A stretch of DNA of 64,000 nucleotides, from the NCBI GenBank assembly GCA_050951325.1, contig JBMNIW010000012.1:735039-799038 (forward strand). Reading direction: 5' to 3'. The DNA comes from Clostridia bacterium. Lineage in GTDB: Bacteria; Bacillota; Clostridia; UBA1212; DUPL01. Shown one piece after another: positions 1 to 64,000 of this stretch. Position numbers and translations under genes: made by a program. Positions within the stretch are counted from its first letter, which is position 1. Every line of letters starts with the position of its first letter. The notes beneath the pieces were generated by a model. It was not told the DNA's origin. It worked only from the letters and a program-made list of their open reading frames with translations, and did no database searches.

Positions 1-1
1 T

Positions 2-796
2 TCATACCCTTGGTACAACAATCTTGTAATCTACTATAATTCTCATGATGGTGAATTGTTCAGAGGAGAAACTGACGGTGAGATAACTAGAGAAGAATTA
101 TTGGATTTGCTGAGACGGGATGACATAATTCTTGTTCCTCACACCACCAGTTTTCTTGACTCAGGTACTGATTTTTACAGCATTCCTAATGAACTTATGA
201 CCCCTTTGATTGAAGTATATTCAAGATGGGGAGCGGATGAGTATTTTGACAACCCTTATCCTGTCAGAATTGGTACGAGAGGCGGGTTCTGGCAGGATGC
301 TTTGAGGAAGGGTGCCAGAATGGGCTGCATCTGTGGGTCTGACGACCATCATGGTACTCCTGGTTTGATTACAGAAAATGCTCATGCCAATTTAACATAC
401 AAATACCCTGGGTTGACAGGAGTGCTGGCTAAGGAGAACTCTGTTTCAGCCATTTTTGAAGCACTAAAGGCAAGACGCTGCTATGGTTTTATGGGTGGAA
501 GGATATATGTTGATTTCAGGATTAACGGCCACTATATGGGTGAAGAGTTTGATTCAATGGGTGAAAGACATATTTACTTTAAAGTGGATGCGGATGCGGA
601 AATTAAGAGAATAACGCTTGTTAAGAACCTTGAAGACTACATGTACTTCCTTGGATTCAGCAATACACACACCTATAAAAAACTTGTCTATGATTATGAC
701 AAAGTCAACGATACGGATATATATTATCTTCGTGTTGAACTTGTAGATGGAAGGTTTGCATGGACCAGTCCCATATGGATAAACAAAAATGAATAA
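2..796 (+). CDS. PHP-fold metallohydrolase (DUF3604/CehA-McbA-like), 5' end outside the window
   Basis: Frame is open from position 2. Motifs GSDDHHGTPG, GLTGVLAKENS..AIFEALKARRCYG and terminal AWTSPIWI are typical of DUF3604-type proteins. Confidence 0.7.
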   Translation, partial: SYPWYNNLVIYYNSHDGELFRGETDGEITREELLDLLRRDDIILVPHTTSFLDSGTDFYSIPNELMTPLIEVYSRWGADEYFDNPYPVRIGTRGGFWQDALRKGARMGCICGSDDHHGTPGLITENAHANLTYKYPGLTGVLAKENSVSAIFEALKARRCYGFMGGRIYVDFRINGHYMGEEFDSMGERHIYFKVDADAEIKRITLVKNLEDYMYFLGFSNTHTYKKLVYDYDKVNDTDIYYLRVELVDGRFAWTSPIWINKNE

Positions 797-862
797 GGTG
801 GTTTGAATGAATTAGAAGTCGAGGGACAAAAAAGAGGATGATTTCAGAATTACTGGGCGAGG

Positions 863-3055
863 GTGAGTGATTTGAATACATATTCATTACCTCCTGTTAA
901 AGCGGGCAGAAAACTTGAGTACAAGCACTTTCCAACACGCATGCAGCTTTTCATATATCGAAACTGGGGGATGGTGGATGCAGATGTGCTTGCAAAGGTA
1001 TTGTCGATCACCAAGGGAAAAGTGTTGGAACTGGCACATGACATGGGACTTGAAGAATGTGATGTTGGCAAGGATTGGCTTGGGAAAGGTTACATTACAA
1101 TTATTCGGGCCAACTGGCACCTCCTGCCATATGCTCAGCTTTGCATGCTGCTTGGCTGGAATGAGGAAAAACTTGCATACATATTGAAGGAAGATGACTT
1201 TTTGTCCCACAAGTTGGGCGCCTTCAAACCGGATGTTCCCGAGCTCGTGTACAAACCTTTGACAGAAGAACAAGTAGTCGAAACGAGGAAAATCAAAGAG
1301 ATTACCCTACAGGCAAAAAGCGTTCTTTGTGATATGGAAGTTATGCCGTTTGACTTCAGACCTTTCTTTAAAAAAATTGGTGAAAGTGTGGAATATGAAA
1401 ACAGGGAAAACAGATTTCATGAAAGGATAGTGTATTCATACTGTGCACTTTATGGTGACACATTGTCAAGTTTTGAAGCAATAGATGAGTCGTTTCCCGA
1501 TGAGCTTTTGGAAGCATACATGAAGATTGGAATAAATGGCATATGGATGCAGGCGGTAATGTATACATTGGTTCCATTTCATTTTGACATGAGTTTGTCG
1601 GCAGGGTATGAAAAGCGGCTTGAAGGTCTTAACTACCTCATAAACAAGCTGGAAAAGTATCATATCAAGCTGTATCTGTATCTGAACGAACCCCGCTCAA
1701 TGCCTGAAAAATTCTTTGAAAAGTATCCTGACCTGAAGGGAGAGGAGGAGCTTGGGTTTTATGCAATGTGTACCTCCACACCTGAGGTGAAAGAGTACAT
1801 CCGGAACGGATGCGCCTACATTGCAAGGAACGCACCCGGTCTTGGTGGATTTATTACCATAACTGCATCTGAGAACCTGACAAACTGTTATTCAAGAATC
1901 GCTCCTGACAGAATAAAATGTGAAAGGTGCAGGGAGAGGACTTTTGCAGAGGTTGTGGCAGAGGTAAACAGATTAGTATATGAAGGGGTATCGGGTGTTA
2001 ACAAGTATATGAAGGTAATTGCCTGGTCATGGGCATGGAAAGGGCAGACAGAAATCATTGTACAATTGCTTCCATCGGGTGTCACTGTCATGGGTGTCAG
2101 CGAGGAAGGCGTGACGAAGAATATAGGTGGTGTTGAAACAAGCGTAATTGATTATTCCATATCACTGGTGGGACCAGGGGAGCATGCCAGAAGGACATGG
2201 GAAATGGCGAAGAAAAAGAACATGCACACCATGGCAAAGATACAGGCAAACTGCACCTGGGAGTGTGCAGCAGTTCCTTTTATTCCTGCTTTTGAGCTTG
2301 TTTATGACCATCTGAGGGGGATCATTGAAACGAATCTTGTAGACGGCATCATGTTGGGTTGGACTTTGGGTGGTTATCCTTCAGCAACCCTAATGATGCT
2401 CAAATACATGTTTCAAGGAAAAGATGTTCCCTCCCTGGATGAGCTGTATGAGTTGGTTTTTCCATCGGATTGTGTGGAAAGGATAAGAAAAGCATCGGTT
2501 ATGTTCAGTAAGGCATTCCGTGAGTTTCCTTTTTCTATCAACACCGTGTATTTTGCACCACAAAACTACGGACCAGGCAACCTGTTGTTTGAAGGCAAAA
2601 CAGGCTTTGCAGCGACAATGCTTGGATATCCATATGACGATATTGACTCTTGGAGTAATATATTCCCACAGGAAGTGTATGTTAATCAATTAAGGAAACT
2701 TAGTGAAGCCTGGCGTTTGGGGATTCTCGAACTTGAGACCGTGAATACAGACAACCCCTTTGTTTCAGATTTGATGGATTGTGCAAAGGCTCTCTATTGT
2801 CATTTCAGGTCTTCATATCTGCAAGCCATGTTTGTTGTTTTGAGGGACAGTGGAGAAGATGTGAGTGAATTGCTGGAAGAAGAAAAGAGCTTGTGCATTG
2901 AATTAATCAATATCATGGCGAGAAACCCAATGATTGGATATGAATCTTCAAACCATTACTTCTACACGAGGCAGATGTTGCTTGAGAAGTATGTTTGTTG
3001 TGAATACTTGATTGATAAGATTAAAGGTAAAGGAAGGGGTAATGATGAAACTTAA
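863..3055 (+). CDS. Uncharacterised 730-aa cytoplasmic glycoside-hydrolase-like (TIM-barrel) protein
   Basis: Long ORF with GTG start and no signal peptide. Barrel-like segments GINGIWMQAV, YLYLNEPR, ITITASENLTNCYS, WSWAW. Family not assignable. Confidence 0.5.
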   Translation: MSDLNTYSLPPVKAGRKLEYKHFPTRMQLFIYRNWGMVDADVLAKVLSITKGKVLELAHDMGLEECDVGKDWLGKGYITIIRANWHLLPYAQLCMLLGWNEEKLAYILKEDDFLSHKLGAFKPDVPELVYKPLTEEQVVETRKIKEITLQAKSVLCDMEVMPFDFRPFFKKIGESVEYENRENRFHERIVYSYCALYGDTLSSFEAIDESFPDELLEAYMKIGINGIWMQAVMYTLVPFHFDMSLSAGYEKRLEGLNYLINKLEKYHIKLYLYLNEPRSMPEKFFEKYPDLKGEEELGFYAMCTSTPEVKEYIRNGCAYIARNAPGLGGFITITASENLTNCYSRIAPDRIKCERCRERTFAEVVAEVNRLVYEGVSGVNKYMKVIAWSWAWKGQTEIIVQLLPSGVTVMGVSEEGVTKNIGGVETSVIDYSISLVGPGEHARRTWEMAKKKNMHTMAKIQANCTWECAAVPFIPAFELVYDHLRGIIETNLVDGIMLGWTLGGYPSATLMMLKYMFQGKDVPSLDELYELVFPSDCVERIRKASVMFSKAFREFPFSINTVYFAPQNYGPGNLLFEGKTGFAATMLGYPYDDIDSWSNIFPQEVYVNQLRKLSEAWRLGILELETVNTDNPFVSDLMDCAKALYCHFRSSYLQAMFVVLRDSGEDVSELLEEEKSLCIELINIMARNPMIGYESSNHYFYTRQMLLEKYVCCEYLIDKIKGKGRGNDET

Positions 3056-4106
3056 TTTTACATACAACGTATCCCCAAGAAGACTTTTGCATGATAAGAC
3101 CGTATCCGGCAGTCTTGATAAAATGAGGAGAGCAGGTGTCAAGACGATATATTTGTTCGGATATTTCTACGGATCATTTGAGTCTGAACCTGAACACATT
3201 GCAAAAGCTAAAAAGGTGCTGGAAGACGAAGGATTTGCCACAGGCATAATTAATGTTCCACTTGGTCATGGAGGAAACGCACTTGATCCGACAGATCCGA
3301 ATGTCAATTTGGATATCGGGAATGGATGGAGAATGACGATGGATTCGATGGGCAGATACAGGTTGAACACGACCTGTATTGATGAGGTCATGATGGAGGA
3401 TTCTAAAAAAGCCAATCTGATTATGTATGAAATGGGCTTTAGGAGTTTTTTCAATGACGATGACTTGAGACTTGGTCAATGGGGGCCAGAGCTTCAAGGC
3501 TGTTTTTGCAATTATTGCATGGATGAGTTTTACTCCATCGTTGGAAGGAAAGTTACAAGAGAAGACATCGTATCAATGAAGGATTCCGAACTATGCGAGG
3601 CATGGATGAGTTACCAATGTGAAAAGATAGCTCGTTTTCTTTTGGTGACAACACCAAAAGGCGCAAGAAACGGCATAATGGTAATGCATAACGGAGACAG
3701 GCGTCATGGAATAGATATTCCTCTGCTAAGAAAACTCATGCCTGACAATCTGGTTTTTCGTGTAGGAGAAGCTCATTTTGACGATAATGCATTCGCTAAC
3801 AAGGAAGGTTACGAAAGTGTTGAAAGAAGCATAAGAAGACACATGGCCCTGGTTGGAGATCACAGTATATGTTATAGTGAGACGACTTGTTATCCAAAGA
3901 ATGCACTTTCGCCGGAAAACTGGATAGAGAAGATGAAGCTGGAGATAAATTGCGGTCTTCGTAATTTGTATCTTATGAGCGGGACATGGTTCTTTGAAGA
4001 CCCATATTGGGATGCTCTTGAAAGGGCTCTTCCGGAACTTGTATATCTTGCAGACACTACAGCGATACCTGAATACACTCTGCCAGAGTTTACATGGGTT
4101 TGGTAA
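3042..4106 (+). CDS. Putative glycoside hydrolase-like TIM barrel with C-x-C-x2-C cluster
   Basis: RBS AAGGAAGGGG before ATG 3042, overlapping the upstream stop. NDDDLRL..GCFCNYC resembles the Cys cluster following the acid residue in GH42-like barrels. Confidence 0.5.
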   Translation: MMKLNFTYNVSPRRLLHDKTVSGSLDKMRRAGVKTIYLFGYFYGSFESEPEHIAKAKKVLEDEGFATGIINVPLGHGGNALDPTDPNVNLDIGNGWRMTMDSMGRYRLNTTCIDEVMMEDSKKANLIMYEMGFRSFFNDDDLRLGQWGPELQGCFCNYCMDEFYSIVGRKVTREDIVSMKDSELCEAWMSYQCEKIARFLLVTTPKGARNGIMVMHNGDRRHGIDIPLLRKLMPDNLVFRVGEAHFDDNAFANKEGYESVERSIRRHMALVGDHSICYSETTCYPKNALSPENWIEKMKLEINCGLRNLYLMSGTWFFEDPYWDALERALPELVYLADTTAIPEYTLPEFTWVW

Positions 4107-4212
4107 ACAAATAATTTGTTTTGTATAAAAGTTTGTCCGATTTGTATAATAAATGCCGGTCAGTCTGTTGTATATTAAAAGTATCAATCGATGTAGAAAG
4201 GGTATGGTGATT

Positions 4213-5358
4213 ATGAAGAGGCTTATATTAAGTCTTTTGGTTTTATGTATGCTTCTATCATGTACAGGTCTCTTCGTTTATGCTGAAGAGAACGAGTTCG
4301 TGAGAAAAGATAATTTAGCTAGAATGGAAGGATGTACATACAGCTGGTCGGGCACTTGGCAACATAACGGAGTAGACTCAGAGGCAGGAGATCCGGGTCA
4401 TAAGTGCTTTGATGGCAATGTGGATTCGAAATGGGGAAGTGCTGATGTTGCCAATGGAGATCAGTGGGTGTTGGTAAGATTTCCGAATGCAGTGACCGTT
4501 GATGGCTTCAAACTTTGGCAGGACAATGGACCATGGACAAACATTACAGGTTACAAGATTCAAGTGCAGAAAGGTTCCGAAACCTGGGAAGATGTCTATG
4601 ACGTCACCTGAGTTTACTGACAAAGTGGAGAGAACACGAGCATGACTTTTGAAACCCCGATAACAATAACTGCATTCCGTGTTTACCTCCCTGCAGACAA
4701 GGCAGGCGGAAAGTCCGCAGTAGAGCTTACTGAAGTACAGGTCTACAAATATCACAGATTTACTTATGGTAATGGAAATGGAAACACACAGCTGAAATAC
4801 GATGGTGAAACCAAAACGGAATTGTCACTGGATGGTGCTGCTACAGATGCTTCATCAACAAATAATCCATCCTCCAATGCGATTGATGGCAGCAACAACA
4901 CCAAGTGGTCCTCCGTAGGCAACAGCGTACCACAGTGGATTCAGGTTATTCTGCCAGAGGTTAAAAACCTTTCCGGATTCAGATTGGTTGCTGATTTCAA
5001 CTGGACGGATATCCGTGCTTACCATGTTGAAGTTGCTACAAAAGATGGATGGGTAAAGGTCTACGAGCATTCTGGTGAAAGCATTGAGCACTTCCAGGAG
5101 ATTGACTTCGATACATTGTGGAATATAGATTCAATTCGTTTCACCATAACTGAAGTTGGTCCGGATGCACTTCAGGGACATGGAACAACTTCCATAGATA
5201 TTTTGGAAATCAAACTATTCACAGCAGATGCTATCGAACAAGAAACAGAGCCTGAAACAAACCCACAAACAAGCGACATGTCCATAATCTTCATCCTTGG
5301 AATGACTGCAGTTTTGGGCTTGAGCTTGTTTAAGAGAAGAATGACAGTGAACGCATAA
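4213..5358 (+). CDS. Cell-surface protein with two F5/8 type C (discoidin/CBM32-like) domains and NPQTSD sorting signal; interrupted at 4600-4650
   Basis: Signal peptide MKRLILSLL..VYA. Motifs FDGNVDSKW..DQWVLV and AIDGSNNTKW..PQWIQV. C-terminal NPQTSD, hydrophobic stretch, KRR. ORFs 4153-4611 and 4642-5358 are in the same frame and join after removing three single bases. Confidence 0.75.
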
Positions 5359-5375
5359 GTTCATATTGAACTTTG

Positions 5376-5403
5376 AAGAACCGAAGGGAAGCCTTCGGTT
5401 CTT
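5376..5403. terminator. Bidirectional rho-independent terminator
   Basis: 12-bp perfect stem AAGAACCGAAGG-GAAG-CCTTCGGTTCTT between convergent genes. Confidence 0.8.
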
Positions 5404-6497
5404 TAGTCATTTTTCTTGTTTACTTTAAATATGTATTGTGTCTTTTTACAGTTTTCCCTGTATTCGCCAGGTGTCATACCCATTGTATTTTTGAATGCCC
5501 TATAGAAACTTGCGGTATTTATATAACCAATTTTTTCGGATATTTTTTCAATTGATTCATCGGTGGATGATAAAAGTTTCAAAGCATTTTCGATCTTTAT
5601 TTTATACAGTATCTCTTTGAATGTCATATTCATGCAGGAGGATATTATTTTGCTCAGATAGGAAACTGAGTAGTTGAATTTACTGGCAACCTCCTCAAGA
5701 GTAACATGTACATAGTTGCTGCTTATGTAATGTACAATTTCAACTACCAGTCTGTTGGTAGGTGCAAGATCGTCAGGAAGTTCAATGTTCTTTCCATATT
5801 CTTTTCCTGTCATTAGAAATATGGTTTGCAGAAGTGAATTCTTGATGGCGCTATTTTTGCTTAACTCATTCAAACCTTCAGAAATCAATATATATATCAG
5901 ATCCCTTATGCAATTACTACTTATGTCTATTGTCAAATATTCATACTGATCTTTTAAAAATACCGAGTTGAAAAAGAAATTGGTAAAGGCATTATCGTAA
6001 GGAAAAAGTGTGAAGAAGTTGTTTTTTATATAGCTCTTTTTTACAATAATATTCACTACCACCCCGGTGGTAAAAAGAGAGTGTTCCACATTCGGAGGGA
6101 CCACCATTAATTCATTTTCAAAGATTATGTGCTCCTTGCCTGCCACGGTGTTTACCGCTTTGCCTTCATATACGAAAAGCATTTCATAAAAGGTGTGTCT
6201 GTGTTTGAAAGGTATGTCATATCTGCCGTGTCTGTTTATGTATATATCATCTTCAAAGAAATCATAAATGATTGTGGGTCTTGGCATGTCGTCCGTAATA
6301 CCCGGGAGCGAAAGAAGAAGATCATAGCACCTCTTTTTGTCAAAGGTTCTCATGTAGTCCGGGTCATTCTTTCGCTCCAGGTACTCTTTGCATATATGTT
6401 CCTGTTCGGTCCAGGGCAGTATGATTTTATCCAAATCATTTTTTAGCATGTCTATCACATTCTTTTTTAAATATGATACAACAGTGTAATCCAACAT
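5403..6497 (-). CDS. AraC-family transcriptional regulator with cupin sensor
   Basis: HRHTFYEM..VVPPNVEH cupin motif. C-terminal double HTH: TLEEVA..YLSK and ISEKIGY..FYRAFKNTMGMTPGEYR. Confidence 0.92.
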   Translation of the reverse strand: MLDYTVVSYLKKNVIDMLKNDLDKIILPWTEQEHICKEYLERKNDPDYMRTFDKKRCYDLLLSLPGITDDMPRPTIIYDFFEDDIYINRHGRYDIPFKHRHTFYEMLFVYEGKAVNTVAGKEHIIFENELMVVPPNVEHSLFTTGVVVNIIVKKSYIKNNFFTLFPYDNAFTNFFFNSVFLKDQYEYLTIDISSNCIRDLIYILISEGLNELSKNSAIKNSLLQTIFLMTGKEYGKNIELPDDLAPTNRLVVEIVHYISSNYVHVTLEEVASKFNYSVSYLSKIISSCMNMTFKEILYKIKIENALKLLSSTDESIEKISEKIGYINTASFYRAFKNTMGMTPGEYRENCKKTQYIFKVNKKND

Positions 6498-6506
6498 GCA
6501 AGTTAC

Positions 6507-8477
6507 TCATCTGTTGCACCATACAGGTGTATTGTTTCTGTCGTAGGTAATTTCCTGCAGGTTGTGATTATCCACGTTGATCCAGGTAAAGTAGTTGCTA
6601 TTGTTTTTGCCAAGATGGGCAAAATCAACAAGTGTCACTTCCTTTCCGATGGTGGAAAGCGTTTTAATATATACAAAACCTTTGTCTGTATTTATTTTTG
6701 CGTTCTTTAGATTTCCGTAATCGAGTTTTATGGTATTTCTTATATCATCGTTTTCTTCCACGCCAAGAAGCAATGGACCATAATATATTGATGATCTGTT
6801 CCTCATTGTCGAGTTTTTCTCTGCAACCCAAAAATGTAGTGACATGTCAAGTTCAATCTCTATACTGTCACCTTTTTCCCACTTTCTTGTTATAGCATGG
6901 TAGGTGCCTGCATTTACATTCTCCAAAGGTTTGCCATTAAGCTTTATTTTCGATTTTTCAGACCAAACCGGGATTCTTAAGTGGAGAGAGAATTCCTCTT
7001 CTTGTTCAGGCTCAACAATGATTTTTATATAGCCATCCTTTGGATAAACGGTCTGTTGATTTAATTTAATTCTGTTGCCGTAATTTGTAAAGGTTTCAAG
7101 CTTGCTCTCTCCGTAATAGTTGAGATAAAGTCCTGTTGCATCTGTCAGGATCGCCCATTCGGTTATTGATGCCAATCCTTTTGTACCGCTTGCCTGGCAG
7201 CAGGACATGTCTCTGGCACCAGCATACGAGTGGCCTTCAAGGGTTATTGTGGCAAGGTCGCGTTGTCCATTGGAGTAATTGGCATAGGAAAAGACCCTGT
7301 TGTCTTTATAAAGGCTTCCCAATATGGCATTGAAAAAGGACATTTCAAGTTCATCTGCCACATATGAGTTTTTTGATACTTTAAGGTACTCTGTGGAGAA
7401 TACAGCCCATGCAACAGTATTGCATGTTTCACTCATGTCACCATATGGGTTTGCATTGGCGCCTTCACCGGTACCAAAACTGCCTATATTATGTCTGTCA
7501 TAACCAGCCATACCCCACCAAAGAGAATCCAGTGCCTTGAGATAAGTCTCGTCACCCGTTGCCTTGTATAGAGGACCGAGGGTGCTGAGAGTATAAAGGC
7601 TTTCCCATCTTGTCTGGTTGGACCTGCCAAAGACAACCCCTTCCAAAGCGGAATTCAGCCAATCCGCACTTAGTATTCTTTTTGTATAGAAATCCAGGTA
7701 TTCGTTTTTCCACTCGGTGTTTACCATGTATTCCGCTGCCTTAAGATATTTGTTCTTGCCTGTCACGTCATACATGAGAGCAAACATATGACTGATTGCA
7801 AAATTGCATTCTCCCCATTTCTGGGATGCAAAGGACTGCTTGTTGGTTATGAAGTGGTCTATTATGCAGTCCAATGCTTTTTCAGCAATTTCAAGAGCAT
7901 CTTCATTACCGGTAACCTGATACCACCTGTAGAGGCCATGGATGCAGTGGTAATGTCCCCAGGTGTCCCATTTGCCCCAGGGTCCTTCAGTTGCGCTTCG
8001 CGAGTCATTGTTGAATTTTGCTTCTTCAGGCCAGGGACCAAGATATCCATCCTCTCTCTGAGCCTGCTTGAAGTATTCAACAAACCTGTTTCCAACTTCA
8101 TATATTCTTCTGTCTTTGGAGGTTAGATACATTTGTGCAATGCCTGAAAGTATTTTTCCAGGGAACTCTCCATGCCACATTGCCTTTCTAATATCAGGAT
8201 TGGATGGATTCAGGAAACCATCAAACAGACCCGGGTTGTCTTCCAGAACCCTAGTTACCCATGCTTCGGTATGAGCTTCGAATATCTCACCCACCTGTCC
8301 TGAAATATTCATGTTAACCAGATAGTTTGCAAGGCTTCCCTCCCTGCTTTTATCGATTGCTGTTGTCTTTAAATATTGAGGCATTTTCTCAAGCTCCTTA
8401 TCGTTATTCTTAACACAGCCCGTGTTGACACAGAAGGCTATCAATATTGGGAATACCCAAAGCTTATACTTTTTCAT
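6507..8477 (-). CDS. Lipoprotein beta-L-arabinofuranosidase-like cysteine glycosidase (GH127/GH146)
   Basis: Lipobox-like NTGC. HGEFPGK, DGYLGP, SETCNT and SCCQ (Glu/Cys3-Zn signature). C-terminal beta-sandwich TVYP..LRIPVWS..YGPLLL. Confidence 0.85.
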   Translation of the reverse strand: MKKYKLWVFPILIAFCVNTGCVKNNDKELEKMPQYLKTTAIDKSREGSLANYLVNMNISGQVGEIFEAHTEAWVTRVLEDNPGLFDGFLNPSNPDIRKAMWHGEFPGKILSGIAQMYLTSKDRRIYEVGNRFVEYFKQAQREDGYLGPWPEEAKFNNDSRSATEGPWGKWDTWGHYHCIHGLYRWYQVTGNEDALEIAEKALDCIIDHFITNKQSFASQKWGECNFAISHMFALMYDVTGKNKYLKAAEYMVNTEWKNEYLDFYTKRILSADWLNSALEGVVFGRSNQTRWESLYTLSTLGPLYKATGDETYLKALDSLWWGMAGYDRHNIGSFGTGEGANANPYGDMSETCNTVAWAVFSTEYLKVSKNSYVADELEMSFFNAILGSLYKDNRVFSYANYSNGQRDLATITLEGHSYAGARDMSCCQASGTKGLASITEWAILTDATGLYLNYYGESKLETFTNYGNRIKLNQQTVYPKDGYIKIIVEPEQEEEFSLHLRIPVWSEKSKIKLNGKPLENVNAGTYHAITRKWEKGDSIEIELDMSLHFWVAEKNSTMRNRSSIYYGPLLLGVEENDDIRNTIKLDYGNLKNAKINTDKGFVYIKTLSTIGKEVTLVDFAHLGKNNSNYFTWINVDNHNLQEITYDRNNTPVWCNR

Positions 8478-9774
8478 GTTGTCTCCTCTTTGCAAAGATT
8501 ATTATGGCAAGCAAAACCAGAATGGCAATTGCCGCAAGTATTACATATGCAAATATACCGCTGTTCTTGTCACTTGTTTCCGGATTTTCCGTATAGGATG
8601 CAGTTTCCGTAGGTTGTGGAGTTTTCGTGGTGACAGGAGTAGGTGTTTCTTCTTTTGGAGTCGGGTTTTTCTGGACTATGAAGCAGTCAAAAAACGAATC
8701 ATTGTCATAGTATGCCTTGCCATCCGGCTTTACATTGTCTTCTCCTGTTGTGTAGGCGGTTTCCAAAGAAATCGTCACTGTATGATTCCCCGGTTTCAAA
8801 TCATCTTTAATAAGGAATATTTTGCTTTGATATACGGTATCTGACACTTTTATTTTGTCGGTGTGAGGTGTGAATTCCCCTATAATCTCACCGTCCACGT
8901 CAACAACAACCTTGGCTGCATAATAGCATTCTCCAAAGACAACTGCAAGATATGTGCCCTCGAAATCACATGTAAGCGTGGCACTAACCTGTCCCAGATT
9001 GAATCTGTATTCGCGGTTGTTTGCCAAATGATTTGCATAAGGCAAATCAAATGGCCAGGTGTATATTATGTCTTCGTTGTTACTGTATATTGCCTTGTAG
9101 CCAAGTTTGCCCAAAACTTCATCAGTGTATCCTTTAATGGATGCTCCCAAAACAATTTCTTCTGGTTCCTCTTCTTTTACTTCCGTTTCCGTGTCTCTTA
9201 CGATAATAAAATCAAAGTATGCATCATTGTCATAATATGCGTTGCCGTCTTCTTTAACATTTTCCTCCCCGGATACATAAGCTTTCTCGTGCTTTATGAG
9301 CAAGGTATGGTTTGTGTTTTCAAGACTGTCGTTTACATAAATTATCTTGCTTTCTCCCGGAATAACAGCAAGGTTTTTATCATTTGCAAACGGTGTATGC
9401 TCTGCAACCAATACATCATCTATGTAGATTAATATCTTGGCGGCATGATATGTTTCACAAAATGCCACTGCTATGTAATTGCCAGCAAAATCATAAGATA
9501 TTGTACTGCCTACCTGTCCTGCATTGTGAAGGACGTTGCCGCCATATGCCTTGTCGTTTTCAACCTTCCAGTTCAGGTTGTATGCCCAAGTATATGAAAT
9601 ATCACGGCTTTCATTGTCAACAATTTTGCACCCTTTTGATTTAATAAGATTTTCATCAATTTCCGTTGCTTTTGTGCCCGTCGTGACAGGTGGATTGTCC
9701 TGTGCACTCGTATTAAAAGGGACAAGTGATACGAAAATGATTGTTGCCAGTATCAAGTTCATTATTCTTCTCAT
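8464..9774 (-). CDS. Surface protein with two tandem ~150-aa beta-sandwich repeats, PT linker, NPETSD and TM tail
   Basis: RBS GGAGG, signal peptide. Repeat motif N.GQV..T...DF.G.Y.AV.F.E.Y.AAK and GE.NVK.DG.AYYDND..FD..IV occurs twice. Confidence 0.75.
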   Translation of the reverse strand: MRRIMNLILATIIFVSLVPFNTSAQDNPPVTTGTKATEIDENLIKSKGCKIVDNESRDISYTWAYNLNWKVENDKAYGGNVLHNAGQVGSTISYDFAGNYIAVAFCETYHAAKILIYIDDVLVAEHTPFANDKNLAVIPGESKIIYVNDSLENTNHTLLIKHEKAYVSGEENVKEDGNAYYDNDAYFDFIIVRDTETEVKEEEPEEIVLGASIKGYTDEVLGKLGYKAIYSNNEDIIYTWPFDLPYANHLANNREYRFNLGQVSATLTCDFEGTYLAVVFGECYYAAKVVVDVDGEIIGEFTPHTDKIKVSDTVYQSKIFLIKDDLKPGNHTVTISLETAYTTGEDNVKPDGKAYYDNDSFFDCFIVQKNPTPKEETPTPVTTKTPQPTETASYTENPETSDKNSGIFAYVILAAIAILVLLAIIIFAKRRQHEKV

Positions 9775-9982
9775 AACTGATTCCTCCATATTTTTTATGC
9801 TTACCTAAATTTTAATAAATTTAATAATGAGTGATAATAGCATGACTTGGCTCAAACACTTGCATTTGTTAAGAATAGATAAAAAATCTGAATTGTATAT
9901 GGATTTGTACATAATGAACTGGAATAATACTTTTAAATTTATAGAATTATACTATCTGTTAGTCAGAATGGAGAGTGATATT

Positions 9983-12499
9983 TTGAAAGTTCGAAAGGTT
10001 TTGATATTGATTATGTGTATATTGTCATTTGCCTGCGGCATGCTTATGGCAGGAGCTGATTCATCCGAGAGTAAATGGATAAAATTGAGTTCACCATATA
10101 TAGTGAAAGAAAACGAGGGGGATATTGACTATTTGTATGTGGTGGGAGGTTATCATTCCATTGACAGTGGAACAGAAATCTGGGGTACTGCCAATTACAG
10201 CGATATAAGACTCATTGGAGACAAAATGGGGGAAATCGTAATAACTTATGAAAACGGCACGGTGGACAGGGTTCCACTCGTGTTTGGATATACTCTTTGG
10301 TATTACAACAACTGGAAAACCTTCAAGGCACCTTTTGACGGACCTGAGAAGGATGAAAAAATGGCAAATCTGCTCAAAGAGGCATTACATCTTTATGGAG
10401 CTGTTGAAGGTAATGAAAAGTGCGTTCTAAAAATAAAGTTAAGGGATGAAAAGGTTGCAAGGATTGAGATAGAAGATAACAAGGAAAAGAACGGCAAACC
10501 CGAAATTGCAGGAGCGTATATAGTGTCGGGAGATGTTGGGCAGCTAACAGGAGGCAGTGTTAATGTAGATACAAAGGTTGATTTTTTTGAGAAGTATGTG
10601 ATTGACTCGCAGAATCCATATCCAGACAATGTAAAAAATGCCATCGAGGAAATAAGGAAGGGTTTGTATACATTTGATGAGGATTATGCAAAAGAACCAA
10701 TACCATATGAATATGAGAAAAACCACTCTGGAATAAAAGTGCGTTTTTACGGCAACAACCTTGCCAGAATAGCAAGCGGAGTATTTTATCACAACTTGAA
10801 GGACCTGTCTGAAAGAGTCGACGAGAATGGACTTTTGCATGAATCATACAAGGATTCACCACTGTACCATGACAGTTTCGGGACCTGGCAGCCGGGAGTT
10901 GCCCCCTATTACAACATGTTTTTCACCCGCAACAGGAGTTTCACTGTTCTTACAGCCTTTGGGTACAAAGACCTTGCCGACAGGGCTGTTGGTTATGCGA
11001 ATAAAAAGATGATGTTTTTCAGAGAAAACAAACTGACTATCGGAGGAGTTCAAATTCCCGGTCACTTTACAGTTACCATAAATGATCCCATGTACTATTC
11101 TGAAACACTGGTGCCAATAGGATGGCCAACTGTATACACAAAAAAGGCTTTTGGTGATGAATACAAGAATCTTGGCAATCAGGAAACTGATGGTCATGGA
11201 CTCATGATGATTGGCAACTACAATGTCTGGAAATCGTTAGGTAAACCCAGGGAATGGGTGGAGAATAACTGGGTTTACATAAATGAAGCCTGTGAATGGA
11301 TACTTTGGTGTTTTGATAATCCCAAACTGTCTTTTGCAAGAAAAGGACTTCTTTTTGCAGAGTCGGAAGGTGGTATGCAGGAGTACACTTTGTACTGCAA
11401 TGTACCATGCTATCTTGGACTTCTCTGCTATGCTGAAATGGCTGATGCAATTGGAAAGCAGGATGCTGCCGCATTATGGAGAAAGACTGCGGAAACCATG
11501 AAAGAGGGTATTGAGTCATACATACTTAATACCAAGTATAACAAATGGTCTTTGCATTCCGGCAGGATTGGCTTCATGCACGACCCTGTATTATCCATGT
11601 TGGCAGATGTGTACGGATTTGACAAGGCAGACATTCCACAACAGGATTGGCTTGAGTATTCATTAAATACCTACCCTGATGACATAAAGTCTGTTTCAAT
11701 ATACAATTACCATGGTGGAGTTGGAGGGCTGGGATACAATCACTGCATTATGACACAAAATGCCCTTCTTACAGACCATATGGCAGATGCTACAAAACTG
11801 GTTGAGAACCTCACAAAAATCTGCTATGCGCCAGGCAAAGACAAACCATATCTGGCACCTGAGAAGTTTACTTACGATTCCCAAAATGGCCTGTACTTGA
11901 AAAACGGAGACCTTGGCAACCTTTATCAGCTGGTGGAAGCGTTGAGGTGTTATCATACTGTAATGGGAGTTTCCGTTAATAATGATGGTGTGTTGAAAAT
12001 CTTCCCAAGACTGCCATATGAGTGGGGAGTTGAAATTGCTCAAATGCCGATCGAGCGTACTAATGCTCATCTTGCATTGAACATGACATATCCCAAAGAT
12101 GGCGTGCAATTGGCCGTTCTTCAGTTCTCTGAAGAGAATGTGGTTGAAAAGGCAAAAGCACGTTTTGGACCATTCCCTGCAGACACCACAGTCTGCAAGG
12201 TTCAAATCAACGGTCAGGAAGTTGATTGCGAACTCTTTGAGTCAGGAGACAGCAAATGGGCAATAGTGGAATTTAGCCCGTCTAAGAGAACAGACATTGC
12301 CGCATTATATTCTACAGATTCCAATTTGCCTCAAGGTCCTTTCAACTGGCCTGAATTTGAACTTGTAGATGGCTACAAAGCAAAAACAGACGAAAAGTCC
12401 GGAGTGTCGCTAAACACTTATCTTGCGATAGCCGTATTGGCCTTATCGGTTGTATTTCTTGGAGTGGTGGTGTATAAAAAGAAGAATGGTTTGATATAA
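9983..12499 (+). CDS. Secreted, C-terminally membrane-anchored putative (alpha/alpha)6 glycosidase of unassigned family (paralog 1)
   Basis: TTG start after GGAGAG, signal peptide, C-terminal TM plus KKK. Motifs GNQETDGHG, AESEGG, YLAPE, GDLGNL shared with the 16099-18620 paralog. Confidence 0.65.
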   Translation: MKVRKVLILIMCILSFACGMLMAGADSSESKWIKLSSPYIVKENEGDIDYLYVVGGYHSIDSGTEIWGTANYSDIRLIGDKMGEIVITYENGTVDRVPLVFGYTLWYYNNWKTFKAPFDGPEKDEKMANLLKEALHLYGAVEGNEKCVLKIKLRDEKVARIEIEDNKEKNGKPEIAGAYIVSGDVGQLTGGSVNVDTKVDFFEKYVIDSQNPYPDNVKNAIEEIRKGLYTFDEDYAKEPIPYEYEKNHSGIKVRFYGNNLARIASGVFYHNLKDLSERVDENGLLHESYKDSPLYHDSFGTWQPGVAPYYNMFFTRNRSFTVLTAFGYKDLADRAVGYANKKMMFFRENKLTIGGVQIPGHFTVTINDPMYYSETLVPIGWPTVYTKKAFGDEYKNLGNQETDGHGLMMIGNYNVWKSLGKPREWVENNWVYINEACEWILWCFDNPKLSFARKGLLFAESEGGMQEYTLYCNVPCYLGLLCYAEMADAIGKQDAAALWRKTAETMKEGIESYILNTKYNKWSLHSGRIGFMHDPVLSMLADVYGFDKADIPQQDWLEYSLNTYPDDIKSVSIYNYHGGVGGLGYNHCIMTQNALLTDHMADATKLVENLTKICYAPGKDKPYLAPEKFTYDSQNGLYLKNGDLGNLYQLVEALRCYHTVMGVSVNNDGVLKIFPRLPYEWGVEIAQMPIERTNAHLALNMTYPKDGVQLAVLQFSEENVVEKAKARFGPFPADTTVCKVQINGQEVDCELFESGDSKWAIVEFSPSKRTDIAALYSTDSNLPQGPFNWPEFELVDGYKAKTDEKSGVSLNTYLAIAVLALSVVFLGVVVYKKKNGLI

Positions 12500-12501
12500 G
12501 T

Positions 12502-13491
12502 TGCAAGTTAACCCTTACAGAGTTAGCGACAGATAATTCATATGAAAAAAGCTCGAAAATAGCCTGTAACAATCATGTTTCACGGCAAAGTGTAATGAAA
12601 AAGACTAGAGCAGCGAAGAATTATGAGCTTGAGAAAGAACCTGAAAGAAGAGAAGTAAAAGAGATACATATTCAAGTTGATGAAGATCATGTTGCGATGC
12701 AAAACGGAAAGAGTTCAATTGTAAAACTGGCTGTTGTCCATGAGCCTAGAAAGCAAATTAAAAGCAAAGCCATTTTACCTAATAAGATGCATTTTGCTAG
12801 CCATAAAGATAAACCAGAAGATTTTTGGTGCAAAGTGTCAGAGGGCATTATTGAGCGATATGGCAACCGCGATGACTTGAAGGTATACATTCATGGCGAT
12901 GGTGCATCCTGGATAAAAACAGGACTAGAATGGATTCCTAATAGTGTCTTTATACTTGATCGGTTCCATGTACATAAATACATAAATAAACTTAACGACT
13001 TCAAATATATCAATCAAACATGGCAATATTTGCGTCGCGAAAACTACAATGATTTAAAAGTGTTTTTATACACGCTAGTTGCTAATGATGAGATAGATGA
13101 AAAGACAGGAAGCGAAATATATAGCTATTTAAGGAATAATAGAGAAGGGATTAAGAATTTATTGACTCTGCCACCTAATACTGTTAAATCATGTGCAGAA
13201 GGGTTAGTAAGCCATGTTTTGTCTGATAGGTTAAGTAGAAAACCGCTCGCATGGAGCGCAGAAGGATTAGAAACAATTACTCAGCTAAGGATGTATTTGC
13301 TTAACGGAGGAGCGCTCGAAGAAAAGCATTTTGTGCAGACAAACCCATCGGTAGAAAAGCATAAATCAAAGGTAATTGAGATGCGTAAGCGTCTAGCTCC
13401 GCCTACTTATTATATGAATTTTGATATAAATAAATATATACCGCGAAAAAAAGACAATAAGTTCCTTAAATCGCTTGCACATATTTCTTAG
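12502..13491 (+). mobile_element. ISLre2-family (UPF0236) transposase, 5'-truncated
   Basis: Motifs QVDEDHV, HGDGASWIK, LDRFHV, YLRNN, CAEGLVSHVLSDRL..WS. In-frame homology (SYEKSS..VSRQSV) extends upstream of ATG 12595 to about 12502, so the N-terminus is missing. Confidence 0.85.
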
Positions 13492-13741
13492 TTGTCTTTA
13501 ATGGAAATTTAAAACGTCCGAGTAAAGGCGAAAATGCTTATATTCAACGTCTGATTGCATTAAATAGATATCAAAATTTTGTTTGTCTTTATAGCCACTT
13601 CTATATGTGGTTATTTTGGGCTACCAAAATAACAATTGGCTTTTTACAGCTCAGTACTTAAACTCGCTAAATTCCCTCTTTGTATCAATTTTTAGCAGAT
13701 GCTCCGAGATTGAATCTCTTAGGCATAGGATGAGGGCGGGG

Positions 13742-13884
13742 TCTGATATGCTAAAATGTTAATTAAAGGGCTCTTGTGGTTTTATCCTTGTATCAATCTT
13801 CCCTTCAGCCCGTCGATGCTCTCGTTTAGCATATCAGAAGAGCCAAGTCAAGAGAAGAAACGAAGTGGCTCTTGACTTGGCTCT
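13742..13884. repeat. Two adjacent perfect inverted repeats in the non-coding region 3' of the transposase
   Basis: TCTGATATGCTAAA (13742-13755) pairs with TTTAGCATATCAGA (13825-13838). AGAGCCAAGTCAAGAG (13839-13854) pairs with CTCTTGACTTGGCTCT (13869-13884). Confidence 0.9.
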
Positions 13885-14102
13885 ACCAACCGGACTTGAA
13901 GTAATGCAATGAATATGCTCTTGCAGGTTAATTTACATCGTGATATACTGTAAGCATCACAAAGTATTAAGCATATTTAAAGGGTCAAAAAAGCAGCTAA
14001 TACTATATCCTTTAAAGATTCAAGTTATATGTTTACGACTTCCAAAATATATGATATATTTAGAGAGCTGATTACGAAAGAATTTAATATTGAACAGGAG
14101 GT

Positions 14103-14933
14103 ATGAACATGAAACTGAGAACTCTTATTGTCTTTACAGTTGTTGCCATAATGTGTCTTTCAATGATAATGGCATCAGCGCAAACAAAAGGTTATGTAAC
14201 CGAGGGTCTTGTTGGTTTCTTTGATGGAAGCAACAATCTGGGAAACAAGCATGACAAGGAAAGTACAACATGGAAGGACTTGAGCGGATCCGGAAATGAC
14301 ATAACTGTAATATTGAATGAAAAATGCAAGTGGAACGACAATGGGTATTTCAATGATAGTACCAAGGTTTATCTGCCTCAATCCCTGACAGATTTAATTA
14401 ACAGCAACGAGTTTACAGTGGAGATTGTATTGAACAATTTTACAGCCAAAGGTTATGAATTTAATACAATTATGAACTGCGACAATGACAATTTCTCGTT
14501 GTTCCGCAGAGTTGCAAACAATGTCATGGAGTTCAAGAACAACACAAATGCAAGACCAGTATCTCTAGGCGGAACAGGACTTGACTATCTTGCCTCGAGA
14601 GTAACATTGACAATCACATACAAGGTGGGCGGCAAGTCAACCATGTACATCAATGGTGAGTTGATAGATTCCAAGAATGCAGTAAATGCAATTGGCGCCA
14701 ATAAAATGTTTTTTGGACATGACAATTCCACAAGAAATTTCAGTGCTGATTATGAGTACATAAGATTCTACAACAGGGAATTGTCAGCTGAAGAGGTTTC
14801 AAAGAATTATAGCGAAGACTTGAAGGCTGCAAATCCTACCACTGGTGTTGCTGCATCATTCTTCTACATGGCAATAACGTTTGGCCTTGCTGGCGCTGCA
14901 TACAAGGGTATGAAGAAGAGAGCAAGGATATGA
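14103..14933 (+). CDS. Surface LamG/concanavalin-A-like jelly-roll protein with NPTTG sorting signal
   Basis: RBS AGGAGG, signal peptide. YVTEGLV..FDG, TWKDLSGSGND, FTVE, MYINGE, IRFYNRELSAEEV. Ends ANPTTG, TM, KKR. Confidence 0.8.
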   Translation: MNMKLRTLIVFTVVAIMCLSMIMASAQTKGYVTEGLVGFFDGSNNLGNKHDKESTTWKDLSGSGNDITVILNEKCKWNDNGYFNDSTKVYLPQSLTDLINSNEFTVEIVLNNFTAKGYEFNTIMNCDNDNFSLFRRVANNVMEFKNNTNARPVSLGGTGLDYLASRVTLTITYKVGGKSTMYINGELIDSKNAVNAIGANKMFFGHDNSTRNFSADYEYIRFYNRELSAEEVSKNYSEDLKAANPTTGVAASFFYMAITFGLAGAAYKGMKKRARI

Positions 14934-14960
14934 GAATATCAAAATCTTTATAGCTCGAAA

Positions 14961-14990
14961 GGGAGTCTGCAAAACGCAGGCTCTTTTTTT
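14961..14990 (+). terminator. Rho-independent terminator
   Basis: GAGTCTGC-AAAAC-GCAGGCTC followed by T7. Confidence 0.75.
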
Positions 14991-15083
14991 GTACCTCTTT
15001 TTTATACATTTTTAAGTCTGATATGGTAATCCGTTGACAGTATATCTTAGGTAGAATATATACGAATAGTAAATGTACTATTT

Positions 15084-15512
15084 ATGAAAGTTGCAAAAGA
15101 CAAGTATAATATATATTTCTATGTTAAAACAGTAAAGGATATTACTCCGCCCACTGACGGTAGTTGGATGATCTTGTTCATATCAACAGGTGAAACACCC
15201 TCCTGGTATTCTTACAATTATGTTGTAAACAGAGTGTCTCCGGTTGATTCCGAGGCTGTAATTGAGAAGGTTACAGACATCTGGAACTTTGAAAAAATAG
15301 GACGTGCAAAGCTGAAAGTGGAAGGCAACCAGATGATGCTTGCGATTCCTCGCAATTTGATAGGTTTTCCTGTAGATAAGTACAGTGGTCTTATCAATTT
15401 ACAGTTCAAGTGGGCGGATAATTATCAACCAGGCGATATTCGGAGTTTCTACACCATGGATGATGCTGCGCCTTTGGGCAGGCTAAACTTTATCTTTAGT
15501 AATATCGCTTGA
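15084..15512 (+). pseudogene. Isolated C-terminal domain of the GH99-like family (gene remnant)
   Basis: KVAKD..IYFYVKT, YVVNR, FKWADN..SFYT..D.AP.GR match only the last ~140 aa of 35761-38175 and 58219-60033. No RBS or signal peptide. Confidence 0.65.
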
Positions 15513-15897
15513 TATCTTGCAGGGGTGACCGCCGCAAAGCGTCCTCCTATATGGTTGCATGTGCAGATGTTCAGTGCATAACGAAAATTATGTTGTAAAC
15601 AGAGTGTCTCCGGTTGATTCCGAGGCTGTAATTGAGAAGGTTACAGACATCTGGAACTTTGAAAAAATAGGACGTGCAAAGCTGAAAGTGGAAGGCAACC
15701 AGATGATGCTTGCGATTCCTCGCAATTTGATAGGTTTTCCTGTAGATAAGTACAGTGGTCTTATCAATTTACAGTTCAAGTGGGCGGATAATTATCAACC
15801 AGGCGATATTCGGAGTTTCTACACCATGGATGATGCTGCGCCTTTGGCAGGCTAAACTTTATCTTTAGTAATATCGCTTGATATCTTGCAGGGGTGA
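15216..15897 (+). repeat. Direct duplication of ~313 bp (15216-15528 and 15586-15897) with 57-bp spacer
   Basis: The copies appear identical except for one missing G in copy 2 (CCTTTGGGCA vs CCTTTGGCA). Confidence 0.9.
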
Positions 15898-15944
15898 ACC
15901 ATTTACACGGCATAGTTCCATCCTTTACATAGATATCACAAATT

Positions 15945-15977
15945 AGCAAAGGGCCACAGATATTGCGGCTCTTTGCT
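15945..15977. terminator. Hairpin, probable terminator
   Basis: AGCAAAGGGCCACA-GATAT-TGCGGCTCTTTGCT followed by GTTT. Confidence 0.6.
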
Positions 15978-16098
15978 GTTTGGATACATGTCTATTTTAT
16001 ATTTCTTTCAGTCTGTTTTCTACAACATGATTGCCTTTTTGTTAATATATACTTATCATGAGCGTAGAATTTATAGAGCTGATAAAGGATGAAGGATA

Positions 16099-18620
16099 AT
16101 GAAAAGAAAACTATCTACTGTTACTATCAAATTTGTGGGTGTGGGTGATTATGATATCAATGGGAACAAACGGAAGTCAATTAAGCGCAAGCAGGAACGG
16201 AGAAACCTCCTGGGTCAAGATTCCTTATACTCGCAAAGGAAGAAGTTGATTGGCGACTATTTGTACCTTGTGGGCGGTTACCACTCCATAGACAGCGGAT
16301 GCCCGCCATGGGGAACGGCCAATTATGCCTGATATGAGGTTCATAGGGGATGAAATGGGAACCCTCCAGCATTGAGTACACAGATGGCGATGCAGTGAAG
16401 AGGTACCCTCTGGTGTTTGGCTACACCATGTGGTTCAGGCAGCACTTTGCAGAAGGTGGAGCTCCTTTCAAAACCGACGAGGCTGTAGACGGGATGAAGC
16501 AGCTTTTGGATAAAACCCTTCATCTTTATGGTGGATTTGAAGCTGCGGAAAAGTGTGTTGTAAAGATTAAAATCCAAGACAAGCCAATTAAGTCAATTAA
16601 AATTGTAGACAACAGAGGGAAGGCGGGAAATCCTGTATTTGACGGTGCTTATATTGTAAGAGGGGATTTCAAAGGCACCCTTAGTGGAGGAGCATTCTCT
16701 TTTGAGGCAGGAGATGCATTCTTTGACAAACATGTGGTTGATTCCAAGAATCCTTATCCGAATGAAATCAAAGAAGCATTGGATGAGATAAACAAATTTC
16801 TTTTAACTTATGAGTATGAATACGAGAACCCTCCTGTATACAAGTATCCTTCATCATATAAAGGTGTTAAATTCAGATTTACAGGCAACAATCTAGCTGA
16901 TATAGCTACGGGAGTGGTTGCTGAAAATCTATTCAGCCTTATGGGTCGTGTGGATGATGATGGAATGATGCACACTTCATACAAGGATGCACCATCCTGG
17001 AGGTATGACGGTTTTGGAACCTGGGTACCAAATGCAAATTCATACTACAGTGATTTTTACTCACGAGATGGCGGAAGGGCAATAATGACTTTAAACTCAT
17101 ATGGGTATCCAGGCCTTGGAGAAAAAAGTGTCATATTTGCCAATAAAGAAATGATGTACTTCAGAGAAAAAGGATTGACCTTAAATGGAGTGCAGATTCC
17201 AGGCCATTATACGGTTATTGTGAACAAGCCGCTTGTATACTCGACATTCCTGACCGAAGTGGCAGGCTGGTTTACCAGATATACAAAACAGGCATTTGGC
17301 GATGAGTATCAGAACATGGGAAATCAGGAGACTGACGGTCACGGACTTATGATGATTGCCAACTATAACATATGGAGAAATCTTGGCATGGATAAGAAAT
17401 GGGTGGAGGATAACTGGAGAGAACTCAAGGAAGCGGCAGACTTTATTCTTTGGTGCTTTGAACATCCAAGGCTTTCCTTTGCAGCAAACGGACTTCTCTA
17501 TGCAGAGTCTGAAGGTGGTATGAACGCATACACCCTTTACTGCAACGTTCCTTGCTACCTGGGTCTCATCAGCTATGCTGAAATGGCAAGAGCAGCAGGT
17601 AATGTAGAGGACGCAGAAAAATGGGAAGAATGCGCAGAGACTATTCGAAAAGCTATTAGTGAAAGACTGGCAAAAGGAAACAGATGGAGTCAGGATATAT
17701 TTGGATTTTTCCATGACCCAGTGATTACAATGATGTCTGACATATTTGGCTACGACTTGAATGACATGCCTGAAGACTGGGTGGAGAATTCGAGAAACGC
17801 CTATGAGTTGGATGTTAGGAGGATTAGAAACCAGGGTCACTTCGGACCTTCTGGAATAGGATACGATCACTCAATGATAACACAGAACGCATTGCTTCTT
17901 GACATGATGGATGATGCAAACAAACTGGTAAGCAATCTGACCAAACTGAGCTATGCGCCTGGATTGCCTGAGCCTTACCTGGTACCTGAAGGAATCACTG
18001 TTGATGTGGAAAAAGGCATCATCAGACGTCAGGGAGACCTCGGAAACCTTGTACAGCTTGCAGAGGCATTGAAGTGTTACCACATTGTTTCTGGAGTGTC
18101 ACCTGTAAACAACGGCAAACTGAAGATAATGCCAAGACTTCCAGATGAATGGAATGTGGAAATTACGGACTTCGATCTTCAGAATGCAGATGGCACACTG
18201 GGTATGTACATAACATCACCAAAGAACGGAACACAAACTGCTCAGATTAAGCTGCAGAAAGTGGATCTGGAAAGTGTAGCTCTCAGACTTGGGCCATTTC
18301 CCGCAGATACAAAGAATGTAATGGCAAGACTTAATGGGCAGGATGTTGAATGCAGGATTGTGGAATCTGGAGACAGGAAATGGGCGTGGGTAGAGGTGCC
18401 ATCAGATTCCATCGAGGATGTTGAAGTTGCTGTAATTTACTCTTCAACAGACGACATGCCTGAATGGCCTGAAATGCCAAGTTGGGAGCTTCCAAAGAAG
18501 AATGAATCAAGCCCGTCTGGCGCAAGCATCAACCAAATATTAATTGGTGTTGTCTCCATACTGGCTTTGGTATTTGCTGGTGTATTGATATTTGATAAGA
18601 GGAGAAGAAAGTCAGAATAA
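16099..18620 (+). CDS. Putative (alpha/alpha)6 glycosidase, paralog 2; N-terminus broken by several single-base insertions
   Basis: RBS AAGGA and ATG 16099. DYLYLVGGYHSIDSG..WGTANY and (other frame) DMRFIGDEMG align with paralog 1. Main ORF 16350-18620 shares all core motifs. Ends in TM plus KRRRK. Confidence 0.65.
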
Positions 18621-18633
18621 GGGGGGAACAGTC

Positions 18634-19755
18634 ATGCGCAAACTGTTATTAATGACTTTGGCTTTAATTATTTGCTTTTCGCTTTCTGTAGGAGCAAAAA
18701 CAGTAATTTTTGAAGATGATTTTGACGAAGGACAGCTTGGAGATTTTCCGCTATACTTCAACATATTTGCAAGTAGTGCTGAAAACTTTGAAGATGAAGG
18801 AGATAACGGATACTTCGTTGGTAAATGGATTACTGGTGCATATGCAATATACAATGATGAAATTGAAGATTACACCATAACTGTGGATTTCAAGATGCCC
18901 CATGGAATAAATCCAGCAGTAAACTACAAAAGAGCAGCTATAATGTTGAGGTCGTCTTATGAGAGTAATGACAAATCGCTGGAACCTGACAATGGCGATC
19001 CGGATAATTCATCATACCTTGGCGCTTCTGGCATATACTTCTACTGCTACGGCACAACACTGGAAGTAGGGGTACACACGAAGAAGAATGGTGGAACTAC
19101 TGGTCCTGTAAATGGAACTTCGGAACATGCGGTAAAGAAAGAAGTTCCTGATAGCACTAAGAGGCTTCTTGGATCGTACACTGTTAGCTATTTGATTGAT
19201 CTTCCTGAGGGAAAGACTTTTGATGATTTTCTTACTGTAAAGGTAGTGGATGAGAAAGAGAAGATTTCCTTCTATGCGGAAGATGAACTCATTTGCTTCC
19301 TTGAGTTGTCAGATATTGGAGATGTGACCACGGTTATTGGTGAAGGATACTTCAAGGAACATGAGGAGGGTATGCCGGTTTTTGACGAACCTTCCTACCA
19401 GACAGTGGTGCTGAAGGATGCGGAAGGAAACGAACTTATTAAAGTTGAAGAGGCTGTTGTTTCTACCGTAGGGTACCTGGGATTTGCCAGCAGGGGATGC
19501 GGTTACATGATTGACAATCTGAAAATTGAGCTTAACAAGGATGTAACACCTGAACCTACAAAAGAGCCAACACCTACTCCTGACAAAACTCCGGCTGAAA
19601 CTGAAAAATCTTCCACAACGTCTACGCCGTCTAAAAAGGATGAAGGCGAGACGAAAGATGGCCTTCAAGCGGATGCTCTTACATACGTGTTAATAGCGCT
19701 GGCTGTAGTTATTTTGGGCGGAATAGTGTTTGTGCTGTTTAGGAAAAAGAAATAG
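18634..19755 (+). CDS. Non-catalytic-looking surface jelly-roll protein (family A) with PT linker and C-terminal TM
   Basis: Signal peptide. IFEDDF, SGIYF, KDAEGNEL, GFASR..IDNL. Linker TPEPTKEPTPTP, then TM plus RKKK. Confidence 0.7.
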   Translation: MRKLLLMTLALIICFSLSVGAKTVIFEDDFDEGQLGDFPLYFNIFASSAENFEDEGDNGYFVGKWITGAYAIYNDEIEDYTITVDFKMPHGINPAVNYKRAAIMLRSSYESNDKSLEPDNGDPDNSSYLGASGIYFYCYGTTLEVGVHTKKNGGTTGPVNGTSEHAVKKEVPDSTKRLLGSYTVSYLIDLPEGKTFDDFLTVKVVDEKEKISFYAEDELICFLELSDIGDVTTVIGEGYFKEHEEGMPVFDEPSYQTVVLKDAEGNELIKVEEAVVSTVGYLGFASRGCGYMIDNLKIELNKDVTPEPTKEPTPTPDKTPAETEKSSTTSTPSKKDEGETKDGLQADALTYVLIALAVVILGGIVFVLFRKKK

Positions 19756-19763
19756 GTAATATA

Positions 19764-19799
19764 AGGGCTGCCGTTTATTGCGTCAGCCCTAAATTTTTT
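19764..19799 (+). terminator. Rho-independent terminator
   Basis: AGGGCTG..CAGCCCT stem then T-run. Confidence 0.6.
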
Positions 19800-19817
19800 A
19801 TTTACAAGTAAAGAATT

Positions 19818-19846
19818 AGCCCCCAACATGTAAGTTAGGGGCTTTT
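19818..19846 (-). terminator. Hairpin terminating the minus-strand unit
   Basis: AGCCCCCAAC-ATGTAA-GTTAGGGGCT directly after the small ORF stop. Confidence 0.55.
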
Positions 19847-19847
19847 G

Positions 19848-19994
19848 CTATCTTTTAATGCATTTGAGCTGCATTGTTATCAGTTGAAGTTTTGGTTTTC
19901 TAATGTTGAATATCCATCGTTTGGTTACAAGTCTTGTTCTTCTTCTTTTCTTTCCACATGCTATCCTAAAAACTTTTCTCCATCTTTTGCGCAC
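19848..19994 (-). CDS. Putative 48-aa highly basic small protein
   Basis: AAAGGAG 7 nt upstream of GTG at 19994. Encodes MRKRWRKVFRIACGKKRRRTRLVTKRWIFNIRKPKLQLITMQLKCIKR, followed by a hairpin. Confidence 0.4.
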   Translation of the reverse strand: MRKRWRKVFRIACGKKRRRTRLVTKRWIFNIRKPKLQLITMQLKCIKR

Positions 19995-20071
19995 TTGTAT
20001 GCTCCTTTCAATAGTTTGATCACTATTAATATATGGTAGAAAATCAGGCTGATTGATTAAAATAAATGTCT

Positions 20072-21049
20072 TCAAACGAATAAATAATGTCCAACAGGCT
20101 GCAAGTCAGGTAGATCAAGTTTAAGATCTAAAACCAGGAAGGAACGTATGTCATAGCACAAGTCGCATTTGCCTTTATACTCTTCTTTTGGTACATATCC
20201 ATACTTGTTAACTGCCAGATTGCAGAGTCCTGCAACACCACTGCTTTCAAGACTGTAAAGCACCTTATACTTTTCTTGGTCTGCTCCTTTTATCAGTTCA
20301 TCAATCTTTATAGAGAAACCAGGACATGATTGGGGAATAAAGTTTTCATAAAGGTCCAAATGGAAGTGATATACACCGGAAAGAAGGCCGCAGGGTCTTG
20401 AAGAATTCATAATGTCATTAAAGCTTTGCATCTTCAACTGAGATTTAAAGGTTTTGAATGCTCTTCCTTTCAAGTTTATGCCGTATCTTCCGAGGAGATT
20501 ATCTATGTAACTTTTTCCAAACTTTCCCTCATACTCCTTTAACGAGTGGGTTGTTCTCTCATCAAAGGAATCCAAATCAGGCCAGAATTCCATTTGCCAG
20601 GGGAAAACTCCAACTCCCGCATTGTAGCATGCCTTGATAAGGCTCTTTGTTTTCCAAAAAGGTATATACTCATTATGGAATGGATCGATGGATATGAGTA
20701 GGGTATCGACGCCATGTTCTTTAATGTCATATAGAATGGACATGGTTTTGTCTTCATCGATATACCAGGATGCATTTGTTTCAATATATTCCACAGACAC
20801 TCCATTATTTGCAGCTGAGGCAAGAACCTTCAAAAGCTTTTCAGGCTGCAAAAAAGGTTCTCCTCCGCCAATATGCACGGAGTGGCAACCTTGTTTTTTC
20901 AATATTCTGAAAATGTTGCTTGCAGTGGTTTCGTCCATGTAGTCTCTTTCCCATTTTGGCGAACAGGAATAGGAACAGTGTTTGCACTTTGAAGAACATT
21001 TGTAATTGGTTATTACTCCACCTGATACAAGTCTGTTTACCTTGAGCAT
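20072..21049 (-). CDS. Radical SAM protein
   Basis: CSSKCKHC (CxxxCxxC), GGGEPFL, ETNA, ISID and a C-terminal CDLC. Confidence 0.88.
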   Translation of the reverse strand: MLKVNRLVSGGVITNYKCSSKCKHCSYSCSPKWERDYMDETTASNIFRILKKQGCHSVHIGGGEPFLQPEKLLKVLASAANNGVSVEYIETNASWYIDEDKTMSILYDIKEHGVDTLLISIDPFHNEYIPFWKTKSLIKACYNAGVGVFPWQMEFWPDLDSFDERTTHSLKEYEGKFGKSYIDNLLGRYGINLKGRAFKTFKSQLKMQSFNDIMNSSRPCGLLSGVYHFHLDLYENFIPQSCPGFSIKIDELIKGADQEKYKVLYSLESSGVAGLCNLAVNKYGYVPKEEYKGKCDLCYDIRSFLVLDLKLDLPDLQPVGHYLFV

Positions 21050-21149
21050 ATTCATCCCTTTTTCACTTATTTTGTAATACCAGTATAGTATATCACAAGA
21101 TAATAGTATATAATATACGCATTGTATAGATGAGACAGGTGGTGCGAAT

Positions 21150-23003
21150 ATGTTAAGAGAAAACAGACTCACTTTTTACACATCAAAGGAGATTGAGCCG
21201 AAGGGGTGGCTTGTTTCACAGCTTAAAATTCAGGCAGAAGGATTGTCTGGAAATCTGGACAAAGTCTGGCCGGACGTAAGAGACAGTAGGTGGATTGGTG
21301 GAGTACGGGAAGGTTGGGAAAGAGTACCCTACTGGTTGGATGGATTCATACCCCTTGCATATTTGCTCAAGGACGAAGATTTGATTGACAGGGCGAAGAA
21401 GTACATAAACGCAATTATAGAGGGTCAAAAAGAAGATGGGTGGATTTGTCCCTGCAATGATAATGAAAGAGGAAGATATGATTTATGGGCCTTGTTTTTA
21501 ATACTAAAGGTTCTGGTTTTATACCATGATTGCTCCGGAGATGAAAGAATTGAAGATGTGGTATACAAGGCGTTGGCCAATTTAAAAAGACATGTGGCTG
21601 GAACAACTCTTTTTAACTGGGGTATGTCAAGATGGTTTGAAGCCCTTATTCCGATTTATTGGATGTATAGAAGAAGAGAAGAAGAATGGCTGTTAAGGCT
21701 TGCAAGGACACTGTATGCCCAGGGTATGAATTACAAGGCGTTGTATGACAACTGGGATGATATGGAGCCAAGAGCGGAGTGGACCTTTCAAACTCATGTG
21801 GTAAATGCTGCAATGGCAATTAAGTCAGAAGCACTTATGTCCCAGGCTTTGAAGAAGGAGATGGATGCGGATGAGTTTGCTGAAAAGATGTACAGTCTTC
21901 TAATGGAGTACCATGGCATGGCAACCATGCACTTTACAGGCGATGAATGCTTTGCAGGCAACAGCCCAATTCATGGTACTGAACTATGCAGTGTGGCGGA
22001 AGCCATGTATTCATATGAAAAGATATTTGAAGTAACAGGCAAAACAAAATGGCTGGACAGGCTTGAGAATCTTGCCTTTAATGCTTTTCCCGCAACAAAC
22101 AGTGAAGACATGTGGACGCATCAATACGTTCAGATGACCAACCAGATTGAATGCAGTCGTTTCAAGAACAGACCCATATTCTACACCAATGGACACGAGG
22201 CAAATCTTTTTGGTTTGGAGCCTAATTATGGGTGCTGCACTGCAAACTTCAACCAGGCATGGCCAAAATTTGCTTTAAGCACATTTGCCCATAATGAAAA
22301 AGGTATTTATTCTGCTGTAATTGCTCCAGCCAAATTGAACACGAGAATAAATGGTGTAAATGTATCAATAGAATGTATTACGGATTATCCATTCAAAAAC
22401 AAGGTGACTTATGTATTAAAAGCTGAAGAAAAGACCCGATTTACATTTGGAATACGCATACCTTTATGTGTGGAGAGTGCAACGGTTGAAGGCAAGGCCG
22501 TTGAAATGGGGGCAATGCATGAGATTACAAGAGAATGGCATGAAGACACGGTTGAGGTTGTATTTGAATTCAAGCCAAAACTTGTGGAAAGACCTAATGA
22601 CATGTTCTGCTTGTGGTACGGACCTTTGCTTTTTGCACTTCCAATCAGGGAAGAGTGGGTTGGTTACGAGTATACAAGAGACAATGTTGAAAGAAAGTAT
22701 CCATATTGCGATTATGAGGTCCTTCCACGTTCAAAATGGAACTATGCCTTTGCCAGCAAGGATTTCAAGGTAAGCATAAATGGAATCAAGGACAGACCTT
22801 TTTCAAGAAACAAACCTCCTGTAGTTATATCTGCGGAAATGTATGAGATAAACTGGGGTTATGAAGAAGGATACGATAATGTATGCAGAGAGACTCCTCT
22901 TTCAAGAGAACCGATTGGAGGCAAGGTTGAAATGATCCTGATTCCTTATGGATGTAGCAATCTTAGGATGACAGAAATGCCGCTGTTAACATGTTGTAAT
23001 TGA
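21150..23003 (+). CDS. Cytoplasmic beta-L-arabinofuranosidase-like cysteine glycosidase (GH127/146-like)
   Basis: PKGWL..QL, GWERVPYWLDG, HVVN, GTELCSVAE, YGCCTAN, TDYPF, YGPL, LIPYG. Confidence 0.85.
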   Translation: MLRENRLTFYTSKEIEPKGWLVSQLKIQAEGLSGNLDKVWPDVRDSRWIGGVREGWERVPYWLDGFIPLAYLLKDEDLIDRAKKYINAIIEGQKEDGWICPCNDNERGRYDLWALFLILKVLVLYHDCSGDERIEDVVYKALANLKRHVAGTTLFNWGMSRWFEALIPIYWMYRRREEEWLLRLARTLYAQGMNYKALYDNWDDMEPRAEWTFQTHVVNAAMAIKSEALMSQALKKEMDADEFAEKMYSLLMEYHGMATMHFTGDECFAGNSPIHGTELCSVAEAMYSYEKIFEVTGKTKWLDRLENLAFNAFPATNSEDMWTHQYVQMTNQIECSRFKNRPIFYTNGHEANLFGLEPNYGCCTANFNQAWPKFALSTFAHNEKGIYSAVIAPAKLNTRINGVNVSIECITDYPFKNKVTYVLKAEEKTRFTFGIRIPLCVESATVEGKAVEMGAMHEITREWHEDTVEVVFEFKPKLVERPNDMFCLWYGPLLFALPIREEWVGYEYTRDNVERKYPYCDYEVLPRSKWNYAFASKDFKVSINGIKDRPFSRNKPPVVISAEMYEINWGYEEGYDNVCRETPLSREPIGGKVEMILIPYGCSNLRMTEMPLLTCCN

Positions 23004-23053
23004 TTTGTGAGCATGGTAGAATTAATCAAGTATTTATTTTGGAGGGCCTATTT

Positions 23054-23797
23054 ATGAGCAGAGTTGCAAGAGTAGCAAAGATAGCAGTAACGGCCTTGAT
23101 TTTAGTTTTGATTTCAACCGGTTGTATGAGAGCTGAGTTTGTTATTGAGCTAAATGAAGACGGTACCGGTACTTTATCGAATGTATTTGCCATGACAGAG
23201 GAGGCGTACAATCTTTTTTTGGAGAACGGGACCGATCCGTTCGAAGATTATACGACGGACAAAAAAGTAATAGACGGTGTGAGTTATGTTTATTATACTG
23301 AAGATTTGGGTAAGATGACTTTTAAAGAAATAGAGGAAGAACTATTGGAGTTCATTCCAGATACTGATAGTGATGATCCTATTCCTCTGTTCAAGGATGC
23401 ATCAATTAAAAAGAAAGCGTCGCTGTTTAAAAACGAGTACAGATTCAAGATGGTTACTAACAAGGATGCTGTTACCGATAACGAGACAATGAGTGCAAGT
23501 GAACTTATGACAGTGTTGGTGTCGGTAAAAATGCCTGGAAAGGTTATATCCCATAAAGTAAATGATAATGTGGTGAATATAACTATTGATGAGTACAGCG
23601 AGGAAAAGACTTATGAGATTGTTTCAACTTCAAGCAATACTTTGGTTATAGGGATTCTGGTATTGTTGTTGTTCTTTTTGATAATTGCTGTAGTTGTAGT
23701 TGTTGTTATTGTTGTGGTATTGAAAAAGAAAAAGGATGCAAAAGTTCAGGATTCTACATATACTCCGGCAGCTGAAGAGACAGATCAGGAATTATAA
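23054..23797 (+). CDS. LppM/DUF3153-like lipoprotein with C-terminal TM
   Basis: Lipobox STGC followed by ..ELNEDGTG. Motif VKMPGKV. Long hydrophobic tail plus KKKK. Confidence 0.6.
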   Translation: MSRVARVAKIAVTALILVLISTGCMRAEFVIELNEDGTGTLSNVFAMTEEAYNLFLENGTDPFEDYTTDKKVIDGVSYVYYTEDLGKMTFKEIEEELLEFIPDTDSDDPIPLFKDASIKKKASLFKNEYRFKMVTNKDAVTDNETMSASELMTVLVSVKMPGKVISHKVNDNVVNITIDEYSEEKTYEIVSTSSNTLVIGILVLLLFFLIIAVVVVVVIVVVLKKKKDAKVQDSTYTPAAEETDQEL

Positions 23798-23837
23798 TAT
23801 GTAATTAACAAAATAATTGGAATTGAAACTATTTGGC

Positions 23838-23867
23838 AAAACCTCCCTGTTTTTCAGGGGGGTTTTT
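23838..23867 (+). terminator. Rho-independent terminator
   Basis: AAAACCTCCCTG-TTTTT-CAGGGGGGTTTTT. Confidence 0.75.
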
Positions 23868-23954
23868 AACACAAGTTAATACATATTTTATTCAATATAA
23901 CAGATGGATTTAATACAATATAAGTAGAAACAAAAAGCAAAGGACGTATCGTAT

Positions 23955-25322
23955 ATGTATGTTTTCAGAAAATATATTGTATTATTTCTGTCAATATGTT
24001 TTGTTGTATTATTCTTGTCATACATTGAGTTAAATAATGCAGAAACTGAGCCAAGCCCTGGTATGACAATAGAACCTACAATTCTTCCAACACCCAAACC
24101 AACAGAAGATAATGATACTACGCTGCCCGAATACATAGGAGGTTCATTGTCAGGACCGTTTGAAAGTTCCGGAGACACGGTTGTTTACAAGGTGGATAAT
24201 ACAACAAAGGAGCAGTATGAAAATTATGTTGAAAAGATTATGCAAAAACGATTTGAAAATGTACTGAGCAACGATGTTAACGGAAATTTATACAATACCT
24301 TTGTTAAAAAAGACAGACTTGTACACATCAGCTATTTTAAGCAATCTACCAGTGTAATAATCGTATACGAAACAAGGGGTTTTCTGCCCAAAAGCGTTCA
24401 AAAGCTCAATTCAAAAAGGAAATACCAACCATTGCTCACACAAATTAAACTGGACAGTAATGATATGCTTGAAGGCATGTCGTACGTGTTCAGACTCTCT
24501 GACGGCTCCTTCTTCATAATTGATGGAGGATGGCCTGAAAAAGAACACAGTGAAGCAAAAAAACTTTACAACCTTTTAAGAGAGCAAACCAGTGAAGAAG
24601 AAATCGTAATTCAAGGATGGCTGCTTACTCACTGCCACAGTGACCATATCGGCACTTTCAATGACTTTGTCATACAGTATCATGACAAAGTGACAATCAA
24701 ACAGGTTTTATACAACTTCCCTTCAGATGATGACATATTAAACAGCGACAGTCCCCATATGCTTGACGACCATCTGGGTCGGTACAAAACCTTTAAAAAG
24801 GTAATCGGTACATATTTATATGAAACAGATATTGTTAAAATACACAGCGGTTACAAGTTTAATTATGTGGATGCGGAGATAGAAATTCTGCAAACCCACG
24901 AGGATTTCTATCCAATAACTATTCGGGATAGCGGAATGAATCTCTCTTCTGTATTATTTACCGTGACTATTGCAGAGCAGAGGATTATCTTTCTTGCTGA
25001 TGCAAACGAAATGGCAAATGACAGACTTGTATTGAATTTCGGTCAGTATTTGAAATCGGATATGATGCAAGTTGCACACCATGGTTACAGTGGTGGAACC
25101 GTTGAATTGTACAAGATTATTGATGCTGAATACATGCTATACCCTGCTCCTGTAGAGTTCTACAAAGGCAATCTAAGGCATGACCACAACAGGTACTTTC
25201 TATTTGAAAGCAAAACGGTAAAACAGGTATTCACAATGGGATTTCATCAGTTTACCCTGCCCTTGCCATATACAGCTCCTGAAGGTGCTAAAAGAATTCC
25301 GTACAATCTTTTCAAACATTAA
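23955..25322 (+). CDS. Exported metallo-beta-lactamase-fold hydrolase (ComEC/Pce-like)
   Basis: N-terminal hydrophobic anchor and PT linker. IIDGG, THCHSDHIG, FLAD, VAHHG. Confidence 0.8.
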   Translation: MYVFRKYIVLFLSICFVVLFLSYIELNNAETEPSPGMTIEPTILPTPKPTEDNDTTLPEYIGGSLSGPFESSGDTVVYKVDNTTKEQYENYVEKIMQKRFENVLSNDVNGNLYNTFVKKDRLVHISYFKQSTSVIIVYETRGFLPKSVQKLNSKRKYQPLLTQIKLDSNDMLEGMSYVFRLSDGSFFIIDGGWPEKEHSEAKKLYNLLREQTSEEEIVIQGWLLTHCHSDHIGTFNDFVIQYHDKVTIKQVLYNFPSDDDILNSDSPHMLDDHLGRYKTFKKVIGTYLYETDIVKIHSGYKFNYVDAEIEILQTHEDFYPITIRDSGMNLSSVLFTVTIAEQRIIFLADANEMANDRLVLNFGQYLKSDMMQVAHHGYSGGTVELYKIIDAEYMLYPAPVEFYKGNLRHDHNRYFLFESKTVKQVFTMGFHQFTLPLPYTAPEGAKRIPYNLFKH

Positions 25323-25382
25323 TGTATTGTTTCGCTGTTTAAGTATGATAAAATTAAGTGGAAAGATTAATACGTAGAAGGG

Positions 25383-28316
25383 GTGTTGCAGTTGAGGAAA
25401 TTGTCACGGGCATTTATGCTTTTGCTTTGTATTGTAATTCTTGCTGGTTGTGGTACTGAAGTAAAGGAACCCCCACCAAGAGATACCAGTGGTGATACAA
25501 AATTGTCTGCATCCATGGTATATGCAAACAGTATAGCCAATAAGGTTCAGGCATATTATGACAGGCCTGATCGAAGCAGTTATACGATAACAAATACACA
25601 AATTGAACTGGTTCACGATCTTATGAAACCAGGATCAAAATATGTAACAGCACTCAAATCAAACAAGGGAAAGACTTACTTGAAAAATACCATGGATATC
25701 TTTGTTAAAGATACCGACGGAAACGTCTATTATGCATCCAAGTCTCCCAGTGCAGGTAGAATTAACACCACAAGACTTGGTTACTACTATTATGAATCCC
25801 ATGTGAGGGATTTGGGGTTTGGACAATCCGATGTTTCCGTTTATGGAAAAAAGCTTGATTTGGGCGGGTTTAATCATGGAAGCTGGCACAAGAATAAGGA
25901 CGTTAAAGATGTATATTACAAAGATGGAACCATGGTGATTGAAATTGCCTCTGGTGCTGATCCGTATGTAAGCAGAACCGGAATTCATGTGGATCCCGCC
26001 ACATACAATGCAGTCGAAATTACAATGAAAGTAGAAGGGGATGCCCAGTCTGCACAATTGTATTTCTATACATTGGATACTTCCGGTTTCAATGAAAACC
26101 AGAAAATAAACTTTAGCGTAAATGCTGATGGTAAATATCATACATATTTATTGGATCTTATGGGGTCGGGAGTGTTTAATTCGCCTATGGTAGGAATCCG
26201 TCTTGATGTTGGTTCTGCTGCTGGCGAAAAGGTAACTGTCAAATCTCTAAATGCGGTCCAAACTGATGCTTCTTCAGTTCCGTTGAAACTTGAGAAGACT
26301 TTTCACACTTATTCCGATAAACTACACCAAGAATACAGGCTTATTGCTGCAAATGACTGTGATGTTCTTGGTGCATTTGGACTTGAGGTAAAAATCAGCA
26401 AGAAGACAGTATCGAAGATACAGTACAAGGACAAAAACGGAACAGGTACCAATATCAAGAAGCTGGATGGGGGAAGTATTGAATATATTGCGTTTGACAT
26501 AAAGAAGGTAGGAGTTATTGGATTCATAATCCCACCTGATGGAAGTACGTCCTACTGCACTGTAACGGAAGACAAAAACAACTACATCTTCACCCAGTAT
26601 GCCAATGTAACAGATAACACCTTGAAAAAAATGGAGGAAATCATATTTGGCAGCAGGGTGTATACAGATACAACGCATTCTTTTAAAGGAATAGAGAAGG
26701 CCTGTGATATTGAGAGGAATCCTCTTGTTGATATTACCGTAACAGGCGAAGCAAATGGACAATTCTACGGATATGACCATATGGTTGGCATGTACAAGTT
26801 TGACATGGATGGTTCCGATTTCAACAAGGCATTTTACCGTGAGCCTGACAAGCATTTTGATGCAACCATATTAATGAAGAATGACAATCGCAACAGAGAC
26901 CTGTATATCTGGTTCAATACCGACAATGAATGTCTTGAAAGCGCTGCGATACTCGACGATACAAATACACAGGTTCCAATACCACTGCAGGTAGGTAAAA
27001 ACTTTGTTTATGAAAAGGAAGAGCCCTTTTATGATCCGGAAGATGTGATGTATGGTGATACAATATTCCCGCTAAGATTCAAAGAAAATGAGGAATCTCA
27101 GTTTACGGTACTGAATCTGTATCAGAACTGGGGAAAATACCCACTAAAGCAATTATCTTGGATACAGTTTCATGTATCATATTATCATTTGTCCACTGGT
27201 GTAACCGAGTCCAATTGTATAGCACCATACTATGTGTATGGAAAGGACGGCTGGACATTGCCCGACTTTAGAGGAGCCAGCGGAATAATGTGGTCTGGTC
27301 AGCCTCAGTTCAACTCTGTTGGAAGGCTGTATTTCCTGTCGTATATCAATAGCAAAGGTAAGAAAGTAATGACAGAGTACACGGACAGCTATATCCGTTC
27401 TTCAGGCAATACGTATGTTGATATGGACTACAGCTACATATCTGACTGCGGTTCGTTCAAGTATGTATTGAGGCATATTGAGTTTCCTCAAAAGGATGAA
27501 AATAGAACATATTACTCTTTGCGACTTGAGTTCCTAAAAGATCTGACAATAGACAATGTAAGAGAGAACCTATCCTTGTTTACATTTGACTCAAGGAACA
27601 ACAAGTTCTACCAAGCAGCTTATCTGGATGAGAATAACCAGCCGCAGAATATTTCTATTGATGTCTCTCAGCCCAATTCTCAGATATACAAGCTAGGAGA
27701 CCAGTCTCCTTACTTTGCATTTTTCGACCTTGAAAAGAAGGAGCAGGATATGAACTTTGGCTTCATCCTGAAAAGCAGCAGTGCTAGAATAGGGAAAAAG
27801 AAATACAATGGTGGATTTGTTTTCAAGAATACTTTTGACGGGCAAATAAATATTGGGACATTGTCCTTGGATTTAGGTAAAGTCAAGTTCAGAAAGGGAG
27901 ATTATATTAACCTGGATTTTATTCTTCTTCCATATGGATCCTTCAAGGTCAAAAGCGATGACAATGTAAGGTATGTAAGGGAAGACTCCTGCCTGAAACC
28001 GCTCAGTATTGAAGCGATAAAGGGAGAGGTTGTAAAGGATACATATCTGCCAAGAATAAAGTGTGAGAATAATCAGGCGGAGTTCACCATCATAGGTGGA
28101 AGGAACAACAACGTGGTTCGAGTAGACGGGTTTACGAATATCAAGAAGCCAAGGATTTATGAGCTTGTGGACGGTGAATATGTGCCAATCGAATTTTCAG
28201 TACATGAATACGATGGGTACACGGTACATTTCAACAGGGATGGAACATACAGTTTTTCCTTTGTGTTTGAGATGGAGAGTCCTGATTCTGGTAGAACATT
28301 TAAGGTTGAGAATTAG
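25383..28316 (+). CDS. Large (977 aa) beta-rich lipoprotein of unknown function with internal carbohydrate-binding-like module
   Basis: Lipobox LAGC. Internal DPYV..AQLYF..DGKYHTY.LDL..IRLD module. Rest unassigned. Start may be TTG 25392. Confidence 0.65.
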   Translation: MLQLRKLSRAFMLLLCIVILAGCGTEVKEPPPRDTSGDTKLSASMVYANSIANKVQAYYDRPDRSSYTITNTQIELVHDLMKPGSKYVTALKSNKGKTYLKNTMDIFVKDTDGNVYYASKSPSAGRINTTRLGYYYYESHVRDLGFGQSDVSVYGKKLDLGGFNHGSWHKNKDVKDVYYKDGTMVIEIASGADPYVSRTGIHVDPATYNAVEITMKVEGDAQSAQLYFYTLDTSGFNENQKINFSVNADGKYHTYLLDLMGSGVFNSPMVGIRLDVGSAAGEKVTVKSLNAVQTDASSVPLKLEKTFHTYSDKLHQEYRLIAANDCDVLGAFGLEVKISKKTVSKIQYKDKNGTGTNIKKLDGGSIEYIAFDIKKVGVIGFIIPPDGSTSYCTVTEDKNNYIFTQYANVTDNTLKKMEEIIFGSRVYTDTTHSFKGIEKACDIERNPLVDITVTGEANGQFYGYDHMVGMYKFDMDGSDFNKAFYREPDKHFDATILMKNDNRNRDLYIWFNTDNECLESAAILDDTNTQVPIPLQVGKNFVYEKEEPFYDPEDVMYGDTIFPLRFKENEESQFTVLNLYQNWGKYPLKQLSWIQFHVSYYHLSTGVTESNCIAPYYVYGKDGWTLPDFRGASGIMWSGQPQFNSVGRLYFLSYINSKGKKVMTEYTDSYIRSSGNTYVDMDYSYISDCGSFKYVLRHIEFPQKDENRTYYSLRLEFLKDLTIDNVRENLSLFTFDSRNNKFYQAAYLDENNQPQNISIDVSQPNSQIYKLGDQSPYFAFFDLEKKEQDMNFGFILKSSSARIGKKKYNGGFVFKNTFDGQINIGTLSLDLGKVKFRKGDYINLDFILLPYGSFKVKSDDNVRYVREDSCLKPLSIEAIKGEVVKDTYLPRIKCENNQAEFTIIGGRNNNVVRVDGFTNIKKPRIYELVDGEYVPIEFSVHEYDGYTVHFNRDGTYSFSFVFEMESPDSGRTFKVEN

Positions 28317-28321
28317 ATGTA

Positions 28322-28348
28322 AAAAGGCTGCCTCCGGTGCAGCCTTTT
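28322..28348. terminator. Bidirectional terminator
   Basis: AAAAGGCTGC-CTCCGGT-GCAGCCTTTT between convergent genes. Confidence 0.8.
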
Positions 28349-28351
28349 ACA

Positions 28352-28909
28352 CTATTGATTAAACATATCAGTCTGATATTGATTAGAGTGTCTTATTGTG
28401 AATTCGTTGGGATAAATAATATTTTTTGAAGAGATAATCAACAATGCTACTGGGGAAAGGAAAATATACAACACAACATAGGCTGTGGCGTTTCCTTCTC
28501 CTACAAATTGTTTGAATATGTGGTACGCACAAAGGCATGAGAGATATATTAGAAGAACAAATGCCCCTATTATTGCAAGCCAGCCTAATATAGGGATTAA
28601 TGATATTGGGCCTACTACCAAAGGTGTGACAGCAAGTATTATTCCCAGGTTGTCGAATAAAAAGTGCTGAGTCGTTATGTATTTAACCTTCTTAATCTCA
28701 TCCTTTGCAAGGTCACCTACAAGGTAAGCATTTGCTATAGGGATCCATGCAAGCCATGGGTTTTGATGGTTCATTTTCTTTGCAATTTTACTTAAGCCTA
28801 GTGCACTGAGAATGTAGGCTATGGCGCCAATGGCAAGGGATATCAAAGTTACAACCAACAATACCGCCAATATTGCGGTAATATTTACTTCTGAACTGTA
28901 ATCAACCAT
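28352..28909 (-). CDS. Multi-pass membrane protein (DUF5684-like)
   Basis: Several TM stretches and motif LSKIAKK..PWLAWIPIANAY. Confidence 0.65.
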   Translation of the reverse strand: MVDYSSEVNITAILAVLLVVTLISLAIGAIAYILSALGLSKIAKKMNHQNPWLAWIPIANAYLVGDLAKDEIKKVKYITTQHFLFDNLGIILAVTPLVVGPISLIPILGWLAIIGAFVLLIYLSCLCAYHIFKQFVGEGNATAYVVLYIFLSPVALLIISSKNIIYPNEFTIRHSNQYQTDMFNQ

Positions 28910-29055
28910 ATAGCACAACCTCTTTCAAATATACTTCTAAAATATTGTATCCCAAAACCTTAAGGATAACAACATGGAAGGCAGAGATGTTTACATGACT
29001 TTTTTAATTGTGTATAATACTCACAAATAAGACGAAGAAAAAAGAGGTGTATATT

Positions 29056-29751
29056 GTGAAAATCAAACTCCTTATTCTATTCGTAGGTTTGGTTTTTCTG
29101 TTGACAGGCTGCAAAGCTCCTGAAAAGCCGGAAGCAACTAAAACACCGATAGTTGCAGAAACACCTGATGCAACTTCAACACCTGAGAAAACACCGACAC
29201 CGGAGCCAACGGAAGAACCTGTGTATCCGACAGTTGAGCCCGGTACCGGGAAGTATCATGGCGGAATAGTCAGCGAAGATCCATACAAATATGAGGCGTT
29301 TGACGTTACAACCCATGACAGCACAGCAATTCACATAAGACCCGGCGACAGTGCCGCTTTACAGTTCTTTGCAACAACCTCCTTCGATGAATCAGGCTTT
29401 ATTTGTCCCAGTATGAGTGACAATATTGGAAGCCTTACACTTAAGCTTTATGCATGGATGGGTACATATGCCAAAACCGTTGAGCAAGAACCCTTGCATG
29501 AGAAAACTTTTGTTGATTTTAGCGATAATTCATGGCTAGTACTTCAGTTTGATCCGCTGCCTGATGGAGAATATCTTTTGGTTGCTGAAGATCCCGAGCA
29601 GGATGTGGGAGTCTGGAAGACAATTCCAGACTGGGATGCTGTAAGGACATGGATAAATGGCGTACCTGTGGAAGGTGTCATCAAAAACTATATAAGGTAC
29701 ACCAATACACCAAAGAATCTGTATTATCAAATAACTGATGTGGATTTTTGA
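29056..29751 (+). CDS. Lipoprotein with PT linker and single beta-sandwich module (family C)
   Basis: RBS GAGG, GTG start, lipobox LTGC. QFFATTSFD..LKLYAW..GEYLL resembles the N-terminal module of 35761-38175. Confidence 0.65.
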   Translation: MKIKLLILFVGLVFLLTGCKAPEKPEATKTPIVAETPDATSTPEKTPTPEPTEEPVYPTVEPGTGKYHGGIVSEDPYKYEAFDVTTHDSTAIHIRPGDSAALQFFATTSFDESGFICPSMSDNIGSLTLKLYAWMGTYAKTVEQEPLHEKTFVDFSDNSWLVLQFDPLPDGEYLLVAEDPEQDVGVWKTIPDWDAVRTWINGVPVEGVIKNYIRYTNTPKNLYYQITDVDF

Positions 29752-29760
29752 GGTAATGTC

Positions 29761-31335
29761 ATGAATAAAAAGAGATTTGCATTTCTCATGTTGATTGGAG
29801 CGTTTGTTATGCTGGTTTCTTGTAACACTTCCAAAGTAACTGAAAATAACAGCCCATATTATCCGTTTTACGATCCTTCCGTTGCTCCAGCTCCAAAGGA
29901 TGTAGCGGGATATACGGAAAAGATGGGCATAAAAAGGATTCTGTCCGAGTTTGAGTACGGTGCGGAAACGAAGTACAACCAGAGAGACTCAAACAGCCCA
30001 CATTACTTCACTCCAGATGATAATATTAAAGCAACAACTGACAAAGATGACAACTGCAATTTTTGGGTGGATACTGGGGAGGAGATGCTTTATATTCTTC
30101 ATTCGCCTGGTGAAACGAATTATGAGGATCTTTCTTTATATACCCAGTTAAGGGTTGTTTTCAGAATCCTTGGTAAAAAGGAGAAAGCAAAGCTGTCGCT
30201 TAGGATATTTGATGAAGGGGCGAAGGCATGGATAACCCTTGGCAGTGTGGAACTTCCCGCAAACGAAAAGCATGAGCTGATATTTTCTCTTGGATATGTA
30301 AGTGAAGAGATGAGGAAGGCGGTCTCCAAGATTGGAATAAGCGGTGAAAAGGGAATGACAAATGAGATTTACTACCTTGATGTTTATAATCCGGAAAGTG
30401 TGAAAAGGAATGTAGAAATAAAGGACTTGACCTTTGAAACTGAATATCTGGGAAATGTAATATCGTCAAGGCTGGGTCCGTATTCTGCCAGTGGATTTTA
30501 CGACAAGGATGACGGAAAGTGGAAGTTGTGGTATGGCTGTGGAATTCCTGAAGCCATTTGTTCGGACAACGTATACTACATTGAAACCACCGATCCAAAG
30601 CTGGGATGGTCAAAGCCTGTAAGAATCATCCCGGATGACAAAAGTGGACTTTTGTTTCCATACAATGAAGCGCCAGGTTATGGAGGGGACCCTTCGGTAA
30701 TAAAGGTTAATGGAACATATTACATGTACTTTTCAGGCATTGTAAAGGGTACCGACGGAAAGTGGCCGCACCACAACGATATATTTGTGGCAACTTCAAA
30801 GGACGGTATAAATTTTACAGTACACGAAAAGCCTGTTGTTCCTTCCAGTGGAGGCGGCTCCCTTGGATATGGTACCGGCTCTCCCAGTGTAGTATACAAG
30901 GATGGCACATTTTATCTATACTACTACACTCAAAGTGAAAGCCCGGGAGGGTTCAAGCTAAGGACTTCCACCGATGGGTTCACTTATGGTGAAGATATTT
31001 ATTGTCATCAGCAGTTCGTTGGTGATGTGAAGTATGTTGATGCAATAAACAAGTGGGTTGGCATATACTACACTGAAACAGGACAGGAAGGAGCCAGCAC
31101 TATTGCGGGAATAAGGCTTATGTATTCTGATGATGGAATCCGTTGGGTAAGAGGAAGCAGCAATTCCCAAATGCCAAGCCAGGATTTCTCAGCTGTCATA
31201 AACCATAATCCTGGATTTATTGGAGACAGTTTGGGGCATGGTTACACCACTATGTTTTATACGTACGGGAACAATGACTCTAAGCCTGCAACTGGCCTGA
31301 TGTATACCACTCTGACACTTTGCAATATGACATGA
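29761..31335 (+). CDS. Lipoprotein five-bladed beta-propeller glycosidase (GH43/GH32-like)
   Basis: Lipobox LVSC. Blade motifs GDPSVIKVNGTYYMYFSG, ATSKDGINF, GSPSVVYKDGTFYLYY, SDDGIRW. True end may be 31376 (see findings). Confidence 0.75.
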   Translation: MNKKRFAFLMLIGAFVMLVSCNTSKVTENNSPYYPFYDPSVAPAPKDVAGYTEKMGIKRILSEFEYGAETKYNQRDSNSPHYFTPDDNIKATTDKDDNCNFWVDTGEEMLYILHSPGETNYEDLSLYTQLRVVFRILGKKEKAKLSLRIFDEGAKAWITLGSVELPANEKHELIFSLGYVSEEMRKAVSKIGISGEKGMTNEIYYLDVYNPESVKRNVEIKDLTFETEYLGNVISSRLGPYSASGFYDKDDGKWKLWYGCGIPEAICSDNVYYIETTDPKLGWSKPVRIIPDDKSGLLFPYNEAPGYGGDPSVIKVNGTYYMYFSGIVKGTDGKWPHHNDIFVATSKDGINFTVHEKPVVPSSGGGSLGYGTGSPSVVYKDGTFYLYYYTQSESPGGFKLRTSTDGFTYGEDIYCHQQFVGDVKYVDAINKWVGIYYTETGQEGASTIAGIRLMYSDDGIRWVRGSSNSQMPSQDFSAVINHNPGFIGDSLGHGYTTMFYTYGNNDSKPATGLMYTTLTLCNMT

Positions 31336-31467
31336 GGGAACTTGACTGGGGCAGACTGACAATATTTTACAAATAAAACTTTATTTATCGTTGGTTTAAA
31401 AATGTACTTGTTAATTTGTACACAATATTGTATAATTTGCTTAACACAAAATACATAGGAGGGTGTT

Positions 31468-32403
31468 ATGAAAAGAAAATTATTAATTATTTCTTTAATT
31501 CTTGTTTTTGTACTAGTATTGTCAGTTGGTTGTAAAAAAACAGGTGGAGATGATCCAACGCCTACCAAAGAACCAGACACAACAGCTACTCCTGAACCTG
31601 AAGTAACTGAAGAACCAACTCCAACTCCAATACCTGGACCACAGGTATATGTGGATGAGGACTTTTCTGAAGATTATCCGGATGAGCCACCAATGCTCGA
31701 TGGATGGCATTTCTGGGATGTGACAAATGGAGGTAATAGCAAGGTCTATGAACAAGGTGACAATAAATATTTCCGTATCCAAGGATTTATTAGCATGACT
31801 TACCTTGATTTGTTTGAAACTCCATATACTTTCCAGTTTGATGCTAGAGGAGTAAAAGCTGACGAAGTTGGAGCTGTGTTTGTACGCGGCAACAAGGAAC
31901 TTACAGTACCAGTATCAAAAAATCCTACCGGTGCCGGCTATTATGAAGCTGACGATAGTGGTACTAAGTTTACAAGTACAACTGGTATAGGATTGTGGTT
32001 CAAAGAGAATGGAAAACTGACATTGTTTATTAAGACCCTTGATACATCAAAACCAGCAAAAATTGGAAACTGTTTTGCAGAAATTGAGTGTTCCTATTCT
32101 GCATCTAACTGGAACAAGATTAGAATTGATGATGACTGCAAAGGAACAATCAAGTACTATGTAAATGATGACCTTATTGCAACTATTGAGTATTCCGATC
32201 TTGGTACTTATGATGATTTTGATCCATTGTTCGATGGCGAGAACTTCTACAAGAAGGCGGTTATCAAGGATAAAGACGGCAACGAACTTGCAAGCACAGA
32301 TAGTGCATTCATCTATGAGTATAGTGAGATTGCATTCGGTATGAGAACTGCCGCTATTGATGTTGACAATCTGCTTTTGAAAGACTTGGAACTTGAAGAA
32401 TAA
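31468..32403 (+). CDS. Lipoprotein jelly-roll protein (family A) with PT linker
   Basis: RBS GGAGGG, lipobox SVGC. VDEDF, TGIGLW, KDKDGNEL, AFGMR..VDNL. Confidence 0.7.
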   Translation: MKRKLLIISLILVFVLVLSVGCKKTGGDDPTPTKEPDTTATPEPEVTEEPTPTPIPGPQVYVDEDFSEDYPDEPPMLDGWHFWDVTNGGNSKVYEQGDNKYFRIQGFISMTYLDLFETPYTFQFDARGVKADEVGAVFVRGNKELTVPVSKNPTGAGYYEADDSGTKFTSTTGIGLWFKENGKLTLFIKTLDTSKPAKIGNCFAEIECSYSASNWNKIRIDDDCKGTIKYYVNDDLIATIEYSDLGTYDDFDPLFDGENFYKKAVIKDKDGNELASTDSAFIYEYSEIAFGMRTAAIDVDNLLLKDLELEE

Positions 32404-32419
32404 ATATATAATTGATTTT

Positions 32420-32444
32420 TTTAAGGGGCTTGTAGCCCCTTAAA
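32420..32444 (+). terminator. Terminator hairpin
   Basis: TTTAAGGGGCT-TGT-AGCCCCTTAAA. Confidence 0.7.
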
Positions 32445-32555
32445 GTTTATCCATTGTCTTTTTGAATTTAGATAGAACAAATTCATGGGTTTGGATTCAG
32501 GTGTTTTATCTGATAAGCAGATGTAAAGAAAACTCAACTATGTTTTCAACAAATA

Positions 32556-32584
32556 ACCCTCTTTAAATCAAGGTTAAAGAGGGT
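32556..32584 (-). terminator. Terminator hairpin after GH31 gene
   Basis: ACCCTCTTTAA-ATCAAGG-TTAAAGAGGGT. Confidence 0.7.
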
Positions 32585-32592
32585 AGTTTGCT

Positions 32593-35500
32593 TTATACAA
32601 ATACTATTTTTACATTTCTCTCTTCATACACTGGCTTTTTGGCCAAAACAATCTCAATCACATCATTGTCCGGAGAACTTCCTTCATTTGCATAAGGCAT
32701 AGAGTCAGTGTTTTTCGGAATTACTCTGACCTCTTCATCACTGCCATCCACGGTCACCTTGCTAATATCAAGACCTTCCCAACCCAATGGTTTTCTAATC
32801 CTTATTACATATCCTCTTTCCTGCAGTGAGCCTTCAAAATCACCTTCAGCCTTTGAGATATTAATATCCATACTCTTTGAACTTTCGTCCACTTTCAGTG
32901 AAAAGTATGTTTTTCTGTATTCGCCCCGTTTGTATGCATTTGTAATTGTGTCATCCTCATAAAGTTCCTGTGTTACAGCTCCGTTGGTATCCGGATAGAT
33001 GTCGAGGGTAATAGGATCGTGAGGCTTTTCACTGGTATACTGCATTTCAGGTGCCAGAGGAATTATTGTCCCCAGTTTGATATACATTGGTGTTTCCCTT
33101 AATGAGACAATCTTTGTTAATGTTTTGTCTCCTTCATGTACTTCACCTGTCCATGCATCAATCCATTTTCCTGGAGGCAGCCACAGTTCTCTTTGTGTGC
33201 CTATCTCTTCAACAGGCAGGGCATAGACTGTTATCCTTGCATTTCCTTCAATTTCTAGATACTCGACCTTGATATCATAAGTTTTGCCTTTTTCAAGTAC
33301 GAAATCCGCCACATTCAGTACTGCGTTCTGTGGTTCCCACTTGTCGAGAGTGAGTTCATCGTTTATCCAGATGCGAACACCGTCATCTGACATAACAGCC
33401 AGATTGACATCGTAATTACCTTTAACGGTAATTTTTCCTGTCCATCTTGCTGTAAAGCTGTTGTTTCGTACATCCTTGTGAGGACTGTTTGTCCCCCAGT
33501 TGAAATCTATTTGAGAATCTATTCTTGTCAGAACAGGATTGTCCTTCAAGCTGTTGTTATTAAAGTATTCAGCCTTCAGGCCTGGTTTTCCATCACTGGT
33601 TTCAAGCCAATCCTTTGGAATAGGCTGGTCACCTATGTTTTCATATATTGGAGCTATAAGTATGCTGTCTCCCAGCAGATACTGGTTGTTCCGCTTTGCC
33701 TCCTCATATTGAGGATATACCAAGTCAAGTCTTCTGAATATGGGTTCTCCAGTATCGTAGTTGTGTTTGCTAAGGGTATACATGAGAGGAATCAGTCTGT
33801 AGCGCATGTTTAGATAGTCTCTTACAATGTTCTCAGCTTCCTTGCCGAACATCCAAGGTTCTCTTGTCTGATTAGCAGAGTGGACCCTGTAAATGGGAGA
33901 CAGTGCTCCAAACTGCATCCATCTCACAAATAATTCTGTGGAAATTTCATCAAAGTGACCTCCCAGGTCCTCAGCAAGATAGGGGAAAGGGGCATGCACG
34001 CCAACATACACCATGTTTTCGATTGCCTCTTTTAACATGTTGCTGAATGTGTCTCCCGTCCACTGAATGGGATAACGGTGTGCTGCAATATTGGGTGCCC
34101 TGTTTAGCTTGCCATTGTCAATGCCATCAAAGTTTGCAAGAATCAAGGGTCTTAAGTTGCCTTTGTAATAGGAAGTAATGTTTCTGTATATCTCCATGCC
34201 CCATACTTCCTTGTTTATGCCGGGCAGCGGTTCAATTGAGGTGTGCCAGTTGCGGTCATACCACCATATATCAAGACCTTTCTCTAGCAACAGGCCAAGG
34301 CCGTTGGTTCTGAACTCCAGCTCCTGTTTTGTCAATGGTGCTCCCACACTTCCTGGGTGGTCATTGAACATGACTTTTACATTCTTTTCATGAGCATTGT
34401 TAAAGAAGCTTTCAACATCAGGGAAAAGTTCTGTGTTAATTATATATCCATCGGAACCACCGACTCTCCAGTCAGTATCTATAACCAGCACATCTAAAGG
34501 TATGCTGCGTTTTCTGAAGGCCTCAATTCTATCAAGAGCAGTCTTGTCAGAGTAGGGGTAATACTTGCTTTCCCAGTTACCCAATGCATACATTGGTATC
34601 ATGTCCGTTCTTCCTGTAAGGTTGATGAAGTCTAAACGCAGTGTTCTGTATTCGCCTTTTGGAAGAAAGACGTAAACATCATCGGCATCGTTGTTCAAAT
34701 CCCAACCATTGTTTTCAATTTCTTTTTCTTGAGGAATGAATCCATGCTCAGAGGGAACAACCCTCGGTTTGTCGATGATAGACCAGACTTCTGTGTTTTC
34801 AGAAGGTCCGGGAAGCCATTTGCTGTTTGATTCATTGCTGTATTCCCACAACAATGTGTCATCTTTTTTATATATTGAAACATTATATATGCTTTTGGCA
34901 TCCTTGCGAACCTTTATGACAAACTCATCAAAAGATAGATGCACGTGGTTGCCTTTGGTTTCCTTTTTGTAGGAAGCCCCTATCCAGTCTCTTTGCTCAA
35001 TATGAAAAGTGTTTCTGTCCTCAAAGCCCTTGGGTCCTTTTTGTTCTATTCTTACAACAGTTGGACTTAAGATTTGTATTCTTACATCACCAATTGTTTC
35101 AGAGCAAAGGGTTCTTAAGTTGTTTGTATCATCAATGGAAACATTTTTGAACTTTGCCTGTGCCTTTTTTTTGCTATCCTTGGACGAAACAACCATTCCA
35201 AGATACAAGTTGTCACTAAGCTTGGGGATGCTCGTTTCATCTACAAGCTCCCAGGCCTTTCCGTCTTTGGATTTGTACTGTCTTACAATATTCCCTGTTT
35301 TGACAAGTCTCAGGTAAACATCTTCGTTATCTGAGCTGATGAAGGATACCAGTCTGTCTGTATCTCTTTCCCTCAGTTCAAGACCTGCAGCAGCGTTATT
35401 ACTTGCATCAAACACTCTTGCGGTTATTGTTTTGTCTCCCGCAACTTCCTTATGAACAAAGTTTTTGTCCGTTGTGGAAACAACAAAGGTGGAATTTGAA

Positions 35501-35613
35501 AACCTGACGTTTCCTTCGTGATTCCAGTTGTCTAGTTCTTTGTTGTTAGAAATAATGTTTATGGCTAAAACCAAAGAAAAAATCAGTATTATGAAAACAT
35601 GGTATCTTTTCAT
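32593..35613 (-). CDS. Exported GH31 alpha-glycosidase with inserted PA14 domain and DUF5110-like C-terminus
   Basis: IPLDVLVIDTDW, WWYD, QWTGD, EDLGG, ELFVRWMQFGALSPIYRVH, QYLLG. PA14 motifs GLKAEYFNN..FTARWTG..SDDGVR. Then LYEDD. Confidence 0.9.
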   Translation of the reverse strand: MKRYHVFIILIFSLVLAINIISNNKELDNWNHEGNVRFSNSTFVVSTTDKNFVHKEVAGDKTITARVFDASNNAAAGLELRERDTDRLVSFISSDNEDVYLRLVKTGNIVRQYKSKDGKAWELVDETSIPKLSDNLYLGMVVSSKDSKKKAQAKFKNVSIDDTNNLRTLCSETIGDVRIQILSPTVVRIEQKGPKGFEDRNTFHIEQRDWIGASYKKETKGNHVHLSFDEFVIKVRKDAKSIYNVSIYKKDDTLLWEYSNESNSKWLPGPSENTEVWSIIDKPRVVPSEHGFIPQEKEIENNGWDLNNDADDVYVFLPKGEYRTLRLDFINLTGRTDMIPMYALGNWESKYYPYSDKTALDRIEAFRKRSIPLDVLVIDTDWRVGGSDGYIINTELFPDVESFFNNAHEKNVKVMFNDHPGSVGAPLTKQELEFRTNGLGLLLEKGLDIWWYDRNWHTSIEPLPGINKEVWGMEIYRNITSYYKGNLRPLILANFDGIDNGKLNRAPNIAAHRYPIQWTGDTFSNMLKEAIENMVYVGVHAPFPYLAEDLGGHFDEISTELFVRWMQFGALSPIYRVHSANQTREPWMFGKEAENIVRDYLNMRYRLIPLMYTLSKHNYDTGEPIFRRLDLVYPQYEEAKRNNQYLLGDSILIAPIYENIGDQPIPKDWLETSDGKPGLKAEYFNNNSLKDNPVLTRIDSQIDFNWGTNSPHKDVRNNSFTARWTGKITVKGNYDVNLAVMSDDGVRIWINDELTLDKWEPQNAVLNVADFVLEKGKTYDIKVEYLEIEGNARITVYALPVEEIGTQRELWLPPGKWIDAWTGEVHEGDKTLTKIVSLRETPMYIKLGTIIPLAPEMQYTSEKPHDPITLDIYPDTNGAVTQELYEDDTITNAYKRGEYRKTYFSLKVDESSKSMDINISKAEGDFEGSLQERGYVIRIRKPLGWEGLDISKVTVDGSDEEVRVIPKNTDSMPYANEGSSPDNDVIEIVLAKKPVYEERNVKIVFV

Positions 35614-35668
35614 TTCAATCTCCTTGTTGGTTTGATACGTATATTATACATTACAACCAAAAGAAAAA

Positions 35669-35684
35669 CCACACAAATGTGTGG
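35669..35684. promoter_or_regulatory. Palindromic candidate operator in divergent promoter region
   Basis: CCACACA-AA-TGTGTGG between the divergent GH31 and GH99-like genes. Confidence 0.4.
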
Positions 35685-35760
35685 CTATGCAGACGTAATT
35701 AAACTTTGACACAGGATTTGGCTCTCTGTATAATCATGTTTAGGAGAAGGGGTGTGCAAT

Positions 35761-38175
35761 ATGCGAAAGAAACTGATATTTATTGCTTTGATTGTGTTTC
35801 TTGTGTCCGTGATTTTTGTATATAGCGCAGATGATACTGTAGTGAGTTTCTTTACTGATACTGAAAAGAATGATTTCAATTTAACCTTATCGGAAAGGGA
35901 AAGGTTTTCAGTAAGGTTTCATGCATCCAATTCCTTTGACAAGCTTGACATATTTTTTGTATCAGTAAAAGGAAGTAGTAAAGTCAAGGTTTCCTTGTAC
36001 AGGTGGGAAGGAAAATTGCCTGAAGGACAGGAGGCTCTTGAATCAAGAGAGTTTTCAAGTCTAAACAAGTCGTATGCATCGTTTGATTTTAATGAAAAAG
36101 AAAAAGGCGAATATTTATTGGAAGTTGAAGTTGTTGCAGGAACTGCAATACTGAGGAAAAGCCAGTACAAACGCTCGCAGGTGGATTTGTACCGAAACGG
36201 ATATGTTGAAGGAGGCAGTATTGATGTAAAGCTTTACTACACAAGCAAACCGGAAAAGGACCTTGAGCAGTTGTCCTCTTTTCACCCTCCAAAACATACG
36301 CCAATGCCCGAGCCTGAATACAAGATGGATGAATTTGCTGAAAGAATAAAGCCGGATACATGGACTGGAGTGGATGGTCTTGGCAGAACACTGCCTTTGT
36401 ATTCAAACATTAAAAAGGGCAAAAATGACAGAATTGTTGGCATTTTTTACTGGACTTGGCATGGTGAGCTTTCAAAGGCAAGTAGAGCAAGAAATATTAC
36501 AGAGATAATCAAAAAGTATCCTGAAGCAATAAATGATTTTAAACACAGGGCGTGGGAAGGCTATTCCGGATATCACCATTGGAACGAGCCTCTTTTTGGA
36601 TACTATTCCACCAATGATGAGTATGTTTTGAGAAAGCATGCAGAAATGCTGGCGGATGCGGGTATCGATTTTATTGCTTTTGACTGTACAAACGGCTCCT
36701 ATACCTGGACGGAATCCTACATGACTTTGCTAAAGGTGTTTTCTGAAGCGAAGAAGGACGGAGTCAGGGTGCCAAAGATAACATTTATGTCAAACTTTGC
36801 TCCAATTGACGCCACATGGAATCTTGTAAAACAACTGTATACAGAACTGTATAGACCCGGTCTTTACAATGACCTTTGGTTTTACTGGGAAGGAAAGCCG
36901 CTTATGTGGGCATATCCTCACACAATTCCTGAATACGATGATATGGGCAGCGAAATACTTGAATTCTTTACATTCCGATATCCATACGCAGAAGGAATAT
37001 GGCCGCTGGATGAGAATTATTCCTGGGGATGGTCGGGCTACTATCCCAACAAAGGATATGTAAAGAAGAATGGTGTGTATGAGCAGATGCCCATAAGTAT
37101 CGCAATAAATCATGGAGGCCCCATGAACAATCCTGATGCTTGGGGCAGGGCCTTTTCCCACAGCGGATATGAAAGCTCATACACATACGGTGGCAAGACA
37201 ACACTTGTTGACAGCAAAATGGAAAATGCGATAAAGTATGGCATATTTATACAGGAACAGTGGGATTATGTTATAGAGGAGAATCCGAAGATTGTGTTTG
37301 TCACAGGCTGGAATGAATGGGTAGCTATAAGGCATGAGGAGTGGGGAGGTTATGAGAACGCCTTCCCGGATCAATTCAATGACGAGTTTTCAAGAGATAT
37401 CGAGCCCTCCAATGGAGAACTTAAAGACAACTATTACTACCAGCTGGTTGCAAATGTTCGAAGGTTCAAGGGTGTAAGCAGGCCTGATACGTATAAAAGG
37501 AAGAATACAATAGATATATTTGGGGATATAAGGCAGTGGGATAATGTAGAAGCTGTTTTCAATCATTATACGAACAATACAAAGAAAAGAGATCACGCAG
37601 GGTATATTGGAACGTATTATAAAAGTGATACAATGAGGAACGACATAAAAAGCTCCAAGGTTGCTTTTGATGACGAGTACATATACTTCTATGTGGAAAC
37701 TGTAAATGCCTTGACTGACAAAAACGATGAAGCCTGGATGAGACTGTTTATAGATGTGGATTTTACAGGTGTAACTCCCAACTGGGAAGGTTTTGAGTTT
37801 GTTGTAAACAGAACAAGTCCTCAGGACAAGTGCTATGTGGAGAGGTCCATTGGAGGATGGAACTGGGAAAAGGTTTTCGAGGCGGATTATTCAATTAAGG
37901 ATAATGTACTGCAGATTGCAATTCCCAGAAAGGTCATATATCAGAATGAAGATATTCCATCCTTTTCCTTTAAGTGGGCGGACAATAACTGTGTGGATGG
38001 TGATATTTATTCCTTCTACACCGATGGTGACTGCGCTCCAGGAGGAAGATTCTGCTTTGCCTTAAATATAGGCAATGTGGAAAACTCTTTTATCCTCGCT
38101 GCAATAATGATTTCTGTAATGATAGCTTTAGTATTGATTAAGGTTATTGTTTATAAATTCAAGACAAGATGGTGA
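35761..38175 (+). CDS. Secreted, TM-anchored GH99/GH71-like TIM-barrel glycosidase
   Basis: Signal peptide. GVDGLGR, VGIFYWTWH, HWNEPLFGYY, FDCTNG, TGWNEW, SRDIEP, FKWADN. C-terminal TM. Confidence 0.65.
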   Translation: MRKKLIFIALIVFLVSVIFVYSADDTVVSFFTDTEKNDFNLTLSERERFSVRFHASNSFDKLDIFFVSVKGSSKVKVSLYRWEGKLPEGQEALESREFSSLNKSYASFDFNEKEKGEYLLEVEVVAGTAILRKSQYKRSQVDLYRNGYVEGGSIDVKLYYTSKPEKDLEQLSSFHPPKHTPMPEPEYKMDEFAERIKPDTWTGVDGLGRTLPLYSNIKKGKNDRIVGIFYWTWHGELSKASRARNITEIIKKYPEAINDFKHRAWEGYSGYHHWNEPLFGYYSTNDEYVLRKHAEMLADAGIDFIAFDCTNGSYTWTESYMTLLKVFSEAKKDGVRVPKITFMSNFAPIDATWNLVKQLYTELYRPGLYNDLWFYWEGKPLMWAYPHTIPEYDDMGSEILEFFTFRYPYAEGIWPLDENYSWGWSGYYPNKGYVKKNGVYEQMPISIAINHGGPMNNPDAWGRAFSHSGYESSYTYGGKTTLVDSKMENAIKYGIFIQEQWDYVIEENPKIVFVTGWNEWVAIRHEEWGGYENAFPDQFNDEFSRDIEPSNGELKDNYYYQLVANVRRFKGVSRPDTYKRKNTIDIFGDIRQWDNVEAVFNHYTNNTKKRDHAGYIGTYYKSDTMRNDIKSSKVAFDDEYIYFYVETVNALTDKNDEAWMRLFIDVDFTGVTPNWEGFEFVVNRTSPQDKCYVERSIGGWNWEKVFEADYSIKDNVLQIAIPRKVIYQNEDIPSFSFKWADNNCVDGDIYSFYTDGDCAPGGRFCFALNIGNVENSFILAAIMISVMIALVLIKVIVYKFKTRW

Positions 38176-38179
38176 TTTC

Positions 38180-39229
38180 ATGACACACAGAGAGAACTAC
38201 ATTAGAAATACAACTTTCAATAATCCTGCATGGATGCCAATTTCCATCCACTGCAATCTGGCTTCCTTGATTGAGTACAAGGGTGAGCTTGAGGATGTGA
38301 TTGTAAAGTATCCTGAATATTTTGGTCCATTCCAAAAGGGCAGTATTGACTACTCGGTGTATGGGGATGGAAAATGTTCACGCAGGGAAAAGGATGCCTG
38401 GGGATATGTCTGGAACTACACCTACCATGGCCTTGAGGGTTTTGTTACAGACCATCCTCTTGACACATGGAACAAGTTTGATACCTACACTCCTCCGGAC
38501 GCAAATGAATGGATGGACCGAGGAGGTAGGATCGACTGGAATGCTGTGAAAGAGAATTTGAGAAAGCAGAAAGAGATGGGTGTTTTAACCAGTGGCTATC
38601 TGGTCCACGGCTTTTTGTTTTTGAGGCTTCAATATCTAAGAGGGTTTGAAAATGTTATGGTTGACATGTTTGACGAGGAGCCCAAGCTGTTTGAACTTAT
38701 TGAAATGATTGACAAGGAAAACTTGAAAATTGTAAGGCACTACTGCGATGCAAAAGTGGATCTCATGGAAGTACCTGAAGATTTGGGAAGTGAGAATTCA
38801 ATGGTTATTAGCAGAGACATGTTTTTAAAATACATAATGCCCTCATATAAAAAGATAACGTCCTTGTGCAGGGAAAACGGTGTGCTTACTGCTATACACA
38901 GTGACGGCTATATTGTTGATATTATGGAGGATTTGATATCCGTTGGCATGGATATTATAAATCCGCAGGATTTGTGCAATGGGATAGAGAATATAAAAAG
39001 GTTACTTAAGGGGAAGTGCTGTATAAGGCTGGACCTTGACAGGGCAAAGATTACTCCTTATGCAAACAGGAATGAAATATTTAATCTGATAGAGTATGAG
39101 ATCAAGGAATTGGGTTCTGAAAAAGGCGGCCTTGAGTTCATATACGGAATATATCCGCCGACTCCGCCGGATGCGGTGGCTTATGTATGCGAGGCTTTCA
39201 AGAAGTATGAAAGATACTGGTTTGATTAA
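38180..39229 (+). CDS. Uroporphyrinogen-decarboxylase/MtaA-fold protein
   Basis: DAWG..W, LRGFEN..DM..EP, EDLG, IHSDG, DIINP. Confidence 0.75.
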   Translation: MTHRENYIRNTTFNNPAWMPISIHCNLASLIEYKGELEDVIVKYPEYFGPFQKGSIDYSVYGDGKCSRREKDAWGYVWNYTYHGLEGFVTDHPLDTWNKFDTYTPPDANEWMDRGGRIDWNAVKENLRKQKEMGVLTSGYLVHGFLFLRLQYLRGFENVMVDMFDEEPKLFELIEMIDKENLKIVRHYCDAKVDLMEVPEDLGSENSMVISRDMFLKYIMPSYKKITSLCRENGVLTAIHSDGYIVDIMEDLISVGMDIINPQDLCNGIENIKRLLKGKCCIRLDLDRAKITPYANRNEIFNLIEYEIKELGSEKGGLEFIYGIYPPTPPDAVAYVCEAFKKYERYWFD

Positions 39230-39230
39230 T

Positions 39231-39259
39231 TAAAGACATGGGCAGAGCCCATGCCTTTA
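39231..39259. terminator. Bidirectional terminator
   Basis: TAAAGACATGGGC-AGA-GCCCATGCCTTTA between convergent genes. Confidence 0.65.
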
Positions 39260-40195
39260 ATTTTTCTTGGAGGTTTTAAGAATGACTAAAATTACAACTC
39301 CAACAATTATAACTGCGGCAATTACAATAGGTATCCAGACAGGGAAGTTGTTCTCTTTGTCATCTTGTGTTGGTTTTTGAGTTTGTGTCTTTTCAGGAGT
39401 TGGTGTTTTTTCCGGAGTTGGAGTTGGTGTTGGAGTAGCGGTTGGTTCCGGTGTATTCGGGACTTCGTACTCAGGGAACTCGCCGTCAAAGACAATAAAG
39501 TTGTCTATGTGGAATTCTACATATGATGAGTCTACTGATGGAATGGGATTTTGTCCTATGCTGACATGGGCGCCAATGCCTTCCAAAGTCAGTGATGGAT
39601 CCCACATTCCTTCGGATTCTTCCCAATTGGTTAGATCGTCGTAGAATAGAATAAGCTTGTTTGTTGGGAACAAAACGTATCCGTCAAAATTCTCTGGGAT
39701 TATAAAGCCGTATCTCAAGTAGCATTGGGGTGCGTCTGAAAACACAATTTCGTGCACAAAACCGTGCTTATCCACCAAGATGATGTCATCACCCGTAAAG
39801 GGGGACAATAATATTTTTTGATCGTTCAATCTCATTTGGAACATGTAATAGATGTCGCCGTCGCATGCGTTTTTAATTTCAAAGCCCCAATACTTTGCAT
39901 TCTGATACAGTTCCTTGTGCTCGTTTGCCTTAGGTACGGAAATCAGGTATGAGTCGGATATGACAACTCCCTCGCAAATTATCTTTCCATCCTCAAGGTT
40001 CACGGTCCCGTCACGCCATACATGGGTGTAGTCAATTTCAGATTCCAAAAAGTCTTCCAATACCTTGACAGTTATTGTAGTGTCCTTGCCGTACTTGATT
40101 TCAAGGTCGTATGGAAGCTCGTTTGCGCAAATGGTAATGTTAAAAAGCAATACCAAAGTCAGTATGGATGCAATAGCAAAAGTCCTTCTAAGCAT
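39257..40195 (-). CDS. Surface beta-sandwich (CBM-like) protein with PT linker and C-terminal TM
   Basis: RBS AAGGAGG, signal peptide. IPENFDGYVLFP..FHIDNF, TPEPTATPTPTP linker, TM plus KTSKK. Confidence 0.65.
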   Translation of the reverse strand: MLRRTFAIASILTLVLLFNITICANELPYDLEIKYGKDTTITVKVLEDFLESEIDYTHVWRDGTVNLEDGKIICEGVVISDSYLISVPKANEHKELYQNAKYWGFEIKNACDGDIYYMFQMRLNDQKILLSPFTGDDIILVDKHGFVHEIVFSDAPQCYLRYGFIIPENFDGYVLFPTNKLILFYDDLTNWEESEGMWDPSLTLEGIGAHVSIGQNPIPSVDSSYVEFHIDNFIVFDGEFPEYEVPNTPEPTATPTPTPTPEKTPTPEKTQTQKPTQDDKENNFPVWIPIVIAAVIIVGVVILVILKTSKKN

Positions 40196-40337
40196 AACAG
40201 CGCCTCCTTTTTAGTTTTAGTTCAAGTTTCCTTACAACTATTATATTGCCTAGTACTTGTCCTATCAACTATTTTCTCTTGCATATGAAAGTCAAACGGT
40301 CTAAAATAGTTATAGTTTTTTAGAAAGGAAGAGATAA

Positions 40338-41189
40338 ATGCTATTATCAACTCAAACGGAATACCTTACCAACCGCTTTGGAATGGAAAAGGGAATTAGA
40401 ATGTTGTGTGAAGCAGGTTTTGACGCTCTTGACTTTTCAATGTTTTCTCTGGGAAATGAGAATGATCCGCTTAATACAGAAGGAAACGCATATATTGAAA
40501 ACATTAAAAAGACGGCAAATGAATACGGCGTTGTTTTCAATCAGGCTCACGCTCCGTTTCCATCCTGCAAGGAAAATGACGAGGAATACAACAAAAAGAT
40601 GTTCAAAGCCATAGTGAGAGCGATGGAGATTTGTAATATACTTGAAATTGGCATTGTTGTTGTTCACCCAACTGACATATCCAACCAGGAGGAAAAGAAA
40701 CGGTACAACCTCGACTTCTATAACCGTCTTCTCCCATATTGCGAGAGGTACAATGTTAAAGTTGCTCTTGAAAACATGTGGGGTTACGATGGTGTTGCAA
40801 AGAAGATAATTCCAAACGTATGCAGTACTGCTGAAGAGCTGGCTGAGTACGTGGATGCACTTGATAAAAAGTACTTCACTGTCTGTCTCGATTTGGGACA
40901 TTGCGGACTGGTGGGTGAGGATGCTGCGAACATGATTAGGATTTTAGGAAGCGACAGACTTACATCCCTTCATGTGCATGACAATGATGGCGCAAACGAC
41001 ATCCATACTGCGCCTTACTTTGGAGTAATGGACTGGAATGCCATAACAAGGGCGTTGGCTGATATTGGTTATACAGGTGATTTTACCTTTGAGGCTGATA
41101 GCTTCTATAGAGGTATTCCAGAGGAATTGCTTCTAGCCACTGCAAGGTATTTGCATGACATAGGCAGGGCACTAATGAAAATGATTTGA
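40338..41189 (+). CDS. Sugar phosphate isomerase/epimerase (AP endonuclease 2/xylose isomerase-like barrel)
   Basis: AGFDALD, VVHP, ALENM, CLDLGH, LHVHDN..DIH, FE. Confidence 0.88.
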   Translation: MLLSTQTEYLTNRFGMEKGIRMLCEAGFDALDFSMFSLGNENDPLNTEGNAYIENIKKTANEYGVVFNQAHAPFPSCKENDEEYNKKMFKAIVRAMEICNILEIGIVVVHPTDISNQEEKKRYNLDFYNRLLPYCERYNVKVALENMWGYDGVAKKIIPNVCSTAEELAEYVDALDKKYFTVCLDLGHCGLVGEDAANMIRILGSDRLTSLHVHDNDGANDIHTAPYFGVMDWNAITRALADIGYTGDFTFEADSFYRGIPEELLLATARYLHDIGRALMKMI

Positions 41190-41245
41190 ATTTTTCTTTG
41201 ATTGAGATATAATATACTTATGTTTTAAAAATGAAGGAGCGGTAT

Positions 41246-42244
41246 ATGAAAAGGAAGATTGATACAAGCAAAAGAATAGTGGTTACTGGTGCTGCTGGTT
41301 TCATAGGTTTTCATTTGTGCAAAAGGCTTTTGGATAATGGCGTAGAAGTTTACGGTTTTGACAATATGAACAATTATTATGATCCTGCACTCAAATATGC
41401 AAGGCTTGAGATATTGAAGGGTTATGACAACTTTTCCTTTGCAATAGGTGATTTGGCTGATGAAAAGGCTGTTGAGAAAATATTTGCTGATTTCAAGCCA
41501 GATATATTTGTAAACCTTGCTGCTCAGGCTGGAGTCAGATACAGTCTTGAGAATCCAAAAGCATATATCGATTCAAATGTTGTTGGGTTTTTCAATGTAC
41601 TGGAAGCTTCGAGAAAACATGGCGTATCCCACCTTGTTTATGCGTCGAGTTCTTCGGTTTATGGAAACCAGGAAAAGACGCCTTTCTCGGTTACAGACAA
41701 TGTGGACAACCCTGTAAGTCTATATGCTGCGACTAAAAAGACAAATGAACTAATGGCATACACCTACAGCCATTTGTATGGAATACCATCGACAGGATTA
41801 AGGTTTTTTACAGTGTATGGGCCTTTCGGGAGACCTGATATGGCATACTATTCCTTTACGAATAGGATTTTTAAAGGTGAAACCATAAAGGTATTCAATC
41901 ATGGTGACTTGTACAGGGACTTTACATATATTGATGATATTATTGAAGGTGTTGTAAATGTTATATACAGACAGCCTGATGCAGATGAAAAAGGCGTACA
42001 GCACAGGGTTTACAACATTGGCAACAACAAGCCTGTCAATCTGCTTGTATTTATTGAAACTTTGGAAAAAGTAATCGGTATTGAGGCAAAAAAGGAGTTT
42101 TTGCCCATGCAGAAGGGTGATGTGTATCAAACTTATGCGGATGTAAGCGATCTTGAAAGGGACTTTGGTTTTAGACCCGACACTCCTATTGAAGAAGGTC
42201 TTAAAAAGTTCGTAGAATGGTATAGAGAGTATTATAACGTGTAA
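41246..42244 (+). CDS. UDP-glucuronate 4-epimerase (extended SDR, CapI-like)
   Basis: VTGAAGFIG, NLAAQAGVRYS, ASSSSVYG, YAATKK, RFFTVYGP.GRPDMA. Confidence 0.9.
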   Translation: MKRKIDTSKRIVVTGAAGFIGFHLCKRLLDNGVEVYGFDNMNNYYDPALKYARLEILKGYDNFSFAIGDLADEKAVEKIFADFKPDIFVNLAAQAGVRYSLENPKAYIDSNVVGFFNVLEASRKHGVSHLVYASSSSVYGNQEKTPFSVTDNVDNPVSLYAATKKTNELMAYTYSHLYGIPSTGLRFFTVYGPFGRPDMAYYSFTNRIFKGETIKVFNHGDLYRDFTYIDDIIEGVVNVIYRQPDADEKGVQHRVYNIGNNKPVNLLVFIETLEKVIGIEAKKEFLPMQKGDVYQTYADVSDLERDFGFRPDTPIEEGLKKFVEWYREYYNV

Positions 42245-42257
42245 AGGAGTTTGAGAG

Positions 42258-43565
42258 ATGTACAAGATAGCAGTTGCAGGTACTGGTTATGTCGGATTGG
42301 TTGCAGGAGTCTGCTTTGCTGAAAAAGGGCATCTTGTAACATGTGTGGATGTTGATGAGAGAAAGATAGAGCTTTTAAGGCAGGGTAAGTCCCCAATATT
42401 CGAGCCTCAGGTTGAGGAACTTATGGCAAAAAACAAGGAAAGGCTTACCTATACCACAAATCATAAGGATGCATACAAGGACGCTGATGCCATATTCATA
42501 GGTGTGGGTACACCTGCGCAACCTGATGGTTCTGCGGATCTTACATACATTGCAACCGTGGCAAGGCAAATAGCGGAGTCTATTGAAAAGGACTGTCTTG
42601 TTGTGGTTAAATCTACTGTGCCGGTGGGTACCAACGACAAGGTGGAACAGTTCATACACGACTTCCTTGTTAATGATGTGAAGGTGGAAGTAGCTTCCAA
42701 CCCTGAGTTTCTTGCACAGGGTTCCGCAGTTCATGACACACTTAATGCATCAAGAATTATAATTGGAACGGAGAGCAAATGGGCTGAAGACATGTTGAAG
42801 GATATATACAAGCCTTTTAATCTCCCGATAATATCCGTAAGCAGACGGTCTGCTGAAATGATTAAGTATGCTTCAAATGACTTTCTAGCTCTTAAGATAT
42901 CATATATGAATGATATGGCAAATCTCTGCGAGCTGGTGGGAGCCGATATACAGGAAGTGGCTCTTGGCATGTCCTATGATGAAAGAATAGGAGCAAAGTT
43001 TTTGAATGCCGGAGTGGGTTTTGGAGGCTCTTGCTTTCCAAAGGATACCAAAGCTCTCAGTTATCTTGCAGAGCAGAATGGATACGTTTTGAGAACCGTA
43101 AGGGCATGCATAGATGTGAATAATGACCAGAAGACCATACTATATAAAAAGGCATCCAAACGTTTAATAACCTTTAATGGGTTGAAGGTTGCAATACTTG
43201 GAGTTACCTTCAAACCGGGTACTGACGATCTGAGGGAAGCTCCATCTCTTGCAAACATTCCGCTTCTTTTGGAGCATGGCGCCTGTATATATGCGTATGA
43301 TCCCGTAGGTCTTGATAATTTGAAGAAGTTTTACCCTGAAGGCAACCATAAAAAAGGTTCTATTACGTATGCAAAGACAATTGAAGATGCGTTGAAGGAT
43401 GCAAATGTTTGCTTTATCTTTACGGAGTGGAAGCAGATAAAGGATGTAAAGCCTGAAACTTATAAGAAACTAATGAGGACGCCTCTTGTTTACGACGGCA
43501 GAAACATTTACCCTGTAAATGTTATGAAGGACACTGGCGTTGAGTATTACTCAATTGGAAGATAG
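42258..43565 (+). CDS. ugd: UDP-glucose 6-dehydrogenase
   Basis: GTGYVG, KSTVPVG, NPEFL, GFGGSCFPKD, FKPGTDDLRE. Confidence 0.92.
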   Translation: MYKIAVAGTGYVGLVAGVCFAEKGHLVTCVDVDERKIELLRQGKSPIFEPQVEELMAKNKERLTYTTNHKDAYKDADAIFIGVGTPAQPDGSADLTYIATVARQIAESIEKDCLVVVKSTVPVGTNDKVEQFIHDFLVNDVKVEVASNPEFLAQGSAVHDTLNASRIIIGTESKWAEDMLKDIYKPFNLPIISVSRRSAEMIKYASNDFLALKISYMNDMANLCELVGADIQEVALGMSYDERIGAKFLNAGVGFGGSCFPKDTKALSYLAEQNGYVLRTVRACIDVNNDQKTILYKKASKRLITFNGLKVAILGVTFKPGTDDLREAPSLANIPLLLEHGACIYAYDPVGLDNLKKFYPEGNHKKGSITYAKTIEDALKDANVCFIFTEWKQIKDVKPETYKKLMRTPLVYDGRNIYPVNVMKDTGVEYYSIGR

Positions 43566-43628
43566 GACTCTGGACTTAATAAAGTTTTTATGGTATATTT
43601 GGTGACGGCTTAACAACAAGGAGGCATT

Positions 43629-45005
43629 ATGCTTAGAAAAGTTACATGTCTTTGTCTGCTGATTGTTCTTGTGCTCAGTGCATGCAACCGTCAAGACAAA
43701 ATAGTATATAGTGAGAGAGATGATAATAAAAGAGTCATGGATATGATCGTCTGGTATGACATCGACCATGGCTCAAAAGCTAAAAACGGAATTGGTTGGT
43801 GGCCACTTAACCCACAGCATCCTGGCAGGATAAAAGCCAGTGGCTATTACAGGACCACCACGCCATTGCTCGGGCTGTATGATATTGGAGAAGAGTCCAC
43901 GGTTGTACAGCACCTGTACTGGTTTGCCGCTCTTGGAGCTAATGCTGTTACTTGTGACTGGACAAATTACACAACAGAGCCCGGACCAAACATAAAGTAT
44001 AATAAAGATATTTACAACAATACGGAAAACTTTCTGAGGACGGCTCAGAAAATTCAGGGAAATGTGGATTTCCCTGTGGCAAAACTGTATCCTACGGTGC
44101 GTCTTTATGAAGAAAGGTATGAGCTTTTATCATCGGTACTTGATAATGCGTATGCTTTGTATGAAAAATACAGCGATGTGTGGTACAAATTTGACGGTTC
44201 CGACAAGCCTTTCATTGTAATATTTGCAGATTGGAGTCTTCTAAACGATGAGTGGCATGACAAAGAGATTCCTTTCAAGGATGACAGGTTTGATATTAGG
44301 TGGAGCAATGGTCACTTGTACGGCAGCACTGTGGAGGACAATCAGGGAAGGCTCAAGATTCCCAAGGACAAGCCTTACTGGTTATTTGTAGAGGAAGTAA
44401 AGGATGAGAAGGAAGGCTACTACAAGGTCTTCTACAAGGAAGGAAAGGATAATAAAGTTGAACAGATGATGTGCTGGGCTGCCATTTACAACGGCTGGTC
44501 GCAGGAAGAAGACAGTCCGTGGGATGGTATGGATCAGGTGTATGACGGCAAGACCACATTTGAGCGCTCCCTCAGGGATGTAAAGGAGTTGTCCCCAAAG
44601 GCTCTTCTTGTAAACAGGTTCAATTATCCCATGGCTTGGACGCAGCATCCTTATGAAGGTATCTCCCTTTACGACAGTGTTCACTTTGAGCCAAACCGGG
44701 ATTTTGGATTTTTGGTTTTCAACAATGTAATGAAGAATCTTTATGATCTGAACAACTGGGTGGGCAAGTCACCTTTGAAACCGGAACCTGAAATGTTGGA
44801 GGGTAATAGATTCAGTCTTCCGATAATCAACTATCCTCTTGAGTACAGAATTGGTATTGATGAGGATTTTACAGATAGTGAATGGAAGTATATAAATATA
44901 AATGAGTGGATATCTTATGAAGAATATCTGGATAATGACGGTATATATGTCCAGACAAGGAATGCTTTTGGAGAAAGCGACATTGCATACGTTAAACTAA
45001 AGTAG
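43629..45005 (+). CDS. Lipoprotein, divergent GH99-like TIM-barrel glycosidase candidate
   Basis: Lipobox LSAC. VWY, PLLGLYD..QHL, DWTN, FEPN echo the GH99-like paralogs weakly. Confidence 0.5.
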   Translation: MLRKVTCLCLLIVLVLSACNRQDKIVYSERDDNKRVMDMIVWYDIDHGSKAKNGIGWWPLNPQHPGRIKASGYYRTTTPLLGLYDIGEESTVVQHLYWFAALGANAVTCDWTNYTTEPGPNIKYNKDIYNNTENFLRTAQKIQGNVDFPVAKLYPTVRLYEERYELLSSVLDNAYALYEKYSDVWYKFDGSDKPFIVIFADWSLLNDEWHDKEIPFKDDRFDIRWSNGHLYGSTVEDNQGRLKIPKDKPYWLFVEEVKDEKEGYYKVFYKEGKDNKVEQMMCWAAIYNGWSQEEDSPWDGMDQVYDGKTTFERSLRDVKELSPKALLVNRFNYPMAWTQHPYEGISLYDSVHFEPNRDFGFLVFNNVMKNLYDLNNWVGKSPLKPEPEMLEGNRFSLPIINYPLEYRIGIDEDFTDSEWKYININEWISYEEYLDNDGIYVQTRNAFGESDIAYVKLK

Positions 45006-45068
45006 GCAAATGCATGCCAAATATTTCGGCATGTGATTATATACTAAAATATACTCGGAGGTATAAAG

Positions 45069-45806
45069 ATGAAGAAAACAGTATTATTAATTATGATTTT
45101 GTCTCTTGTATTTGTAATCGTTGCATGTACAGGCGGAGACAAGGATGAAGATCCAACACCAACCGCAACACCAACACCGGAGGTAACCCAGGAGCCTACT
45201 GAAGAGCCGGATCCAACAGAGGAACCAACTCCAGCTCCTACTAGACAGCCAGATCCTGAGGTTGACGGTATAATATTCCACTTCTTCTACGACTATGATT
45301 ATGGTCACGAAGTACTCCAAGACACTCAGCAAGTTGACACTGAGTGGGTGGAAGGAAAGGGACTTGCAATCTCACCAGTAAGTGATGATCCATGGGTGAT
45401 GATTACAGCAATCGGCCCTAATGACGAGGAAGTTAATATCATGGAATACCCTGTATTAAAGATGAGGGTTTTGAATCAGACTCCAAGCAACCTGTTTGAA
45501 GCTTTTGTGGGAAGAACAACCATCATAACTGGTGATGACCTGTTCCAAAGTACAATAGAGCCAAATGGAACTGATTTTGTTGACATCATCATTGACTTGG
45601 CGGCGTTAAAGGGAGAGGACTTCTTGGCTGTAAACAATGGCACACTGGCATGTGTCAGATTGGACATAGTAAACCTTACACCATGGAAGGATCAAATTGA
45701 GGAAAAAGCCGGTGACGGAACATATATGATTTATCTTGATTATTTCGGTTTCTTCAAGACAGTGGAAGATGCTCAGAATTGGGTTCCATCCCACCTTTCA
45801 GAATAA
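45069..45806 (+). CDS. Lipoprotein with PT linker and beta-sandwich module (family B)
   Basis: RBS GGAGG, lipobox IVAC. DDPWV, YPVLKMRV, IIIDL, VRLDI, YLDYFGFFKTVEDA. Confidence 0.7.
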   Translation: MKKTVLLIMILSLVFVIVACTGGDKDEDPTPTATPTPEVTQEPTEEPDPTEEPTPAPTRQPDPEVDGIIFHFFYDYDYGHEVLQDTQQVDTEWVEGKGLAISPVSDDPWVMITAIGPNDEEVNIMEYPVLKMRVLNQTPSNLFEAFVGRTTIITGDDLFQSTIEPNGTDFVDIIIDLAALKGEDFLAVNNGTLACVRLDIVNLTPWKDQIEEKAGDGTYMIYLDYFGFFKTVEDAQNWVPSHLSE

Positions 45807-45823
45807 CAATGTGGAAAGACATG

Positions 45824-45853
45824 GGACTGCCCTTATAAGGGCAGTCCTTTTTT
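45824..45853 (+). terminator. Rho-independent terminator
   Basis: GGACTGCCCTTATAAGGGCAGTCC then T6. Confidence 0.85.
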
Positions 45854-45959
45854 ATGTCAAAAATATTAAGATACATATATATAATCGACAATATTATTAA
45901 GGAAAACTTGAATAATATGTAGTTTAATTAATTTGCAGGCATATCTTAAAGGAGTAAAT

Positions 45960-48119
45960 ATGAAAGCGGATATAGAAAAGTTGAACAAGGCAAGAAAAAA
46001 AGCAAAGGAGCTTCTTGCCAAAATGAATATAAATGAAAAAGTAGGGCAGTTGTCCCAGTTTGGCAGATCCATTTATGGCGGCGTTGAAAGCTATTATGAA
46101 GACCATTACAAGGAAGGCAAAATCGGCTCGTATTTGGGAGTGACAGGAGCCAATAAGACGAATATGGTACAGAAAAATCTGATGAGCGAGACTCCGCACA
46201 ACATACCAGCAATTTTTGCATATGATGTCATACACGGATACAAGACAACCTTTCCTACACCTCTTACCCAATCCTTTTCATGGGATACAAATGTGGTAAG
46301 AGAATGTGCGTCCGTTTCTGCAAAGGAAGCTTATGCTGCAGGTGTCAAGTGGACTTTTGCACCCATGGTAGACATTGCAAGGGACCCTCGCTGGGGAAGA
46401 ATCATGGAAGGTTACGGCGAAGACCCTTATCTGTGTTCGGAGATGGCAAAGGCTGCCGTTGAAGGATACCAGGGAGATTTTATAGGGCAAAAGGACAAGG
46501 TGATTGCATGCGCCAAGCATTTTGTTACATACGGTGCATGTATTGGAGGCAGAGACTACAACAGTGCAGACATGTCTTTACAGACCCTGCATGATGTATA
46601 TATTCCACCATTTAAGGCAGCCTTTGATGCGGGTGCTGCCACCTGCATGGCTGCTTTTAACGATTTTAACGGTGTTCCGTGCACATGCAACAAGTATCTT
46701 TTAAAAGATGTTTTACGCAAACAATTGGGTTTTGATGGAGTTGTAATAAGTGATGCGGGAGCTGTTGTGGAGCTGATACCGCACAATGTGTGCGACAATG
46801 TTAAGGATGCGGTTGACCTTGCGTTCAATGCAGGGATCGACATTATTATGGCGTTTGATCCTTTCAATGACAATATTCCTGAATTGGTTGAAGAAGGAAG
46901 GATAAATATTGAGGATGTGGATAAGGCTGTTGAAAGAGTCCTTGTAATCAAAGAACTGCTTGGACTTTTTGATGATCCGTTTGTGGAGGAGGAAGGAGAA
47001 CAGTGCTTCTTTTCACCAGAGCACAGAGCTGTTGCAAGAGATAGTGCAAGACGTTCAGTGGTTCTCTTAAAGAATGAGGAAAAGGTTCTTCCAATTGAAA
47101 AAGGCGCAAAAATAGCGTTAATTGGGCCTCTTGCAGAAAACAAGGCGGATGTGCTGGGTTCCTGGGCTGGTTTGTGCGAGCCAGAAAAGACAATTACTGT
47201 TATGGAAGGAATTGCTGGTGCGTATGGATGGGAAAAGGTCTTCTATGCAAAAGGCTGCGATATTGATAGCAGCGACAAATCAGGATTTGATGAAGCATTG
47301 CATATTGCCAAGCAGGCAGATGTGGTGATTCTTGCTGTTGGAGAATCAAGGGACATGTCCGGTGAGGCCTGCTGCAGATCCGACTTGAGGCTGCCTGGTG
47401 TACAGGAGGAACTTATATCTAAAATTGCGGAAACAGGAAAACCCATATGTGCTATTGTTTTTGCAGGAAGACCGATCGTAATGGAAAGTTGGAAGGATTC
47501 TGTAAAGTCAATACTCTTTGCAGGACAGACGGGTACAGAAACCGGTAATGCAGTAGCAGATATTATATCCGGAGAGTACAATCCGTCCGGAAGATTGACA
47601 TGCACATTCCCGTATAGCGTTGGACAGATACCAATATATTATAGTGCATTGAATACAGGCCGCCCTGCGCTTGGTAAAATACGTTTTGAAGCAAAATACA
47701 TGGATGCACCTATTGAGCCAGCATATTGTTTTGGTTATGGTTTAAGTTATACCGAGTTTGAATATTCAAATCTTAAGTTGTCCAAAAAAGAGATTAACAA
47801 GGATGAATTTCTGGATATTAGTGTGAATGTCAAGAATATTGGGGAATTTGACGGAGAGGAAGTTGTTCAGCTTTATGTTCGGGATCTGATCGGAACTAGT
47901 GCAAGACCCATGAAGGAGCTGAAAGGTTTTAAGAAGGTCTTTGTTAAAAAAGGCGAAACAGTAAAGGTTGAATTCAGGCTTCACGCATTAAGTCTGGCTT
48001 TTCATAATTTTGATATGGAATATGTAATTGAACCTGGAGAGTTCAAAATAATGATAGGAAAAAGCTCACAGGATATTGTGCTTGAAGATAATTTTTATGT
48101 GAAGGAAGGGATAATATGA
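45960..48119 (+). CDS. bglX: GH3 beta-glucosidase (BglX-like), cytoplasmic
   Basis: DVIHG, RDPRWGR..EGYGEDPYL, KHF, VISD nucleophile, SGEA, C-terminal Fn3-like EVVQLY..ELKGF. Confidence 0.88.
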   Translation: MKADIEKLNKARKKAKELLAKMNINEKVGQLSQFGRSIYGGVESYYEDHYKEGKIGSYLGVTGANKTNMVQKNLMSETPHNIPAIFAYDVIHGYKTTFPTPLTQSFSWDTNVVRECASVSAKEAYAAGVKWTFAPMVDIARDPRWGRIMEGYGEDPYLCSEMAKAAVEGYQGDFIGQKDKVIACAKHFVTYGACIGGRDYNSADMSLQTLHDVYIPPFKAAFDAGAATCMAAFNDFNGVPCTCNKYLLKDVLRKQLGFDGVVISDAGAVVELIPHNVCDNVKDAVDLAFNAGIDIIMAFDPFNDNIPELVEEGRINIEDVDKAVERVLVIKELLGLFDDPFVEEEGEQCFFSPEHRAVARDSARRSVVLLKNEEKVLPIEKGAKIALIGPLAENKADVLGSWAGLCEPEKTITVMEGIAGAYGWEKVFYAKGCDIDSSDKSGFDEALHIAKQADVVILAVGESRDMSGEACCRSDLRLPGVQEELISKIAETGKPICAIVFAGRPIVMESWKDSVKSILFAGQTGTETGNAVADIISGEYNPSGRLTCTFPYSVGQIPIYYSALNTGRPALGKIRFEAKYMDAPIEPAYCFGYGLSYTEFEYSNLKLSKKEINKDEFLDISVNVKNIGEFDGEEVVQLYVRDLIGTSARPMKELKGFKKVFVKKGETVKVEFRLHALSLAFHNFDMEYVIEPGEFKIMIGKSSQDIVLEDNFYVKEGII

Positions 48120-49693
48120 GAAAATTTGTATCACTATTACTGGTATTTGCGTTTGTTGCGATAATGTCAAATCCATTTGTATTAAATGCTAAAACCAATG
48201 TAGTCAAGATACTGTCATTTTCAGAGGACTTTGACGGAATTGATAATGTGGAAGGTTTGAAAGAGTACTGGAATGTGATTGATCCTTTGAATGGCAATGT
48301 ACATCAGTTGGTCGAAGAAGAAGGGAACAATGTTCTTCACATGTCCAAGTTCAGCGGACTTATGTGGAAGGAAGCTTTGGGAAGGTATGAGTTTTCTGCA
48401 GACATGAAGATTGATCCTATCAACGACAAGTCAACCCATGGTACCGGTACAGCTTTGCTTGTTCGTGTCAATCGTGAGAACATGGCAGGAAAACCTGTAT
48501 ACGAATCATATCCTGAAGAAGGAAGACAGCTTGGTACATCTGGTATCGTAATATATCTGTGGCAGAACAATATAAATATTACTGTAAGAACGTTTGATGA
48601 GGAAACCAATACTGTCGGTCCGGTAGTCAACTTTGGAAACATGCGTCTTCCTAATGGGAAAGATGCAAGGAATGATTTTGTTAATGTAAAGGTAGCGGAT
48701 GACGGAAAGGGAGTTATTAAGATTTATCTTGACGACATTCTTTATGTTACATTTACTTTGTCTGAGGAAAAGGAGCTGTCAGACGGTACAAGAACAGCAG
48801 TATTCTATACCAGACTGAAAGCTGAGTTTTCTCCTGACATAAACTTCTGGGACAACAAAAACGTAACGGAAGTTAACAATGCGTTTGTTTCTGCTTCAAA
48901 TGGTACAATTTCTTATGCCACAAGGAATTTTGGTGGTTATGTCGGACATTATGTGGATAACATTAAAATGGACATATTTACAGAGTTTGAGGGCAACACG
49001 GATGCAGACCCTGTTACCTGGGTGGACTACTCAGATGTTGACAATGTAAAACTAAAATACATTGAAGGCAAAGACATGGAAGCAGTTAACGGTGGTGCAA
49101 AAATTAATGCTGAAAAAGGCGGATTTTTGTATCTGCGTTTCCCTGATGAGATTGTAACTGATGCAGACAATGACTATTACCTTGTGATTAAATACAAGTA
49201 TGGTGAAAATGCTGAGACGGACAAATTCTTTGGAGGTCTTATCCTCACTTCTTCTGCTGAAAGAGAAGATTATGCTTCAATAAATTCCGGAGGAATGCGC
49301 TATCTGCAAGCCTTAGGTCAAACTGTTAATCATACCAACATAGTTGCCGGAGACGATGGCTACTATTACCTTCTGGCACGCATTTCATACAACAAGGACA
49401 AACTCAGCTCACTTCCTGACAACCATGCCAAAGTAAAGTTTGTGAGAATTGAACTTAATGATGAGGCGGACAAAGTAGACGAACTTGTTATAGGCGGAGC
49501 GGCCATATACAAGGATGAGTTTGGTTTTGCAGACAACTACCAGCTTGCTCCTTTCATACCTCATGCGGTTCCTGAAGGAGGTACTAACGAGGAAACACCA
49601 AATCCCCCAACTGGCGATGCCGGACTATTAATCACAGCACTGCTTCTGTCATCAGTGGTTTTGTTAAGGAAAAGGTTTTTTATAGTTGAATAG
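48116..49693 (+). CDS. Two-domain surface protein (family A jelly-roll plus second beta-sandwich) with NPPTG sorting signal
   Basis: Overlaps GH3 stop. Signal peptide. FSEDF, GTSGI, VKVADDG, YATR..VDNI. Ends NPPTGD, TM, RKR. Confidence 0.7.
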   Translation: MRKFVSLLLVFAFVAIMSNPFVLNAKTNVVKILSFSEDFDGIDNVEGLKEYWNVIDPLNGNVHQLVEEEGNNVLHMSKFSGLMWKEALGRYEFSADMKIDPINDKSTHGTGTALLVRVNRENMAGKPVYESYPEEGRQLGTSGIVIYLWQNNINITVRTFDEETNTVGPVVNFGNMRLPNGKDARNDFVNVKVADDGKGVIKIYLDDILYVTFTLSEEKELSDGTRTAVFYTRLKAEFSPDINFWDNKNVTEVNNAFVSASNGTISYATRNFGGYVGHYVDNIKMDIFTEFEGNTDADPVTWVDYSDVDNVKLKYIEGKDMEAVNGGAKINAEKGGFLYLRFPDEIVTDADNDYYLVIKYKYGENAETDKFFGGLILTSSAEREDYASINSGGMRYLQALGQTVNHTNIVAGDDGYYYLLARISYNKDKLSSLPDNHAKVKFVRIELNDEADKVDELVIGGAAIYKDEFGFADNYQLAPFIPHAVPEGGTNEETPNPPTGDAGLLITALLLSSVVLLRKRFFIVE

Positions 49694-49708
49694 TACTAGA
49701 AAAAATAA

Positions 49709-49736
49709 GCGGCTTGTTTAACAAGCCGCATTTTTT
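49709..49736 (+). terminator. Rho-independent terminator
   Basis: GCGGCTTGT-TTA-ACAAGCCGC then ATTTTTT. Confidence 0.75.
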
Positions 49737-49799
49737 AATGCTAACAAGCCAGTAAAAACTTATGATATAATTAATCAAGTTTTTAAGGCAGGTGAGGTT

Positions 49800-50647
49800 A
49801 TGTATATAACTATTGACAACATGGTTAAAAGATACAAAACACATCAAAGGCAGAATGCTTTCTCTGCAAATTCACAGGAGGAATTCTATAACTGGAGGGA
49901 TGAAACCCGAGAGGTGTTAATAAACCTTTTGGGCATGGATAAAATAAAGGTATGCGAAATTGAAGTAAAGGAAGTTTCGAGGGAGAAGGTGGACGGTTTT
50001 TACAGGGACAAACTGATTCTTAAAACGGAAGAGGACGTTTGGATGCCTTTTTATGTATTAATCCCAGAAGACTATAAGGATGGAGAGAAAAGACCGTGGC
50101 ATTATTGCATGCCACGGTCATGGCAGTGGTGGAAAGCTGTCTACTGCAGGCAAGGATGATATTAGTTTCTAGGAGACAGTGCTGACGAGATACTGGCATG
50201 CACTTGTGCACCTCTAAACCACCAGGCCATTTCGTTGGGCTTGTCATTAGATATGGGACTTGATGAGGCTTATTGATTACAGATACACAAGGCAGGATTG
50301 TGACAGTGGCAAACTAGGCTGCTGCGGTCTATCCGGAGGAGGGCTTCAGACTATCTGGCTTGCAGCCTTAGACGACAGGGTTAAGTACAGTGCGGTTAGC
50401 GGATATTTCTATGGGTATCTGGACAGTCTTTTGAAAATGCCTCAAAACTGCTCCTGCAACTTTGTACCAAATCTTTGGAAACATGTTGACATGGGAGATT
50501 AGAGCAGGTTGAAATAACTAGAAAAGCTTATGAGCTTTTAATGGAACGGATTATCTTGTTCATTTTGTTTTTGACGGAGAACATATATGGAATGGTAAAG
50601 AGACATATGCTTTTATGGATAGACATTTAAAGGATATGGGGGGATAA
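49800..50647 (+). pseudogene. Degraded alpha/beta-hydrolase (dienelactone hydrolase/Abhydrolase_7-like esterase)
   Basis: Fragments in different frames: MPFYVLIP, IIACHGHGSGGK, WDLMRLIDY, GLSGGG (nucleophile elbow), CSCNFVP, FDGEHIW. Internal stops and apparent deletions. Confidence 0.75.
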
Positions 50648-50649
50648 GA

Positions 50650-52020
50650 ATGAAAAGAAAGATAATTACCGTGATTGGTGGAGGCAGTGTGACATGGATG
50701 TCCGGACTGATGAGGGACGTGTATCTTTTGGACGAGATTGAAGGTGGTGAAATACGTCTTGTTGATCCTGACAAACCTAATGTGGAAGCTGTTGCACAAA
50801 TGCTCCAAAAGTTCAACGAGATAAGAGGGAAGGATTATGTAATATCGGTTGTTGATGATAGAAAGGCAGCCCTAAAAGATGCCGATTTTGTACTTACAAC
50901 CTTCAGTCCCGGTTCCATGGACGCATTTTATAACGATCTTGAGATACCTGTGAAATATGGAATAAGACTGCCTGTTTCGATGACAGTAGGAATACCCGGC
51001 ATATCAGCTGCCATCCGCACGGTTCCTGTGGCGTATGAAATAGTTAAAGAGATGGAGGAAGTTTGTCCTGGAGCCTGGCTCTTGAATGTTACAAACCCCA
51101 TGAGCTGTGTGACCCGTGCAATGAATCTGGCCGCTGAAAAGACCAAGGTTATCGGAATGTGTCATGAATTTCATGCATTTGGGGCATACATAGGTCCCAT
51201 ACTTGATTTAAACAGACCTCAAGGCATGGATGTTCTAACTTACCTGTACAAATGGCTGCCTGAGCAAGGGCTGGATTATACGGTTGCGGGAATAAATCAT
51301 TTTGTATGGCTGACAAAAGCTGTTTTGAATGGGGAGAATGTAATACCCAGAATTCGTAAATTCTGTGAAAAGAACCTTGATTTTGATACGGATGACCCGG
51401 TGCTCAAAACAATCGGTCTTGCAAAGATGGCACTTTGCAAACAGTTTGGCTACATGCCTCTTGCAGGAGACAGGCATCTTGTTGAGTTTTATCCAAGTTT
51501 ATGCAATATACGTAATGGGTTTGGCATGAAGTTCAATGTGGTAAAAACTACGGTGGATGTACGAAGGCATGCAAAGGAGAACGGCCTTAGACACATTAAG
51601 AATATTGCAAATGGTGTTGCACAGGTCAATTGGACCAGAACTGGTGAAGAAATGACAGAGATAATGAGGGCCATTGTAACGGGTGGTGAAGTAATGGCAA
51701 TAGTGAACATGCCGAACAAAGGGCAGATATCGAATATGCCAAAAGATGTGGTGGTTGAGACCCTTGCAGATGTTTCAAAGGATGGAGCAAGGCCCAAAAT
51801 ATCCGGTGAGCTGCCTGGAGCTGTTGGATCTTTATGCAGGTTTCATGCGGACATTCATGAAATGACTGTCAAGGCAGCACTTACAGGCGACAGAAAGCTT
51901 CTTGTTGAGGCAATGAGTCTGGATCCTTCAAGCGGCAGTGCATGTTTTGCTGAAATACCAAAGCTATGTGATGAATTGTTAAAGGCAAACAAGAAATGGC
52001 TGCCAAGGTTTTTTGAATAA
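50650..52020 (+). CDS. GH4 NAD+/Mn-dependent glycosidase (possible alpha-galacturonidase)
   Basis: IGGGS..W, ALKDADFV, TVG..G..RT, NVTNPM, GMCHEF, AGINHF, GDRH..EF, NMPNKGQISN. Confidence 0.88.
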   Translation: MKRKIITVIGGGSVTWMSGLMRDVYLLDEIEGGEIRLVDPDKPNVEAVAQMLQKFNEIRGKDYVISVVDDRKAALKDADFVLTTFSPGSMDAFYNDLEIPVKYGIRLPVSMTVGIPGISAAIRTVPVAYEIVKEMEEVCPGAWLLNVTNPMSCVTRAMNLAAEKTKVIGMCHEFHAFGAYIGPILDLNRPQGMDVLTYLYKWLPEQGLDYTVAGINHFVWLTKAVLNGENVIPRIRKFCEKNLDFDTDDPVLKTIGLAKMALCKQFGYMPLAGDRHLVEFYPSLCNIRNGFGMKFNVVKTTVDVRRHAKENGLRHIKNIANGVAQVNWTRTGEEMTEIMRAIVTGGEVMAIVNMPNKGQISNMPKDVVVETLADVSKDGARPKISGELPGAVGSLCRFHADIHEMTVKAALTGDRKLLVEAMSLDPSSGSACFAEIPKLCDELLKANKKWLPRFFE

Positions 52021-52034
52021 AAGGGGGCTTGCAT

Positions 52035-53078
52035 ATGGGCATACCTTACGATATTACATTTCATCCTAAATGGTGGCACAAGAATGCAGGAGTATCTTTT
52101 GACAAGGAATTTTTCTTTGATAATGATTACAGAATAGAAGCAGACATAAGGATGAGAAGGATTCTATATGAGAAATTTGGTGAGTTTGGTGTAGGAGAAA
52201 AGGATCCAAAGCCCCGTCCTATTCTTGGTTCTGATTTGATTGCTTCAGGGTTTTTGTACTCAGAGATTCTTGGATGCGAAGTCCGGTATTCAAAGGACAA
52301 CCCGCCTGAAGTTATTTGTGCATCCTTGAGTGATGAAGAAGTTGAGAACCTTGAATATGTTGACCTAAAGAAGGATCCTTTGTGGCAAAAGGTTGAAAAG
52401 TCCATAGAAGAGCTGTTGGTGAAGTTTGGGTTTGTGGATGCATGCATAAATCTTATGGGTATCCAGAATATTGCTCTTGATCTAAGAGGTCAGGAACTGT
52501 ACATAGACTACTACACAAATCCGGAACTGGCCCGCAAACTGCTTGATGTTTGTACGCACCTCTCAATAGATATTGGAAAGAGATTGTACGAGGTGTCTGA
52601 TACCATATCTGCAGGAGTTACGGGTATTGTAAGGAAGGCGGTTCCCGACATTTATCTTACCTCAAACTGCAGTGTGGATATGGTATCACTTGAGTCTTAC
52701 AAAGAGTTCCTTCTGCCCTGCGACAAGGCTTTGGCAAAATCATTTCCTGAGTTTGGAATACATCACTGTGGCAAATCCATGGAGCATGTGGTGGAAGGAT
52801 ATAGAGAGGTGCCAGAACTCAAGTTTGCCGAAGTAGGTGCTTTTTCTGATATAAAAAGGGTGAGGGAAGTTTTGCCTGATGTTTTTCTGAATCTTAGGTA
52901 CAGTCCGGTTAGACTCAAGAATGCAACCTTTGAAGAACTGAAATATGATATAGAGAAAATGGTAAGGGATGGATATGTGAAAGGTCTTGTGTCCGTATCC
53001 TGTGTAGGTATAGATGATGATGTGCCGGATGAGAAGGTGCGCAAGTTTCTGCAGGTTGTGAGCGGTATTAGTATTTGA
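52035..53078 (+). CDS. Uroporphyrinogen-decarboxylase/MtaA-fold protein
   Basis: NIALDLRGQELYIDYY..PE, FLLP, GIHHCG (H-x-C metal motif). Confidence 0.65.
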   Translation: MGIPYDITFHPKWWHKNAGVSFDKEFFFDNDYRIEADIRMRRILYEKFGEFGVGEKDPKPRPILGSDLIASGFLYSEILGCEVRYSKDNPPEVICASLSDEEVENLEYVDLKKDPLWQKVEKSIEELLVKFGFVDACINLMGIQNIALDLRGQELYIDYYTNPELARKLLDVCTHLSIDIGKRLYEVSDTISAGVTGIVRKAVPDIYLTSNCSVDMVSLESYKEFLLPCDKALAKSFPEFGIHHCGKSMEHVVEGYREVPELKFAEVGAFSDIKRVREVLPDVFLNLRYSPVRLKNATFEELKYDIEKMVRDGYVKGLVSVSCVGIDDDVPDEKVRKFLQVVSGISI

Positions 53079-53096
53079 ACAATGGAGGTAGATTGA

Positions 53097-54599
53097 ATGG
53101 AGAGATTAACAAGAGCAACCTTGGAAAAGAGAGTTAAGGAAAAGGTGGAGGATTATCCATGCAAGGTTGTTCAATTTGGAGAGGGTAATTTCCTGCGTGG
53201 GTTTGTTGACTGGATGATTAACAGGATGAATGAAAGTGGATTGTTTTGTGGAAAAGTAGTTGTTGTCCAGCCAATAAAATCGGGACTGGTTGATGAGCTG
53301 AACAAACAAGACGGCCTTTATACTTTAATCTTGAGAGGCATACATAATGGTGAGATAGTAAATAATACAGAAATCATTACTAGTGTAAGTCATGGAATTA
53401 ATCTGTATGAGAACTATGACAAGTACCTGGAGCTTGCAAGGAATCCTGACTTGAAAGTGATTGTTTCAAACACCACAGAAGCAGGTATTGCATACAACGA
53501 AAACGATAACTTTGACGACAGACCTCCTTCATCCTTTCCTGCAAAGCTTCTTTTATTTTTATACAATAGATTCAAGGCTTTCAATGGCGACAAGAATATG
53601 GGATTTTATATTTTTCCGTGCGAACTAATTGACAGAAATGGAGACAAGTTAAAGGAAATTTTATTGCAGTATATAGAAAAGTGGAGTTTGGGAGAGAATT
53701 TCAAAAAGTGGGTTTGTGAATGTAACCATTTTTACAACACTTTGGTTGATAGAATAGTTACAGGGTATCCAGAAAAAGAGATGGAAAAACTAACTGAAGA
53801 ATTGGGATATGTAGACAGACTGGTGGATACAGGGGAGGTATTCCATTTGTGGGTGATAGAGGGCGACAAAAATATTTTGAATGTCTTGCCATTTGACAAA
53901 CTGGATTTGAATGTAATATTGACAAATGACTTAACTCCGTACAGGGACCGAAAGGTTAGAATATTAAATGGTGCACATACCATGACAGTGCTAGCAGCTT
54001 ACCTTTATGGAAAAGACACTGTAAAGGAGTGTGTTGATGATGAGCTTGTAAATTTATACATGAGAAAGGGTATATTTGAAGAAATAATTCCAACGCTTGA
54101 TCTTCCCAAGGAAGATTTGATAGATTTTGCAAACAGTGTTCTAGAAAGATTTGCAAATCCGTTTATTCAGCACTATTTACTCAGTATCTCGTTAAATTCT
54201 GTTTCCAAGTTCAGAACAAGAGTATTACCTTCAATACTTGAGTATGCAAAAAGGAAAGGAAGAATTCCCCAAGTTATGTCTTTTTCCTTTGCAGCCTTGA
54301 TGGCTTTTTACAGAGGTGAAAGGTTGAAAAATGATTGTCTTGTTGGCTACAGAAAAGGTATTGAGTACGAGATAAGGGATGATGTGAATAATCTTGTTAT
54401 GTTCAAGGAGCTTTGGGACGGGTTTGACGGAACTAGAAAATCGGTGGAGAGAATAGTCAAAACTGTCTTTTCGAAGAAAGCGTTGTGGGATATGGATTTG
54501 AACGAGGTTGAAGGTTTGGCAGACCTTGTCGCAGGCTTTTTGTTCGATATTGTAACAAGTGGAATAGAAAACACAATGAAAGGATTGGTTTATGGTTAA
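53097..54599 (+). CDS. uxaB: Tagaturonate reductase (altronate oxidoreductase)
   Basis: QFGEGNFLRGF, SNTTEAGI, PCELI, LVDRIVTG, KVRILNGAH, LNSVSKF. Confidence 0.93.
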   Translation: MERLTRATLEKRVKEKVEDYPCKVVQFGEGNFLRGFVDWMINRMNESGLFCGKVVVVQPIKSGLVDELNKQDGLYTLILRGIHNGEIVNNTEIITSVSHGINLYENYDKYLELARNPDLKVIVSNTTEAGIAYNENDNFDDRPPSSFPAKLLLFLYNRFKAFNGDKNMGFYIFPCELIDRNGDKLKEILLQYIEKWSLGENFKKWVCECNHFYNTLVDRIVTGYPEKEMEKLTEELGYVDRLVDTGEVFHLWVIEGDKNILNVLPFDKLDLNVILTNDLTPYRDRKVRILNGAHTMTVLAAYLYGKDTVKECVDDELVNLYMRKGIFEEIIPTLDLPKEDLIDFANSVLERFANPFIQHYLLSISLNSVSKFRTRVLPSILEYAKRKGRIPQVMSFSFAALMAFYRGERLKNDCLVGYRKGIEYEIRDDVNNLVMFKELWDGFDGTRKSVERIVKTVFSKKALWDMDLNEVEGLADLVAGFLFDIVTSGIENTMKGLVYG

Positions 54600-56073
54600 T
54601 CGGAATACGGCCTTGATAATACATGAAAAGGATAATGTATTGTGTGCTTTGAACGACATTAAAAAAGGAGAAGCTGTTTTGGATTTTCGTGCTCTTGAAG
54701 ATATCCCAAAAGGGCATAAAATAGCCCTTTTGGATATTGAAAAAGGAGAAGAGGTTGTAAAATACGGTTTTCCTATAGGAAGGGCGTTAAAACCTATAAA
54801 GAGAGGTTCTTTTGTACACACGCACAATCTAACGACAAATCTTGAAGGAGTGCTGGATTATACATACAACCCTGTAACAGTTGATGAAGATGTTTTGGAG
54901 TATGCGACATTCATGGGATATGAAAGGGAAGATGGCAGCGTAGGTGTAAGGAATGAAATCTGGATAATCAATACTGTGGGGTGCGTAAACAAAACTGCGG
55001 AACTGCTTGCAAGGCAGGCAAATGAAAGGTTTAAAGGCAAAGTGGATGGTGTGTTTTCTTTCTGTCATCCTTATGGATGCTCGCAGCTGGGACAGGATGC
55101 TCTTGTAACCCAGAAGATACTTGCAGGTCTTGTCCATCATCCCAATGCAGCCGGTGTTCTTGTGCTGGGTCTTGGATGCGAGAATAATAATATTGATGTG
55201 TTCAAGAAGGTGCTTGGCAATACTAATGACAAACGAGTGAAGTTTTTGGAAACCCAAAAAGTAGAGGATGAGATAGAGGAAGGATTGAGATTAATAAATG
55301 TGCTTGTTGAGTATGCACAAACCTTTGAGCGTACAGAATGCCCTGCTTCAAATCTTATTCTTGGTCTAAAATGCGGGGGCAGTGATGCATTTTCAGGCAT
55401 TACAGCAAATCCTTTGGTGGGGAAAATCTCTGACAGGCTCGTTGCAATGGGTGGGACTTCTGTTTTGACTGAAGTGCCTGAGATGTTTGGTGCCGAAAAT
55501 ATTCTAATGGACAGGTGTATCAACAAGGATGTGTTTGACAGGCTTGTCGCTGTTGTAAACGGATACAAGGAATATTTTCTAAAGCATGGACAGGTAGTAT
55601 ATGAGAATCCTTCGCCTGGAAACAAGGAAGGAGGCATAACAACTCTTGAGGAAAAATCTTTAGGCTGTGTACAAAAGGGTGGGACAAGTGCTGTTGTGGA
55701 TGTATTAAAATATGGTGACAGGGTCGAAAAGAATGGTCTAAACATATTGGAAGGTCCAGGCAATGATATGGTTGCACAGACAGTTTTGGCAGCCAGCGGT
55801 GCCCAGATAATACTGTTTACCACGGGCAGAGGCACGCCTCTTGGAGCTCCGGTGCCTACAATCAAGATATCTACGAATAGCGAATTATATACAAGAAAGA
55901 GGAAATGGATCGATTTCAATGCAGGAAAACTTCTTGAATCCGAGAGTATGGAAGACATGTGCAAGGAGCTATTTGTATATATACTTGATGTGGCTTCTGG
56001 TAATGTGTATACATGCAATGAAAAATATGGCTACAGGGAGATTGCCATACTAAAAGATGGAGTGACTTTGTAA
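54592..56073 (+). CDS. uxaA: Altronate dehydratase (SAF plus UxaA)
   Basis: IPKGHKIAL..VKYG, VHTHN, HPYGCSQ, LGLGCE, CGGSD, NPSPGNK.GG, FTTGRG. Confidence 0.93.
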   Translation: MVNRNTALIIHEKDNVLCALNDIKKGEAVLDFRALEDIPKGHKIALLDIEKGEEVVKYGFPIGRALKPIKRGSFVHTHNLTTNLEGVLDYTYNPVTVDEDVLEYATFMGYEREDGSVGVRNEIWIINTVGCVNKTAELLARQANERFKGKVDGVFSFCHPYGCSQLGQDALVTQKILAGLVHHPNAAGVLVLGLGCENNNIDVFKKVLGNTNDKRVKFLETQKVEDEIEEGLRLINVLVEYAQTFERTECPASNLILGLKCGGSDAFSGITANPLVGKISDRLVAMGGTSVLTEVPEMFGAENILMDRCINKDVFDRLVAVVNGYKEYFLKHGQVVYENPSPGNKEGGITTLEEKSLGCVQKGGTSAVVDVLKYGDRVEKNGLNILEGPGNDMVAQTVLAASGAQIILFTTGRGTPLGAPVPTIKISTNSELYTRKRKWIDFNAGKLLESESMEDMCKELFVYILDVASGNVYTCNEKYGYREIAILKDGVTL

Positions 56074-56089
56074 GGAAGGAGAAGATGTT

Positions 56090-57487
56090 ATGAGTAAGTT
56101 TATTCATGATGATTTTTTGCTGAGTAATGACTCGGCAAAGATTCTGTATCACACGTATGCAAAGGATATGCCGATAATAGATTACCACTGCCATATTAGC
56201 CCCAAAGATATTGCAGAGAACAGAAAGTACAAGAACATAACCGAACTTTGGCTTGGCGGCGACCACTACAAGTGGAGGGCAATGAGGTCAAACGGTGTTG
56301 ATGAAAAGTACATAACAGGAGATGCACTTGACGAGGAAAAGTTTTCTAAATGGGCGGACACAGTTCCATATACTCTTGGAAATCCTCTTTACCACTGGAC
56401 TCATCTTGAATTGGAGAGGTATTTTGGCATAAGCAAACTGCTTGGACCGGATACGAGGGAGGAAATCTGGATGCAATGCAATGAAATGCTAAAGTCGGAC
56501 GACCTTAGTGTAAGGGAGATAATAAAGAGGTCGAAAGTGGAAGTAATATGTACAACGGATGATCCTGTGGATGATTTAATGTATCATAGAAAGATACAAG
56601 GGGACAAGAGTTTTGACGTCAAGGTTCTTCCTTCATTCAGACCTGACAAGGCGCTAAATATTGAAAACAAGGGGTTTGTTGAATACGTCGAGAAGCTTGA
56701 AGAAGCTTCAAGCGTGGATATCACCAATCTAGATGATCTAAAACTTGCCCTGAGAAAGAGAATGGAGTTTTTCAACGAGCATGGCTGCAGGCTTTCTGAC
56801 CATGCCATGGATCCTGTGTACTTTGAGGAATGTGATGATGAAAAAGCTGACAAGACGCTCAAGAAAGCACTGGCTGGAGAAAGTCTTGCAAGGCATGAAG
56901 TTGAAGGATACAAGACAAACGTTATTCTTTTCCTTGGCAGGGAATACGCAAGACTGAATTGGACAATGCAGCTTCATATTGGCGTAATAAGGAATGTGAA
57001 CAGCAGGATGATGGAGAAGCTGGGTCCTGACACGGGTTTTGATTGTATTGGAGACTACTCCTTTGCAAAAGGACTGTGCAGTCTGCTGGACAGTCTTGAC
57101 AGAACTAACAAGCTTCCAAGAACCATTCTATATTGCATAAATCCAAGAGACAATGAACTTCTGGCATCAATTATTGGGTGTTTCCAGAGAGATGTGCCGT
57201 GTAAGATACAGTTTGGTTCAGGTTGGTGGTTCAATGACCAGAAGGATGGCATGATTCGTCAGATGACTGCTCTTGCAAACCTTGGCTTGCTCAGCAGGTT
57301 TGTAGGTATGCTTACTGATTCAAGAAGTTTTCTTTCATATACCAGGCATGAGTATTTCAGAAGGATTCTGTGTAATTTTCTGGGAGGGCAGATGGAAGCA
57401 GGAGAAATACCGAAAGACTTTGGTCTTGTTGGTAAAATGGTACAGGATATATGCTACAATAACGCAAAAAGATATTTTGGATTTTGA
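56090..57487 (+). CDS. uxaC: Uronate isomerase
   Basis: PIIDYHCH, GDHYKWRAMR, NPLYHWTHLEL, CTTDDP, WWFND, GMLTDSRSFLSY.RHEYFRR. Confidence 0.96.
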   Translation: MSKFIHDDFLLSNDSAKILYHTYAKDMPIIDYHCHISPKDIAENRKYKNITELWLGGDHYKWRAMRSNGVDEKYITGDALDEEKFSKWADTVPYTLGNPLYHWTHLELERYFGISKLLGPDTREEIWMQCNEMLKSDDLSVREIIKRSKVEVICTTDDPVDDLMYHRKIQGDKSFDVKVLPSFRPDKALNIENKGFVEYVEKLEEASSVDITNLDDLKLALRKRMEFFNEHGCRLSDHAMDPVYFEECDDEKADKTLKKALAGESLARHEVEGYKTNVILFLGREYARLNWTMQLHIGVIRNVNSRMMEKLGPDTGFDCIGDYSFAKGLCSLLDSLDRTNKLPRTILYCINPRDNELLASIIGCFQRDVPCKIQFGSGWWFNDQKDGMIRQMTALANLGLLSRFVGMLTDSRSFLSYTRHEYFRRILCNFLGGQMEAGEIPKDFGLVGKMVQDICYNNAKRYFGF

Positions 57488-57493
57488 TAGTAA

Positions 57494-57521
57494 TTCTCCC
57501 ATCCTGTATAGGATGGGAGAA
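57494..57521. terminator. Terminator hairpin after uxaC
   Basis: TTCTCCCATCCT-GTAT-AGGATGGGAGAA. Confidence 0.8.
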
Positions 57522-57586
57522 AAATTTCCTGTTTTGTATTATTCAGAAGAATTATCCAGATTTACTGTTATATAGATAAATCTGAT

Positions 57587-58197
57587 TCAATACAAGAAAC
57601 GACATGACGCAAGACGGTGGCTTATGAATATTGCGGTTTTGTTTTCAACAATTTTGTTAAAACGGGTGTATACTTCGTATTCAGCTACCGGATCCAATGC
57701 TGCAGTCGGCTCATCCAGAATTATAAATGCGCTATTTTTGTAGAGTGTTCGTGCCAGTGCTATCTTCTGAGCCTCTCCGCTGGATATCTCAACTCCGTTA
57801 TCGCTAAAATCCTTGTAAAGGTATGTATCCATTTTGCTCCACCTATCGTTGAAACCGGCTTTGGCAAGACATGAAACCGCATAATCTTCGTCAAATTCAA
57901 CTCTGGATGCCACGTTCTGTACAAGTGTGAAGGCAAGCAGGTTGAAATCCTGAAAAACTACAGAGAAAATGGACATGTATTCCTTGTAGTTGTATTTTCT
58001 TATATCTATTCCTTAAGCAGAATCTCGCCTTCGGTTGGATCGTAAAGCCTGCATAATAACTTTATAAATGTTATTTTTCCAGAGCCGTTTTTGCCTACAA
58101 CTGCAAGTTTTTCTCCTTTTCGGAACTTGATGGATACATTTTTTAACGCATTAGTGTTTGAAGAAGGGTAGTCATCGCAAATTGCTATCTTGTACAT
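57587..58197 (-). pseudogene. ABC exporter ATPase remnant fused to first codons of a response regulator
   Basis: Walker A GKNGSGKIT, degenerate signature ISSGEAQK, LDEPTAALD, ISHRL. Frameshift near 58010, no TM domain, truncated end. Begins MYKIAICDD. Confidence 0.75.
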
Positions 58198-58218
58198 TGA
58201 ACCATCCCTTTTTTTATT

Positions 58219-60033
58219 CTATCCTTTTGCCTTGTTGCTGAAAAGGTAGTTCATTCTGCCGTACGGAGCGCAGTCTCCATCGGTATAGAAGGAGAAAATG
58301 TCATCATCATTGAAATTGTCAGCCCACTTAAATTGGATGTCAATTATCTTTCCTTTAATTCCAAGTAATTCTTTGCTGATTCTTAGATGCATTTCATTGC
58401 CTTCTTTTTTGTATTCTGCTTCTCCCACTTTTTCAGTAGAGTAGCCGTTTGCAAACTTCTCGATTACAAGACCACTGCTGCCCTTTAGCCTGTTGACAAC
58501 AAAATCGTATCCTTTCCATCCCTGATTTCCTTGACCGGAATTAATAAACAAGGTCATGCTGTTGTTTGTATCATTTTGTATGTCATCTACAGTCTTTACG
58601 TAAAAATATACGTATTTGGCATCATGCATTACACACATCACGTCAAAGTCGTTTTTGCCTGTCTGATTTATGTATCTCTCCTTGCCAAATCCTCTTTCAT
58701 CCCTGTTAACTATGTCGTTTATATAATCCTTGTAGACAGCACTTGCCTGCTGCCATTGAGAAAAATCCCCACTGATATCAATGGTTGTTTCCTTGCCTGT
58801 GTTGACACGGGCAGGAGCTCCTTTGAACTTCCTTATATATTCAGTCATCTGCATATAGTAGTTGTCGCCATAATAGCCTTGCATTGGCTCTATGTCTCTA
58901 CTATTCTCAAGGTCGGCACAGTCAACAAAGACAATGGGTTCATTGGGAACCCCGGGCTGTCTTTGCGCAACCCATTCATTCCAACCTGTAATAAAGATAA
59001 CTCTGGGGTCAAAAGAGAGAGCATACTCGAATTGCTCTGCAAAGTTGTAACCGTATAGATATGCGTCTTCAGAATCATCATTCCTGCCGTTATGGTAGTT
59101 TCTGGACCTGTTCTTGTGGTCCTTGGTATACCAATCCGAGCTGAACCGTATTGTATCCAGATGTTGTGCAACGGAAACGCTCATTAGTTCGGGGTTGCCA
59201 TTCTTGTCTCTGAATACCCACTGTTTATCCTCAAAAGAAATCCATGGAAAACCATCATCGTAATGTTTAAAGGAGCCATCGGGATTCTTTTCATCAGGCC
59301 ATTGGCGCTGTTTAATCCTGAAAAAGTCTTTAACTTCCTGACTTGTTGCAGGGTCATTCGGGTCTCCAATAATCATTGGCTTTCCATCCCAGTATAACCA
59401 GATATGACTGTATTCCGGATGCCTCTTGTATACTTCCTTGTAAATTGCATTCATTGTTTTACCGCTTGAACCGCTTGTGTAAAATGCACATTTTGGCACT
59501 TTGAAATCTTGTTGGTGATACTTGTCAAGTATTTCAAACAGTTTTAAAGCTTGTTTTGAATAGGGAAAACCGTTTGTTGTATCAAAGACAATGAAGTCAA
59601 CACCACTATCAGTAAGCATCTGTACATGCTTCGTCATTACCCAGGTATCATCCGAGGTATAGTAGCCGAAGAGTGGTTCTCCCCAAAAATGATGTTCATA
59701 CAATCCGCCGCCACCGCTTGCTTTCCAATCCTTTTCAGAGAGAATGGCATCGGGATTGTTTTTAAGTATCTTGGTAATGTCGTAAGGTCCCGCTGTTCCA
59801 TGCTGTCCTTGCCATAAAAAGTAGAAGATGCCGACCAGTTTTTCTTCTTTTATTTCGGTAATGTCTAAATATGATAACTCTCTGCCCAGATCATCTACAC
59901 CGACAAGAACACCGTTTACGTCTGAATATGGACCATTATACAATACAAACTCCTCCTTGTTTACGCTGCCATTTTTACAGCCTGCAATAAAAAGAAGCAA
60001 TACAGCAAGAAGAATAACACTTACCCTCTTCAT
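58219..60033 (-). CDS. Lipoprotein GH99/GH71-like TIM-barrel glycosidase (paralog of 35761-38175)
   Basis: RBS AAGGAG, lipobox IAGC. GVDDLGR, VGIFYFLW, FWGEPLFGYY, FDTTNG, TGWNEW, SRDIEP, FKWADN. Confidence 0.65.
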   Translation of the reverse strand: MKRVSVILLAVLLLFIAGCKNGSVNKEEFVLYNGPYSDVNGVLVGVDDLGRELSYLDITEIKEEKLVGIFYFLWQGQHGTAGPYDITKILKNNPDAILSEKDWKASGGGGLYEHHFWGEPLFGYYTSDDTWVMTKHVQMLTDSGVDFIVFDTTNGFPYSKQALKLFEILDKYHQQDFKVPKCAFYTSGSSGKTMNAIYKEVYKRHPEYSHIWLYWDGKPMIIGDPNDPATSQEVKDFFRIKQRQWPDEKNPDGSFKHYDDGFPWISFEDKQWVFRDKNGNPELMSVSVAQHLDTIRFSSDWYTKDHKNRSRNYHNGRNDDSEDAYLYGYNFAEQFEYALSFDPRVIFITGWNEWVAQRQPGVPNEPIVFVDCADLENSRDIEPMQGYYGDNYYMQMTEYIRKFKGAPARVNTGKETTIDISGDFSQWQQASAVYKDYINDIVNRDERGFGKERYINQTGKNDFDVMCVMHDAKYVYFYVKTVDDIQNDTNNSMTLFINSGQGNQGWKGYDFVVNRLKGSSGLVIEKFANGYSTEKVGEAEYKKEGNEMHLRISKELLGIKGKIIDIQFKWADNFNDDDIFSFYTDGDCAPYGRMNYLFSNKAKG

Positions 60034-60190
60034 GAGAATCTCCTTTCTGACGTATCGATTTCTTCTATTCAAGGATATCACACAGAAGTGTTTACTGCAA
60101 TTATCCTCTTCTCTAAAATAAATCATGGCGTTTTTTTGTATATTTAAAAAGCTATTAAAAATATTAGATCTATGTAAACTTATGTCTGAA

Positions 60191-60264
60191 ATGTGAATTG
60201 ACTGGTATGTTTTGTGTTGTTATAATATAATTTGACGAATATATTACGAATTCATGTGAATTGA
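60191..60264 (+). promoter_or_regulatory. Sigma-A-like promoter flanked by 11-bp direct repeats
   Basis: TTGACT (60198) with 17-nt spacer to extended TGTTATAAT (TATAAT 60221). ATGTGAATTGA at 60191 and 60254. Confidence 0.55.
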
Positions 60265-60286
60265 ATATTTGGAAGGAGAATTTAAT

Positions 60287-61138
60287 ATGCTTAGAAAAAC
60301 AATTATATGTGTATTACTAATGTTGATGGTGTTTTCTTTGTCATTCTCACACGCCGAAGAGTCATATGTAGTATATGACTTTACTGAACCCGAGTACAAC
60401 TGGGCCGGTGAAAATGAGAATCTTGACTATTTTGCATATGACGATGATGAACTTGCGTACATGGGCAAATTGTATAATGTCAATTGGGCCAGACGCTATG
60501 GAGGTGTATCCATACAAGGCAACGAACTGGATCTGGATGTATCATCTACACAGAAAAGATTTTTAAAAATGATGGTCAGGGTGGATGAGGTTGGAGCTCA
60601 AAATGCCTTTGACAATTTTACTGCATATTACTGGTATGATGAGGATCCAAAAGATCCTAACTCTGCACATTATGTTGATCTTCCTAAGGATTGTGCAACA
60701 GCTATTTCCGGTGCCGAGGAATACATTACCCTGATATTTGATTTGGGTTGGGAAAACGAAACGGTGGAAAAAGTTACACAGTTCAGATTAGATATATTTA
60801 CTGCTTCCATGGACAAGGCTGCTGTTCAAACCGACGGTGCTCATTGTGGCGAGATTTTTATTAGATACATAGGATTCTTCGATACCATGGAAGATGCTGA
60901 AAACTTCGAGATTGTTCTTCCAACAGAGGTGCCGAAAACTCCTACTCCAGAGCCCAGTGAAACAGAGCAGCCAAAGCAAACTGCAACAACAAAGCCGGTA
61001 ACAACCAGTGGAAAACAGGACAAGGATGACAAGTCTGATATGGAATCCATGGTTGGGATAGTTATTGGTGGTGTTGTGGTATTGGCAGTCGTCGCAATAA
61101 TACTTATTGTTGTACTACCAAAAAGGAGGAAGAGTTAA
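60287..61138 (+). CDS. Surface beta-sandwich protein (family B) with PT linker and C-terminal TM
   Basis: RBS AAGGAG, signal peptide. FLKMMVRV, LIFDL, FRLDI, IRYIGFFDTMEDA. TM plus KRRK. Confidence 0.7.
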   Translation: MLRKTIICVLLMLMVFSLSFSHAEESYVVYDFTEPEYNWAGENENLDYFAYDDDELAYMGKLYNVNWARRYGGVSIQGNELDLDVSSTQKRFLKMMVRVDEVGAQNAFDNFTAYYWYDEDPKDPNSAHYVDLPKDCATAISGAEEYITLIFDLGWENETVEKVTQFRLDIFTASMDKAAVQTDGAHCGEIFIRYIGFFDTMEDAENFEIVLPTEVPKTPTPEPSETEQPKQTATTKPVTTSGKQDKDDKSDMESMVGIVIGGVVVLAVVAIILIVVLPKRRKS

Positions 61139-63984
61139 TGAGCAGATCTCAATTCATAGCAATTGTCGCAGTCATATTGATTGCTGGTTTGCTCATAAGT
61201 GGAGTTTTGGTATATATGAACATTATCAAACAGAAGAGTGAGAAAGTGGAGTTTTTACATAATACGGATGAAAAAACCGTATACTACAAAGGTTTTGGTT
61301 ACAGCATCGAAATTAATTATGACGGGAAGTTTCAAGTTAGCAGGTTAATAGCCAAAGAACATAACATCCTTGCTCCTGGCAGGGGTATTTATCTGTCGTA
61401 TGAAACAAAGGACCACTCCTTTTCAAGTCTTAATCTCGATGCCGACCCCGGCATCGAGATTGAAGAGATAGACGAGGAGAACTATGCTGCAGTTTTGAAT
61501 TTTGAAGAGGAGAACACTCAGTACGAAGTTCGTCTAGATTTTACTCCTTATGAAACCAAAGCAACTATTAAGAGAACCATAAAAAACGAAATTAGCATAA
61601 CACACCAGGGATTTCCTTCAATCAACCTTGAACAGGATGCGGTTGAAAATATTAGATGGCATCGATCAGGTTCAAACTTCTGGATAGCAGGCAAAGCGTC
61701 CAATATGAGAAACTTTCTGTCTGCTGGAGCTGGATACCTTGCTGAAAAAGGTGAAGCAGGATTTGAGCGTGGCAATGTACACAGAGGAGTTGAAGATATC
61801 ACTTTCAGTCTGATTTCATCTCCTGATAAAAAGTATGCCTTCAGATTTGATGGTAGTACAGACAGGGATTACGCTACCTGTGTAAGAAGGTATGAAGACG
61901 GCGAGTTTAAACATCTTGAGATGAATGTCACTATTGCAGCACCTGACAAAGAGCTTAGGTACCTGGGTCATGAAGATGGCTGGGGTTCTTATTCGGGCAG
62001 GACTGTGGCTCAGGATGCAAAGATTTACAGGCCGGTAAAAATGCTTGGTGGGCAGGTTGATGTTGTGGAGTTTTTCATAAGGCCTGCAGACTATAACCAA
62101 TATTTTGAACTGGGTAAACTGAAAGGCTTTGATCAGGAGCTTTTATCATACGCACTTAACAACTATGGAAGGCTTATGATTATGGACCATGACATGGGTA
62201 CTGCGGTTGAGTCTCCAAACCACTTCCTTGAATTACCTGCCTTGGAACAGCATTGGAATACCTGCATTGTTGGTTTGTTTATGGATGATGCTGCACTGGA
62301 ATCTCAGAAGAACGGTTTAAAAGTAATTAGAGACAAACTTCAAGCACTGGATGGACATATTACAAGTCCGTACCCCTGGATTACACATGACAACTGGGGC
62401 AGCAAGTACAGTGATATGATGCCTGGTTATGTTTTGGCCAATATTTATCTGTATAACCTGACAGGCGACAAGGAATTCTTCGACTCAATGGTTGAATCCT
62501 GCATCAAGGCGTTGGAGAGCCAGGAAAAAATGTACCTGGACGGAAAGGTATGGCTGTGTAAAAATCTTGTAACTGAAAACGAACTGAACATGAATGATTA
62601 CTGGGAGCACACAGCCGGCATGTACAATGGATATACCTCAGCCATGTATTATGAAACACTAGTAAAATTCTCAACCCTTTTGGAGGCTTTATATGGAAAC
62701 CAGTATGCAGATTTAGTAAATCATTATCTGAATTTGGCTGAAAAGATTAAAGAAGACTTTAACAGACTCATGTGGAGCGACAATACAAATACCTTTCTTT
62801 ATGGTTCTGATAACCTTGACATACTGTATTTGCCAGTCCAGGGAGCTGCCATAAGAGGCGGAATTGTAGACAAGGATAGAATCAAACTCATGGTAGAGTC
62901 GGTTGAAAGATATACAGCGGTATTTGATTTGCCCTTCCATGTAATGAATGTCCTGGACATACTGAATGAAAACAGACCGGCTGACCAGTCCGATGACTAC
63001 AACAAATCCATGCTAGGCATGAATGGGGGATGGTATGGAGCGCCAGACGGTGATTTCTATTCGGGTTTCCCGATTTACGGCGACAGATCCCTAATTCCAA
63101 GATATATTAACAGGTTTACTGAACTGTTTGAGAAGACTGGATTTGTAGGTGCTACCGCATACAAGAGGGATGGAGTAACACCTGCAGACTATGGATGGTA
63201 TGACAGTATGCCCACCCTGGTACATCCGATATGGGGATTGTACACTTACGGATACGGATTCCAGCCACTGCATGACAGGCTGAATATAGCACCATTCATT
63301 CACGAAAGCATGGCGGGTAGTGTTGTTAAATACCGTTTTAGACAAGTGGATATGGAAATTACCTACAAGTCCCTTTATGAGTTTGAGCTGGTTGCAATGG
63401 ATGATCCTAAAACTCCGATATACTTCCAGTTCATCAACCAGACTCCAAACAAGGAGTATGAAGTTGTGATAAACGGTAAAACACAAAAATATACTGCGGA
63501 TGCAGAGGGTACGGTATCAGTTCAGGTGGAAGGCAGAAAGACTAGTGTAAAGCTGGTTGCTCCTGATGATGAAGAGATGAATATCACCAGCTTGAAAGGC
63601 AAACCTGTTATAGTCTCTTCAACAAAAAATGGTGATAGGGCTACAACCCACTGGTCAACATGTCTTACTGATGGAGAGCATGACCTGTATTGGGTACCTA
63701 GAGCTGATGATGAAAAACCACATGCAATAGTAGCTCTGGGTGGAAAAGCAAAACTATCCACTATCGTTATCCGTTTGAAAGAAGAAGCTGGCTTGAAGTA
63801 CTTCATAGAAGGTACGAACGATCCAAAGTTAAAGGATTGGAAGGTGATTGTGGACAACTCGAAGAAAGCAACAAGTGGCACAACACTGGAACATGACTTG
63901 AAAGGCGCATACCATTACATCCGAATAAGGTTTGTGGATGCTTATCCGGAGGATATCATGATAACTGAGATTGAAACAAGGTAG
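61138..63984 (+). CDS. N-anchored putative six-hairpin glycosidase with C-terminal F5/8-type module
   Basis: N-terminal TM. YLYNLTGDKEF, NDYWE..NGYTSAMYY, LAEKIKEDFNRLMW, NGGWY. C-terminal LTDG..YW..YHYIRI..ITEIE. Confidence 0.6.
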   Translation: MSRSQFIAIVAVILIAGLLISGVLVYMNIIKQKSEKVEFLHNTDEKTVYYKGFGYSIEINYDGKFQVSRLIAKEHNILAPGRGIYLSYETKDHSFSSLNLDADPGIEIEEIDEENYAAVLNFEEENTQYEVRLDFTPYETKATIKRTIKNEISITHQGFPSINLEQDAVENIRWHRSGSNFWIAGKASNMRNFLSAGAGYLAEKGEAGFERGNVHRGVEDITFSLISSPDKKYAFRFDGSTDRDYATCVRRYEDGEFKHLEMNVTIAAPDKELRYLGHEDGWGSYSGRTVAQDAKIYRPVKMLGGQVDVVEFFIRPADYNQYFELGKLKGFDQELLSYALNNYGRLMIMDHDMGTAVESPNHFLELPALEQHWNTCIVGLFMDDAALESQKNGLKVIRDKLQALDGHITSPYPWITHDNWGSKYSDMMPGYVLANIYLYNLTGDKEFFDSMVESCIKALESQEKMYLDGKVWLCKNLVTENELNMNDYWEHTAGMYNGYTSAMYYETLVKFSTLLEALYGNQYADLVNHYLNLAEKIKEDFNRLMWSDNTNTFLYGSDNLDILYLPVQGAAIRGGIVDKDRIKLMVESVERYTAVFDLPFHVMNVLDILNENRPADQSDDYNKSMLGMNGGWYGAPDGDFYSGFPIYGDRSLIPRYINRFTELFEKTGFVGATAYKRDGVTPADYGWYDSMPTLVHPIWGLYTYGYGFQPLHDRLNIAPFIHESMAGSVVKYRFRQVDMEITYKSLYEFELVAMDDPKTPIYFQFINQTPNKEYEVVINGKTQKYTADAEGTVSVQVEGRKTSVKLVAPDDEEMNITSLKGKPVIVSSTKNGDRATTHWSTCLTDGEHDLYWVPRADDEKPHAIVALGGKAKLSTIVIRLKEEAGLKYFIEGTNDPKLKDWKVIVDNSKKATSGTTLEHDLKGAYHYIRIRFVDAYPEDIMITEIETR

Positions 63985-64000
63985 ATTCAAAGGGCTGTTG

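Follow-up and report, generated by a model that had tools for sequence, protein, structure and literature searches.

An uncultured digester Clostridium encodes more than 100 small stalked surface proteins that are probably sugar-binding

Genes of the window and their tethers

The window, by which we mean the whole stretch of 64,000 nucleotides that was analysed, carries ten genes for small exported proteins (modules 1 to 10) among glycosidase-like genes and their remnants (Table 1). All ten lie where an earlier note on this DNA had reported them, and all ten encode signal-like N-terminal segments, as judged by home-made heuristics (not SignalP) that were also used for gene and anchor calls. 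Nine of the genes are open, but in-frame TGA codons at 4609–4611 and 4618–4620 break module 1 into two pieces (4153–4611 and 4642–5358). The approximately 33 nucleotides between the pieces read sensibly in the +1 frame only, so that this gene must be either a pseudogene or the product of an assembly error.

The absence of a recognisable catalytic motif was borne out by Pfam, which gave matches above cut-off for two of the ten proteins, both non-catalytic: F5_F8_type_C in module 1 (32.5 and 45.9 bits) and Laminin_G_3 in module 3 (1e-10, 42.4 bits). Seven had no matches, and the sole weak one was CE2_N on module 2 (20 bits against a cut-off of 27.9). Module 2 is made up of a weakly CE2_N-like jelly roll in duplicate, and its two repeats are 38% identical (E = 2e-34). 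NCBIfam had no match above cut-off for any of the ten. Module 7 has ten full-length homologues (46–69% identity), none with a Pfam domain, and searches against the PDB and profiles gave no matches outside its linker. Cohesin, dockerin, SLH, ABC and PTS domains are missing from all 41 open reading frames of at least 150 amino acids in the window, as had been claimed. However, elsewhere the genome does have a few dockerins (six matches) and cohesins (four matches).

Table 1. Positions of the modules and neighbouring features in the window
Feature	Position	Strand	Remarks
Module 1	4213..5358	+	Two F5/8 type C (CBM32-like) domains; NPQTS sortase-type signal
AraC-type regulator	5403-6497		
GH127-family enzyme	6507..8495	-	N-terminal signal, possible lipobox; PF07944 3.8e-40, PF20736 6e-24
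Module 2 (family E)	8464..9789	-	Two internal repeats of jelly-roll-like domain; 38-aa Pro/Thr stalk, NPETS, TM, KRR tail
Exported enzyme-like protein, 890 aa	9827..12499	+	Weakly GH15- or six-hairpin-like; C-terminal TM, KKK tail
Module 3	14103..14933	+	LamG/ConA-like domain; NPTTG sortase-type signal, no stalk
GH99-like gene debris	15084..15855	+	Two duplicated C-terminal fragments: 15084-15512, 15559-15855
Broken paralogue of 9827-12499	16099..18620	+	C-terminal TM anchor; N-terminal piece in other frame
Module 4 (family B)	18634..19755	+	Distant DUF1080-like jelly roll (in-genome HMM); 36-aa stalk, TM, RKKK tail
Lipoprotein, 977 aa	25383..28316	+	Fused family-D module, residues 176-294
Module 5 (family C)	29056..29751	+	Lipobox, 50-aa Pro/Thr stalk, then beta-sandwich
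Lipoprotein, weakly GH43/GH130-like	29761..31335	+	Five-bladed propeller-like; PF04616 8.3e-5, PF04041 7.5e-4 (both below cut-off)
Module 6 (family B)	31468..32403	+	Lipobox, 40-aa stalk
GH99-like enzyme	35752..38175	+	Fused N-terminal family-C module, C-terminal TM anchor
Module 7 (singleton)	39257..40195	-	43-aa stalk, TM, KKN tail
Lipoprotein, GH99-like N-terminal half	43629..45005	+	hhalign with A3 profile 96.3%, E 2e-9, residues 1-209
Module 8 (family D)	45069..45806	+	Lipobox, 49-aa stalk, then CBM-fold jelly roll
GH3 glycosidase	45933..48119	+	Pfam GH3 N, C and Fn3-like domains; no signal peptide
Module 9	48116..49693	+	Family-B domain and second domain; NPPTG sortase-type signal
GH99-like lipoprotein, 635 aa	58219..60126	-	Divergent to module 10; A3 profile with PDB GH99 entry 4acy, E 2.5e-8; Atlas lead
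Module 10 (family D)	60287..61138	+	37-aa stalk, TM, KRRKS tail
948-aa protein	61138..63984	+	N-terminal membrane anchor; C-terminal F5/8-C-like domain (PF00754 4e-5, below cut-off)

The three anchor types that had been proposed were all recovered by the heuristics. Modules 5, 6 and 8 have a lipobox followed by a Pro/Thr stalk of 40–50 residues; modules 2, 4, 7 and 10 have a stalk of 36–43 residues, a transmembrane helix and a K/R tail, the helix of module 2 being directly preceded by NPETS; and modules 1, 3 and 9 end in an NPxT[GS] signal with a hydrophobic segment and basic tail. The anchors are interchangeable, as had been suggested, with families each seen on all three types across the genome. 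The genome encodes Lsp, Lgt and a single sortase, which TIGR03064 assigns to class B (165 bits; cut-off 153.75). A conserved motif upstream of the transmembrane helix was sought in 74 C-anchored proteins and none was found. Among small proteins, 39 of 52 with a C-terminal anchor (median 38 residues) and 53 of 113 with a lipobox (median 37) carry a stalk of at least 15 residues; the corresponding figures are only 6 of 14 for proteins with a sortase motif (median 21) and 7 of 27 for large proteins anchored at the C-terminus.

Most modules had been paired with a co-oriented enzyme gene, and this pairing stands in part. Module 2 overlaps the start of the GH127 gene as claimed, module 5 is separated from the propeller-like gene by 9 nucleotides, and module 6 begins 132 nucleotides downstream of that same gene, whose GH43 and GH130 matches are both below cut-off. 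Module 8 follows a GH99-like gene after 63 nucleotides, module 9 starts within the ATGA that contains the GH3 stop, and module 10 overlaps the next gene by one nucleotide. However, the GH3 enzyme is predicted to be cytoplasmic, and the gene preceding module 4 by 13 nucleotides (16350–18620) is broken because its N-terminal piece (16099–16332) lies in another frame; judged from their sequences, these two named partners should therefore be unable to work beside a module on the surface. The partner of module 10 is co-oriented as described, but the six-hairpin assignment given to it has no family match: its C-terminal F5/8-C domain is the sole one, with none in NCBIfam or the PDB. Modules 1, 3 and 7 have no intact co-oriented enzyme neighbour, and the surroundings of module 3 consist of IS and pseudogene debris. 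Among the larger exported proteins, the 977-aa lipoprotein matches no family in Pfam or NCBIfam, and the 890-aa protein, for which eight paralogues or fragments are listed in the genome, matches TIGR01577 at 2.8e-6, far below cut-off.

Folds of the module families

Pfam searches together with hhalign, AF2 models and Foldseek place the modules in a few beta-sandwich, lectin- or CBM-like families (F5/8-C, LamG, and families B, C and D). The model of family D (modules 8 and 10; pLDDT 94.6) has as its best Foldseek matches CBM86 (E = 4.8e-6), CBM29, CBM6, CBM8 and CBM30, with VIA Z-scores of 12.0 to CBM29 (139–143 residues aligned) and 11.9 to CBM86. Module 10 is matched by the in-genome family-D HMM at 2.7e-21, and the second domain of module 9 showed no relation to this family. 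A CBM-like fold is by itself no proof of function. Family C (module 5; pLDDT 91.7) is a lectin-like jelly roll. Its Z-scores are 11.2 for the baseplate of phage phi812, 11.0 for the Cwp84 lectin-like domain, and 7–8 for several CBMs of the porphyran-, alginate- and BT0996-type.

In-genome HMMs assign 18, 34, 29 and 26 proteins to families A, B, C and D, respectively. All four families also occur inside proteins longer than 550 residues, and 29 such proteins combine module domains with a glycosidase-like catalytic domain. In public proteins, family D is found in 5014 representative clusters (E<=1e-3), the best 150 of which are mostly long multidomain proteins. These fusions bear on the idea that the tethered beta-sandwich proteins have nothing to do with nutrient glycans and serve instead in cell-cell or biofilm adhesion, in wall organisation or as variable phage decoys, their adjacency to enzyme genes reflecting shared regulation of surface proteins. 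Matches of family C to phage baseplate and capsid-decoration domains and to the surface-layer protein Cwp84 would suit such roles, as would the size and fast divergence of the families (a word-indexed search found only 12–14 close homologues). We nevertheless regard this idea as very improbable, given the 29 fusions, the nearest folds of family D, which are almost all CBMs, and a roughly ten-fold enrichment beside glycosidase-like genes (see below).

Family B (modules 4, 6 and 9) is a distant relative of DUF1080. Its profile (A4) aligns by hhalign with the genome's own DUF1080 domains at 94.4% (E = 8.8e-8), whereas the Pfam model PF06439 reaches only E = 0.19 on the family members in the window. 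The 3-keto sugar required in the known DUF1080 reaction is supplied by NAD-dependent dehydrogenases in the periplasm, and we know of no source of it outside a monoderm cell. DUF1080 includes the characterised hydrolase BT2157, described as acting on 3-keto-trehalose (PMC8121099), and because of this the term 'non-catalytic' used in the earlier note is insecure for modules 4, 6 and 9. Some modules, above all family B with its approximately 30 paralogues, might thus be DUF1080-type hydrolases or lyases that take the products of neighbouring GH99-like enzymes through a second step, making the cassette a two-enzyme unit. The hhalign result, the precedent of BT2157, the invariant Arg, Gly and Asp of family B and an Atlas near-neighbour cluster in which 24% of members carry PF06439 (a lead only) all point in this direction. 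Moreover, no other family is found as often as family B beside GH99-like genes, and at 9 of 29 loci in other genomes (the best of each genome) a co-directional GH99-like gene immediately precedes the family B gene. We consider this alternative unlikely, since PF06439 misses the members in the window, family B also serves as an accessory domain within large enzymes in the manner of CBMs, and the 3-keto substrate would have to be available outside the cell.

Genome-wide distribution and the GH99-like partners

What had been described as a discrete 60-kb system is instead a genome-wide habit, comprising approximately 127 small tethered proteins and 51 GH99-like enzymes, and it extends to related families within the order. 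Of the 127 small tethered or module proteins, 41 have a glycosidase-like gene on the same strand no more than 150 nucleotides away, compared with 5 of the 107 control genes, which were drawn from eight random stretches of 20 kb (odds ratio 9.7, p = 4e-8, where Fisher p-values overstate independence as the counted paralogues are kin; neighbours of at least 350 residues were annotated). Adjacency thus exceeds the random level, with about one third of the modules having such a neighbour and 86 of 127 having none.

The main partner of the modules is an unnamed GH99-like family with approximately 51 paralogues. An adjacent module is present at 19 of the 51 genes (permutation mean 2.4, maximum 8 in 2000) and a fused one in 14, so that 29 have one or the other. 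The A3 profile of this family aligns with chains of GH99 endo-alpha-mannosidases (PDB 4acy, 4ad1; E = 2.5e-8) over approximately 230 residues that include the N-E-W stretch. However, the second Glu of 'EWHE' stands opposite no acidic residue in the consensus, and the family has an extra C-terminal beta-rich domain. PF16317 matched one paralogue at 1.6e-6, and none of the paralogues tested reached its cut-off. The neighbourhood is conserved in relatives: besides the family B loci mentioned above, a GH99-like gene adjoins stand-alone family C genes in 7 of 13 loci in other genomes.

Many GH99-like/module pairs are separated by –4 to +20 nucleotides. Such spacing, like the overlaps of module 2 with the GH127 gene and of module 10 with its downstream gene, suggests translational coupling, and the cassette is kept across genera. 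Both features could mean that the small proteins dock on the adjoining enzyme as obligate subunits, conferring specificity, stability or position, and form defined heteromeric surface complexes. This we hold to be rather improbable: long flexible stalks and the use of three anchors within the same families fit independent tethering better, most modules have no enzyme neighbour, the overlapped GH3 partner is predicted to be cytoplasmic, and the window lacks pairing modules of the cohesin/dockerin type. Contigs from four metatranscriptome libraries cover 28900–48800, one of them spanning the junction of module 5 and the propeller-like gene (29051–30737), and module 6 is covered in four runs. However, contigs also bridge convergent genes (31476–35619), and DNA carry-over in the libraries is therefore possible.

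Proposed role as tethered binding modules in trans

We favour, with a probability of roughly 60%, the reading that the modules are tethered CBM-like domains that act in trans and hold polysaccharide for adjoining surface glycosidases. The ten genes would belong to a set of approximately 100–130 small Sec-exported proteins, each consisting of one or two beta-sandwich domains held by any of three tethers that are used interchangeably: lipid at the N-terminus (the genome has both Lgt and Lsp), a simple stop-transfer helix and K/R tail at the C-terminus, or covalent linkage to the wall at NPxT[GS] signals by the single class B sortase. The stalk of the membrane-tethered forms (approximately 37 residues) may carry the domain through the wall, and is mostly absent from wall-linked forms. 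We interpret the stand-alone proteins as CBMs in trans because the same families are fused as accessory modules in large surface enzymes. They would be co-transcribed with, and displayed beside, surface glycosidases, above all the GH99-like family, and by holding polysaccharide at the surface could concentrate it locally around the tethered enzymes, whose products may then be taken up by a few ABC importers.

Like the CBMs of CAZymes (CBM29, CBM86 of Roseburia intestinalis Xyn10A and CBM32/F5-8C), these predicted binders are beta-jelly rolls that also occur appended to glycosidases, sometimes in several copies. In contrast, many copies here are encoded on their own, each equipped with a signal peptide, a stalk and an anchor, and no Pfam model recognises families B, C or D at its cut-off. 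The analogy drawn earlier with Bacteroidota surface glycan-binding proteins (SusE/SusF-like, in PULs) holds in principle, as those too are non-catalytic, lipid-tethered beta-sandwich proteins beside glycosidases that are thought to hold glycan at the surface. However, a SusC/SusD pair and a TonB-dependent transporter are absent from the 41 open reading frames, the island lacks a transporter gene, the host has no outer membrane, and its anchors include transmembrane helices and sortase linkage. Gram-positive PULs have been described by Sheridan et al. 2016 (PMC5320581). The window resembles such loci in its clustering of glycosidase genes with an AraC-type regulator in a Firmicute. In contrast, it has no transporter gene, and genome-wide there are just 13 matches to BPD_transp_1 and 9 to SBP_bac_1.

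Sas proteins are assembled in amylosomes via cohesin-dockerin contacts. The closest parallels in monoderm Clostridia are, by their published descriptions, the tapirins of Caldicellulosiruptor, which have a unique fold and lie near a type IV pilus locus (10.1101/359786), and the amylosome proteins Sas6 and Sas20 of Ruminococcus bromii (10.1101/2022.11.20.514607, PMC9112005), all stand-alone non-catalytic polysaccharide binders that capture substrate for separate enzymes. The proteins identified here would thus represent a large-scale variant of a known strategy rather than a new type of machine. As far as those descriptions go, they differ in being tethered directly (by lipid, transmembrane helix or sortase) via Pro/Thr stalks, in their far greater number (approximately 127) and in having a GH99-like family as their main partner.

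Folds and families of the tethered modules

The ten small exported proteins that the earlier note described as lacking a catalytic motif, here called modules and named by their gene starts (4213, 8464, 14103, 18634, 29056, 31468, 39257, 45069, 48116 and 60287), are all present, and nine of the genes are open. However, the gene of 4213 is interrupted by two in-frame TGA codons (4609 and 4618) and contains a short stretch readable only in another frame. Pfam names two of the modules, F5/8-C for 4213 (PF00754 or PF22633; 32.5 and 45.9 bits, cut-off 28.2) and LamG for 14103, and hints at CE2_N for 8464, a protein with 38% identity between its two halves. Seven modules gave compositional matches only, even at E values up to 10.

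Iterated HMMs built within the genome define four families: the F5/8-C family A (18 proteins), family B (34 proteins, including 18634, 31468 and the first domain of 48116), family C (29 proteins, including 29056) and family D (26 proteins, including 45069 and 60287). Modules 39257 and 8464 stand nearly alone, as does the second domain of 48116. We rejected 39257 as a member of family D or C because its hhalign matches are confined to the last strand and the Pro/Thr linker, and we likewise rejected the second domain of 48116 as a member of family D, to which it shows no relation in alignment.

The AF2 model of family D (pLDDT 94.6) is a jelly roll whose nearest folds are CBM86, CBM29, CBM8 and other CBMs (Foldseek E 5e-6; VIA Z 12.0); a roseophage baseplate domain (8gtc) scores Z 11.9. 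The family C model (pLDDT 91.7) resembles lectin-like and phage receptor-type jelly rolls (Z 11), with several CBMs following at Z 7-8. A discrete beta-sandwich or jelly-roll fold of the kind found in CBMs is thus seen in families D and C by AF2, and in the F5/8-C and LamG modules by Pfam. Like CBMs, families A-D also occur as contiguous modules inside proteins of more than 550 aa, among them GH99-like, GH3 and GH28-bearing ones, and each of the four is found with all three anchor types as well. In public data, family D matches 5014 representative clusters at E<=1e-3 and 849 at <=1e-10, and the top 150 are mostly long multidomain proteins, a distribution typical of CBMs. At least three CBM-like families without a Pfam name are worth characterizing. 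Searches of the PDB by sequence (35752, 58219, 9827 and 61138) or by profile (families B, C and D, and 39257) returned signal or linker matches only.

The description of the modules as non-catalytic has to be qualified for family B. Its window members reach at best E 0.19 and 12.2 bits with PF06439 (DUF1080; cut-off 26.8), and a genome search with PF06439 gave a window member 12.5 bits, again below the cut-off. Aligned with hhalign against genuine DUF1080 domains of the same genome (A5), however, the family B profile (A4) gives a probability of 94.4% and E 8.8e-8 over 159 columns, which indicates that family B is a distant DUF1080 relative and not a member by Pfam's rule. The main rival to a binding role is that family B proteins may themselves be catalytic; the kinship with DUF1080 speaks for this, and the scores below Pfam's cut-off and the enzyme fusions that family B shares with A, C and D speak against it. 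A complex prediction for 8464 (residues 40-365) with the adjacent GH127 enzyme (residues 28-662) returned 'no answer' with a score of 0.00, and is uninformative either way.

Features of the window. Pfam was run on 41 non-overlapping ORFs among the 54 of at least 150 aa
Position	Feature	Source
5403-6497	AraC regulator	Pfam
6507-8495	GH127	Pfam
9827-12499	Large enzyme with C-terminal TM anchor	
12595-16332	Decay patch	
12595-13491	Truncated UPF0236 transposase	
15084-15512, 15559-15855	Two near-identical C-terminal GH99-like gene fragments	
16099-16332	Detached N-terminal piece of the enzyme at 16350-18620	
16350-18620	Large enzyme with C-terminal TM anchor	
20072-21172 (-)	Radical SAM / 4Fe-4S gene, in divergent orientation to the second GH127 copy	
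21150-23003	GH127, second copy without signal peptide (cytoplasmic GH127-like)	Pfam
23955-25322	Metallo-beta-lactamase-fold protein: N-terminal membrane segment, then Pro/Thr stalk	
25383-28316	Protein with internal family D module	
29761-31335	GH43/GH130-like propeller, weak match	Pfam
31468-32403	Family B lipoprotein (module)	
32593-35613	GH31 with PA14	Pfam
35752-38175	GH99-like enzyme, N-terminal family C module, C-terminal TM anchor	
38147-39229, 52029-53078	URO-D / MtaA-like (methyltransferase-type) genes	
43629-45005	N-terminal half GH99-like	
45933-48119	GH3	Pfam
49800-50502	Esterase-like gene in frameshifted fragments, between module 9 (48116) and the GH4 gene	
50650-57487	GH4, then uronate catabolic operon	Pfam
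58219-60126	GH99-like enzyme	

Anchors and stalks

The three anchor types proposed earlier proved real in the window. A lipobox followed by a Pro/Thr stalk of 40-50 aa is present in 29056, 31468 and 45069, and a stalk of 36-43 aa followed by a TM segment and K/R tail in 8464, 18634, 39257 and 60287. An NPxT[GS] motif with a hydrophobic segment and basic tail marks 4213 (NPQTS), 14103 (NPTTG) and 48116 (NPPTG) as predicted sortase substrates; 8464 also carries NPETS and is perhaps another. The genome encodes Lgt, Lsp and a single sortase, which is of class B. Class B sortases accept NPxTx-type motifs. A relaxed pattern finds 24 sortase-motif proteins genome-wide.

The large enzymes at 9827, 16350 and 35752 have the same C-terminal TM anchor as the modules, so this anchor is a general device of the cell rather than specific to modules. 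Among 74 C-anchored proteins we found no conserved cleavage-type motif ahead of the TM segment (GlyGly-CTERM or PEP-CTERM-like). GG lies near the segment in 12 of the 74, and in most of them the uncharged segment measures 20-26 residues. From these sequence features, we read the C-terminal TM as a plain stop-transfer anchor.

Among the small C-anchored proteins, 39 of 52 have a stalk of at least 15 aa (median 38 aa). The same holds for 53 of 113 small lipobox proteins (median 37 aa), for 6 of 14 proteins with a sortase motif (median 21 aa) and for 7 of 27 large C-anchored proteins. These counts suggest that membrane-tethered binders would need a spacer through the wall, and that wall-linked ones would not. 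The architecture of the metallo-beta-lactamase-fold protein shows that the stalk-and-anchor design serves a non-glycosidase hydrolase too.

Glycosidase neighbors and the GH99-like partner family

The earlier note pointed out that most modules lie beside a co-oriented glycosidase-like gene, and adjacency of this kind is above chance genome-wide: a glycosidase-like co-oriented neighbor accompanies 41 of 127 small tethered or module proteins and 5 of 107 controls (OR 9.7), in a comparison where paralogues are not independent, only neighbors of at least 350 aa were scanned and the heuristics miss some anchors, such as those of 14103 and 39257. In home-made, crude gene calls (2725 ORFs of at least 80 aa), a co-oriented exported neighbor of at least 500 aa lies within 150 nt of 22 of 80 module-family proteins, compared with 161 of 2616 other genes and 42 of 445 other small exported proteins. 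When 38 further co-oriented neighbors of at least 350 aa were annotated with Pfam, 16 were glycosidase-like: five GH20, two each of GH2, GH78-like and DUF4838, and one each of GH95, GH28, GH36, GH3 and a pectate-lyase-like fold. The other 22 comprise one BNR_4 protein, five with no family, and otherwise regulators, oxidoreductases, kinases and housekeeping proteins. The background in eight random 20-kb stretches is 8 glycosidase-like ORFs of 141.

The most frequent partner is an expanded, unnamed enzyme family that we call GH99-like. The copies at 35752 and 58219, the N-terminal half of 43629 (96% in alignment to the family profile) and the fragments in the decay patch belong to this one family, of which the genome holds about 51-57 copies by our own HMM and 42 matches in a separate genome search. 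The profile of 22 members (A3) matches GH99 endo-alpha-mannosidases in the PDB at E 2.5e-8; it has an invariant N-E-W stretch, and a second catalytic Glu is not evident. PF16317 scores 27.9 bits on one paralogue, below its cut-off of 33. An Atlas cluster name pointed to PF16402 (DUF5010), which was discarded after it gave zero matches in the genome, and a full-text literature search under DUF5010 or GH99-like found nothing on this enzyme family. Of 30 genomes of the same order, 28 contain the family, with at most 33 matches in any one of them. In GTDB species genomes it occupies at least 608 loci, spread over Clostridia, Paenibacillus, Planctomycetota, Bacteroidota and other groups. This very large family merits characterization too.

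A co-oriented small tethered neighbor accompanies 19 of 51 GH99-like genes (permutation mean 2.4, maximum 8 in 2000), 14 of the 51 have a fused module, and 29 have one fused or neighboring. The arrangement of enzyme and module recurs in relatives. Of 45 genomes in the order, 34 contain family B, with a GH99-like gene directly upstream on the same strand at 9 of 29 best-per-genome loci. For stand-alone family C genes in other genomes, the 1.5-kb flank includes a GH99-like gene in 7 of 13 cases, and two further matches are fused forms. For the modules of the window themselves, however, the 44 other genomes of the order yielded no close orthologue; 29056 reaches 43% identity at best. The 45069 protein has no relative in the genome contigs searched, and in metagenome contigs it was found at one locus only, 100% identical.

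These results fit the modules being CBMs in trans, separately encoded and individually tethered predicted binders. Such binders would be drawn from families that are also fused to enzymes, and would be placed preferentially beside surface glycosidases. What is notable is the scale (about 4-5% of genes), the interchangeable anchors and the unnamed GH99-like partner family. Should the modules prove to bind glycans, the organism would illustrate a way for a monoderm that lacks both cellulosome and outer membrane to hold its enzymes close to polysaccharide: a large modular kit of stand-alone binders, each with an exchangeable tether (lipid, helix or wall) and a stalk whose length suits that tether.

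The genome has 13 BPD_transp_1 and 9 SBP_bac_1 matches. Two of the latter share a long ORF with a GH99-like domain, in proteins of about 1100 aa outside the window (G000:C2:33009-36311 and G000:C7:49924-53304; G000 is this genome and C its contigs), with GH99-like at the N-terminus and SBP_bac_1 at the C-terminus. A 1011-aa protein (L182 = G000:C8:13941-16976) carries SBP_bac_1 at residues 619-900 behind a 600-aa N-terminus and adjoins two ABC permease genes. The fusion of an enzyme to a transporter's binding protein is unusual. We consider it unlikely that a GH99-like enzyme followed by a separately tethered DUF1080-like protein forms an obligate two-component surface machine in this Clostridia order, the small partner serving as substrate platform or second catalytic step. 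Together with the GH99-like/solute-binding fusions and the very few ABC importers, such a machine would be a monoderm counterpart of the Bacteroidota utilisome, with stalks and interchangeable anchors replacing the outer membrane and SusC/D.

Comparison with known systems and genomic setting

Pfam assigned a family at E<=1e-3 to 25 of the 41 window ORFs and none to 16, and agrees with the earlier note that cohesin, dockerin, SLH, ABC and PTS domains are absent among them. With zero cohesin or dockerin the window differs from a cellulosome or amylosome, and with no TonB-dependent receptor or SusD among the 41 ORFs it differs from a Bacteroidota SGBP or Sus-like PUL. Gram-positive PULs unite glycosidase, regulator and transporter in one cluster; the window has the enzymes and an AraC regulator and zero transporter domains. 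The tethered modules would work similarly to Bacteroidota SGBPs, tapirins and Sas proteins, but belong to none of these systems. Elsewhere the genome has six dockerin and four cohesin Pfam matches and zero SLH, set in a few long ORFs (G000:C3:211101-211735, G000:C12:195698-199300 and 632978-634114); alongside its tethered modules the cell thus has a minimal cohesin-dockerin system.

The hexuronate operon following GH4 looks complete, with URO-D-like, mannitol-dehydrogenase-family reductase and altronate/galactarate dehydratase genes and the glucuronate isomerase UxaC (E 4e-220), and points to uronic-acid-rich substrates. The two URO-D / MtaA-like genes, set among glycosidase and uronate genes, may serve in the handling of methylated sugars; a stronger third URO-D gene adjoins a CobW gene at another locus (L214:3933-5120).

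The window spans G000:C12:735039-799038. Its source genome (3.08 Mb, 12 contigs, 96% complete) is that of an uncultured Clostridium-type bacterium of anaerobic digesters, an assignment made because digester and bioreactor runs contain the stretch and because the nearest named enzyme relatives are Oscillospiraceae/Clostridiales MAGs. The organism is common in such digesters: stretch 28900-38200 was found in at least 20 runs from 17 studies, from at least 14 DNA and 6 RNA libraries. Contigs from four RNA libraries cover 30, 30, 30 and 25 of 30 bins over 28900-48800, and one (29051-30737) crosses the junction of module 5 (29056) and the propeller gene. Since contigs bridge convergent genes too, the coverage demonstrates that the region is represented in RNA libraries but does not reveal operon structure. 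The contig over the family B lipoprotein has the top word depth in four RNA-library runs (94-111, against 30 or less for most elsewhere), a hint at most, contig word depth being a poor expression measure that is invalid for ranking genes. That contig differs in 21-24 letters and so represents a strain variant.

An independent metagenome contig (L216, positions 1-5118) is 99.8% identical to 46095-50726 with zero gaps, so the breaks in the esterase-like gene are not private to this assembly. It carries about 38 additional bases near 46095-46127, in the 5' part of the GH3 gene.
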